Shown: positions 1-64,000, numbered from the stretch's first letter. The stretch: DNA of 64,000 nucleotides from Octopus sinensis (GCF_006345805.1 NC_043003.1:84010001-84074000), one strand, 5' to 3'. Program-made: numbers and translations. Notes: generated by a model from the letters alone, not told the origin.

Positions 1-235
1 ACTGCAAACCTGCATCTGAGTACAAAAAACTGCATACCTGTATGAAAGTGCAGCATATTGCACACCTGCATGTAAGTGTAACACAGTGTACTGTTGGTCA
101 ATATACAAGGCTGAACTGTTCAGTTGCACAAGAGTTTAAGATTAATAAGCAGAGTAAAAGAAATGGAATTCTTAAGACCAACTTTTAGAAATTAAAAAAA
201 AAAAAGATGGTTATGATTTAACAACTAGGCAGATT

Positions 236-460
236 TTAATCCTTTAGCAATCAGATTACTGTTAAAATGTAATGCTTATTTATTCACACCATTTCGAATT
301 AATCATGCATTATCTTGTAGCTTTGAGATTTTGAGGATGTGACTATTTTTTTAGAAAGACATTGCCGAGTAGGTGTGAAAGGCAGGATCCGGTTGCTTTG
401 AACATAAAGCAGGTAGAATATTTCGGTCTGATATGGCTGGTTTAAATACTAAAGGATTAA
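236..460. mobile_element. piggyBac-type MITE copy 1
   Basis: TTAA at both ends, degenerate CCCTTTAGCA/TGCTAAAGGG termini; homologous to 1141 and 3182. Confidence 0.7.
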
Positions 461-797
461 ATATATCCAAGCCAGGTGCAGTCTTCTGGCTTGCCAGTTC
501 CTGTCAAATGGTCTGACTTATGCTGGCATGGAAAACAGACATTAAATGATGATGATTATGATGATTTCTGTGATGGGATTGGAAGAAATTTTTAGAGCTT
601 AGATATGATCCTTTATGTCCCGAATTCAAATTCTGTTGTTTAGCTTTGCTGTTTGTCCTTCCAAGATCAATAAACTACAATACCAATCAAGCACTGAAGG
701 GATGGTGGAATCAATATAACCGACTTAACCTTATTCCCTCAAATTGAGACCTTTTGTCTATATTAGAAATAGTTATTATGAAGATAATAGTTTGAAC

Positions 798-1120
798 CAA
801 TGATTCTCAATCAGAGCCCATATGACCCCTGGGTGTCCATGCAAGCAAAAAGTAAACTGCCCCCCCCCCCCCACAGTAGTATATTAAAGCTCCATGGAAA
901 CATTCTGCTTTAAATGTATTTATTAAATGAAACGGCTAGATTTCTTTCTCGACAGTTTCACCATAGTTCAACCCATAGAAGTTAATGTAAAAAACAAAAT
1001 AAGAATTTTGAAAGAATTATCCATAAAACTATTTTTTAAACACTGAAAGGTTATGGAGACCCACCAGAATAGAATAGTGGTCAAAGGAGATCCATAGATA
1101 AAAAATGGTTGAGAACCATG
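798..1120. mobile_element. hAT-type MITE (CAGTGGTTCTCAAC-like ends)
   Basis: caatgattctcaatc...ggttgagaaccatg; homologous to 50577-50812. Confidence 0.55.
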
Positions 1121-1140
1121 AGTTTAGCCTGTTTAGTGGC

Positions 1141-1369
1141 TTAACCCTTTAGTGTTCACATTATTCTGCCAGAACTAATGCTTTTTTATACACATCGTTT
1201 TGAACTAATCATGCATTATCTTGTAGCTATGAGATTTTGATGAGGTAGCTGTTAATTTTTAAAACGATATTGTAGGGTTGGTGTGAGAGACCAGATCTGG
1301 CCAGTTTGAACATAAAACAGGCAGAATACTTTTGGCCGGATATGGCCGGTTTAAATGCTAAAGGGTTAA
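1141..1369. mobile_element. piggyBac-type MITE copy 2
   Basis: ttaaccctttt...tgctaaagggttaa termini; same internal sequence as copies 1 and 3. Confidence 0.75.
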
Positions 1370-1549
1370 GGCAGCATGTGTCCGACTGACAAAGTACTAG
1401 CCCCGTCCATCAAACAAAATGTTGGATCCTTTCTGTTCTCTTTATTAATGAATAAAGGAAATAAAATTTGCATCCATATAATTCTTCTGTCTTTGCCATG
1501 GTGTTTGACAAGTTTAAAAATAATTTAAAACCTTTTAATTTTATAAAAC

Positions 1550-1910
1550 ATAGTTGCCGGTATAGCTGTGTGGTTAAGAAGCTTGTTTTGCAACAAGGTG
1601 GTTGTGGGTTCAGTCCCACCTCGTGGTACTTTGGGTGAGTGTCTTCTACTACAGCCATGGCTGACCAATGCCTTGTGAGTTAATTTGGTAGATGGAAACT
1701 GTGTGGAAACCTGTTGTGTGTGTGTGTGCCTTCACACCATTGCCTGACAACCAGTGTTGGTTTGTTTACATTCCTGTAAAGCAGTTTGGCAAAAGAAACC
1801 AACAAAATAGGTACCAAACTTAAAAAAAAACCCCAAAAAACAAGTACTAGGTTCAATTTGTTCACGTAAGTCTTTTAGAATTGACGCTGTCCAATGACTG
1901 AAACAAGTAA
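1550..1910 (+). mobile_element. SINE family B, diverged
   Basis: Same head and tail blocks. Confidence 0.75.
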
Positions 1911-2142
1911 ATAGATGTAAAACATGATACCAATTTGTTCACCTTTCGCAATCTTTATAGCTTCCTCCAAGAGAGGGCTGCCTCCCATGAGATACACTGG
2001 TTTAAGGGTTAAAGAGATTGCTGCAAGTTGTTTATAAATAAAGCTTACTAAGGTGAATCTTAGGACAATGGACATATTCTATAAAAAAGACATCCTATGA
2101 CTATTAGAGACTGAACCATTCAAAATATTGAATAAATAAATA

Positions 2143-2147
<5 letters not shown>

Positions 2148-2220
<73 letters not shown>
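2148..2220. repeat. (TA)n(CA)n microsatellite
   Basis: Direct reading; similar (TA)n tracts at 8882-8940, 13926-13974, 37050-37085, 46723-46772 and many other sites. Confidence 0.95.
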
Positions 2221-2740
2221 TCTGAAAATAACTTTTGTAGGTTGAAAAAAAAAAAATGTTTTTCTGATAGCTAGTGGTAGCATTCATATATTTTGGTGGT
2301 CACATCTGTTTTTTCCCATGACTTTTCCCAACTTTTATACATCCTGGTTACAGCTATTAATCTTAGCTTTGAACAAAGTATGTATGCTGTCATTCACAGT
2401 TTCCTCATCCCTCATCTCTCTCTCTCTCTATATATATATATATGTATGTATACACACACACATACACACATCTATCTATATAAGGTCACATGTGATATAC
2501 TAGGAATCACAGGCAAATTATCTATAAACTAAGAGAGAAACAGGGTGAAAAGGATAGAAAACAGATTCCTTTTTAAATACAAGACCCTTTGTAAGTATGC
2601 TTAGTGTCTCAAACTGACAATTTCAGTACCCCACCCTCAACAAGGCTTTATAAAATTATTTAACCCTTGTCACCACTTCCTTAATGATTTCTGATTTAAG
2701 TACAAGTCCAGCAATTTTGAAGAGAGGGACTAGTTGATAC

Positions 2741-2972
2741 TTATTTCTTTATTACCCACAAGGGGCTAAACATAGAGGGGACAAACATGGATAGACATAG
2801 GTATTAAGTCGATTATATCGATCCCAGTGCTTAACTGGTACTTAATTTATCGACCCCGAAAGGATGAAAGGCATAGTCGACCTCGGTGGAATTTGAACTC
2901 ACAACGTAATGGCAGCCGAAATACCGCTAAGCATTTCGCCCGACGTGCTAACGATTCTGCTAGCTCGCCGCC
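2741..2972 (-). mobile_element. tRNA-derived SINE family A, full length, nested in an older family A' copy (about 2699-3115)
   Basis: Pol III A-box/B-box head (TGGCAG..GTTAG; GTTCAAATTCC), central ctttcatcctttcggggtcgataaa domain, perfect 10-bp TSD tagttgatac. Confidence 0.9.
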
Positions 2973-3181
2973 TAGTTGATACCATGGACCTGAATACTTG
3001 ACTGGTACTTTATTTCATTGATGCCAAAAATATGAAAAGCCAAGTTGATCTTCATAGGATTGTAACTCAGAAAGTAAAGAGCAGGAAGAAAATCCACATG
3101 GCATTTTATTAATTAGAAACCAATGAGTGTTTGTATTTTTATAATATTTCTTTATTATGATACAGGACAAGATTGAAATTG

Positions 3182-3412
3182 TTAACCTTTTAGCATTCAG
3201 ATTACTCAGTCAAATGTAAAGCTTATTTATTTACATTTTTTTGAATTAATCCTGCATTATCTCATAGCTTGGCAATTTTGAAGATATAACAATTGTATAT
3301 TTTTAGAGTAATACTCTTGGGTAGGTATGAGAGACTGAATCTGGATGGTTTTAACATAAAACAGGTACAATATTTGGGCCAGATATGGCCAGTTTAAATG
3401 CTAAAGGGTTAA
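3182..3412. mobile_element. piggyBac-type MITE copy 3
   Basis: ttaaccttttagca...tgctaaagggttaa termini. Confidence 0.75.
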
Positions 3413-4327
3413 AACCATATTTTATTAAGTAAGGCAAATTCTGTCCCTTTAAGGTAACACTCCAGAAAAATCATCTGGCTAATTGATAATACTTCATTCA
3501 CCTATATACTGCAACTGTCACAACAGATATCATTGCTTTGGTGTCAATATATTATTTTTACATGATTTTGTGGAGGAATTGTAGTACCATGACCCTTTTT
3601 AGGGGCTTCTAAAATTGGTGGGAGGAAAGGAGAATGTTACCCTTAGTGAAATCACCTAGTCTGAATGCATGCAACAAAATAAATACTACTAAAGGGCTGT
3701 GTAGTGGTGATATTAATCTAGGTGGCAGACTGAATATAAATGGCCTTGATTCCTCTGAATTAGTAAGTTGCATACTTGCTCCATCCAGGAAATACTTGCT
3801 GTATCTATCTTGTCTCTTATACCATGTCACCCTTCTAGCTTAAGCCTCACTCTAACAACAAAACCCAATCCTTCCCACCCAGGTCATCAACACTGTATAA
3901 TATTCCTTCTCTATTCATGTTGACTTGCAGCTAATTAAAGGAGCCTCAACTGTTTTAGAAATAGCAGCTAGATTAACTTCAAATCATATCATAACATCTG
4001 AAATAAGACCTACAGGATATTGTAGTCTGAAAGTAAACTACAATTGTGACCCAAAAGTGAATATGACTTGGTAATATGTACCATGCTTACACTAATTGTT
4101 TTAGGTGCCTATTTCTGTGAATAAACATAGAAACCATCTTGCCCTCCTCACCCTTGAACTAGCAGAATATTCAGAAAGTGAGAGGGAGCTGCACAGCACT
4201 GGGCAGGTACTCATTACAGCTGAGTGGCCTGGAGCATCATTAAATGCCCTAGTCAAGGGCACAACATGATACCTGCTCTAGGAATTGAACTTAAGGCTTT
4301 ATAACCACGAACCTCATAAATCTAAAC

Positions 4328-4615
4328 CAGTGGCCCCTAAACTTTTTCAAGATGCTACCCCCTTGGTAGTCAGGTCACATTCCTAGTGCTTCGCCCCACT
4401 CACCACCACAACATAGACTACTTACTGCAGCAAATTCAAAGCAGTATTTCACAAATAAAACTTTACCTATTTAATCCATTATTTTGGGGTTTTTAAAAGA
4501 TCCTTTGCTCACTTTTAGCCACTTTGTCATTGCCCGACTTTTCTTCAATGTGCCCTTGGATCTTTCAACCACCCCCAGGGGGGTCGTCGTTACTGCTCAC
4601 TGCTGGGAATCACTG
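4328..4615. mobile_element. hAT-type MITE nested in a SINE
   Basis: cagtg...cactg ends, TSD atctaaac/ttctaaac (7/8). A related 3' half occurs at about 50160-50312. Confidence 0.7.
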
Positions 4616-4808
4616 TTCTAAACACTAGAACACATGCTCTCACCATGATGTAGTTCTATATACCCCTAAAATGACAAGAAAGACACAACTGGTATGCCTT
4701 TAATTATAGATAAAGACCCCAAACTTGATAGGCAATGTAGAAGCAGAGTATGATTCGATCCTACAAGCTCAATTATTCATTTGTTTATTAACTCAGTATT
4801 TTGGTGTT

Positions 4809-5450
4809 CCTTAAACGTAACTTCTACCCCTTCTTTGCTAGTTCCTGAATGTACCTCATTCAGTTCTTAAAAATACAGCTTGTGCATCAATTCTTAAAAC
4901 GAATCCCATTAATCGGGTTTTAAAATGTACTCCTTCATAAGTTTTTTAAACCGTACCCAATTAATTCACTCTCAAAATGTAACTCTTTAATCAGTTTTTA
5001 AAATGTGACAATCTTAACCAATTCCTAAAATGGAACCCCTCCCTTAATCAGTTGCGAAACTGTATCCATTTTACTTAGTTCTTAAGTGGAACTCTTTCAT
5101 TAGTTGAGTGTACCCTCTCCTTTTTTGTTCGTTTTTCAACGTGCACGCTCTTTCTTTAGTTTTTAATGAACACCACTATCTTTCGTTAGTTCTTACACGT
5201 TTCTTTCACCTTTCGTTCATTCTTAAATACACTGTCTACCTTTCATTCGTTACAATATCCCCTTTGCTAGTCGTTAAAACAACTCCTTCGTCAGTTCTTA
5301 CAAATATTCCCTTTCTTACCTCTTGCAGTATTCACTTTGTTCTTAAATGTAATTCTCTCCTAATTCAGCCTTAAACGTACCCCTATCTTTCGTTCTAAAA
5401 TACACCCCATTTTTTTGTTTTTAATTATGCTCCTCTTCATTAGTTCTTAT
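4809..5450. repeat. Highly degenerate ~25-bp minisatellite (cagttcttaaaatgtactcctttaat-like)
   Basis: Recurring agttcttaaa / gtac(c/t)c motifs at roughly regular spacing. Confidence 0.6.
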
Positions 5451-5583
5451 AAGATTGATGCAGCTGGTGCTCATCCTGAATATCTGCAAACATCAGTCTG
5501 CAGGAAGGATGAGGGTGAAGATCTAGTCCGAATATCTGCAGCCGTGTGAACCCTGATAAAGGTGCGATAAAATGTAGTTCTCG

Positions 5584-5619
<36 letters not shown>

Positions 5620-5669
5620 ATACAAGAACGAACATAAAATCTTAATACCATGGAACATTGAGCTACCTC

Positions 5670-5841
5670 TCACAGACATTTAGACGTCAAAGGACTTCCT
5701 GTTACGAGATCACGACTATAAAATATCTTGTTTAGTTCGTCGTTTTCCGCTGCACGATATCTTGTTAAAGTCGTGGTTTCTACTTCACTGGAAATCGAAA
5801 CTGGACCACCAGGAAAACGGACTCTCGTGTTCTCTTGTTCT
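5670..5841 (-). CDS. Candidate terminal coding exon (EQENTRVRFPGGPVSISSEVETTTLTRYRAAENDELNKIFYSRDLVTGSPLTSKCL*)
   Basis: atatttag acceptor followed by 56 open codons of balanced composition and TGA; same strand as the PLP-like exon. No family motif recognised. Confidence 0.25.
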
Positions 5842-7109
5842 CTAAATATTCAGTGTAGTAGTAGTAATGTATTGGTTCACATACATCTCGTGTATTTAAA
5901 CTTGAGAGATACTTGAAGTTAGCGGTGGTGGTATGGTGGTGTGCGTGCGTGCGTGATGTGGTGAGGGAATGATCAAGCAACGACCATATTTAGAACATTT
6001 TTCTTTTTTTCTTTTTACTATTAAAAATTTTTTTCCCCTTTATTTTTGTTCCAAAAGCAGGATGGGGAAACAATTATTACTAATTTGGAAAGGCTTACAA
6101 ATGTCCGTGACCCGAACATTTTTGAGCAATGTAAGAAAATGGTAAATGGGGAATTAAATTAGCGGAAAACAATTGTTACTCTCTCTCTCTCTCTCTCCCT
6201 ATCTCTCTCTATCTCTCTCACACACACACACATTCACATACACACACACAGTATATGTCTGCGTTTCTTGGAATTAGCAAAAGGCCAAGTTTGTTAGGAA
6301 AGAGTATAAACGAGTGAATTGATCACAATGTGTGTGCGCGCGCGCGCGCGTGCACGTTTGTGTGTGTGCGTGTGCTTGTGTGCTTGTGTGTGTATGTGCG
6401 TGCGTGTTTGTGTATGTATGTATGTGGTAGTGCATGACAGATAAGGGACAGAAAAGTCATTTATTTTAGTTTTTGAATGTGGATTTGTACAGACACTTCT
6501 CGTTCGCAAATTTTGTCTTGGGAAAATATGTGCACATTCATGGGAGTAACCGTTGCTCAGTTTCTCAAAAGTTCGATTCCACCTTGAAAACCTTATGTGT
6601 ACATCTTTATTTTACCTTTTCTTGTTCGTAAAATATGTGCACACACACAAGCGTGCAAGTTTGCAGGAACACTAGTCATAAGAAAAGTGTTGTGGTATAT
6701 TGCAGAAACTAATTGACGTTTAGTTGCGTCTTGTGAACTGAGTTTCGCTTTTCAAAATGGGTGTTAAACTTAATTTTGTCTTTCACTTTAGCCATCACCG
6801 CCGAGCCCTTGAATATCTTTAACGGAATTTACTTTGCTATAAGCTTCCAGATCAGGTCTCTGGTTGTGGTTTGCTTTCAAAATATTTATTCGGGGTCAAT
6901 GAAATATGTATCATTTACGTAGTACAGCAGTCGATTAAACAACCTGTTACAAACCTGCCCCCAGATCTATGCTATAATTAAAAACAGGTGCTTTGGGACA
7001 AATGCATACGTCATTAAGTTATTAGGAGATCAGGGAGACATTTCAAGTTAAGCTGTTACTTCTCCGCATTGAGAGATCACAGCCTAGAGAATTACGAATA
7101 CGTGATTAA

Positions 7110-7320
7110 AATGTTGCAGACGAGAATCGTAAGATGAGCTAACCGGAAGAACACCTAGGGGTAGACCACGGACGAGATGGTCAGATAATATACATATTCT
7201 CAGTTGATCACAATTGGAATTCCAGTAGGAAAGTGCAATGACGGTTGCTTCTGATAGGACCCGATGGAAGCGTTGCTCGAGGGTTCTACTCCAATGATCC
7301 TCACAAGAATTTGAGGGTGG
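7110..7320 (+). mobile_element. Degenerate 3' fragment of an RTE-like LINE
   Basis: GRTPRGRPRTRWSDNI (7145-7192) followed by ASDRTRWKR, with stops/frameshift. Confidence 0.65.
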
Positions 7321-8188
7321 AAAAGGTGGATAGACAGATTAAGATACGGACAGTTTCAGCGTATTGGACATTGAAAATAAAGGTAGTAATGTATCAATGA
7401 CCAAGCATTAGATGTACAAGGAAAGATTTTGATACTTAACGACGTATGTGATTGTCATAAAATCGTGTCTCAAAAATGTGTTTTATAGCTGTTAAGCTTT
7501 AAACAAAGAATCAGTTGTTTTTGTATCAACAAATGATCTAAGATCAAATTCTTTTGCCAAACAAGTTCAACTAAAGAATTTTTATTTCATTGATAGCAAA
7601 CACAAACAAGAACCCCCCCCCCACCTGAACAGGAACTGAAGGCTGAAATATTCTTAAATTTAATTAAACAAACATGCCAACAAATGAATGTATTTCACAT
7701 GTAGAATACACGGTGAGCACCTTATATAGTTGACGAGTTATTTCCTCTCGTGTTGGGTTGGTTTCACAACAGAAGTACGGACTTATATACATAAAATATA
7801 CTGTACAAATAATATAATACATACACACACACACACACAGAGGCATACATATATAATACATACGTATATACTCACTCGCCGACACACCTACAAAACATCG
7901 TCCGTAAAAACAACTCAGCTGCCAAAAGATCTATGTGCGTGTATGCACATACATAGACGTATATATACAATTATACACTGACATGAACAGACATACAATC
8001 AAACAATCACATATATACACAAGAAAATGGAGACGCTCCTAGTGAGGTTTGCACAAAACCCATAGAATACTTTATCAGAACAGATCAAACAATCAATCGA
8101 TATTTTTGATGATCGAACTTAGAAGCGAGGTTCACTCAGCTTTCCTCCCTCGCTATCTTTAAAACAGTCTCACACACCTAAATACGTA

Positions 8189-8740
8189 CATACATAAACA
8201 TGCATATACATATATATATACATACATAAACATGCATATACATATATATATATACATACATAAACATGCATATACATATATATATATACACATACATAAA
8301 CATGCATATACATATATATATATACACATACATAAACATGCATATACATATATATATATACATACATAAACATGCATATACATATATATATACATAAACA
8401 TGCATATACATATATATATATACATACATAAACATGCATATACATATATATATATATACATACATAAACATGCATATACATACATACATAAACATGCATA
8501 TACATACATATATACATACATACATAAACATGCATATACATATATATATATATACATACATAAACATGCATATACATACATACATAAACATGCATATACA
8601 TACATATATACATACATAAACATGCATATACATATATACATACATAAACATGCATATACATATATATACACACACACATGCATAAACGTATACGCACATA
8701 TATACACACGCATACATACATGCGTACATAGACACATACA
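8189..8740. repeat. Compound minisatellite, about 15 units of CATACATAAACATGCATATACA(TA)n
   Basis: Direct reading; source of the spurious ORFs at 8159-8826. Confidence 0.95.
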
Positions 8741-8878
8741 AAAAAGATGGAGAGGACCTCTACATCAGTATCATCCCTAACACCATAAGGCCTTCTTTCT
8801 CCAACACTTATCCCACAAACAAACATTACATTCTACTATTGATTGCTTTTATCAGAAGATACCTCGATTTTTTTAACG

Positions 8879-8945
<67 letters not shown>

Positions 8946-10149
8946 TACTTCTCTGCTATTGATTAATATCTTTATGATAAGAAGATTCTGGAGAAAAAAT
9001 AATAAACCTAAGACGTTTATGGTAAGAGGCACTTTGTAGCAGGAATGTGTGAGATTGTACTTGGCTATTTTGTAGTGTGTGTGTGGGGAGTAGTAGCGCG
9101 TACTTTATGTGCGTGTGAACTCTTAAACTGCTTTCACTTCAAAAAATCTTGGTCTAATAAATACATTTGCCTGTAAATATAGAATCAAACTTTCTAATGT
9201 GTGCGTAAAAACAAACAGAAACGAATTTATGCACGTACACTCTCACTTAACTGCGTATCTACACGCACATTACAGGCGCACAGAAGATCAATGGGAGAGA
9301 GATGGGCGACAGAGAAAGTCTGCTGTGCACAAGGTACATACCTAAGAGAGAGAAAGAGCGAGAGAGAGGGAGAGGGAATAGTTGAGATCAAGGTTCGATC
9401 GATAAATACATCGATGCGTATTATATAAAAATGAGCCAACAAAACTGACAAAACCGAAACATACACACATTGTTCGATATTTTGTTTCCCCAACACATTC
9501 GTCCAGAAGCTTATATTTCAAAATCTTTTATTGACTTGGTCAAAAGATAAAGGTCAACCACTATGACCATTTTTCAGAGCCCCCATAGCTTGGTGGGAAG
9601 AAGGTAGAAAGTTATTCTCGAACCAGAAACCAGACCCTGGGTGCATTTAGTAGACCTGGGCCCCTCCAAAAGACACCCGAGGACCACCAAGTGATGGTGT
9701 TAAGCCGGGAGACTAAATCTGCAACCCCAAAACATGAACGGTTCTTCTGTCGAGCTTTCAGCTAGTTTTCCTTTACCAAATTTCATTCACAAGATTTTAG
9801 TCTGATGTGGGAGGAGAAAAAACAAAACAAAAAAACCGCAAAAATATGTCTAAACTTCTGCACAGTGAGATTGCTCCTGAAATCACGCAGTTGCAAAGTG
9901 AACTTTTTAACTATACAGCCATGCCTGCTACAAGAACGACAGAAGATCCGTCAATAACAATTCTATTACTCATTGTTTTTTCCCCTTCCATATTATGGTA
10001 ATTTGAAGACTATAACACGGTATAAATCTGAGGAAGGCCACGATGTTGTTAATGTTGATGATTATAATAATAATAATAATGGCAGTGGTAGTAGGAATGA
10101 TGTAGTGGTTGATTTAAAGAAGCCTAAGTACCTCTCCCACTAATTACAG

Positions 10150-10530
10150 ATGTCAATAAAGGAGCCACTTTGCGGTCGTTCAGCTCGCTAGAAAGAACAA
10201 CAAAATCCTCTTAAAAAAGAACACGATAATTTCCCATACGTTGTTAGACAATTTTGGGATTGTTATAACTTCACAAAAGAACTATGCCTTGTATAATGTA
10301 CTTCTATTATGCCAGAATAAAAGGCGTATTGACCACGAGCCAAAGAAAGAGCCTTCTCGTACTCTTACTAGAAATAGCGACCAAAATCCTTTAAATCATA
10401 CCTTGTTGCTTTAAATAAAAAAAGATACATTGAACAATGTAATCCATGACATAAAGGCAGAGATGGTCACGGATGGATGGCTTGTGATCTCAAGTATGCT
10501 TTACTCAGGGTTAAACAGCAACCAACAATG
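10150..10530 (+). repeat. Interspersed repeat family E (agaaatagcagccaaatc...ggatggtcacggctgg...(AAC)n)
   Basis: Recurs at about 19090-19215, 25935-26130 (-), 26640-26730, 42735-42920 and 44540-44720. Confidence 0.55.
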
Positions 10531-12666
10531 TGCAGACTTATCTGTAAATCTACTTACGTAAATGCCTCAGAGAAACTTCAGGTCGCTTGGTTCTTCACAC
10601 AAATGATTTTAGAAGAACACACAAATGAGTAACTTAGTTCAATTTTTTTACTGAAGTTTAGAGTAAGATAGACTTTATTATTGCTCGGTTGAATTATGAG
10701 GAATTGATCATTCACCTTGTTTCTATTTGGTTGACGTTTTTGAGCAACCGAAAAAACTAAATCTTTAGTTACAAGAAAAGAATACAAACATAAATTCATC
10801 GATTCTTTGAAACATTCCACGAGCAAGCCGAAAAACCGGAAGAGGAAGTTCTGTTCATAAAAGGAAAATGTTATGTTTGCGAAATTCTTGCTGGTGAATA
10901 CCAAATACTTCCTACATTTACAAAAAATGAAGCTTTGTAGTAGTTGATTGTACTTGGAAAATAATTTCAGCTGATATTTTCAGGAATTTAGTGATGAAAA
11001 TTTGAATGTAAGGTGGAACCTACTTAAATCGTCAGTTGAGAATGTTCTTGTTAATTGTCAAGATAAAATTTCTAGAGTTGGTTTGGATCTGGAGAGAAAT
11101 CAATATAAGAATTTTGTCCATTGATTTGCCATTTCTACCGAAAATTTAAAAAAAGAGCTATACGTGAATTGTTTCCAAGAGCCATTTGCCTAAGATGTCC
11201 AATCGAGGCTTGCCGTTCAAGCTAATCAAGTAAAATTAAGAAAACGTGTCACTCTCACTGTTCAGTAGGCTTTATTGAAAGTCTAAGTTTGTTTATTAAG
11301 CATAAGAGGAAAAGAAAACGAACATTGAGAAACTTCTATTCCAGGAGTGTTGCTGGTAATTAAGACAAGAACAGGAGAGAATACCACCGTCAGATTGAGA
11401 TGACTTTATTGACGAAATCGTCTCAATAGGTAATTACCATCTCCGTCAGACCTTTCAAAAGTAACTTCTGAATAAACCAAATTATCTATCGAGAAGTCAA
11501 CTTTATCTTCCATCCTTCCGAGGTCGATAAGATAAAGCACACGTCGAGAACAGAGATATAATTGTCTTATATTGGTGTCACTTAGGTTTCTTTAAGCTTG
11601 AGACTACGAATCTTTTTTGTGTAGGCAACAGCTAAACCGTAGGATTCTTAGTGTGAAAAATCGACCCCGGCTGCTTTTGTCTTTAGCATTGAAAGACGTC
11701 ATGATGGAACAGTTTTACATGTCCTTTCATTAGCGGAATATGAGAAGAGTCTGTTAAAGTGCCTGACTCGAATCTGTATTAGTAGCTATATTTATTTGAA
11801 TAGCTGGGTATAGAGACGAGGCAAAATGTGAATCTGAGAAAAAGCTGTTGATATTACGTCGATAGAAAGTACAACAGAAAACTGTATGTTCACATACGTA
11901 CGAAGTGTGTAAAAATCTAACGTTTCGAATCTTACTGTTTGTCCCAGATCGACAAATGGCTAGACAGGGAGACGAGTAGTTGCTGCCAGATAGGCAGACG
12001 GAAAGACAAAGACGGACACATATACAGATATTCAAACAGACAAACAGACGGATAGATAGATTTAGATTAATATGGTGGGAAAATTGTTGAATGCCATAGC
12101 TGACCTTTTCAAATATATTGACCTCATATCAGTGGACCAGCCTTGTGTGGAGTGACTAACCCAGTTGTTTGTCTAAATATTTTCCTTGTCATCGTCATCG
12201 TTGTTGTCAGTGAGGTTATTTTCAGCATTAAAAAGTGAAAAATAATGAAATGAGGATGAATACTTTCTATTCCGAGTTATTCAAATTACTGCTGTTGGGA
12301 ACGATATTAAATTCCTGTGATTCTATATAATGATTATAATGTTCGCTGATTTCAGATAATGGGTTGCGGCCATGCTGGGGCCTCGCCTTGATGAGTTTTA
12401 ATCAATTATATTCATCTTAGTATCAAGCTATTCGATAAATAGAGATCGACAAACTATTCTCGCCTGTGATTTATGTCACATTAGGGCTTTACCCATATAA
12501 ATAAATACAACTGTGCACGCGCATTTGCACACACACACACACACACACACGAAATACACGACGGGTTTCTCTTGTTTGCCAATGTATTATTCCAGCTGAA
12601 GCATGATAGAAATACTGCGGAGCACTGGGATTGAAACCGGAATCACCTGGTTTCGAACAATGAGTA

Positions 12667-12700
<34 letters not shown>

Positions 12701-13005
12701 GAACCTATGGTCAATACGTTTAGCTCTCAAACTCCACCAGGCTGCAATGAGCATCTCTGATAATCATTCGCTCCCACTCCATTTGTTGTTTTAGTTTCCC
12801 CTCTGCCAGCGTGACGAATGTGAAACCCGTTGCACTTCATTATACGTAAAGCGATAAGTAAAGCGTTAAGAAAGCAGAATAAAATTTCAAATACAAAAGA
12901 CAAACTCTAGCTCGTTTCGAATGATTTAGAATGTAAATCTTGTAAACTGGAACAAATTCAACAGCTTCAAACGCAGAAGTGTTAATCGCAAATGTGTGTG
13001 TATGT

Positions 13006-13340
13006 GGATGGAAGCACTCCGTCGGTTACGACGATGAGGGTTCCGGTTGATCCGAATCAACGGAACAGCCTGCTCGTGAAATTAACGTGTAAGTGGCTGA
13101 GCACTCCACAGACACGTGTACCCTTGACGTAGTTCTCGGAGATATTCAGCGTGACACAGAGAGTGACAAGGCCGGCCCTTTGAAATACGGGTACAAGAGA
13201 AACAGGAAGTAAGAGTGAGAGAAAGTTGTGGTGAAGAAGTACAGCAGGGATCACCACCATCCCTGCCGGAGCCTCATGGAGCTTTAGGTGTGGGAATCGA
13301 AACCGCGATCCTACGACCGCGAGTCCGCTGCCCTAACCAC
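13006..13340 (-). mobile_element. SINE family C, 5'-truncated with internal deletion
   Basis: Reverse complement of 16414-16783; TSD tgtgtgtatgt. Confidence 0.9.
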
Positions 13341-13920
13341 TGTGTGTATGTAGTGTGTGTGTATATTTATTGTGTGTGGGGGATTAACGTCGCGCTCTTG
13401 TCTCACTTGGGGAAAAATTGGGTCGATTCAAGGGAAAACGTTTGGGCTTCGTGCGAGTGTTGTTAGCTTGGTAGCCCATTTAGGTCGTAGTAGCAAAACT
13501 GGAAGACTCGTTCTTGGTGAAATAACCTAACTGCTTAGGTAATGGTCTTTATGTAGTAATTATTAAGTTATTTACGGTGCAAACTTCAAAAAGTATAACC
13601 ATGTTGTTTTTACATCAGCATACAATTTGACGAAAGGGAAATGAATAAAAGATTAAAAAGATATTCATACTATTTTTCGTAGCAGAAATATCATGTAAGT
13701 AAAGTGAAATAGCAGCTATGACTTGGAATCAATTCCTGGTTTCGATTTCCATTTGCTCGGATCTTATCCCTTTGAGACTCACTATTATAGGAATAACAAA
13801 TAATTAGATGAAAACGAATTAGAGAAGATTTAAAAGAAAGAAAACAAAGAAATTGAAATAGAATAAGCAGGAATTGTAGGCATCATGCCAGAGGAGAATA
13901 TTTTAAAATGAATCTTGTTT

Positions 13921-13976
<56 letters not shown>

Positions 13977-14689
13977 CTATTTTGATAAGGTATCAAATTT
14001 GTCCCTATGTTGTCTGGAACCAACTGCGGAAACTAAATAAGTAGCATTTTATGTGCATCTATCTATCCATCTATGTTCATTCAAGAAGATCCTGTAGCTT
14101 ACTGGAAGCATAATTAGTGGAAATATTTGCATAGGATTGTAATGAGAACCATCGCTATGCAGAAGAACAAGCAGAACAGTTTAATTCAACATTACGTTTT
14201 TGAGGAGCCAAATTGTAAAATGAGCATTTAAAAAATTTTTTTCGCATAAATATGTTTAAATATGGCGTCGAATTTGTAGAGTTATTAGCAGATTGGTATT
14301 TGTTCCAGCTCTCAGTGTTCCAAGTTCATATACTGCTTTGGTAAGATTTGTCTTTCGATAATTTAAGTACTGGTCTAAGGCGGCAGAATGTTAGAGCGTT
14401 GGCTGAGATATATTACTGTATTCGCTTCTGCTTTGTACATTCTGAGTTCAAATTCCACCTCCAGTGGCCAGAAAAAAAAATAAAGAAAGGATTCTTCAGA
14501 ACCAGGCAAAAACGGTGATAGACTTGGCAAGTCTTGAAGCAAGTCTTCAAGTAATTAACCGATTACCAGTGTATTAACTAGTAAGAGAGAAGCAGGAGGA
14601 CTTTCAAGTCCTGTGTATTGAAAAGAAGAGAACAGAAAGTGCTAAATAAATAAATAAATAAAAGCATTTAACTAATTTTGGCTCAAGAC

Positions 14690-14880
14690 AGCAATTTTGA
14701 GGGGAGTAGGGTTAGTCCATTACATCGACCCTAGAACTTAACTGGTACTTTATTTTATCAACTCCAAAAGGATGAAAGGCAAAGTCGACCTCGGTGACAT
14801 TTGAAGTCAACATAAAGAACAGGAAGAAATATCCACTCAGTATTTTGTCCGACATGCTTAACGATTCCACCAGCTAGCAA
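14690..14880 (-). mobile_element. SINE family A'
   Basis: gatgaaaggcaaagtcgacctcgg core on the - strand. Confidence 0.7.
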
Positions 14881-14912
14881 AAACTTTGTAATATTCAGAG
14901 AAAATATAAAGA

Positions 14913-15320
14913 GGCGCAGGAGTGGCTGTGTGGTAAGTAGCTTGCTAACCAACCACATGGTTCCGGGTTCAGTCCCACTGCGTGGCATCTTGGGCAAGTG
15001 TCTTCTGCTATAGCTCCGGGCCGACCAATGCCTTGTGAGTGGATTTGGTAGACAGAAACAGAAAGAAGCCTGTCGTATATATGTATATATGTGTGTGTGT
15101 GTATATGTTTGTGTGTCTGTGTTTGTCCCCCTAGCATTGCTTGACAATCGATGCTGGTGTGTTTACGTCCCCGTCACTTAGCGGTTCGGCAAAAGAGAAT
15201 GATAAAATAAGTACTGGGCTTACAAAGAATAAGTCCCGGGGTCGATTTGCTCGACTAAAGGCGGTGCTCCAGCATGGCCGCAGTCAAATGACTGAAACAA
15301 GTAAAAGAGTAATAGAGAGA
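14913..15320 (+). mobile_element. tRNA-derived SINE family B, full length
   Basis: Head gtggctgtgtggtaag...ggttcagtcccac, internal (TG)n, 3' ggcggtgctccagcatggccgcagtcaaatgactgaaacaag with a (TAAAAGAG) tail. Confidence 0.9.
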
Positions 15321-15660
15321 GACTCTTCTTATAAGAAATAACTCTTCATTGGAAACTATCTTTACTGAATAACACATCCCATCTGGGGTTTCCTTACCGG
15401 AAATTATACATTTGAAATTTCGTTTCTGTGATCCGGATGAAATAACAAAAAGTTTTGAAAAGTAATCATACAGTTTTCTATTTGATTAAATAAAGGCTGT
15501 TTTTGCACGTTAATTATGTTCTATCTATCTATCTATCTATCCCCCCACACACAGTATGTACAATCTTCTCTACATCACCAGCGGTTAATAAGTTGTGATT
15601 GTATGACCAGTAAAATGGCTTAATAAGTTACGGATGATGGGTTCTAAACAAAGTTGCACG

Positions 15661-15826
15661 CAGGGCCGGCACAAGGTACCGACAAATCGGGTAGTCACCC
15701 GGGGCGCCATGTGCTAGGGTGCGCCAAGGAGGGTGTGACAAAGACAAGGAAATTTCCACGACCGTCAGCTTGTATACGCCGATGTTCAGCTTGCTCGGAG
15801 CGTCAGCAACCCTATGGCTGGCCCTG
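15661..15826. mobile_element. hAT-type MITE
   Basis: TIR cagggccggc / gctggccctg (9/10) with a perfect 8-bp TSD gttgcacg. Confidence 0.85.
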
Positions 15827-15871
15827 GTTGCACGTTAAGTTCTACTAACACATACATGCATGCATGCATGC

Positions 15872-15947
<76 letters not shown>

Positions 15948-16413
15948 GGGGAAGGAGAGAGAGAAAGAGAGTTGTGCAGTTCGTTTGTCTTTTATGTTTA
16001 GTCCCAGGTCGATCTTACTTTAGAAAGCCTATTCTAGCAGTGATCATTTCATTTTTCAGACGCCTATCCCATACTACGTTATCCAACTGTTCTTCTCTAT
16101 TAAAACTGACAGTGTGTAACTTAATAGAGTTGGTTGCTACTTCTAGAATGTCGAAAACCTCACAAAGAGCAGTTGCTTCCCAACATTTCTTCACTCTAAC
16201 ACCTTTTTTTTATAACAAACTGAATGAGCCAGCATTTTTTGATAAGTCGAATCGCCAAGCTTCTTTAAATTTTTGGTAGCAGTCAAAAAGAGATAATTAA
16301 TTTTGAAAATGCTTCTCGTAGATTCGGAGCACCGAATTTTAGAGCCGCTTGGGGCTGCTAGCAACTCCAGTTTTGAAGCATTGAATCATATTTACTTGTC
16401 GTTAGTGATGTGC

Positions 16414-16783
16414 GTGGAGGCGCAATGGCCCAGTGGTTAGGGCAGCGGACTCGCGGTTTCGATTCCCAGACCGGGCGTTGTGAGTGTTTATTGATTGAAA
16501 ACACCTAAAGCTCCACGAGGCTCCGGCAGGGGATGGTGGTGATCCCTGCTGTACTCTTTCACCACAACTTTCTCTCACTCTTACTTCCTGTTTCTGTTGT
16601 ACCTGTATTTCAAAGGGCCGGCCTTGTCACTATCTGTGTCACGCTGAATACCCCCGAGAACTACGCTAAGGGTACACATGTCTGTGGAGTGCTCAACCAC
16701 TTACACGTTAATTTCACGAGCAGGCTGTTCCGTTGATTCGGATCAACCGGAACCCTCGTCGTCGTAACCGACGGAGTGCTTCC
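16414..16783 (+). mobile_element. tRNA-derived SINE family C, full length
   Basis: Head ggaggcgcaatggcccagtggttagggcagcggac...ggtttcgattccc; perfect 10-bp TSD agtgatgtgc. Confidence 0.9.
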
Positions 16784-17046
16784 AGTGATGTGCATGGTTC
16801 TATAGTTCCACCGAGAAACCATGGTAACTACATGCTATAAGAGAGTTGGTGGATTAGTTAGAAAATTATAATTGTCTGAAGTTGAAAGCAAAATTTAATT
16901 AGCGATAAGTGAGATAAGACAGAAAAATAGTTACGCTTTATGATTGTTAACATGTGTAGCAGTAAGAAATAAGCATAGCTTTGCAAATGTTGAACAAATT
17001 AGTTCAGATTATAAAATGACTGATGTTTTTGAGAATAAATAATATG

Positions 17047-17440
17047 AGGAGCGGCTGTGTGGTAAGTAGCTTGCTAACCAACCACATGGTTCCGGGTTCA
17101 GTCCCACTGCGTGGCATCTTGGGCACGTGTCTTCTGCTATAGCTCCGGGCCGACCAATGTCTTGTGAGTGGATTTGGTAGACGGAAACTGAATGGAAGCC
17201 CGTCGTATATATATATATTTTTTTTTTTTGTGTATCTGTGTTTGTCTCCCTAGCATTGCTTGACAACCAATGCTGGTGTGCTTATGTCCCCGTTACTTAG
17301 CGGTTCGGCAAAAGAGTCCGATAGAATAAGTAATGGGCTTATAAAGAATAAGTCCCGGGGTTGAGTTGCTCGATTAAAGGCGGTGCTCCAGCATGGCCGC
17401 AGTCAAATGACTGAAACAAGTAAAAGAGTAAAAGAGAGTA
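17047..17440 (+). mobile_element. SINE family B, full length
   Basis: Highly similar to 14913-15320. Confidence 0.9.
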
Positions 17441-18565
17441 TAGGGTTTTGCAGCAGAAAACTAAGGTTTTCTTAGCCCATTTAAAATACATAATGTTTGA
17501 GGAAATAACCAGAAATATTTTCTTCCACTCAATCAAATTTAGATACCGCTCTATAAACAGTTAGTCTTATTCCTGAAAGAATTACTGTAGAAGATCTATC
17601 TCCCACGTTCTTTCTTAATTGAATAAAATTCTCTCCCGTAAGCTATTTGTTTTTCTTGGCTGTTTATCTTCTCTTTTCGAAATGAGTGCCTGTTGATGTA
17701 CATGTTAGATATGTGAGATATCAAGTACATATACTAATCCAGGGAACTAATCAAAGAGTAAATCATAGGAAAAATGTCACAGGAGGACTTCAAAATATGA
17801 CTGGTATAATGCTATTCATATACTGAATAAAATGTACGTATAATTATAAAAAGACGTCAATCATTGCGTACAAGTCATATATATATATATATATATATAT
17901 GTATATTCTCAGTTATAAAAAGCAAATTAAAATATTTAAGTACCTTTGATATCGTTTGTGTTATCTAAAAGAAATGTGATATTTTTTCCTGGGCAAAACT
18001 GCTTTTTATTTAACCCATAACTATTTATACTCACTCGACATACAGTTAATCGCTCTAAGTATGTGATTATGTCATACAAAAGAATAGATTTCTCAACAAG
18101 GTTGGTTTGTTTTAGATATACTGCATGAAGTGTAGTAGATCATCCACCAATCAAAAGCTGGCGTATCACCACTAAATGTTAATGATATATATGCTCTTCT
18201 ATTTAGACTTAAAATGATAGCTTAGCTAAAATAGTGGTATTTTACCTTAGATATATACGAGATATGCTTATATGTTAAAGTCAACTACAAAACGTTTGGC
18301 CCAAAATAAATGTGTTTCTTAGATACTTAGGCACTTGATTATAAGTATGGTCAAACAGATAGACATATTTAATAAATGTCATTTAAATATAGATATTACC
18401 CATAGTGAATCCCTCAATGAAAAGCTCTTGGGTAAAAAAAATACTGCTGTGGCATATTCAGCGTATAAAATAAGCAGTAGGTCATTCAGTAAAATAAGCA
18501 CCCGGCTCTCCTTTTCCACAGTCATTAAAAAAATCCCGATAAAAGCAAAAGAAAAAAATCCACTA

Positions 18566-19044
18566 CATGATCATCATCATTGTTCGACCGTGGTCGAGAC
18601 AATGGAATTTACCATGCTACGCCAGACTTCACGGTCCATCATGGCATTACGGAGGTCCTGTTGCTGGATGCCTGTATCCCTGGAGATTACATCAGGGTAG
18701 GAGAGTGTGCGCCCTCTGGTATTGCGAGTAGTTGGCTTCCAGAGGAGAAGAGTAGAAATTACTTCTTTTTCAGCTCTACAGCAATGTCCAGCAAACTGGA
18801 CTCTCCTACCTTTCACAAGAGATGACACAGGTGGTAGTTTCCCATATATTTGCATTTTGGTTGGATGGCGCTTCCACGAGAGATTTTGAGCTCTCATAAG
18901 GAGGCGAGTGTAGGTTCCATCCAACCGCCTCTCAAGCTTCTTTGATAACGTCCAGGTTTCTGAGCCATATAGTAGAATTGGTTCGACTGTGGCTTTGAAG
19001 ATTTCAAGTTTGAAGTCTCTACTTAGATTTGATGACCAGATCTT
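18566..19044 (-). mobile_element. 5'-truncated RTE/RTE-X-type LINE, C-terminus of ORF plus 3' tail
   Basis: Uninterrupted frame KIWSSNLSRDFKLEIFKATVEPILLYGSETWTL...RRVQFAGHCCR...RGRTLSYPDVI...MMDREVWR typical of the post-RT region of RTE-clade LINEs; ends in a (TGA)n tail. Confidence 0.9.
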
Positions 19045-19298
19045 ACAATGAAAGAAACGAACCAATAAGGGTATCATCACGCAATAATTCAACCTGTTAG
19101 AAATAGTAGTTAATCTATCTTGGATTACTCTCCCGTCTTAATGGACACGGTGAATAACGTAGAGCTTGATATTTAAAAAAGGGATGGAGGGCAAAATGGT
19201 CATGGTTAGAATGTATTTGATCACTTCTCTGCTTCACCATGACCTGCTGATCTGAACATTAAAACAAAAATGATAAGAAAAAGGAGAGATATACATAC

Positions 19299-19461
19299 AA
19301 GGATGGTTCGTCCATGACTTTGCGACATTTGGTGACTCCATAGAGCAAACTGCCTGTTAAGCCGCCAAGTCCGAGTAGTAATATAATCCAAGCAATGAGG
19401 GACGCGCAGGGAACATGTGACAGACATGTTAAGAACTTGTCACAGCAGTTCTCTTTGCGGG
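19299..19461 (-). CDS. M6: Internal coding exon of a proteolipid protein (PLP/DM20/M6; neuronal membrane glycoprotein M6-like) family gene: Cys-rich N-terminal segment plus TM1
   Basis: Translation (x)RKENCCDKFLTCLSHVPCASLIAWIILLLGLGGLTGSLLYGVTKCRKVMDEPS matches the family pattern C..CC..CL..(I/V)P(Y/C)ASLIA..L...G (GPM6A: GCFECCIKCLGGIPYASLIATILLYAG). Acceptor ttttcgttgcag, donor gtatgt; 163 nt, phase 1 in / phase 2 out, as for PLP1 exon 2. The symbol is family-level only; orthology not established. Confidence 0.85.
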
Positions 19462-20362
19462 CTGCAACGAAAACCAGAAAATTATTGTTAATATTATGAT
19501 TAAATATTAATTTTACTTCATTAAAATTCACAATAATATTTTGATGATCAGATTTCGAAGAAAATTTCATATTTTTTTAAAAATGAGTCTTAAATAATTA
19601 CAATTTGAAGACGGTCAAAAACTCTCTATGACATGTGTATGTGTGCGTGTGTGCGCGCGCGAACACCGGAAAATGTCATTCTGTCCGTCTTCTTGGACCA
19701 CAGCCAGCGCTTGTAGGCCACACGATCATGTATGCTAGTACGAAGTTCAGAGTCCTGATTTTTTCCGATTGACTGTATGTGTGTGTGTGAAATTGGATTT
19801 TACTATTCTGAATGTAAAAGAAAATAAGATACTGCATGTTGAAATATTAGGGTCTCATATAGACTTAGTTTTAGAAGAGTAATGTGGAAGACAGTAAGTG
19901 TCCATGCATTTATTGAAAACATGAGCAACAGAAAGAAAATCTTTTTATAGAGAGAAACAAAAAAATATGAGTAAAAGCTGATGTTTTATGTTGTACGAAA
20001 GAATGAAATTTTTCGTGTATGATTTTCCGTAGAAGTATTACTGAAAGTTATGATTTAAGACTAGAAATTTTAAAAAGCAGAATGCATAAAACTGACAATT
20101 CTGGTTTGTTAGTATTGACGAAGATAACCAAATCGAACCGAGCCTCCTGATAATACTAAAAATGTTACAGTAACATCAGCCATCACAAAACTCATTGTAT
20201 GTAGAAAGCTGGAATCTATTCCATCTCAATCACAGATTTTTAAAAATTAATTTTTTGTTTTTTAATTAAACAGTTCGAAACTTTAAATACTGGTAGAATT
20301 TCTCACGTAGAACGCGGTTTACTCTGAACATTTTTGACAAAATTTCTTATTTTAGAAGTTAT

Positions 20363-21162
20363 TTCGTGTTAAAGTTGTATTTGGGTAATTTCAACCAATC
20401 AACGACGTGTATTCAGTTGAAACCTCCTGCTGTTTGCGATAGTAATCGAAGAGGAACAACTTCTGGCCCATGTCTACTAAATGTCACCACTCTATTCGAA
20501 GAATCAACACCATAGAGCAACAAATCCGCAGCTAGCTTTTTTGTTGTTGACGTGTATGTAGTTTCAAAATGGCTTATTTTACAACTATGAGATGTATTGT
20601 TATTGTTATGATTTTATCTTACTATAATCAACAACAATCACATTTCGTCAATATAAAAGTCTTTATTAGATAAAAAAATAACTTTATCAAAACATGAAGG
20701 TAAAACAAAACAAATAGCAGCTTATACACCGGAAAATACGGTAATTGTAGTGGCAGTGACAAGTTCGCTCGCTGGTTGCTAGTGTAGAAAGGAGGGGAAG
20801 AGTAAGGAATGCACGGTGCTGACTAGAAAGGATGAAGGTGACATCGTCTTCGCTCGCCGTACGAATAGAACAGAGTGGTGACGTTTAGTAGAGATGACCC
20901 GGATCATTCAATATTTTCCAGTAGAGTCCATTTTTCTTTCAGAAAGAAAAGTTTGACAATGACGTCAACGTTTTTGTTTCAGTTGCCTTCTTCAGACAAC
21001 AAAGATGAAATGAAATAACTGTTAATCTTTCTCACGTCTCTGTGTTGATGCCATAGGAAATTTTAGAAATTTTTGAGAGTGAAATGATTCTTTTTCAGGA
21101 TATCACGAAGCACACTTCGTTGATTGGTTGAAATTACCCAAATACGACAACTTTAACACGAA
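20363..21162. mobile_element. Region bounded by ~43-bp inverted repeats, probable DNA-transposon relic
   Basis: ttcgtgttaaagttgtatttgggtaatttcaaccaatcaacga versus its reverse complement at 21117-21162 (3-nt indel). Confidence 0.5.
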
Positions 21163-21816
21163 GTCATTAAACAATCTGTGTCTGAGATGGAATAGATCCA
21201 GAAAGCGGTTCTCGTTGATAATTATTAGACAATGCATTGCTGCACACATACACGCACACACAACTATAGCTACCCTTTATATTGATCGAGTTTTTTGCAG
21301 TTCAGTATTTTTTTTTTTCAAGTGGTGGATTTTCTGATAAATACTACAATTGAAAACTCTCTTCCAATCGCGCTGTTTGTCGTTTCGAAAGAAACGAAGA
21401 TATTTATACGCGAATAAATTACAATGAAATAAGTTTGCCGTAAGAAGACAAGAAATTTAAGGTTAGGAGCAGGGCACTTCGTTATTGCGAGATGAAATAC
21501 TATATGTAAACATCTAATCTCCCTTCGGTGAAGAGCCCTATCCGATAGCTTTCATTTCTCTTCTTCGCGACAAAACTTAATTTCTTTCCCTTTGCAAACT
21601 GATTCTTCTTAGTCACTCGTTCTTTTTTTTCAGATTCTATTTCAGTCTACAATTAAACCACTCCTTCCATGAAATTTTATTGATATTCATGTTTCAAATA
21701 TTCTATTGCCTAAAACGTTTTCAATTAAAGTAGTGTTATATTAATGTAGATGTTTTCGATCTAGTTTGGATTCTTTGGAATCAAATTTGATGGCAAGAAT
21801 CCAAACCAGATCGAAA

Positions 21817-21859
<43 letters not shown>

Positions 21860-21863
21860 TAAT

Positions 21864-22076
21864 TCGTTAGCACGCCGGGCGAAATGCTTAGCAGTATTTC
21901 ATCTGCCGTTACGTTCTGAGTTCGAATTCCGCCGAGGTCGACTTTGCCCTTCATCATTTCGGGGTCGATTAAATAAGTACCAGTTATGCACTGAGGTCGA
22001 TGTAATCGACTTAATCCCTTTGTATGTCCTTGTTTGTCCTCTCTATGTTTAGCTCCTCGTGGGCAATAAAGAAATA
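21864..22076 (+). mobile_element. SINE family A, slightly 5'-truncated
   Basis: cgttagcacgccgggcgaaatg...gggcaataaagaaata. Confidence 0.85.
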
Positions 22077-22096
22077 TATGTAATTAATAACAAACC

Positions 22097-22310
22097 GAGC
22101 TGGCTGGCTGGATCGTTAGCACACCAGAAAAAAAAATACTTAGCGGCATTTCGTCCGTCTACACGTTCCGAGTTCAAATTTCACCGTGGTCGACTTTGTC
22201 TTCATACTTTCGGGGTCGGTAAAATAAGTGCCAGTTGAGCTCAGGGGCCGATGTAATCGATTTACCCCAGCCCGAACTTATTGGCCTGTGCCAAAATTTG
22301 AAATCAATAT
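22097..22310 (+). mobile_element. SINE family A' (same head/core as A, different tail)
   Basis: gagctgg...gttcaaattt...gtcgactttg...aaaatttgaaatcaat. Confidence 0.75.
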
Positions 22311-23304
22311 ATGCAATTAATTACTTTACTGAAAAAAGCCTAACTTTGTATATTTCTCTCTCGTGATTCTTTCTTAACGAAAGGATCAGGAAGATTTTTC
22401 TCTCCCTCACCCTTATGTCGTTTCAAATGAATTCGTTTACTAATTTGTGGCCAAGTTGATGGATTATCCCTTGAGGAAAAAAATATATATACTTGAAGTT
22501 GAGCTATTAGAGGGAAAGATGATCTGAACTCGTACATACCGAAGCTATATAGTCAAATAATTAAAGAAGGCTTGGAAGATTAATCTGTTAAAAAATGTAC
22601 TAATTTCTGCCAGTAGAGCTGACCTAGCAGATAGGTGATAACCTAACTTTAACAAATAAGCTTTTTAATGCTGGATGTTGAAATATTAGATTGAAGACTG
22701 ATTTGAGCCAAATTCTGAAGCTAATATATTCCAAAGAAATCTTAGCAGACTCATCTATTTGAACATTTACCAAAATAATTAATTGCTTTCCTAGGCGGAA
22801 GTATATTTCTTTTCAGTGGAGATATGAAACTTCCTTTCAGGAAGGAAACAAAGAAACAAAACTGGAAGAAAAAAAAAACAAACAAACATAAAACCCTAAG
22901 TATTTGGAACTTCGATGTAATTGGGTCCATTAAATAAATAAATAAATAAATAAAAGTCTTGTCTCTATAGTTACAGCTGTGCACGCGTATTTCTATTCTG
23001 AACTCTAAATTAGCAAAGATTTTAATGTGAATGATATCAGATGTGAAAGCCACCAATTTGAGACAGTAAAAGATAAACAGGACTGGTAAAGTTTAAACCA
23101 TGTATCCATCGTTTGCCAGTCGATTATGTTATCGCTTATTACACTTCAAACAAATGTATCTGCCACTCAGCACTCTTCGCTTTTACAATTTCAGCTTTAT
23201 TCTTTTAACTCTACCATTTTAATTCATCAGTCACAAATTACTAGCAGTGTAGTTTATTCTACAAATGTCTCGAATTGCCAGGTGCGTCACACAAGTTCGA
23301 TATT

Positions 23305-23660
23305 TTCTTTTATTCGCTTATCTCAGTCATTGGACTGCAGCCATGCTGGGGCACCGCCTTGGAACCGCCTTGGAGGGTTTAGTTGAACGAATCGATCCCA
23401 GTACTTACTTTTAAGCGTGGCACTTATTCTGCCGGTTCTCTTTGCCGATCCGATAAGTTATGGGGACTTAAACCAATGCCGGTTATCAAACTGTGGTGGG
23501 ACACATAAACACACACACGCATACGCGACGGGCTTCTTTCAGTTTCTGTCTACCAGAGTATGGTTGGTCAGGGCTACAGAAGATACTTGCACAAGGTTTC
23601 ACGCAATGGGACTGAATCCTGATCCATGTGACTGGAAAGTAAACTTCTTGCCAGACGACC
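23305..23660 (-). mobile_element. SINE family B
   Basis: Reverse complement of head and tail blocks. Confidence 0.75.
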
Positions 23661-24611
23661 AATAATAATCCTTTACAGAAAAAATGTATCGTATTCAATG
23701 CTTTATAGAGTATAACTGCATTTCAGCAAAATGCTGTAAAAATTACATAATACTTGTGGAAATATATTATCTTGCACCTCACCTCATCAGTGTTCCGCAA
23801 TGAATACTATGACAGATGTTGAAAACACTAAATATATACCACACAAATCCATGCCACACAATATAGCAAGAGTAAAAAAAAAAAAACTACCATGGATGTA
23901 CGAACCTATTGATGATGAAGGTTGAGGAATAATTACCATCAACTCCTTCAAATTTATGGCGTTATCCTACTGTTATATATTTTAAGGTTTGCAGAGTGAA
24001 AAATAAAGGCAACAGCAAACCACCGCAAGAGGATTTGTTAGTGTTAGTGGTGGGTAGAAATATAAACTTTGAAATAAAATACGAGACACCCCGAGTTCAA
24101 TATTGTAGTACACAGTTCATAATATTAGTGTTTCTATCATATTCGTTGACCTTGATTATTATAACAGAACATGAAAATATCAAATTATCAAATTTGTAAG
24201 TGGATTTAAGAACGCGTGACATTCGAACAAGCAAGCAAAAAAGAGACACAGAGAGGAAAGTTCTTTCCCAAAAAACCCAGTTGTAGTTGTGGTGGTATCT
24301 TAAATTCAGAGGGGACGAAAGGGGTCTAAAAAAAGAAAACGACTAAAAGGAAGAAAATGTACGCATATCTGAATGATTAATATTAGAATTCACAAATTGG
24401 AAAACATCCACTCTGATTAATTAAAACATTTTCCGAAAAAAAAAAAAGAAAAAAAAAGAGAAAACCCCGAAACATAAAAATTACTTGTCACAAACAACAA
24501 AATAACAAGGAAAATGTATCCATAATCTTTTTAATCTCTAAAGTATGTGTAGTTTCGACGTTGTAGTTCTTTTTGATAACATTCTCAATATCCAAATGTC
24601 CTATGAATATA

Positions 24612-24795
24612 TTAAGCTGGTGGAACTGATAGCAGTTTCGTCCGCCTTTACGTTTTGAGTTCAAATACTGCCGAGGTCGACTTTGCTTTTTATCTTTTCG
24701 GGGTCGATAAAATAAGTACCAGTTGAGCACTGGGTCAATGTAATCGGCTTACACACCTCTGAAACTGCTGGCTTTGTGACAAAATTTGAAACCAG
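24612..24795 (+). mobile_element. SINE family A'
   Basis: B-box, core and gtgacaaaatttgaaacc tail. Confidence 0.75.
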
Positions 24796-26160
24796 TATAT
24801 AAACGCCTATTTTATTCTTTCACAGGCTGCAATTTTAACTGTCCCAAGTAGAATTAGATAATGACGTCAACATTTTTGTTTCAGTTGCCTTCTTCAGACA
24901 ACAAAGATGAAATGAAATAACTATGTGTTGATGCCATAGGAAATTTTAGAAACTTTCGAGAGAACGTGAAATAATTCCACGAAGCACGCATAAATCCTTT
25001 TGGATAAAAATAAAAATGTAGAAGGTTGCTTTCAAGATATTCCAAATATATATATTACTCTTGTACTCAACTATGACTCCACTGCATTGTATAGCAGATA
25101 CAGCTGTAAGCTAATCAAGTTCCCCTTAGCCATTTCATTTTCATTATATATATAAAATCATTGTTTATTATTCTATTAATTTACCCAGCCTAGAACTCGT
25201 TATCATTGCCACCACTATGGCATACTACCACCATCACCAACACTACAGATAAGTCTAACTCGTCTTTTGTTACAGTAATGAATTTTAAGTGTTCTCTGAC
25301 GAGGAAACAATTTTATTCCCTTCCCTATCTACCTCTACCCCTTCCATCTCATCTAAATATCTGCGCAGCCTCTCCCAATCTGTATATCTACTGCCACTTC
25401 TCTCTATTCGCTATTTGTATATATTTATTTATATTTTCACCTCGCTCTCTCAGTATCAACCTCTGTCACATCACTCTCTTATTTCATCCCATCTCATATC
25501 ATCTCAAGGGATACCGCCACACTCTTTCCAGTTTCCGGCCAGCTTCAACCTAACCTCTTGTCTTAATTAAGGCAGGCAGAGATATCACTCATAAACCCGC
25601 CTTTACCCAACTTCCACTCACCTATCTGCCAAATCACCACCCCACCACTAAATATTTACCCCTTATCTTCATCCTATTCCTAATATACTTTCACACTACA
25701 CTTCCCTATCACTAACCAACAACAGGAATAGCAATTGATTGTTGCAAATAAGCCAGTTTTCCAGACATTTATCTTAAGAATATTTCCTGCCGCAGCCACA
25801 TATACATACATACCCCTATTGTTTTATTCCATCTCATTGACGATTCCCGTCTGTAGTTTTAGCTTAGCCCCAGTTAGCCTAATCCAGCAGAACAACGATC
25901 AAAGGCGTAACTGTGACCATTAAAATCTTTTCAAACAGAGTAGCTAGGCCATCATATAGTATGCCGTTCCTTTATACATTTTTAAGACGGTAGGATGTGT
26001 TTTTAGGAAGATTTGGCTACTATTTCTACCACGCTGAGTGACTACATAGAAGATTCTCGTTGATTTACTGTTTCTACTTACCGTAAGATCGACCCTGATC
26101 GAGAGCTTTTATAATCAAATGCGTCCCGTCCGTTGACAATTTTATTATTATTATATATAT

Positions 26161-26416
26161 AAAGGGTAAAGACCCCCTTCGGTCATGAGTGACCATGGGT
26201 TTGCACCTAGAGAGTTACCCTCTGAGGCACAAGTCTGGGCAAGGTTGTTTTATGGAAGACCAGTAGTCGCCCATGCATACCGGCCTCCCCTCTCCACGCC
26301 ACCAGTGTTATCCAAGGGAAAGACAAAGGTCGATACAGCTTGGCACCTGTGACGTCGCAACTCATTTCTACAGCTGAGTGAACTGGAGCAACGTGAAATA
26401 AAGTGTCTTGCTCAAG

Positions 26417-26420
<4 letters not shown>
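26161..26420 (-). mobile_element. SINE family D (CORE-like central block), head missing
   Basis: agctgagtgaactggagcaacgtgaaataaagtgtcttgctcaag block; related copies at about 4190-4640 (-), 30279-30550 (+), 48001-48150 (+), 49795-49940 (-). The CORE resemblance is from memory. Confidence 0.7.
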
Positions 26421-26448
<28 letters not shown>

Positions 26449-26451
<3 letters not shown>

Positions 26452-27880
26452 CTACTTAAGCGTGCTGTCAATCGCAATATCCACAGTCTATATTGTAAAA
26501 TAACTTGATCTGGGTTAGGATTAAGGTTAGGGTTAGAATTAGGGTTAGAGTTGAATTAGATTGTATGCTAAAGTATAAATACCCAGGGAGACTGCACGCC
26601 ATTACCAAAATTTGTTTCAAAGTTTATTTAAGAACAGATTGATACAAGGCAATGAGAATGCCTTTATGCGGTCGTCTGCAGTCTAGAAATAGCAATCAAA
26701 TCTCCTCCAAATTACATATTCCCGTGTTAAAGAAAAAGCAACACCACACATTGCATAATTTAATCGTGGGTCTAATTGCTTCAGAGTTGATCTAGAGTTA
26801 AATAACAACAGAGATAGATACATCTTAATTTAGCACCATCAGTTACATCAGCATTTAGCAACTGTTTTCATGTCTAACGGGTTAAGTATGGTAATCATAC
26901 AAGCAGCAACCACCCGTATCACCCACATGCCGTCTCATAAATAATTTCGACTAATATTTCGTAATTAGCACAATTCCTTTTTTACTTTGTCAGGTGTGCA
27001 TCATAAATTCAACGCAAGTTAGTAGAAGTCTCTGTATACAGTCGGGAATGAGGGCACGGCGCATGTATCCGCATCACCCGTGTTATATATAAGTGAGATA
27101 GGGGGGGGGAATAAGACAGGGTGAGGTAAGAGGAAAAGAGATAAAAGACATATATATATATATATATATATAGTGCTACTTAAGCGTGCTGTCAATCGCA
27201 ATATCCACAGTCTATATTGTAAAATAACTTGATCTGGGTTAGGATTAAGGTTTGGGTTAGGGTTAGAATTAGGGTTAGAGTTGAATTAGATTGTATGCTA
27301 AAGTATAAATACCCAGGGAGACTGCACGCCATTACCAAAATTTGTTTCAAAGTTTATTTAAGAACAGATTGATACAAGGCAATGAGAATGCCTTTATGCG
27401 GTCGTCTGCAGTCTAGAAATAGCAATCAAATCTCCTCCAAATTACATATTCCCGTGTTAAAGAAAAAGCAACACCACACATTGCATAATTTAATCGTGGG
27501 TCTAATTGCTTCAGAGTTGATCTAGAGTTAAATAACAACAGAGATAGATACATCTTAATTTAGCACCATCAGTTACATCAGCATTTAGCAACTGTTTTCA
27601 TGTCTAACGGGTTAAGTATGGTAATCATACAAGCAGCAACCACCCGTATCACCCACATGCCGTCTCATAAATAATTTCGACTAATATTTCGTAATTAGCA
27701 CAATTCCTTTTTACTTTGTCAGGTGTGCATCATAAATTCAACGCAAGTTAGTAGAAGTCTCTGTATACAGTCGGGAATGAGGGCACGGCGCATGTATCCG
27801 CATCACCCGTGTTATATATAAGTGAGATAGGGGGGGGGGAATAAGACAGGGTGAGGTAAGAGGAAAAGAGATAAAAGACA
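26449..27880. repeat. Near-identical tandem duplication (702 and 708 bp units separated by (TA)n)
   Basis: 26449-27150 versus 27173-27880. Visible differences: one extra 6-bp telomere-like unit, G9/G10 and T6/T5 homopolymers. Confidence 0.95.
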
Positions 27881-28025
27881 TATATATATATATATATATA
27901 TAACGCAATTTGAAGTCTCTAAACACAGTTATGAGAGGGCGTGGCACATGTATGCGCAATGCACACATGTATAGGAAGATAAGAGATAAAGAAAAACAGC
28001 CTTTAACACATCAACGACCACTTAC

Positions 28026-28055
28026 CCTGCTTGGTCGCATGTTCCCAGGGCCTTC
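28026..28055 (-). CDS. Candidate 30-nt symmetric micro-exon (phase 1-1, xRPWEHATKQx)
   Basis: cattttctatcag acceptor and gtaagt donor enclose 30 GC-rich nt; frame-preserving between 36680 and 19461. Confidence 0.4.
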
Positions 28056-30062
28056 CTGATAGAAAATGTGTGTGTATGTCAGTGTGTGTAAGGAATTATC
28101 GACCTGACCTAATTCCGAAACACCTAAAAGATTTTGCCAACAGAGTAAAGGAGAAAACTAGAAAACTGTGTTCGATATTTACGCTATTCCCCTAATATTT
28201 CTACACAATAAGACATATTTGACCCAATTTTAACCATTTATGCTAATGAAGGAAAATCAAAGGAAGTATTTATCTCTAGATCTGGCAACATCTTGTCATA
28301 TTTGATAGAGTGACGGACAGAATGTCTTGTATTATCTAGTTATGTTGATTTATGTTCTTAGTTCAAATCATGTTGAAATCAACTTTGTCTTTCATTCGTT
28401 CGGAGTGGATAAAATGAATATAATAAAGTACCAGGAGACGGTACCCCATCATGGTTTTAATCAGTGACTGAAACCAGCCAAAGAATATGAAGCCAGGAAG
28501 GTTAGATTACATAAAAATTGCCATCGAGGAGAGGCAACAACGATGAACATATTCACGTTTGAATCTGTTGGAATGTATTAAGAAAGAATATTTAAGTCCT
28601 AGTTTTGATCCCCGCTGTTCACCGGGCACAAGACGATTTATAATCAGTTGATAGATGTCAGCACGCATCAGTCAATGATTGGTTTGCTGAAATCATAAAC
28701 AAGAGCCATAAACTCTGGTTAGATTCACTGCTCTGAGATAGATTTGACTGAGGAGACACAATGATGTCGAAACACCGTGTCTCCCAAAGTTTCCTTATGC
28801 AAATGCATCGAATGTTACAAACACACATTCTTCTGAAAGAAGAAGTTCTCCAGTGACGAGATGCAACAGCGATTAACATATTCGTGTTCGAATCTGTAAA
28901 ACATTAAGAACGAGTGTTTAAATCATCGGTATACTACTAATATCTGAGAGAAATGTTGCTGTTACCAGTATGTTCTTTAGTTTGCAACTGTATGGTCTTA
29001 GTCATGATGGCTAAAACACTGACTTCATATGGATTTGTGAATATATTCCTTTTGCATTTAAATATTTTTCTTGTAACTAATTTCGTTTTGTGTATACAAA
29101 AGTGATTCTATTTAATGTTAAAACATCTTGTTAGGATGTTACTTCAAGTTCTAATATTTTATATTTGTTAACAAGGAAAAGTATAGATAATGTAATTGCG
29201 GAGGTAATATATCTGGTAAAAAAAAAAGTATGATCAAGTGAAATGTCTTTTATCATTGATCTGTTTGACAAGGGCTAACCTGGGATTGAACTACTGAACT
29301 ATAGAGATAAGCAAGAAAAATAAAAAAAGATTTATACGTAAACGCTTGATCTGCTAAAACTAACAACCGAATCAGCTTCAATAGTTTCCGGGATGCCAAA
29401 GCAGATAAACAAGGGAGCGGGGATACAGTGGCACCTGGTCTCTTGGTAGCTGGTTGGGTGTATAAGATGCGTATGGTGGAGAATAATGATAGTAATACTA
29501 AATATCGTAATGAAAAAAAAACAAAAAAAAAAAACTAGCGAACAGAAAGAAATGCTACTAAATGCAGGAGTAGGTAATGTTAGGTATGTTGAACTCTACG
29601 AAATAACGGTAATGATACAAAGAAATACAAAATGGCAGAAAAAAAAGAAAGAATTACACACACATACACACACAACAAAAACAAAAATAAACATTAAGTC
29701 GATCTTGGTTGACAATGAAGAAATTGTTCTTTTGCAATAGATATGTTAATTAATTGGTGAAAGACTCGTTGATGGTGTAAAGACTAGCAGTTATTGCTAT
29801 GCTGAAGCTACAGAGTATATAGAATAAAAGCTTTGTCTATTTGAGATATCACACTTCATTTTACAGTGTATCAGTTCTTGATGTTTATTTATCAAATCTT
29901 GTTGAAACGCAATCTTTCAAGTATTGACATCCTATACATTTAAGGAGTCATTTTCCGTCTGCTAAAATCTGAAGACTGGAACAATGGTCATTAGAGACAG
30001 TTACAAATAATGTAACTGTCTCTAATGACCATTGTAAAGCGTGGTATATGTGTATTTATGTG

Positions 30063-30065
<3 letters not shown>

Positions 30066-30138
<73 letters not shown>

Positions 30139-30160
30139 GAGAGAGAGAAGAGAGAGAGAG
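30066..30160. repeat. (GA)n microsatellite
   Basis: Direct reading; similar tracts at 15874-15945, 51024-51065 and 58428-58462. Confidence 0.95.
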
Positions 30161-30278
30161 TACAGATTTACCAAGAAAGTACATCACGTTACAGCTTAAA
30201 TAAATTTTAATTTAGAAATCCTATGGTGGGGCAAGTAGCTGCATATCCTGGACGAATAGCTATGTTCCATACACAGTA

Positions 30279-30550
30279 AGGGCATGTGGACCAGTGGTTA
30301 GGGTGTTGCACTTACGATCTCGAAATTGCGGGTTTCGATTCCCGGACCAAGCAGTGCGTTGCGTTCTTCAGCAAAACACTTCATCTCACGTTGCCCGACA
30401 TCTGATGTGTGGCACACCGTGCACCTGTACAGGCATTATCGATTTCATGGAGGGACTGAGTTATTGTACAACACAAACATTTGATCACTATGAACAAACC
30501 ATCTGTGCAGGTTGTTCGCAGCAAGAAATTGCAGAACCGTCTTCTCGGAC
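30279..30550 (+). mobile_element. SINE family D-related, with tRNA head
   Basis: gtggaccagtggttagggtgttgcac...gggtttcgattccc, then cttcagcaaaacacttcatctcacgttg. Confidence 0.65.
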
Positions 30551-31443
30551 CGTTATTTATTGTACACATAAAACAACGTAAGCTACTAGTCAATTCTTGC
30601 ACTCATAAAAATTGAAAACAAGTGAAGGTTATCCGAAACGTTTGTTGTACCATGAATTTTATCACTAAAAGAATCCGCAATAATGTAGAACCAGTGAGGA
30701 AGTCTCTACTGCTAAAAACAGCAACCAAATCTCAACCCCTCTTAACTGAGAATATTAATGTAATCTTAGCTCCACTATGCCCGACTAATAGACGAGATAG
30801 TCTAACAAGAATATCTTTGATCAAATATTTCCTGTTGAAGTACCACAGCAACAAAAAGTACACTTCATTTGATAAAATATCAGGAGGACCGTTCAGTTCA
30901 CTTTTTTCGGATGAGATCATCCAGGGTACATACATCTAACCCGCCCCCATAAAGTTTGCAATTAAATTCTACATTAATTCAATTAGCATAGCCAAGTGTC
31001 AGACTAATTAAACTGAATTAGCCATTCATATTCAAGTGTAACACAGAATTCACGGAAACACACTCACATACACATAAATACATTATTTGATAAATTTATT
31101 CAGATATACCCAATCCTTGTGGCTGAACACAGATAAAGAGAGAATTCCAAAAACAAAAATTAGAAGTAAATTTCATAATTCTTTCTACTTAGGCATAGCG
31201 CCAGAAATTTTTGGAGGAGGGGCTAGTCAATATCATCGACGTCATTGCTCAATTTGAACTCAGAGAATAAAGCCGGAAGAAATGTCGCTAAGCATTTTGT
31301 TCGGCGTATTAATTTTATAATAGCTTCTATATTAGTCACAAGGGGAAAAGTAAGAACAATACGTCTTTGTAGAAGAGAATTACCGGACGGTGGAATCGAA
31401 CTGGTAATGTCGTGGTTCTAAAACGAACTTCCATGTGCATAGA

Positions 31444-31790
31444 TGCAGGCGTGGCTGTGTGGTAAGAAGTTTGCTTCCCAACCACTTGGTTCCGGGTCCA
31501 AGTCCCACTGCGTAGCACCTTGGGCAAGTGTCTTCTGCTATAGCCTCGGGCCGACCAAAGCCCGTCGTGTGCGCGCGTGCGTGTATATCTGTGTGTGTGT
31601 ATCTGTGCGTGTGTGCCCCTTCACCGACGCTTGACAATCGATGTTGGTGTGCTTATGTCCCCGTAACTTAACGTTTCGACAAAAGAGACCAATAACATAA
31701 GTACCAGGCTTACAAAGTCCTGGGGTCGGACTTTTCGACGAAAACCGTTTAAGGCGGTGCTCCAGTCAAATGAAGAAGTAAAGGAATAAA
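31444..31790 (+). mobile_element. SINE family B
   Basis: Same head and tail blocks. Confidence 0.8.
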
Positions 31791-32894
31791 GGAATGCCTG
31801 CACCCATTAATACTTGCATGTAAGTGTTTCTCAAAACGGCTTTCTTATAAACCTCAACAGCCAACTTGATGGCTTGTCTATTGGCCCCTCAGATATCAAG
31901 CATATTGTAAGCGCCGTAAAGGGACCGGTTTGCAAACCCTCTGCATCTTACTTTTCCTTATTTAAAAGAATGGTGAATAATTTGAGAAAAATTTAGTTGC
32001 CGTTTATAGTAGATCGAGCAACCTCATAAAAACTCTCTCTCGGTGGTGACACATGTTAGTGGTGGCACATGTTCAGATGACATGCTTGTGACATCCAAAG
32101 TTTTCTAACCAAGCAGTCCTCTGAGGTTTTTAGCTTATATATCACTTTTCTCCAATATAATTCCAATACACATATCAATGAGTCATGCTATACTCAAGGC
32201 GTTATATGAGAGAAAGAAAGAAAAAACATGTCCAATGGGTGATACTAAGTCTAATAAATAAAATATCGTTAGAAAGGTATTCGTGAATAAAGTTTATGTC
32301 AACGTTCCTTTCTAAAGCAGGAGCACTCAATTTGGGGGTCAAAACCAATACATAAGCATATACATATGAAAATACATAAACGTAGGTGCATACACATCTA
32401 CATTATATATATATATATAATCATATGCACATACACACACTTCATGCTTAGTAAGGCTCCCTTCCCCTAATTAGTAATTAATCCGTATTACTGAAAAAAT
32501 AATTAAAAATAACATTTAAAAATAGGATTACTACAACTTAAAACGGCTTACTTAACCTGCTGATATGGCGACAAACCTGGGCAGTTGCAAAAGCATGAAC
32601 ACCACAATTTCTCATTTCTCTACTTAATGTCTCATAGCTAGTATTTAATTGGGAAACGCCATGCTACCTGTTTGTTTAACATTTCATTCTAATTAATAAA
32701 GTCATTATTATTAATTGTATTTTGGTAATGCTATTTCAGGGCATTTAAAAACATACGTACAACTGCATACCTTGGACTATACACACACGCGTTTATATAT
32801 ACAAATTTGTAAGTGCATCTATGTCTGTGTGAGTATATTTATATATATTACACACAAACACATACACACACATATATGTGTGTACATTTGTGTT

Positions 32895-32932
<38 letters not shown>

Positions 32933-33287
32933 TGTGTATAGGGAGGAGGTTTCGAGATGCCTTTCCTCCATAGCCGTTTCTCTCTCCAGACAACACAAGA
33001 TGCCAGTATTCCAGGAATGCCACCCTAGTGCTGATAATTAATAGAACGCTTAATAAATAACTCTTAATTTCCTAATTACATTCGCCTGTTTCCTATTTAC
33101 AGTTTGGACAATTAATAAAACAACAACAACTCTGACGAAAGAATAAATGCCATGTCACGAATTAACTACAGTTTACTCGGCAGATTTCTTCTGTGGTTCT
33201 ACTTCTCTCGCCTCCCTCCCCACTCCCTCTCTCTGAGTTCCCACTTCTACTCATCTCGATGTGATGGTGGGAGGGGAGCCTCTAAGC

Positions 33288-33598
33288 CAGAGGTTCTCAA
33301 ACGGATACTTTTATAGAAATTTCATTGTAGAAAGGCCTTGTTTAGACCTAATTCGCTGATAATTTACTACTAATAGGTCGTTTTTCCAATAGGGTTTCCT
33401 AAATACTTAAAAAAAGGGTGGTGTAAGGGGCAGGGTTTTGAACATGTCGTTTGTGTTTAATAGAATTAATAATGTAGAATTACACACAAAAAATGCACTT
33501 CCATATAATTAACCTACTTATCAATATTTGTAGCAGAACACCTAGCGACCCCTCGCAAAATCGTATGATTCTAGGAGACCCCGTTTTGGAAACTTTAG
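33288..33598. mobile_element. Degenerate hAT-type MITE
   Basis: cagaggttctcaaac start and a decayed complementary end. Confidence 0.4.
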
Positions 33599-35389
33599 TC
33601 TTGGCGAAGGCAATGATATATTGGATTATCTGGTTTTAGATTTACACAAGCACGCAGCTATGGCTATGTGGTTAAGACGTTCGCTTCGCACCTGAATGGT
33701 TTCGAGTTCAATTCCATTGTGTGACGCCTTAAACGAGTGTCTTCTGAGTCATATTGGCTTGACAGGAAGTGCGTAGAAGCACGTCGGAGGGACCGACTTG
33801 TGGTAGTCTTGAGCTCGGTTTCAACGTTGAAATAAGAGATTCTGATTAAGACATCCAAGAGTTATGTACAAACAAGAACACATCTCTGATCTACATCAGG
33901 TCTGGTCCTCGAGATCCTGAAAAAGAGTCATTAACACCATCCTTCTTCCTTTACTAGGTTATAAAAACAAAAAGAGGTAAACAAGATAAACAAGTATTAG
34001 GAAATTTCGGTGAGATATTCACCTAGAATAATTTTTTTCTTCTTCGACATCACTATTACTTTTGGAATGACAACAACTCAATCACAAAAGCTTATTTATT
34101 TTTTTAAAAATAAAATCTCAGAATTAAGAAACCTTCATCATCACAACCAATATAGTCTCAGATCATTCCTGACTGAGTAAACTAATGATCAAAAAGGTCA
34201 TCTCGCCATGTCCATACGCCATTTTTTATTTACAGGAACAAAAGGTACAAGATACACGCCTTCACATTAGCATATAATACTGTTCTTGAAGAAATAATCG
34301 TATAGTCTTAAATACTGAGTAAAGAAGGCACTGTGCACTGCGACACCCTGCGGTGATTAGTAATGAATAAAAAGAAATGAAGCAAGAAAGATAAATCGAA
34401 ATACTGTCATTATCGGTTGAACAATTCCTGATCTATAGTATCCATCAATGGGGTTGGTGGGTATTCATATTGATTTCACGGAAACGAACATTGTTGGCGT
34501 CCATGCATCATCTATGATACACATACACATTTATGATCAACCGCAAGAATAACTTGGGACTTAGGAAAGGAAAGCTTTATATTGCTTAGACCGTATGAAC
34601 CTTGGGTTAGCTAACAGTCTGCAAACAAACATGGGAGTTTAGGATAAACTTATGAAAATGCTTTGGACCATAAAAGCAGTTCATTTGGAGTTTCTTTCCA
34701 CTTTACAAAAGCAATGTCTTGAAATCGGATGAAACTACTATGTCAACGTCATAAGGCCACAGATGTGGTGGGTGGTTATAGCTAACTAAATTGATCCTTG
34801 TACTTAACTAGCATTTATTTTATTGATCCTTAAAACATGAATGGCAAACTCGACCTCAGTAGAGTTCGAACACAGAACGTGAAGTTAAACAGAGTTAAAT
34901 AATGCAACTTATTCTGTCTGACGCTAAAAAAAAAAAAAAGAAATTTAGCAAATGTAACTTTAACAGCGCGCGCGCGCGCACAGAAACAGACACAACAAAT
35001 CGCAAACACACCCTCACATCATACATACATATACATCACACACACAGAGAATCATTTCCGCAGGAAATGAAATAAATGTCAAATCAGAATTAGGTTTTTT
35101 TCTAACGACATATCTGACTCTTTGAAATTGGCTATTCCTCAAAGAAAAGCCATCAACCAATCAAATCACAAGCTGCACAATCTGAAAATCCACCAGCCAA
35201 TCATGCGCTTGGCACACTAATGAAAGCTATCAAGCGTTTTACTCGTTTCAATACAGTGAAACATTTTGTTTTTCACGTCAAATATATTGGTTTCTAATTT
35301 GTTTGGCATTGACCACAGATGAATGCATAAAAAAAAAAAAATCAAGTTAATGCAAAGATCATTATCAATAATAATGGTAATTTTTTCTG

Positions 35390-35690
35390 CTATAGGCACA
35401 AGTCCTGAAATCTTGGGGGAGGAAGTAAGTCGATTTTAATGACCCCAGTGCACAACTGGTACTTATTTTGTTGATGCTGAAAGGATGAATGGCAAAGTCA
35501 ACCTCGGAGAAATTTGAACTCAGAACGTAAAGGACCAGAAAATGAAAATAATTATGATAATTGTTTCAAATTTTGGCCCAGGGACAAAAGTCTTTGGAGA
35601 AAGTATCTTATTTTATCGACCGTGTTAAGATGAAAGGCAAAGTTGACCTCAGCGGAAACTGAATTTAGAACGCAAGAGTCCGGAAGACAT
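35390..35690 (-). mobile_element. Two adjacent degenerate SINE A' copies
   Basis: Core sequence present twice. Confidence 0.65.
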
Positions 35691-36679
35691 ACTGCTAGGC
35701 ATATCTTTCGACGCTCTAACTAGTCTGCCAGAGAGATCACATAGAACAGACATGGGCGATGTTTTTTAAGAGGAATGCATGAGACATGGTTAATCATCAG
35801 GTGGGATGCACTATTAAAAAAAAAAAAAAAGCAAGGTAATTTTTTGCTGGCATGCCATTCAGAAATCCCTAAGACCGCAGTTTGCCCATGACTGATGTAA
35901 AGGCTCTCTAGTCTGGTAGCGGGAAAGTCGTTAAGTTTTTTTTTTTTACTGTCTACCGCGCATTTTGGTGTGAATAAATGAAGATTTGGCTGCTCTTTTT
36001 AGCACGCGAAGCGACTGCAGTGCAAGAGAGGAAATGTAAATTTTAGGATTAATAAATGAAATAGTGTTATTCCTCAGTGTAAAACACCACACACACATAA
36101 ATACATACAAATATGAGCGCATGTGTGTATATCGTTTGCTTTGGTAGTTACATTCTCGTCCTTAATATATTGAAAGCGCATCGACAAATGCTTTCAAATA
36201 TAAACAAAATGTGTTTACATGCTTCCAACGCAAACACAATATATTTACATTAAAAGGTACAGCAGCTGCAAATCCGCTAATTGTAATCAGTAACTTGTTT
36301 AAAAAGAAATTTTAAAAATTAATTGAAACTTAAAATAATAAAAACGAAGCATTTTTCGCAGCTAAAGAATTCATGATGTTCAAAATACAAATCAAAGAGC
36401 CTATTTATTTAAAAAGAAAAGGTTTGGTGGGCGTTCAAAAATTCACTCTAAAACGAGAAATATTTCGTCCTGCTAATATAAATTGCACACGCTGTAACAT
36501 CCTGTACTATAAGAAATAATACGTTGGATATACATTGCAGTAAAAACGAACATCGAGGATGGCAGAAACATCTGGCCTAGAGTCACAACATCTGATTCAT
36601 CAAAACTCGTGCGTGGCAAATTTATAACATACATTGATGAATAGTCCCCGGCATCGTGGATGAGGCCAGAAACACTTAC

Positions 36680-36764
36680 TGAGTTGCTTCATCGTCTGAT
36701 GACTCATCGACTCCTGCATTCGGAGACAGAGTACAGCAACATCCTCGGTACAGAAGTGTTTGCC
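36680..36764 (-). CDS. Candidate upstream exon of the PLP/M6-like gene (GKHFCTEDVAVLCLRMQESMSHQTMKQL)
   Basis: atatttag acceptor, consensus gtaagt donor, 85 nt, GC-richer than flanks. Phase 0 in / phase 1 out joins in frame to 19461 and contains in-frame ATGs. A second frame (QTLLYRGCCCTLSPNAGVDESSDDEAT) is also open but does not join 19461 directly. Confidence 0.5.
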
Positions 36765-37045
36765 CTAAATATATGGGCGTGCGTATGGTTATCATCTAAA
36801 CGTTAAAAAAATCGAAGTTTATCAATGGAATTGTAAGAAGACAGTAGTAGAAAAAAGAAGAAGGGAGAGAGAAGGAAAAAGTAGTCAGACTTTCTGTCTG
36901 TTAGCCATCTATACGACGCTACCTCTTTTGGCATTGAAGTGAGCGAGTCGCGCTGTTTGCGGGCAACTATGAGGAATATGCCGTGGACAAGACTACAATC
37001 GATTAAAAGCGAGTATACTCTGATATCAGTATAATCTGCTGATTA

Positions 37046-37090
<45 letters not shown>

Positions 37091-37859
37091 CATGCAGAGA
37101 GGGGGAGAGAGAACGAAGATGCTGACAAAGAATGGGTGTGGAAAGAAGGGAAAAGTGAAAGAAATTGATCACAAAAGAAAAAGGCGAGACCTTATGACGT
37201 TATTAATGGCAAAGTTAGTGGGTATAAGCACACGTGTTTTGGAACGAATTGCAACGACTGATCTCATTAGTTGAAAAGATTGAGATAAATCAGATTTGCT
37301 GCAAACGCCGTTTTTCTACAGATATCACTGAATACCTTTTCCTCCCCCTTATCATATGACGTACAACTGGGCATAAACCAGAAAGAATTATGAATTTCTT
37401 ATATATTTTGCACTAGTTTAAAGATTTTTTTTCAAAAGGCCAAGTACCTATTTTATATTTGAAAGCTGCGTTGAATTACATGTAATCTAATAAGACCGCA
37501 TTAAAAACATCAAATAGTCGGAAAAATACAATTACATCTCATTCGAAAATGTAATTATGAATATTAAAGAAAGAGATTAAAATACAAACTGACCTTTTAA
37601 TGACTTTTTTAAAGGATGTAAGAACATTGCAATGAATATATAAATATATTAGCCATGTAATCAATACAAAATGTACGTTTTTTTTTAATGCACTAAAGGG
37701 CCTTAAAGGATACATGCTACCACCTAGTCACGAAAATATAAAGTCATTAGTTTAGGTTAGGCAGTTACATCCTATTTCTTTTTTGCAATGAGGATCTTTG
37801 TCTTTTTCTGATATGATTTACGCATCCCAACTCGCCCCTCTGCCATCCATTTACACACA

Positions 37860-37897
<38 letters not shown>

Positions 37898-37899
<2 letters not shown>

Positions 37900-38015
37900 C
37901 TGCCCACAAGGGGCTAAACATAGAGGGGACAAACAAGGACAGACAAATGGATTAAGTCGATTACATCGACCCCAGTGTGAAACTGGTACTTTATTTATCA
38001 AAGTCGACCTCGGTG

Positions 38016-38018
<3 letters not shown>
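37898..38018 (-). mobile_element. SINE family A fragment between (TA)n tracts
   Basis: Tail and central domain present, with an internal deletion. Confidence 0.75.
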
Positions 38019-38055
<37 letters not shown>

Positions 38056-38059
<4 letters not shown>

Positions 38060-38222
38060 GCCATGATAGATCGTTAGCCACTTGTTTTTTTCTGTGTCCC
38101 TTTCTGTAGAAGAGCGTAGGCTCGAAACGTAAAAGACTTTTTCTATTCCTGAGCGTTATACTAATACATCTGTTTGTTTTGTACACCACCAGTCTTCGTC
38201 TTTTGTTTTTTCGTAAACTCTC
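38056..38222 (+). mobile_element. Penelope-like element terminal fragment flanked by (TA)n
   Basis: GAAGAG...CTCGAAAC motif typical of PLE pseudo-LTRs; pyrimidine-rich context. Confidence 0.45.
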
Positions 38223-38223
38223 C

Positions 38224-38256
<33 letters not shown>

Positions 38257-38483
38257 ATATATATATGAGAGAGTTAGTGAGCAAACAAAAGAAAAGGGTA
38301 CTCAACACATTTAGTAGGAGTTACATGTATTATTTAATACAGTTTGATACGGGTCCATATAAGACAAGGCATAAATAATGGTCATTACATATTTTCTTTA
38401 CTGTAGTAAATTTGACTAACCGAGAGCTTATCAAGTATTTTGCCCGGGTTGATAACCCCTCATTATATATATATATATATATA

Positions 38484-38702
38484 TTGATAAAAAATGGTAA
38501 GACAACAAAAGAATGAAAGATACCTCGATATTATGTAAATAGAGGAATTTATCTGTAAATATAATATGTGACAATTATTCGGTAGCCATGATAAAACTTC
38601 GCGTTTCTGGTGCCGAGGTAGAAATCTACGCCGCCATCTCTTCAGTTATCCGGCATCTGAAACTCGGAGTTTTATCATGGCTACCGAATAATTGTTACAT
38701 AT
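38484..38702 (-). mobile_element. Penelope-like element end with a 44-bp inverted repeat and a hammerhead-like core
   Basis: Inverted repeat 38564-38607 / 38659-38702 (3 mismatches); CTGAAGA...GAAAC on the - strand; tail ends in (AT)n. Confidence 0.55.
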
Positions 38703-40454
38703 TACACACAAATATATATATTTAATACACGCACACATGGTGCTCCAGCATGACCACGGCCGCACACACACACACATATATATCAAATACACTTGCACGT
38801 ATTATAGTTGTAATGTTGATATTGAAAGAAAAATTATTCTATGTTTATATATTTTTTTTAGCTTCTGCGTAAATTTATGTAAATGTTAAAAGAACTATAT
38901 TTTGCAAATAAATCCTGAATATATCTATTACTTGTGAGGAAAAAAATATCTTCCCCATACAGAGAGAGGAGGGGGACGAGAAAGGCGGGGGAAATAAGAT
39001 TTTGGACGCCTGTAAAAAAAACTTAGAAAATATATAAATCTCCGACTTCATTTGAAGATAAGATACGGTGCATCTGTGTAAGAATTCGTGTGTTTCTTTA
39101 AAGTGGAGCGGGCATACAAATATCATAACTGGTTAAGAAAAAGAATATGCAACGAGATATGACAAGTACAGTCGATACGTTATCGTTTTGCATATATATA
39201 CACACATATGTGCTTGTGCCTGAGTACCCGCATGTTACATACGCACACGAATGCGTGTGTAACATGCGCGTACGCATTCGTTCTTGTGTATGTATAATAT
39301 TTACATATGTATTATAATAATAATGATGTGTTCTAAATATCTAAAAACAACAGACATTAATTAAAGAAAGGACGGAACACACGATGCAGAATACAATATT
39401 TATTTATTCTATAAAGGCAACTTGACTGTGACTTCGAAGAAGCTTATCAAACAAACTGTTTGATAAGCTTCTTTGGCGAAACTTCAAAGTTACAATCAAC
39501 CGCTTATAGTGTATATACATACTTATATGTACACACACACACACACACACACACATGTATATATATGTGTGCACAGCATTCATAGGAAACTGCTTGATGG
39601 AAGTTGGCAATGAATGGCGTCTTTTTAATTTTATTTTATTTAGTCCGGTTTAAGAGGAAATGTTACAGGGACGTTATCTCTGTTAAGATATCCCGATTAT
39701 ATGACTCTCTTTAGAATAACATCCACGTTAGCACTTTCAAGAAAAAAGCCTGCTTGAAAAGCAATATTCCCAAATGTCTTTTAAACGACAGTAAAAATGG
39801 GGTCTTTTTAAGCATGTCAGGCAGAGCAGCCGATCACATAGGTGCAAAAAGGCGGGAAAATGGTTAGCTATTTTATAGAGGTATAGAAAAACGTTTGATT
39901 TCAGCGCACGCAAGATGGCGGATAATGTATTTCTCTCGCTTCACCTCGTTAAATTTGGAGAAATATCATACAAGTTGAAGACATTTCTCGCCCTCATGTC
40001 ATTCTATATCTAAAGTGAAAATCAAAACATGCAAACACACATATGCATATATACATGCATACGCGTACACATACGTATTCGTATATATGCACGCGTTCGC
40101 ATGCATATATATATATATATGTATATATGCGCGCGCACGCATACCCAATTCAAAGGACAAAATTAAAAACTGAGGAAAAGAAAAAAAAACGAACGTGAGG
40201 ACGTGCACAAGACGCTCGGTGAAAAGAGTGAGTTGAAAACGTTTCGAGCATAGCTCTTCGTCGGAAAGAGGAAATTCCAAAGAGAAAGGAAAAATAAGGA
40301 AAAATCGCCAACAATCAACGTGCGGTTATGTAAATATATATATATATATATATACGATAAACGTCGCCCTTTTCAAGCCTAGCCAGGCTGATGGGCCTGG
40401 TTTCAGAATATATTGAGTCTAATTAAAGTATATAGTGAAAGAAACTTAATACAC

Positions 40455-40790
40455 CATGGTTGGGAGAGGGGGTTAGTCGATTACATCGACCTCGAAATGG
40501 TGACAGATGAAGTCGACCTTGGCGGTGTTTGAACTCAGAACGTAAAGGCAGACGATATGCTGCTAAGCATTTTGTTCGGCGTATAAATTATTCTGCCAAC
40601 TTGCCGCCTTGATAATAATCCTCTCTACTAAAGGAATAAGGGCTGAAATTTTCGGAGAGGGAGCTAGTCGATTACATCGCCCCCAGTGCTCGATTGGTGC
40701 CTATTTCATTGATCCCGAAAAAAATGAAAGGCAAAGTCAACCTTGGCAGAATTTGAACTCAGAACGTGAAAGCGGACGAAATGCTGCTAA
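40455..40790 (-). mobile_element. Two adjacent SINE A' copies
   Basis: gtcgattacatcgacc and aagtcgacctt..gaatttgaactcagaacg present twice. Confidence 0.7.
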
Positions 40791-42939
40791 TTATAAGTTC
40801 TAACTCTGCTACAAGAACCGACACAATTATGAAGATAAATGAAAGCCTGTACTTGACTGTAATTTATTTTATCGACTCTGCAAGACTGAGTGAAGGGCCA
40901 AGTTAATCCATTAAACTCCGGGATTAAAACCGTTTAATTAATCTAATGGTTTTCTGATTATTACTATAGAAATAGAGACCGAATAAAAACGAACTAAATT
41001 GTTAAAATCTTTCAAGAAAGTCGTCGAAAGGAGTAGCAATTTCCTATACGAAAATCTTAAGTACTAAGAGATTGACTAACGAAAGGATTAATGGATTGAT
41101 TTGTAGACATATGATATGCCTGCGTATAGGTGGGGTCGGGGTTATTGTAGGAATCAACAGATAAAATAGTCTGAAAGTGAAAGCCTGTGTGAATTTATCG
41201 TCCGCTGTTATTTCTGATATAGTATAAGTGAAATTAAAAATAAATGAACGCTATATGATTCCATCAAACTGTCACATTTAAACTACATATTTCATTTTAA
41301 GAGAAATAATAACCAAACGCTAGTGGGGGAGAACTGCTTTCAGATTCAGGGCATTGCTGTCACTACACAAACTTCTTAGATTGTACAAAAAATAAATAAA
41401 TAAATAAATAAATAAGAGATATGACTGATTAGTATGAAGTCCCCTGTCATTACGTTCCAGACTCATTGTCTCTTCTGATTTTTCTGCAGCTACCACAGGG
41501 GCATTTGCTCTTCAGCACTCCGGCCCACCTGACTCGCGCGTCTCTTCTCGCCTACTCTTGTGTCCATTCGCACTAAACGCAATCCCATCACTAAAATGTG
41601 TGATTTTAATTCAAATTTCTTAACTTACTACATGGAACATGCTAGAGTTCACCCACATTACTTTTAACTTTATATGCAGCAGCCATTCTTAGTTCTTTGT
41701 TTTTTTTCCTCTCCCAGACAAATTTACAATTAAGTATGACTGGCTGACATTTACACAGAATAAACAAATGCCAGAAATAAAATTATTTCTCTAACTTCTT
41801 TGTGTTCAGATTTAACGAACACCTAAACTATTGCTAATTCCCAATTACAAATACAATATCCCAGATTTTTTTTCAACTATAATTATATTTTCCTGTGATC
41901 AAAGACCGAGAAAAAAAACCCAGAATACTACTTTCTTTTGGCGAGAACAATAAGGTTTTGCTGCTGTCGTTGCGAGGCTCAGTTCAATCCCGAGCTAGCC
42001 GATCATTGATCAAATATATATTAGCAACAGAGGCGGTATTTATACCGAGAATGTTTATCCCTACTTAAACGTGGATGTTCTATCAGAACAAACTTTTCTG
42101 CGGTCACTAATATATATTCAACAAACTGGCTAATAGCGACAGCAGTGTCTGTTCTGGTACTGTCAATTTATATATCGCTGGCGGGGAGATGAACTATTGC
42201 TGCTTCTAGGTCTAGTATCCATCATTGACAAGACCAAACAAGGTCGAAATCACGTCATCTGGTAGTCTTGGTGCTGGAAGTAGCAGGGTTTTATCTCCAA
42301 CTAGCGATATAAAGAAAGTGCATTTTGCAGCGAAAAGCCAGTATGAGAGTTTCTCTCATGGTAACTACCTCAGTAAATTTTGTTCTAATAGAACATTCAC
42401 ATTTGAGTGGGGATAAATATAACTCCTTTGATCAAATTTTTTTCAGTCACGCCTGTCTCGTGAACTATATTTGTCCAATGTACTATTACATTTTTTAAAT
42501 AAAAGAAACCCCTCTGTCGTGTGTGCATTGATGGATATTCGGTTGTTGTTTTTAGCAGAACGATCAATGATACAGAGGCTCTCTTGCTGGCTGGAGAAGC
42601 TTATATAAATCAAATGGATAATACAATAGTGGCTAACTGTTAATCCGAGGTACTTGATAGATATTTTGGGGTGGCGGGTTACAAAGAGCTAAATTTCAAA
42701 CAGTTGGCATTACATCTATCATCGGATGTAATGTTTACGTTATTAGGGCTCGGGTGCGCCAGCGGCCGATTCTCTCCATGGTCACACATCCTGCAAGAGA
42801 TAAGCTGCCAAAAATTTCGCAAATGAAGCCCTATCATTTTAAGTATAAAAATAACACATTGGACAATGTAGTGCTAGATATGTAAAAGGCAGGATGGTCA
42901 AAGCTGGAACGCCTTTGTAAATATGTACAACTTAATACC

Positions 42940-43169
42940 TATTTCTTTATTACCCACAAGGGGCTAAACACAGAGGGGACAAACAAGGACAGACATAGGT
43001 ATTAAGTCGATTACATCGACCCCAGTGCGTAACTGGTACTTAATTTATCGACCCCGAAAGGATGAAAGGCAAAGTCGACCTCGGCGGAATTTGAACTCAC
43101 AACGTAACGCAGACGAAATACCGCTAAGCATTTCGCCCGGCGTGCTAACGTTTCTGCCAGCTCGCCGCC
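42940..43169 (-). mobile_element. SINE family A, full length
   Basis: Near-identical to 2741-2972; TSD ttaatacc. Confidence 0.9.
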
Positions 43170-45774
43170 TTAATACCGTGTGGAGTTAATATGAACATCA
43201 GTTCTATCAAGTTCACAAATTGGAATGCGTTTGCTTCTTTTGCGTAGTGGTCAGATAGCACATGGCGCTTCCATTTCGTTGTTTATATGATTTGCCTTGT
43301 GGACAGCGAAACAAATATTTGTTTTACAGAATAATCATTTTTGTCTTATGCAAGCTGCCATCGTTGGCATCTTTATTGCATTATTTAATGATTCCTCTTT
43401 TTTCTCTTTATTTACTAATGGTACCTCTGGTAAACAGAGTTTACCAATGTGAAATCTTACCTACTTCATGAGTTTCTAAGATCTCTTAAGAACTCGTATA
43501 ATATTTCACTCCAGTATATGTTTGAAATATGATTATCTAGCTGTCTTGTATGTTCATATACCTATTTGAGATATAATATCTCAAAGTTCGTTAGCATGGC
43601 TGTTTTATTTATTTACTCATTTTTCTTTTGTAGAAATATGTTGGAGTGAATTCTCTTTCAATGCATGATGGTGATATCACAAACTCCTATTGGTTCATTT
43701 GTCAGTGTAATAAATTTGTTCAAATTTTAATTGGGTCGTATTCTCTCTCTAAAACCATATAAATTTATGTTGTTGAGTAAATTATTAGAGGTTTGCAATA
43801 TATGTTCACACATATTCACAATTCATTTCCACCCCCACCTTACATAATATCATCGCCACAAATGATAAGGCTTTTTCTAGTCAATTTACTTAATTCGTGC
43901 CTACAGCTTTACCACATTGGTTTTTACTCCCAGTATGCTCCTCCTCTCTTTCTTTCTCTCTCTCTCTCTCTCTCTCGCTCACGCGCGCGCGAAGAGGAAC
44001 CTTCAGTTGAAAAAGTAAATCTGCACCAACTACACGTTTTTGTGTCTTATCTTTCAACTTGAAGACCCTGCGGTTTTGAGGAAAGCAATTAACATTCCAG
44101 TTGTCAGCTGCACGATGGTGATAATGATGACGCCGACGGGAATAAATGTAATTTCTAACACAAGCCCAAGGGCACATATAATTAGGAAAAGGACCGTTAG
44201 TTATATCGATCCTTAATATTTCTCCAGGAACTTACTCCATCTACGCTGGTGTTATTTGAACTCATAGTAAAATGAGAAGGAAATATTCTGTTTTTCGCTT
44301 TTTGTATAATTCATTCACTGCTGAATTATCTACTGTGACTTATTTATTTTTAATGGCAGTAGAGTGATGAAGATTAGGCTGCTAATTTTAATTGTAGCTG
44401 CGGAAAGGTCGCTTCGAGTCATGAAGGCTTATTTTTGACAATACTTGTATGGATGGTACTTCGTCGTTTGATCAAACTATATAGGGCGTAGATCTGCTCA
44501 GTCAGGACTGACAGAGTTACATATACGACTGCGATATTAAAACAACAAATGAAATAGACTTGCTAGAAATATCAACCAGATCTCTTTCAAATTACATACT
44601 AGAGTTTTAAAAAATAAAATTAAAATAATAAAAAAGACATCTAACAATGTAGTACTGAACATATTAAAGGTATGAAAATGACTGGATGATCACGATAGGA
44701 ACATCTTTGCTGATAGATCTCTTCGCTTTTGACTGATCTTTGGGAACTTGTACTATAACAATAGAAATGTTTTGTAACTTTAAGGCATAGAAAACGAACA
44801 AGTTTAATCACGGAAATACCGAAACAACTACTTCATTACGCGTAATTCATGTCTGCAATTACACAAAACGAAACTATTATATTTCCAAACTAGTTACATT
44901 TCAATATTACATTTATTTCTGTTTCACAGAGCTATTTATAACACACTCATCATCATCGTCATAATCATAATCAGCAGTAGTAGTGGTGGCGATGATGATG
45001 ATGATAATAGTAATAATGATGATAATGGAAGTGGTGGGAGCAACAGCAGCTGTAACAGCACTCATCTGTTTTTACCATTCAGTTATACAGGAAGGAATTC
45101 TGGCCGAACGGAGTGATTCCCTTAACTCCGCTTTTCCAAGAAATTGTTGGCATTTAAAAATGATATTTTTTATTTATTCCTTTATTATTTTTTTTTTATT
45201 TCATTTCTTTTTTATTATCAGCTCAGCCGCATCTTCGTTGCTGCTTTTTTTTCAACCCTTGGCCAATAATATTTTGAGGCTAAATTGAAGGGGTATAGGA
45301 GAAAGAAGTTAACTTTTGATACAGACCGAAAGAAAAATATACACAAGATAGAAAGGAAAAACTTGTGGATGATAAAATAACTTAGATAGGATGTTTGGCA
45401 AATTGTCAGCTGATTCGAGTTTGATATCAACAGCAGTAACAATAATATTATCAGTAACAACAGCAGCTACATAAATGTACAGACATATTTTTCGGTGCTT
45501 GCCGAAAGATTTGCTTTTACATGGTGCTTGAGAAGGCAACGCATAGAAAAAGCCCTCTACATCAGATCTACTTCAATGGTGGCAAAGCCTTGTAAGTGTC
45601 GAAGACCGCGTTTTTGGATTCGCTGTGTATATATACATCACAAGTAATAATCTCAATTGATTTTATTCGGGGTACATATTACTGTAACGTTTTTATTTCA
45701 TTAGAACATTTAAATGCCAAAAAAAAAAAAAAAAAAGGTAGGAAGAGAGAAAAGAAAAGAAAGAAAACGACGAT

Positions 45775-45910
45775 AGAATAAGTACTGGGCTTACAAAGAG
45801 TAAGTACTGGGCTTACAAAGAATAAGACCCGGGGTCGAGTTGCTCGATTAAAGGCGGTGCTCCAGCATGGCCGCAGTCAAATGACAAACAAGTAAAAGAG
45901 AGAGAGAACG
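45775..45910 (+). mobile_element. SINE family B, 3' fragment
   Basis: aagtactgggcttacaaag duplicated in tandem, then the standard tail. Confidence 0.8.
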
Positions 45911-46558
45911 AAAGATGGAGAAGGTGGTGGTGATGGGCCACACACCCCAAAATAAATGGGGGTGCTCAGCCACGCCCCGTGGTAATGACCATGATGACCT
46001 TGCGCGGTTAATTACTTGCAACTGGGGTCGATCTAATCGACTGACCTCCTCCCCCAAAATTTCGGGCCTTGTGCCTATAGTAGAAAAGGATATTTATAAC
46101 AAGAAGGCAGAAACAATAAATCGACAAAGAGTCTGCATTGTGAGTAGCTGAAAGAGGAGTGGGTAGTATAATGTGAATTAACCAATAGTTTTAATTTTCG
46201 AAAAAGAAAACGAAAATAAGAAAAATAATGGTTAGATGCAAAAAAAAAAAGAAGAAGCAAACACATACAACACTGAATTTAAGAAAGGTGTTGAAAATGA
46301 TGTAATTACATCACATAAAAATCCTTTATCGCGATCAGAGTCAAGAGATAATTAACCTTCTACTCTAATCTTGGCAGTTTAAGTAATTTGAAGTGATCGG
46401 GTTTTAGTGCAGACACTTGCTGTACGGCTAAAATGTCCGCTTCTTATTGCGTTATACTTTGGGTAAATTCTATAGACGGAAACTATGTGGAAGATCGTCG
46501 CAGAGGCTGTTACACAGGTGGTTTAACATCATCATCTGCACTTTTAGTGGAATTCTAC

Positions 46559-46632
46559 CTGTTGCAAGCAACTGGCCCCGGTGTCTGGTCCGAACATAAT
46601 TTCATCCTTTCCTCCCATCGGCTCCGAATGTC
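46559..46632 (-). CDS. Candidate exon (xHSEPMGGKDEIMFGPDTGASCLQQ)
   Basis: ctgcag acceptor (weak pyrimidine tract), CAG|gtagaa donor, 74 nt, GC-rich patch. Phase 1 in / 0 out fits between 59003 and 36764. Confidence 0.3.
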
Positions 46633-46720
46633 CTGCAGACCTTCCAATTAATAAATATAGTTTAACCGCCCCACCCCCGAAAATGGTGATGTAACAGGAG
46701 AATACACATGAAGGAAATAG

Positions 46721-46775
<55 letters not shown>

Positions 46776-48310
46776 CCATGTTGCATACGGATAGGTTTTC
46801 TTTTATAAGTGGACTCGCTGAGACAGAAGAGTCCCAGATCAATTCTGATCAAACATATTCGTGATCGAAATCGTTCCAGTCATGCTCGATCCACTTTTAT
46901 GTTTCTACAACCAATGGTCTACATCATCCGGTGCATTCGTCAAAGTAAAGACGGTAGCTCAGAATGTCAAACATGATTTGAACTCAAAACGTATTGTGCT
47001 TATTTTATATACGACAATGTCAACTGTCTTCCATCGTTTCGAGAATGTGGGAACGATAAGATAAAATAAGCACTAACACCGAAAACCGATTTAATGATTG
47101 TGCTTTTCCCTAAAATATGTCCTTCATGCATACGTCAGAATTTAATAAATACGTAGGTTCCCTTTGACATCAGACATGGTTAAAAATCAACTGAAGACGG
47201 CATCAAATAAATCTCGGATGTTTAGGGCGTTTTATGTCATTACGTAGAAAGGATTGGTCGCTAGACACTAGATACGGTTTCATTTTTACTTCTAATTTAG
47301 AAGCTAATTAAGTCAGTGACATCACGAGAAATTAGAGGATTTTCTATCATTTTTTTCCTATTCTATTCCATTCTGTTACCGATTTCAGCCATTTTTGCCT
47401 TTTATCTTTCCAGGGTCGATATAATCAATTGTGACCATTTCCCCAAACATCTGCCCCCGTGCCTATGTTAGAAATGATTTGATAGTAATAAAATGTGCAG
47501 GTATTTGGAAAAATTTAGCAATGGTGCTTGTATAAAAAAAAACATAGATGGCAGCTTTAATTTACTAGATATTTTAAAACAAGCGGTTTTATACGAAAAA
47601 CTGAGACGGTCTCAGAAGTGTAGAGTGATATAAAAAAGCTTATAAAAAAAGTTCTTTATTTTTTCTTTCTTTATATATTTTTTTGGCATGTGAATTAGAC
47701 ATAAGCTACTAACCTCGTTCCCCTTTGGGAGGCAAGCAGAGGTTGAGTAATAGACACATTTTACACTATGAAGACCAGTGTATTGTTTAGAATTGAACCG
47801 TTCGCTTCTATGGCCTGTTATTAATTACCTCAGAAGACGCAACACACGACCAGCTGGACTGTTCACTGCAGTCCTTTAAAAGAAGAGACAGAAAAGAGCG
47901 GATATGAATAGAAAGAGATGATAGATAGATAGATTGATAGACAGACAGATATGAAAGATAAATAGATAATCATTTTACGTCTGGTCTTATCTATATGAAG
48001 GCGCGTGGCCTAGCTGTTGGGTTCGCGATCGGTATGTCGAAGGTTCGATTCTCCGACGGGGCAGTGCGTTGCATCCTTTAGCAAAGTACTTCATTTCACG
48101 CTGTTTCCGTCCACTCAGCTAGAAATTAGTACCACCAGTAGATGGTGGAAATTGACATCCGTTCGGAAATACTACTACTACTACTACTATTACTCATGCT
48201 CTTAACATGTCTAGTGACATAAAATGAAAATTATACTGCAATATATATTTCAAACTAGTCACGATAAGCTCTGACCTACCTGTTGGCCTTTGGGCTCGTG
48301 ACAGACTTAT

Positions 48311-48657
48311 GATTAGATCGACACCAGTACGCAACTGGTACTTAATTTATCGACCTCGAAAGGATGAAAGGCAAAGTCGACCTCGGCGGAATCTGAAATC
48401 AAAAACGTAGCGGCAGACGAAATACCTATTTCTTTACTACCCACAAGGGGCTAAATACAGGGAGGACAAACAAGGACAGACAAACGGATTAAGTCGATTA
48501 CATCGACCCCAGTACGTAACTGGTACTTAATTTATCGACCCCGAAAGGATGAAAGGCAAAGTCGACCTCGGCGGAATTTGAACTCAGAACGTAACGGCAG
48601 ACGAAATACCGCTACGCATTTCGCCCGGCGTGCTAACGTTTCTGCCAGCTCGCTGCC
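48311..48657 (-). mobile_element. SINE family A head-to-tail dimer (one full copy plus one internal segment)
   Basis: Two tandem copies joined at gacgaaatacc|tatttc (48426/48427). Confidence 0.85.
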
Positions 48658-50576
48658 TTTTTAATAAAATCATTATCAGATTCAATAAGATGTTTAATCT
48701 TTTCACTTTTGATATTTATTAAATTTCCAATTTTTGGATTTGTTCTATTGAGGTTTAGACAATTTTAGTTCGGGGATATAATCCAATTTTTTAATTGGGT
48801 CGAGGTAACAAATTGTTTAGTCTTAAAAAGTACCAAATTGCACCAAATTGTTTAGTCTTAGGTCAGCTTTGATTGAGACTACATATGATCAAAGGCATTT
48901 AACCAACCGTGACTATCCTATACCTTTCCCCCAGAAACGGTGCATCCAGGAGTCCATCATCTAGTATGTTCTTTTCTTGGGCGGTAAGTTTAGTTCACAC
49001 CCACACATTTGTGTATGTACATGGGTAAATAGGGCATCTCTACAACTCCATCAGAGGTTGAGGACCCAAGCATACAACACACACACACACGTGTGTGTGT
49101 AACTATGCGGTGTTTGTATGAACGAGTTTGTTTAATCTGCGCATCCACAGTATACACTTCCATTTTCGTCTTCATATCTGTGGGAAGTGGTGGGGTCCAC
49201 AGTGCGGGTTAATTTCATAAGCCTATTAAAATAATGTTCTCCCTTTTGCACCCTCTCACCGCTATGACTTGATTAAAATCCAGTATTTTCTTCTATTTTC
49301 AGTTGTCACGGTACAACGAATTTTAAAGACATACGGAATTTTAATAGTTTTCTAAGACACTTGATGAAAAATGCTGCCCACAATGTTATTTCTGTTAAGG
49401 GCCATTTGATATTTTCCTGAGAATAGCTATGGGAAAATTGTTAACTCAAAACACAGTTTCATAACCGCGCGGATTATATACAGTTCAGGCTATTTCAAAA
49501 GCAGTTGAACAGCATTCTCTCGGGAAAACATCAGTGAACAAAGACTTTTTAATGTAGTTTATTTCACTGCGAGATAGCTGTGTTGCCGGACGTATCTTTT
49601 GGGTTATCTTGGCATACATGTATAGCTGTTACTCGCAAGCGAGTATGGTTTAGTAGCAAGGACCACACGTTCACTTGTTTTAGCTTGCCTGTGTAGTCGC
49701 GAGCAGGCGTAGACCTAATATCTTCTCATTGTTGGCACAACGGAACATTGATGGGTGCGACAGCTGATAGGAATAGAGAACTAAGCCAGTAAATAGGCTG
49801 GTACTCAATTTCCGCTAAGAAGATTAGAGCAACGTGAACTAAAGTTCTTTGCTCAAAGACACAATGCACCAAGTCAAAACTTGAACGTACAATCTTATGA
49901 TAACGAGACCAACTTCCTAACCATAGGGCCACACGCCTTCATACGCGTAAAAGATTATCTTACCGATGCAGTTTTTACATCAGTAAGATAACCTGAAGGA
50001 GATCTTGTTCTTCGATATATCACCCCCAAAAGTTGTTGAACCTTTATAAAAGTCAAGTGAAATCCACAAGATAATACTGTTCACAAATCTGAGACAGTAC
50101 CAGTTCTCTACATACGGATAACTTAGATTTCGTAAAAAAACCTCCAACAAATTAAGGCTAGATTTCACAAATAAAACTTAACCTAATTAACCCATTATTT
50201 TGTTGTTTTTACATCCATCACCTACTTTTGGTCACCCCATTATCACCCCACTTTTCTTTAACGCCCCATCCACCCCTGGATCTTTCCACTGCCCCCAGGG
50301 GAACCACTGCACTACAACCTCTAGCCCACAGACGTAATCTCCCATCTCCTGGCTTTTCTACTGCTACTCTATCGGTCTATATTCCTGAGCATTAGTTGCA
50401 CGCTAATATCCACCCAAGCTACCCGACATCCCTCCTTCTCCTCTCATCCCTATACGGTCTCCCCTTCCGTAACCCTCTCACTAATCACTGTCAACATTTC
50501 TCTCTGCACGGCAGGGTTAACCCGCTGGAATCGCATAGGTTTTTCCCTGTAGTAATTGACTTCAAATGTTCTAGGC

Positions 50577-50812
50577 CTGTGATTTTCAACCGGGGTCCAT
50601 ATGACTCTTGGGGTTACATATAAGATTTTGCTGTTAAAATTTGTGTCAGAAATTAGTTATTCTTGTACACTACACAAAATATTTTGATTTTTTTTACACA
50701 GTTCCTAATTATTATTTAGTTATAAAAATAAGATTTTTAAACATCGAATATATACGAGGGTCCATTTGAATAAAATAGGAATCAAAAAGCAAAAAATGGT
50801 TGAGAACCGCTG
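50577..50812. mobile_element. hAT-type MITE, same family as 798-1120
   Basis: ctgtgattttcaaccggggtccatatgac...aaaaaatggttgagaaccgctg. Confidence 0.55.
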
Positions 50813-51018
50813 GTTTTAATCTGTACATCAAACATATCTGGGAAGGCCCTGCAATAGTCGTTGGCAGTGCCTCTCTCCCGTCATTCTGTGATGACTAAAC
50901 CATATAACCATGTCATGTCATTTAGGTCAAGTCAGCTTTGCCCAAGATCCTCCTAAATATAGGCCTGTTAGGAAAAAGAAATACAGGCTACACGTTACTT
51001 AGTGTGTGTGTGTGTGTG

Positions 51019-51070
<52 letters not shown>

Positions 51071-51659
51071 AAATGGGGAAAATGATGGAACTCACAAAAT
51101 CGATGACCAGTGAACGTGTTATGAACTTTGCAAATACTTTCTCTTTCCTTCCATGATAACGACGATGATTATAATTGCTTCAAAGATAGTGTCGATCGTT
51201 TGACAGCACCTCATTGATCAGCAATAAATCACCAAAAAGTTTTTTGTTTTTTTATTTACGTAAAAAAGAAATGAAGCAATTTTTATATGTTCCCCTTCCT
51301 TACACACACACAAAGTGGATGAGCTAATAATTAAACGACTTATTTGGTGAAACAAACGTGTCAACCACTGCATTGTGAGATTATTTGTAATCACACGACG
51401 TTAAATGTAGCGTGATGCGTTTGGTTCGGCAAGCATTGTCTTGAAACACGAGAAAGCCCGTGTACATGTAGCAATCTGAACACTATCCGGAGCATACAGG
51501 TACGCAAGACATGACCGACTCTAGAATACAGTTTAACGATGAAAATTTCATAACACAATGGGATCCCAAATTTATTTAGGTTGGTTGTTTACTTAGAATA
51601 TTTAAAAGAAAACACATTCTCAACATTATAAAGATATTGTAATACATTATAATTCCCAT

Positions 51660-51990
51660 TATATTGACCAATTAGTTGTTTCAGTCACTGGACAACGGAC
51701 CATTCTGGGGGTAATGCCTAAAAGGGTTTTAGTCGAACGTATCGACCCCAGTACAAAATTTAAAGTATGATATTTTATTGTTCTCTTTTCTAGTGTGTCC
51801 CCTACAAACGTCAGGCGGTTGTGAGACACACGCACATATACACAACGGATTCCTTTCAGTTTTTGTCCACCAGTTCCACTCACAAGATTTCGAGCAGCTT
51901 AGGTCCATACTAGGAGATACTTGCCTAAGATGCCATACAGTGGGACTGAACCCGGAAACATGATTAGGAAGTAAACCACTCAGCCACGCC
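51660..51990 (-). mobile_element. SINE family B, diverged
   Basis: cagtgggactgaacccgg, gttgtttcagtcactg. Confidence 0.7.
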
Positions 51991-52409
51991 TATTAATATA
52001 TAACATAATACTTGAACATCAAAATTTCCACTCTGTTTCCCACTCCCTACAAGTATAAATTAGGCTCCGAATCCGTTTATACGATTTGCATAATTTAAAC
52101 GATATATCACTTCCTAGTGCATTGCTCATACTCTATTTTTAAATTTTAATTAAAATTTCAGAGTTGCCCCACTTAGCTTTTCTTGGCCAGAATAGACAAG
52201 CAAAATAATGATTCTTTCGCACCATGGATGTAATGTAATGAACCAGTAAATCGTAACTAAAAGTTACGATTTACTGGTTCTTTACATTACGTATGTTAGC
52301 ACCAATATTAATACTTTCGGTTCCATGCAGAGAGCGCCCAAAGGTAATTTTCCCTACTCTCTATACCATATTGTTTGACTGACAAAGAAAATCTAAACTC
52401 AGCCAACAC

Positions 52410-52570
52410 CACTCACACTGGTTTGAAATTTTGACACAAGGCCAGCAATATGGGGGAGGAGATAAGTCGAATATATCAACTCCAGTGCTCCATTGGTACT
52501 TATTTTATCGATCCTGAAAAGATGAAAGGCAAAGTCGACCTCAGCGGAAGTCCAGCTCAGAACTCGCCCC
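52410..52570 (-). mobile_element. SINE A'
   Basis: Core plus tail. Confidence 0.7.
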
Positions 52571-53189
52571 ATTGCCAACACCACTCATATTCTAAAGTGT
52601 ATGTCTCTTGAATAAACATTAATAAATCAATTTGCTGTTGTAGTACAGCCCCAGGGCAGCTGGATCGAACAGGCCTATGAGCAAGGGCGGAAACCCAGCA
52701 TCCTTTGTTTTAAAGACATGTATTTAGGACTATAATACATGTGCCCTTTCCTTTTATTTTTGAAGACGTTAGGGCGTAATTTGAGAGAGATAGAGAGAGA
52801 TAGAGAGAGAGAGATCTGGTTGATATTACTAGAAGGTCGAGAGATCACGTAGAGATTCCCCTTCGTCAGTTTACTCAATAATAGATATAAATGTAATGGT
52901 ATAGTACAAACATTGAAATATTCAATACTTCGATAAACATCGCATGATAAACAGGATAATAATGATGAAGGGCAACGATGTTGGCGAGGATACTGACAAT
53001 GATGAAGACGATGGCAATGATAATGACTATGAGGATGACACGTCCATATGTTACTTTTATTGATTTTGATGGAAACAGGAAGTGTAGTTATCGTTCTAAA
53101 AAAACAAGAACTCAACCAGATAAAAAGATAAAATTTAAAACGTATTAATAATAACAGTGATAATTTAGGCACCAAACCACACACGTTTT

Positions 53190-53760
53190 TTTAAGGTCGA
53201 GATAAGTCGATTACACTGACCCCAGTGCTTAAGTTGTACTTAATTTTATCAAGTGAGGAAGAAAAGCAAATACAGTCTCGATACGATTTGAACTAAATAC
53301 CGCAAGGTACTTCGTTTACCAGCCAACCCAATCTATCAGCTTCTTACTACTACTACTACTACTATAATAATAATAATGATAATAATTATTATTATTATTT
53401 CTACTATAGACATATGGCTTGAAATATTTGTGGGGTGGAGGCTTGTCATGACATCGACCCGAGTACAACAATTCATCGACGTCGTAGGAAAGAAATGCAA
53501 AGTTGACTTCTGCGGAAATTGAACTCAGAACGTAAAGATCCGGAAGATATGGCACTAAGCATTTTTGTCCGACGCGCTAACGATTCTGCCAGTTCAATTT
53601 TTCGGCTAATTTAAGGTCGGTACCATCGACTCCAGGACTTCACTGGTACTTTATTTACAGATTGTAGTGAGAGGAAAGATATGACAAAGTTCAACTCGGT
53701 AGGAATTTGAACTCGGAACCGAAATAAATACTGCAATGCATTTTGTTCTAACGATTCTGC
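53190..53760 (-). mobile_element. Cluster of three degenerate SINE A' copies
   Basis: Repeated core/B-box remnants. Confidence 0.6.
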
Positions 53761-54379
53761 CAATAATAATGTGACAGAAACGAAAAACCAAGTATCAGTA
53801 TAATGTCTCATGGTTTGAGAATTCTTTCTGGTAAAAAGGAAATAGTATGACGAGAAGATTAATCTGAGATGTAGATTACTCAGTCCCTCGTGATATAGGA
53901 CCATGTTTGCCATTTAATAATTAGTTAAAAGGAAGCTAAACAGCTAGTTAATTGCATAAATTATATAATTACTATAATATATATATGCTTATATATAATT
54001 CGTTTCGTAAACGGAAGGAAAAATACTTAATATTTTTAGTATTCAGCTGATATCATTTCACAGCTGATATCGAAGTTTCACAGGCTGACGAAATGTGAAG
54101 AAATGTGCATCATATGAAATTCCCAAGAGCAAGAATAGAGAAATAGAGGTATATAAAAGATTAAACACTGCCTCTGTTTATCTGTCTACGCAAGCATACA
54201 CACAACGATATTTTGGCACTAAAGTACAGTTTTTCGGTTCCAAGTCAGATACTGTGTCTTTTATTGTTAGGATCACTAGAGTTGTTTAACTCAATTGTAT
54301 TCAAATAGACATATTACCAAGCCTCATACCCTACACAATTATCAGTCAAAACTTTTTGTACCCCTCTCTTTATTAATGG

Positions 54380-54590
54380 TTTCCAATTTCGGCACAAGGC
54401 CAGTAAGTTCGGGGTAGGGGTAAGCCGATTGCATCGACCCCATTGCTCAACTGGTATTTATTTTATCGACTTAGAAGGTTAAAAGGGAAAGTCGACCTCG
54501 GCGGAATTTGAACTCAGTGCATAAAGATGGGGGAAGTGCCACTAAGCATTTTGCCCGATGTCCTCATGGTTCTGCCAGCTTGCCGCCTTC
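54380..54590 (-). mobile_element. SINE A'
   Basis: Complete head (ctgccagcttgccgcc), core and tail. Confidence 0.75.
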
Positions 54591-55469
54591 CTTCTATTAG
54601 ACAAAATAGAGTTCTTATCCGCTCATCCGTACAATTCCTTTTTCTTCATCATAGTGTTGGATAAGTTTTAAAATAAATTTAAAATCATCTTAATTTTATT
54701 AAACATGGCAATTTGTCCACCACTTTTCAACCTTTCACAGGTTTAACTCGTTAAAGACTTGTTTAGTTGCCTTTTTTTGAGCGCAGATGAGTGAGAGAGT
54801 AAGTATTTGCTTTGTGTCGAGAAGTTATTCGTGGCAAAAGCTGGCATCCCTTCTAGCTGAATCAGTAGATACCTTAAATTAGTGGTTCTCAGCATTCCCT
54901 TCCACTGAAAAGCATTTTACAAACGCCTTGACCCTATGTTTTGCAATCCCCCGCCCCGCAAATAGAAGCTGATTTATGCAGTTTCTATCTCCGTTTAGTT
55001 ATTTGCGTGATTTAATGCAACCAACATCAATTTTATAAGAGACTTATCAAAGATGAAGGGGTCTTATATAACAAATTTGTTTTGGACTTTGGCGCATCAT
55101 GTCCTATTTCTGCTCACTAATGATACAATCTCATATGCAATTCAGTTTATATCGTTTCTAAGAATAATTACGACCTGTCTAAACATTCAGCGTCCGTTAT
55201 AGAGCTTCCATGACATTTTTAGAACTTTTCAATCTCAGTCACAACGACTGAGATTGAAAAGATCCACATTTTCTGCTATCTAGGGGACGTTACTTCCTAA
55301 GTCTAAAACCAATGTCTTATGCTTCAAAACTGTATGAAAGATATTTAGGACAATTGGTTTTACCAGCGATAGTGTCACAGTGTTGCCAAGCAATCACAGT
55401 AAGCGATGGGCATTTGTTACATACTCGGCGGCCTTCACTATAATTCTTTTAATTTTGACAAAAATCCAG

Positions 55470-55640
55470 CAATTTTAGAACAGGGTTAAGTCAATTACAT
55501 CAACCCCAGCGCTCAATGAGTATTTAATTTCATCGACCCGAAAGGGGGAAAAGCAAAATCGACTTCGGCGGAATTTGAACTTAGCGCCATTTCTTCCAGC
55601 TTCATGTCCTAAGTATTTTGTCTAGGGTGCTAACGATTAT
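55470..55640 (-). mobile_element. SINE A'
   Basis: Core and B-box. Confidence 0.65.
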
Positions 55641-55942
55641 ACAAGTACGACAACTTGCATTATAGTAAAAAGGTATATGTATGTATTACCTTTGACAAAA
55701 CGACTGGAATACTTTTCATTGATCCCGCCGAAAGAGATCAGAATAAAACGACTTAATTCACGACTGAATTTCGGCTTAAAATTGAATTTCACCTCTTTGA
55801 TTTCATGTCACCGGAAAACGTGTGTAAAGCACACCATTGCATTTCCCTAGTTCTGAGAACGTGTGCTTATGGAAGACATTATCGGTGGCATCTCAGCAGC
55901 TGCATTTACCAATTTGTATGTATACACACACACACATATATA

Positions 55943-55986
<44 letters not shown>

Positions 55987-56549
55987 GCATAGACGCACAC
56001 ACGTGTGTGTATATATATAATAGAAATAGGTTTCAAAGAGAAGACACTACACGTGGTATAAATAGGGGAAAAGAAAAGAGAAAATGCACATTGAATATAA
56101 AAAAAAATAAAGGCTTCTTTATAAAAAGTAACGATATATATAAATACAATTAGATGAACTGAGGTAGAATTGAGAGGTATAAAAGTCATTATTATGAATT
56201 GTTAAAGACTATAATTGTGTCTATATGTATAGACACACATATTGACACCACACACACCCAGACATATGACACCTACACACACATATCCTCTTTTATATTT
56301 GCAGAATTAAGTAGAGGAAAAGGAAGAATTTCGTGATATCACATTAAATATAGAGTAGATTCGTAAGTTCTTTTTATTTATCTAATGAAAACAACCGAAT
56401 ACGAAGCTGAAGTCGATGTGACTGACTTGTTAGTGTGGAAGAATTAGAATGTGAAAGAAAATCAGCTGTGTGGGGTGTTATAGTAGAAGCCTGTGATTTT
56501 CTGGGGAAAGTAGCATGACATACCACACGGCTTTCAAAAGAATCCCATG

Positions 56550-56583
<34 letters not shown>

Positions 56584-56861
56584 AAACTTTTTATTTCCAG
56601 TTTTCTCTGTTATAATATGAAACAGCACGGCCAGGGACCATAAAGTTTAGTATAAAACAAATAGAGAACAGGACATTTTTTTTGAGGAAGAAAAACAAAA
56701 AAATACTAATAAATAAAATTTAAAAAATCATTTGTTCATAAACAATATTAGGAGTTTGAAATTACAACCCAAATTGCTAAATCTATATACATATTCAAGG
56801 GTTATAGCCACAGAGTTGCTATAGATCAATGCTTTACAAGCTGGCTGAGTGGTAGGAAGTT

Positions 56862-57060
56862 GCAGGCGTGGCTGTCTGGTAATAAGTTTGCTTCCCAACC
56901 ACATGGAACTGAGTTCAGTCCCACTGCGTGGCATCTTGGGCAAATGTCTTCTACTATAAACTTGAGTCGGCCAAAGCCATGTTAGTGGGTTTAGTAGACG
57001 GAAACTGAGAAAAAAGCTCGTCGTGTGTGTGTGGCAGAGTGTGTTCCCGCCACCACTTTA
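56862..57060 (+). mobile_element. SINE family B, 5' half
   Basis: Head through gacggaaactgag. Confidence 0.75.
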
Positions 57061-57099
57061 TGGATATTATCTATTCTTTGTGAAAGTGACGAGCTCATT

Positions 57100-57285
57100 A
57101 ACACGCCGGGCAAAGAGCTTAGCGGTATTTCTTCTGTCTTCATGTTCTGAGCTCAAATTCCTTCGACTTTGCTTTTCATCTTTTCGGCGTCGATGATAGT
57201 ACCAGTCGAGTACTGGGGTCAATGTAACTGACTATCCCTTCCCCCTAAAAATCCAGGCCTTGTGTCTATAGTAGAAAGGATAAGT
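57100..57285 (+). mobile_element. SINE A'
   Basis: Head, shortened core and gccttgtgtctatagtagaaagg tail. Confidence 0.7.
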
Positions 57286-58427
57286 GATTCTTTGTATAGG
57301 CAAGAAGTTGCAATTGGCTGTCCCGAGAGAGAGGGCGAGGATGTTTGAGCTTGTAAGTTCCTATCTTTACCGACAACATTGCCACAGCGACGAAAGTACG
57401 ACATATGACTGGAAGGATTTTTCTATGTAAACGTTCGTATCTTTACTAGCATTGCTTTGGTCCAGTCTATTTAATCGTTGAGGGAAGTACAACTTACCGC
57501 TGTGACGAAATAAGAGCGTTGTAAAAACGATATGTGTCAAGCTGGTATGGTAAAACCAAGCTTATTTCCAATGTTGTTTCATACACAATGACTTGGACCG
57601 ACAATGTTTCATTGACACATTTGTTAAGAGAGGAAAATATAAGCCTTTTTGGCTCTCTTCACGCTTTAGAGGCAGTGAAGTTAATTTCTAAGCCATCTTC
57701 CAACTACAAGCCTACATCAATCTATATTTCATTCAAATCTTTCCTTTCGACATCCATTATGTAGCTCATTTCTTTTTGTTTTATTTATTTATAATGAGAA
57801 GGAAGGTGATATTTATATTTGGGAATTGTTTTGCAAGGCATCTGGAGCCAATTAGACGGCCCCTTTCTTAAACTCACTCTCACCCACCCAACAAAAAAAT
57901 AGAAATACGATACTTGAGGATGTTGTTTGGGAATATTCAAGATAAAGAAGTTGGAATAAAGCATTCTCTTGAGTAAGCCTTGTAAGGCATAATATATCGT
58001 TAAATGTGTGTGTGTGTGTGTGTGAAGAGGGGGGTGGGGTGGAAAATGCCCCAGCATGGTCACTGCCCTCATCTAAAACCAGTAAAAGATAAATATACAT
58101 ACATAAATATAAGCGTTAACATGAGATCTTAAATATAGGGTGTAGCTTGATTTCATTTCAGCTGTTATTTCTAGCAAGTCAATCAACCGCGCGGGGTTTC
58201 CTTTATTTGTTGTAAAACCCCGGGTTCGATCAGTGTCGTTGATGATGGAAAGCATTCAAATTGGGCCCACCCCGCCTTCAAATTCTGCATTATACAATAG
58301 TCATTTCCTTTTCCAAACGTTAGAGTGTAATTTGAGGGAGTGGTGCGACTTCTATTTCTAGAATTTCGAAGAACAGCAGAGACTTCCTCAGTGGTGTATG
58401 TAAACAAATTAAAGGGAACAACTATAC

Positions 58428-58463
<36 letters not shown>

Positions 58464-59002
58464 TGTGTGCTTTTACACATGAGGTTACCAAAACATAGAT
58501 ATTGTTTGTTACTTAGCGTGTACAACTTGCTCGTCTAAGTAACCCCACTTATACACATACGAGCAAATGAGTGTTTATATATATTTGTATGTGTCTAAGT
58601 GTACATAAGAGTGTAGGAAAATGTATATACTTATGTTTGTTTACATGTCTTTATATACAATGTATGTATACAGTGAGCGTGCGTATGTGCGGGGTACATA
58701 TCTGTTCTTGACATCAAATCAATCCACAGTGATGACATGAGGGTCGATTTGTAATTGGTTTAGTTTATTAAGAAAAGCAATGCACTGACATATTTCCTTA
58801 ACATACACACAGCAAGGAACAGATGCATGGTTCGAGTACCAACAGAGCCAAGGTATTTTGTTGTAAATAGTACTTAAAGGTTATATATATATTTAATTAA
58901 AACTTATCTGTTAATTTATCTAATACTCTAAGAGGAAGAATGGATAACTTCATGACACTTTCCAGAGTCTCCGTGATAAGTGGGATGATGGCTGGGACTT
59001 AC

Positions 59003-59050
59003 CCTCAGAGGAGAGATCAACCTCAAAACCTTTGGATATAATGGGCTCCG
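59003..59050 (-). CDS. Candidate 48-nt symmetric exon (phase 1-1, xEPIISKGFEVDLSSEx)
   Basis: Strong acceptor ttcttactttttag and consensus donor G|gtaagt; length divisible by 3; open in the phase-1 frame. Confidence 0.45.
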
Positions 59051-59337
59051 CTAAAAAGTAAGAACCAGATGTTGGCAGTAAAATGGGCGACGGATTGAAA
59101 TCACCGTGTACGTCCCAAGAACAAAAGTAGTCTGGACGGGCTTCTGTAATTTCTGTCAACATAATTTTACTAACAAGGCTTTGGTCAACCCGAACTTATA
59201 GAAGACCTTTTTCAAGCACCGAGCAGTGAGAACTTCTCAACCATACAATCATGTCTGGTATATATGTTCTGTGTATGTGCGTGATGATATGTGTATACGC
59301 GTGTCTTTAAGCCAGTGCTTCATGTGTGCCTTTAAAC

Positions 59338-59698
59338 CAGTGTTCCGCAACCTTTTTTCAATTGCGGCACACACATTCTTTCCAAATGTCGGCGGCGCAC
59401 CTGAACTAAAAATATGGCTAAAAGTATAGGGGGAAAAAATGGTAATACTTAAATACAGAGGCATCTTAACGGTACTACTTAAATACAGGTGTTACGTACA
59501 AAACATTTTCAATGTACGCTGTGTGGACGTGTAATGACACCCTAGCCCTAAAACTAACCCTAAAAACTAAGTCTCTTTCATATCGTTACGTAGATGCATC
59601 GGGACCTCTGCATTTAAGTAGTGCCAAAAAAAAAAATTGTATTCAGTATCGTCTCGTGGCACACCAGTGTGCCGGGGAATACTGGTTGCGGAGCACTG
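59338..59698. mobile_element. hAT-type MITE
   Basis: TIR cagtgttccgcaacc / ggttgcggagcactg (14/15); degenerate 8-bp TSD ctttaaac/atttaagc. Confidence 0.7.
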
Positions 59699-61423
59699 AT
59701 TTAAGCGTGTATCATTGTCAGTGCATATATAGATAGGTAGGGGTGTGCGAGAATGCAAGCTGACAAGTGTATGTGGTTTGAACTACCTGTTATTTGAGTT
59801 TACGAGTTGAAATTGGCTGCAAATAGCTCGTTACATTTTTGGGGCCATAACAATTGTCTTCATACATAGAACAGTCTGAAATAGGGAGCGGATTATCTTT
59901 CGTTCAACTGAATGGTGCAAAACTGTTTTCTTATCTTCATTCTATACAACGGGTGCTAAGTTCTGAAATTCCTTTCGGTGCTTAGAAAGCATTCACGCGT
60001 GTGTTGTGTGAATTTAATTTATCCGTTTTTGTAGGAAATCCTTAGAATGAGTTTAATTTTCTAGTTATCAAAAAGGGAGGGCGAGAGAGAAAGAGAGAGG
60101 TTCATTTAGCCATGTAATTCAAGCTTAAAAGCAACTCCTAAAAAGTACTGCAAACAGAATATTTAATGCAACAATTTATTTTTTTGGGCGGCTTCACGTC
60201 TGGATTTCGTAAGTTACATACAAACTGAGAATATTGAATGTTAGAAATAACATTATTTTGTTTAAATCTAGTGTCCTGTAAAGATATGGCTATCATATAT
60301 TGTAATAAATAAATAAAAAGAAAGGATTTCTGATAAAGGTACACGGCAATATGCATTATGTCAGAGAAGTCGATTACATCGACCCCAGTTCTTCACAAGT
60401 ACCTATGTTATTGATCTATGCGTAGGTGGAAAGGGACCTAATTGACTCAGTGGTGTGAACTGAACTCGGAAAAAGTAGTGGAACAAACATTTTGGTCGGG
60501 TTTTTCGAAAAAATATTTACTTGTATTCTATTAATGTTCTGAGTTCGAATTTCGTCACGGTCCACTTAACCCATCTTATTTTTAACCTCTATAAGTTATG
60601 TCTGAAATTTGGGAAACACAAAACCAAAGAGAAATTAGTTAGAGGGATTGGACAGCCTTTCCTGTTTTGGGGTGATAGACCGAATCCTTCATCTGGTTTA
60701 ATACCTTAGCATCCTTGGGTGTAATTTAGTGGAGTCTATTCTGTTGCAGCTATTCGGATCAAGTCTTCAGTTTAAGGAAGACACTGAGCCCTTTCCCACA
60801 TTAGTCTGCAAGGACCTCACAGGCGTTACCTTTTCTCCCCTGTTTAAACTACACAAAATATATCGAACGTGTACTCGTCATTTTAGTAGTTACACTGATT
60901 AAAAGGTTATGTAAATCTCCTCCTCACCCCCTACCGTGTTTATGTGCCTTGTACTTTTGTAAGAATCATATTTTGCCACGAAAGACAAAACAAAACGACA
61001 ATTCTAACAATACAACATACATTGTATTGAATTTCTCACCATTATAACACACATATCAATACAAGTCACGTGTATATTTAACAACAAAAAGTTGGCACTT
61101 TATGTATGTATGTATGTATATATATATATATATGAAATAAGCATAACTCCTGGAAACTAAATGAAAATAAAAATAAAATAGTAATTATAACTGTTTAGAA
61201 ACATTTAAATATGAACGTACATGTATAATCTTAATATCTGATACACACATACACAAAAGCTTACATATATACAATAAAACCAGATACACGAATCTGTTGC
61301 AGTATGATGTGAAAATTAGAAAAAATAAAACCTCCCAACAAACACAGTTATAGTACCCTGCACTAATACTACTAATAGTGCGTGCATAATATATATATAT
61401 ATATGGGTGCGATAAATACTGAC

Positions 61424-61466
61424 CTCCAGGGCTTTTCGATTCGCAGCAACAACAACAACACGTCAT
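61424..61466 (-). CDS. Candidate first coding segment MTCCCCCCESKSPG(x)
   Basis: ATG followed by six Cys codons, then GAG|gtcagt donor in phase 1, the phase required by downstream exons. The Cys run derives from a (TGT)n repeat and could be chance. Confidence 0.35.
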
Positions 61467-62216
61467 TTCTTCGTTTTTTTGTTGTTTGTTTTTTTTTAAA
61501 AATAGAAATTGAATAAAATAATATTAATAATAAATCCTTGAAAAATCTTGTGAAACGTTACTCCAAGACAGGTGCAGGTTTAAGGCAGAGTAAAAGTAAG
61601 TCCAGCGGGGAAAGATAAGCGATACTTTTGCTACAGAACCAGCTGGTTTGATGTTTATGGGAAGGGGATCTCACCGTCTGCCTGTCTGTCTGTCTGTCTA
61701 GCAGGCTGGCAGACGAGACTAGCTAACTTCACAAGACTATAAGGGGTGTGTAAGTTGGTTTGGATTAAACGTCTCGTTTTCCTTTTCCTATATTTTTTTT
61801 TCTTTCTTTCTATTCCCAGGCAGAATGATAGCAGTCGTCGTAGTAATAGTGGCAGTGGAAAATTTGTGTGAAGAAATGGGGGTTGGTGTTTCAAAATTGT
61901 CCTTTACACCCTACAAAACGCCTTAAAAAAGGCAGCCCAATTAGATCGAAGTCCACTTCCTTTTAATAATGAATGAAAGAAAAGTTTTGTTGCCAACTTT
62001 TTAGAAACGAGACGCTGTGTGAGTGGGGGGCTTAGCAAGCATTGATGGTTGAGTGCCGGATAGGTAGTGGTTGTTTAGAGGGTAGTAGAGGTTTTGTGCT
62101 TGTTCAAATGGCGGGTGGGGGCCCTTCTACAGCGATAGTGATAGAAATAAATGCAGCTCTCGAAAAAACAGAAAGTTGTAGCTATTTTCTCTTTCTTTCT
62201 CTCTCTCTCGCCCTTC

Positions 62217-62251
<35 letters not shown>

Positions 62252-62429
62252 TTGTCTATTTCTCCCCTGTCTCAGAAAATTCACAAGAACTAACGTCACA
62301 GTAATAAAGTAACAGTGCCTGATTTTAAGTGTGGTACAACCATCCCGGTTGATCACTTGTTAGCTTGTCATATATGGTGACGGCGGTACGGTTGGGAGAC
62401 GGGTGTGAAACTCACTCCCACCTCTTTCT

Positions 62430-62960
62430 CGTTCTTCTCTTTCAGCAACCAACAACAACAACAACTACTACTACTACTATCTCACCACAGCTACCGCAAC
62501 AATGATCACTGGCAACTAGCACAGCTCTAATTCTCACCACCGCAAACAACAACTACCACCAGTAGTTCTGCTATTATCTTCAATTACCACCACAACCACC
62601 ACCACCACAACTTGGTCACAACTCAAAACTAGCACTCCTATTAACACCAATATACATCCCCCATCACCGCCGCCGCCGCCGCCATCACCACCACCAGAAA
62701 CAACATCCTCTACCACTATACCAGTCATTATCACAACAACCAACCAATATCATCTTTACCAAATGTACCAATTTCCAACCCCCAACTCCACCGCCACTAC
62801 CGCCACACCTATCATCGTTACGCTACGTCTGTTATTAATTTCCACTACCAAAAGAACTATACTTTCGAAATCTGTTCTACCACCAAAGTACATGGTACCA
62901 TCGTCTGCATGTCTGCTTTTGTTGTTGTTGTTGCTGCTGATATTGTTGGTATTATATAAC
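62430..62960. repeat. Low-complexity trinucleotide region (AAC/ACT/ACC/CCG)
   Basis: Direct reading. Confidence 0.85.
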
Positions 62961-63129
62961 TCCATGTCAAACATGATCCGGCGGATCTACAATGAAAGCT
63001 GTTCCAACCGTGACCATTTCTCCACACACACACACACACACAAAGGTTATTACCAGTTTATATATGCTTGGTGCAATAGCTATCTTTCGGGTTCGAATCT
63101 GGTAATAACCTGTAATCATACACATTGTT

Positions 63130-63300
63130 GGCTTAGCTCTGCCACCCACGAGCGTAGCTAGAGTGTATACCGCCCGGTGCGGGCCTTCCCCACTGATCCC
63201 ACGAAAAGCACATATTGCCTACAGCAGACCCAAAAGTGCCGCCCGGGTCGAAAAGCCCCTCCCTCCCCCTAGCTACGCTAGTGTTACCACCCCGTAACAC
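63130..63300 (-). promoter_or_regulatory. GC-rich promoter-like island
   Basis: Two GGGCGG boxes (63170-63175, 63239-63244), a GGGGGAGGGAGGGG tract and high CpG content, lying upstream of the candidate first exon on the - strand. Confidence 0.3.
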
Positions 63301-63385
63301 ATACAAGCATACATACATACATACATACATACATACATACATACATACATACATTACATTACATTACATTACATTACATTACATT
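63300..63385. repeat. (CATA)n to (CATTA)n compound microsatellite
   Basis: Direct reading. Confidence 0.9.
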
Positions 63386-63646
63386 TCTCGCTCCTTCTCT
63401 CTAATTTGTCCTCTTGATCCACTCTCAAGCCATCTGGCCGTACTTCCTTCGTCCCACTCTCTTACTATCTTCCCCCACTCTCTTACCCTCTATCCATTCC
63501 AGACCCTCACCCCCGCTTCTTTCTGCTTATTTTCCTCTCTTTATCTGTTTTACATATTGGTAGTATGTACGTACGCTGGCATGGATGTGTTTGTGCAGGG
63601 AACCTACCTCTAGATGTACGGATGCAGGTATGAATTGGTGTACTTA

Positions 63647-63677
<31 letters not shown>

Positions 63678-64000
63678 GTGTGTGTGTGTGTGCGTGTAGA
63701 TACTTATGTTTCTATTTATGTACATACGTATTGGCATAAAAATGTTTGTATGCGTATATGTACGTGTATATGTGCTTTCGTATATTTACTTAATCTTATA
63801 AAAACAAATGTTGCTCTAAATCCAGCCTCTGCTTATCAACTAAATTCAAACTACGTCCGTAATCATTAAACAGCTCTATTTCCAACATTTCCTCAGTGGT
63901 TCAGAAAATATCGGGAGACCTATGCTTCACTGAAAAGGTCTGAGTTACACCAAAATATGTCTTGAGTTGTCTCCCATACCCACCAAAAGCTATGGGAAAT

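What the first reader, a model, noticed from the sequence alone, without database searches (positions are those of the whole stretch)
19299..61466. Divergent PLP/M6 proteolipid gene with a hypothetical long, micro-exon-built N-terminal extension
Seen: one PLP/M6-type exon plus five small GC-richer segments with canonical splice sites, all on the - strand. Their phases (out 1; 1-1; 1-0; 0-1; 1-1; in 1) chain without a stop into MTCCCCCCESKSPG-AEPIISKGFEVDLSSE-GHSEPMGGKDEIMFGPDTGASCLQQ-GKHFCTEDVAVLCLRMQESMSHQTMKQL-RRPWEHATKQ-ARKENCCDKFLTCLSHVPCASLIAW. Known: vertebrate PLP/DM20/GPM6 and Drosophila M6 are 4-TM proteolipids with palmitoylated N-terminal cysteines and alternative N-termini. Inference: a modular, roughly 90-aa cytoplasmic extension spread over 42 kb, in an animal group without compact myelin, would be an unusual version of this family. 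I picked the segments by eye, so selection bias is real.
Basis: partly seen in the sequence, partly recalled or inferred. Interest (0 to 1): 0.7.

Follow-up and report, generated by a model that had tools for sequence, protein, structure and literature searches.

The report
Octopus M6 proteolipid gene, 5' end

Summary
Two are real. Exon 19299-19461 (-) is 100% identical to the shared second coding exon of Octopus sinensis LOC115214044, O. bimaculoides LOC106874846 and the O. vulgaris "membrane glycoprotein M6-a-like" protein. These full-length proteins hit Pfam Myelin_PLP at E=1e-21. Segment 61424-61466 (MTCCCCCCESKSPG) is an annotated alternative first coding exon, but it splices directly to 19461 (XP_029638940.1 / CAI9725980.1, 248 aa). 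A second annotated first exon, MCLLLNLCLPPKGER, lies at 47714-47759 and also splices directly. The four internal segments occur in none of the 14 Octopus sequences read (12 distinct), nor in a transcript from a more distant cephalopod. Ten in-frame isoforms built from them are absent from a 15-billion-protein collection. An open, phase-consistent chain is not evidence: about 64,000 exist on the real strand and 32,000-88,000 on control strands. The gene does have a modular N-terminus of up to 57 residues, but it is built from other exons, which are not in the window and must lie beyond its 64000 end. Variable N-termini are usual for invertebrate M6. Verdict: a known gene, low interest.

The parts
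19299..19461 (-). Shared second coding exon of the Octopus M6-a-like proteolipid gene (phase 1 in, phase 2 out). It encodes (A)RKENCCDKFLTCLSHVPCASLIAWIILLLGLGGLTGSLLYGVTKCRKVMDEPS(F): the juxtamembrane Cys cluster and the first transmembrane segment.
   Evidence: Sequence and splice sites. Pfam Myelin_PLP 23.3 bits on its own. 100% identity to every listed isoform of O. sinensis LOC115214044, O. bimaculoides LOC106874846 and the O. vulgaris protein. 67-69% identity to gastropod and bivalve M6-like proteins.
61424..61466 (-). Coding part of an alternative first exon, ATG..G|gtcagt, encoding MTCCCCCCESKSPG. In the annotated isoform it splices directly to 19461, over an intron of 41,962 nt.
   Evidence: Exact match to the N-terminus of P0060 (XP_029638940.1 O. 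sinensis X9; CAI9725980.1 O. vulgaris). Exon 1 plus the shared exon plus the rest of the protein translates to P0060 exactly.
47714..47759 (-). Coding part of a second alternative first exon, aaaATG..CGAG|gttagt, encoding MCLLLNLCLPPKGER. It also splices directly to 19461.
   Evidence: Exact match to the N-terminus of P0061 (XP_029638939.1 O. sinensis X8). Sequence context. Donor score 7.7.
59003..59050 (-). Not part of the gene model; most likely a chance open AG..GT segment inside intron 1. Splice-site scores are strong (acceptor 7.5, donor 10.4).
   Evidence: Absent from all Octopus isoforms read. Hypothetical isoforms containing it are not in the collection. Segments this strong are as frequent on control strands.
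46559..46632 (-). Not supported. Splice-site scores are weak (3.4 and 5.0). It keeps the frame only if segment 4 is included as well.
36680..36764 (-). Not supported. Splice-site scores are weak (3.6 and 5.0).
28026..28055 (-). Not supported. It is 30 nt, open in all three frames, with strong splice-site scores (6.8 and 10.4).
1..19298 (-). Start of the intron that follows the shared exon. The next coding exon (WWFMEFTVIGVV...) is not in the window, so this intron is longer than 19.3 kb.
   Evidence: tblastn of 17 M6-like proteins and of P0052 finds only the single exon. An exact-peptide search finds no downstream exon. The O. vulgaris gene spans 327 kb.

Best explanation
The window is the first ~61 kb of an Octopus gene for a four-transmembrane M6/proteolipid protein. 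The gene is annotated in O. sinensis as LOC115214044, in O. bimaculoides as LOC106874846, and in O. vulgaris as 'membrane glycoprotein M6-a-like'.

Shown: all isoforms share the exon at 19299-19461, which encodes the juxtamembrane cysteine cluster (NCCDKFLTC) and the first transmembrane segment. Short alternative first exons, some combined with cassette exons, are spliced onto it in phase 1 and give different N-termini. Two of these first exons lie in the window, at 61424-61466 (MTCCCCCCESKSPG) and 47714-47759 (MCLLLNLCLPPKGER). Both join 19461 directly, across introns of 42 kb and 28 kb.

Inferred: the several start exons probably reflect alternative promoters. By analogy with Drosophila M6 and mouse GPM6a, the shared cysteine cluster is probably S-palmitoylated, and the six extra cysteines of the MTCCCCCC isoform would add further acylation sites that change membrane-domain targeting.
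For: The three window exons match annotated Octopus isoforms exactly, and the direct-splice product equals P0060 residue for residue.

The full-length proteins hit Pfam Myelin_PLP at 78 bits, E=1.1e-21, across profile positions 3-229 of 231. They have four hydrophobic segments.

An exhaustive search with the exon finds only molluscan and brachiopod M6-like proteins at 35-69% identity. Read-through ORFs from other, unnamed relatives start and end the exon at the same place.

The O. vulgaris gene spans 327 kb, which fits the long introns seen here.

Chain counts are 64,000 on the real strand and 32,000-88,000 on controls. There is no excess of GC-rich or strong-site segments on the real strand.

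A transcript from a more distant cephalopod (P0052, loci L001/L002; 78% nucleotide identity in the exon) has an unrelated 41-residue N-terminus.

Palmitoylation of the conserved cluster in Drosophila M6 and GPM6a is reported in PMC11698045.
Against: I had no RNA reads and no second octopus genome, so rare inclusion of any of the segments is not excluded.

Only 15 of the 37 members of the Octopus protein cluster could be listed. O. sinensis isoforms X1, X6 and X7 and several O. bimaculoides isoforms were not seen.

The RefSeq isoforms are computational models whose read support I could not inspect.

The word-index protein search missed known positives, so its negative result for the extension is weak.
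Confidence: 0.9

Rival explanations
1. One reading: all four segments are constitutive exons of the MTCC transcript. The result would be a 327-residue protein with 94 residues before the RKENCC motif.
For: The chain is open and phase-consistent with canonical AG/GT. Two of the segments have strong splice-site scores. Other molluscan M6-like proteins have N-terminal regions of 44-175 residues.
Against: The annotated MTCC isoform in two Octopus species joins exon 1 directly to 19461. The 327-residue product is not in the 15-billion-protein collection. About 64,000 equivalent chains exist, and controls give as many. The proposed peptide contains hydrophobic, Cys-rich stretches (for example FCTEDVAVLCLRM), unlike the hydrophilic annotated extensions. 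It has no similarity to the N-terminus of any relative.
Confidence: 0.02
2. One or two of the frame-preserving segments with strong sites (59003-59050, 48 nt; 28026-28055, 30 nt) are genuine cassette micro-exons that are rarely included or tissue-restricted, and annotation has missed them.
For: Acceptor/donor scores of 7.5/10.4 and 6.8/10.4 are as good as or better than those of the annotated exons. Both lengths are multiples of three and both are in phase 1-1. The gene does use small cassettes elsewhere in its N-terminal region.
Against: Segments with a summed splice score of 17 or more are about as frequent on the control strands (4 against 2-3). Isoforms containing them are not in the collection. 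I could obtain no conservation or expression evidence.
Confidence: 0.06
3. The window holds a paralogue or a processed or duplicated fragment of the M6 gene, not the annotated locus.
For: Only three short coding pieces fall in the window, and I could not name the species of the window.
Against: Three separate exons spread over 42 kb, in the right order and on the right strand, are each 100% identical to annotated isoforms and have intact splice sites. The long-intron layout fits the 327-kb gene.
Confidence: 0.02

Closest known systems
Octopus sinensis LOC115214044 (XP_029638933-42), O. bimaculoides LOC106874846, O. vulgaris CAI9725980.1 'membrane glycoprotein M6-a-like'
   Same: The three coding pieces in the window match these proteins residue for residue. 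It is the same gene, or its orthologue in a sister Octopus species.
   Different: No difference found. I could not tell which of the three species the window comes from. Both in-window first exons match isoforms listed for O. sinensis.
Drosophila M6 (the single fly PLP-family gene)
   Same: A four-transmembrane proteolipid. A conserved juxtamembrane cluster of three cysteines sits in the part common to all isoforms. Six isoforms differ only in the N-terminal cytoplasmic domain through isoform-specific 5' exons (PMC11698045).
   Different: The cysteine spacing differs: CCx5C here against the CCxxC recalled for the fly (own knowledge, not tested). The octopus gene is far larger (327 kb). One octopus isoform adds a run of six cysteines at the very N-terminus.
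Vertebrate PLP1/DM20, GPM6A and GPM6B (Pfam PF01275 Myelin_PLP)
   Same: The same Pfam family over the whole domain and four transmembrane segments. N-terminal cysteines are palmitoylated in GPM6a (cited in PMC11698045). From my own knowledge, a phase-1 intron a few codons before the CC motif, as at PLP1 exon 1/2, and alternative N-termini in GPM6B.
   Different: A distant relative: the exon alone scores only 23 bits. The C-terminus ends in ...NSKHSILDTNM, a motif shared by lophotrochozoan M6-like proteins. There is no link to compact myelin.
Other molluscan M6-like proteins (Magallana gigas XP_034300382 and at least 10 further isoforms, Babylonia areolata LOC143283645 X1-X4, Littorina, Haliotis, Elysia, Physella)
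   Same: 63-74% identity in the shared exon (best local alignments). Many length isoforms per gene. N-terminal regions of 44-175 residues, acidic or proline-rich.
   Different: The N-terminal sequences themselves are not conserved with octopus. The gastropod motif 'ADSNNSIPPPPPP' has no - strand counterpart in the window.

Membership tests
PLP/DM20/M6 proteolipids (Pfam PF01275 Myelin_PLP) | Profile match above Pfam's gathering score | tested here: met
   The exon peptide alone scores 23.3 bits against a cut-off of 23.8, which is borderline. The full-length Octopus protein containing this exon at 100% identity scores 78.1 bits, E=1.1e-21, over profile positions 3-229 of 231.
PLP/DM20/M6 proteolipids (Pfam PF01275 Myelin_PLP) | Four transmembrane segments with cytoplasmic N- and C-termini | tested here: met
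   A Kyte-Doolittle scan of P0060 gives four hydrophobic segments (about residues 33-56, 70-96, 118-150 and 188-215). Only the first is encoded in the window. Orientation in the membrane was not tested.
PLP/DM20/M6 proteolipids (Pfam PF01275 Myelin_PLP) | Cluster of cysteines in the N-terminal juxtamembrane region (S-palmitoylation sites) | tested here: met
   NCCDKFLTC lies directly before the first transmembrane segment. The matching columns are conserved in the 15-sequence alignment. Palmitoylation itself cannot be tested with these tools; it has been shown for fly M6 and mouse GPM6a (PMC11698045).
PLP/DM20/M6 proteolipids (Pfam PF01275 Myelin_PLP) | Conserved exon structure: a phase-1 intron a few codons before the CC motif | tested here: inconclusive
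   The window has phase 1 at 19461. Genomic read-through ORFs from other, unnamed relatives start and stop the exon at the same residues (P0003, P0005, P0007, P0009, P0011). The comparison with vertebrate PLP1 exon 1/2 rests on my own knowledge and was not tested here.
Octopus LOC115214044 / LOC106874846 (the same gene) | Exact identity of several exons, in the right order and on the right strand | tested here: met
   Three coding pieces, at 61424-61466, 47714-47759 and 19299-19461, are each 100% identical to annotated isoforms.
   They are absent from the 14 Octopus sequences read (12 distinct) and from the transcript of a more distant cephalopod. Ten in-frame combinations are not in the 15-billion-protein collection. 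The 148-residue chain matched a database protein only through the shared exon (weak test).
   No RNA-seq data and no second octopus genome were available. The O. vulgaris locus was too long to fetch.

The most novel reading that the evidence does not exclude
At least one of the frame-preserving segments with strong splice sites (59003-59050 or 28026-28055) is a genuine cassette micro-exon, rarely used or restricted to certain cell types. It would lengthen the cytoplasmic N-terminus of the cysteine-rich MTCCCCCC isoform, and current Octopus annotation has missed it.
Probability: 0.05. Interest if true: 0.3.

Novelty: already known. Interest (0 to 1): 0.1.

Why it matters
It matters little for biology. 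The gene and its alternative N-termini are already in RefSeq for two Octopus species and in the deposited O. vulgaris annotation. Variable N-termini are the rule for invertebrate M6.

The case is useful as a calibration. In 40+ kb of AT-rich intron, tens of thousands of open, phase-consistent chains with canonical splice sites can be assembled, so such a chain carries no weight without conservation or junction reads.

One detail might deserve a bench look. The annotated isoform beginning MTCCCCCC has nine cysteines in its first 30 residues. That would be an unusually dense palmitoylation module for this family, and I found no paper on cephalopod M6.

Tried and rejected
1. The search for homologous proteins with the 55-residue exon found nothing. 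With the 148-residue chain it found only one bivalve protein, through the shared exon. The word index missed P0052 and its cluster, which hold the exon almost identically, so I treat these negatives as weak.

I searched with the exon alone instead.

3. A codon-usage log-odds test, trained on the CDS of cephalopod transcript L001, had no power.

4. The segments are not repeat copies. None recurs in the window and none overlaps the dispersed repeats, so 'they are transposon pieces' is not shown either.

5. No CpG island or promoter signal marks the region upstream of 61466. The higher GC at 62-64 kb is C-rich low-complexity sequence on the + strand.

6. A weak + strand match at 62643-62717 to the gastropod 'SIPPPPPP' motif, and another at 63828-63860 to 'SGYQLTSTYVR', are on the wrong strand. 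I rejected both as chance or low complexity.

7. Read-through ORFs of the window (19259-19570 and 61185-61466) are not on record, so the species could not be named that way.

8. The O. vulgaris locus DNA could not be fetched because the gene range is 327 kb.

9. No relative has a solved structure in the PDB.

10. A literature search found nothing on cephalopod M6.
Full report
**The observation.** On the - strand the sequence reads ttcgttgcag|CCCGCAAAGAGAACTGCTGT...GAACCATCCTT|gtatgtat. The exon therefore runs 19299-19461, enters in phase 1 and leaves in phase 2. Each is bounded by AG and GT (the first starts at an ATG), and the joined sequence translates without a stop into the peptide quoted.

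**Is the chain more than chance?** I scored splice sites with generic metazoan donor and acceptor matrices, recalled from general knowledge, against the window's base composition.

| Sequence searched (window 19462-64000) | Open AG..GT segments, 30-85 nt | Chains of ATG exon + 4 internal exons into 19461 |
|---|---|---|
| - strand (real) | 41 | about 64,000 |
| + strand (control) | 47 | about 32,000 |
| reversed - strand (control) | 53 | about 88,000 |

One search added a fourth control sequence, the reversed + strand. Segments with GC >= 0.48 number 15 on the real strand and 8-15 on the controls. Segments with a summed splice score of 17 or more number 4 on the real strand and 2-3 on the controls. 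An open, phase-consistent, GC-richer chain is what this amount of sequence yields regardless of genes.

**What the exon is.** The exon peptide alone scores Pfam Myelin_PLP E=6.4e-5, 23.3 bits, just below the gathering score of 23.8, over profile positions 3-45. An exhaustive HMMER search of 1.84 billion representative proteins gave 17 hits at 35-69% identity. All ten hits whose source I looked up are either M6/PLP-like proteins of molluscs and a brachiopod or unnamed sequences (Logan assemblies, MetaClust). The named ones come from Babylonia areolata, Magallana gigas, Littorina saxatilis, Liolophura sinensis, Elysia crispata, Physella acuta and Lingula anatina. Several hits are genomic read-through ORFs in which the exon starts and stops at the same residues as here (P0003, P0005, P0007, P0009, P0011).

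A profile search with an alignment of these proteins (A1) found P0052, which is 94% identical to the exon. Its 90%-identity cluster holds these annotated Octopus proteins:

- O. sinensis LOC115214044, isoforms X2-X5 and X8-X11
- O. bimaculoides LOC106874846, isoforms X2-X4, X8, X11 and X12
- O. vulgaris CAI9725980.1, 'membrane glycoprotein M6-a-like isoform X4'

All of them contain the window's exon at 100% identity. Full-length P0060 scores Myelin_PLP 78.1 bits, E=1.1e-21, over profile positions 3-229 of 231 and has four hydrophobic segments. Family membership is therefore solid, and the gene is already annotated.

**The real N-termini.** These are the regions before RKENCC in the isoforms read. 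A vertical bar marks the join to the shared exon; hyphens mark joins between modules.

| N-terminal sequence | Isoform length | Note |
|---|---|---|
| MTCCCCCCESKSPG\|A | 248 aa | first exon is in the window |
| MCLLLNLCLPPKGER\|A | 249 aa | first exon is in the window |
| MVSSYQVNP\|P | 243 aa | |
| MRQ\|A | 237 aa | |
| MVSNWNFQQTS\|A | 245 aa | O. bimaculoides |
| MSN(D/N)EENTE-DVTENGLYERTYKSSKDS-GKSSSGYQLTSTYVRPRLTADGGSGHADS\|A and its subsets | 254, 261, 265, 283, 290 aa | modular series |

The gene does have a modular N-terminus, but it reaches at most 57 residues before RKENCC and is made of other pieces.

An exact-peptide search of the window places only three coding pieces, all on the - strand: 19301-19459, 61425-61466 and 47715-47759. 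Translating 61424-61466 plus 19299-19461 and adding the rest of the protein reproduces P0060 exactly.

The other annotated modules have no match in the window, even at low stringency. They must lie beyond coordinate 64000. No downstream exon is present either. This fits the 327-kb span of the O. vulgaris gene.

**Direct tests of the four internal segments.**

- They are in none of the 14 Octopus sequences read.
- A transcript from a more distant cephalopod (L001/L002, from runs SRR25114243 and SRR19578112; 78% nucleotide identity in the exon) has an unrelated 41-residue N-terminus.
- I built the ten in-frame isoforms that combine either in-window first exon with the segments and looked them up by exact sequence among about 15 billion proteins. 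None is there, whereas both direct-splice isoforms are.
- The 148-residue chain matched a database protein only through the shared exon. This is a weak test, because the word index also missed known positives.
- The segments are not repeat copies, so I cannot assign them another origin. They are simply unremarkable intron sequence by every measure available.
- A codon-usage test had no power.

**What remains untested.** I had no RNA reads and no second octopus genome, and only 15 of the 37 cluster members could be listed. Rare inclusion of 59003-59050 or 28026-28055, the two frame-preserving segments with strong sites, cannot be excluded. I put it at about 5%.

**How it most likely works.** Shown: one shared exon carries the cysteine cluster and the first transmembrane segment, and several alternative 5' exons are spliced onto it in phase 1 across very long introns. 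Inferred: the different start exons reflect alternative promoters. Also inferred, by analogy with Drosophila M6 and mouse GPM6a, is the role of the cysteines. In those proteins the conserved juxtamembrane cysteines are S-palmitoylated, and in the fly this promotes localisation and partner binding (PMC11698045). NCCDKFLTC is likely acylated in the same way. The MTCCCCCC isoform would add six more candidate acylation sites.

**Comparison and novelty.** This is the annotated Octopus M6-like gene, a member of Pfam PF01275. Variable N-terminal cytoplasmic domains from isoform-specific 5' exons are documented in Drosophila (six isoforms, PMC11698045). They are also evident in annotation for oyster (at least ten length isoforms), Babylonia (four) and other molluscs, with 44-175 residues before the cysteine cluster. 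Novelty: already known. Interest: low. No paper on cephalopod M6 turned up, so the hexa-cysteine isoform is annotated but apparently unstudied.

Noticed in passing
An open AG..GT segment with good splice scores lies just upstream at 47829-47873; it could be a 5'UTR exon or nothing.
   Followed up: partly
window 61424-61466 (-): The annotated isoform starting here has six consecutive cysteines, encoded by (TGT)4(TGC)2. Together with the shared cluster that makes nine Cys in the first 30 residues, resembling a cysteine string. The codon run looks like an expanded trinucleotide repeat. No literature on it was found.
   Followed up: partly
window 18577-19137 (-): An ORF of 171-186 residues (…LLYGSETWTLSKKLERRLDGTYTRLLMRA…), about 160 nt downstream of the shared exon's donor site. 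From my own knowledge it resembles the C-terminal part of a LINE-type reverse transcriptase. The only Pfam hit is a sub-threshold match to DUF6451 (E=1.8e-4). Probably a retrotransposon remnant in the intron.
   Followed up: partly
It is either a recent duplication or an assembly artefact.
   Followed up: no
window 13009-13291 (+) and 16501-16784 (inverted): An inverted pair of 284-nt repeats at 95% identity, 3.2 kb apart. These could be two copies of a mobile element or the ends of one.
   Followed up: no
window ~236-460, 1141-1369, 3182-3413; ~2716-2981 with at least 15 copies (e.g. 42914-43170, 48422-48666, 21864-22076); ~14916-15319, 17047-17438, 1552-1726, 56858-57033, 31441-31765: Several families of short dispersed repeats of 130-400 nt at 70-91% identity, on both strands. 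They look like SINEs and fill much of the introns.
   Followed up: no
window 8160-8830: A long imperfect minisatellite rich in TG/TA (translating as YVYACLCMY...), which is open in several frames and produces spurious ORFs of about 190-220 residues. (TA)n microsatellites are scattered through the window.
   Followed up: no
window 62500-63300 (+): A C-rich low-complexity stretch (GC 0.44, GC skew -0.25) that translates on the + strand as proline and threonine runs. It gives weak chance matches to the proline-rich N-termini of gastropod M6 proteins, but on the wrong strand.
   Followed up: partly
Homologous-protein tool: The word-index protein search missed cluster representative P0052, although it shares 46 consecutive identical residues with the query. 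Negative results for short queries in this tool should not be trusted.
   Followed up: yes
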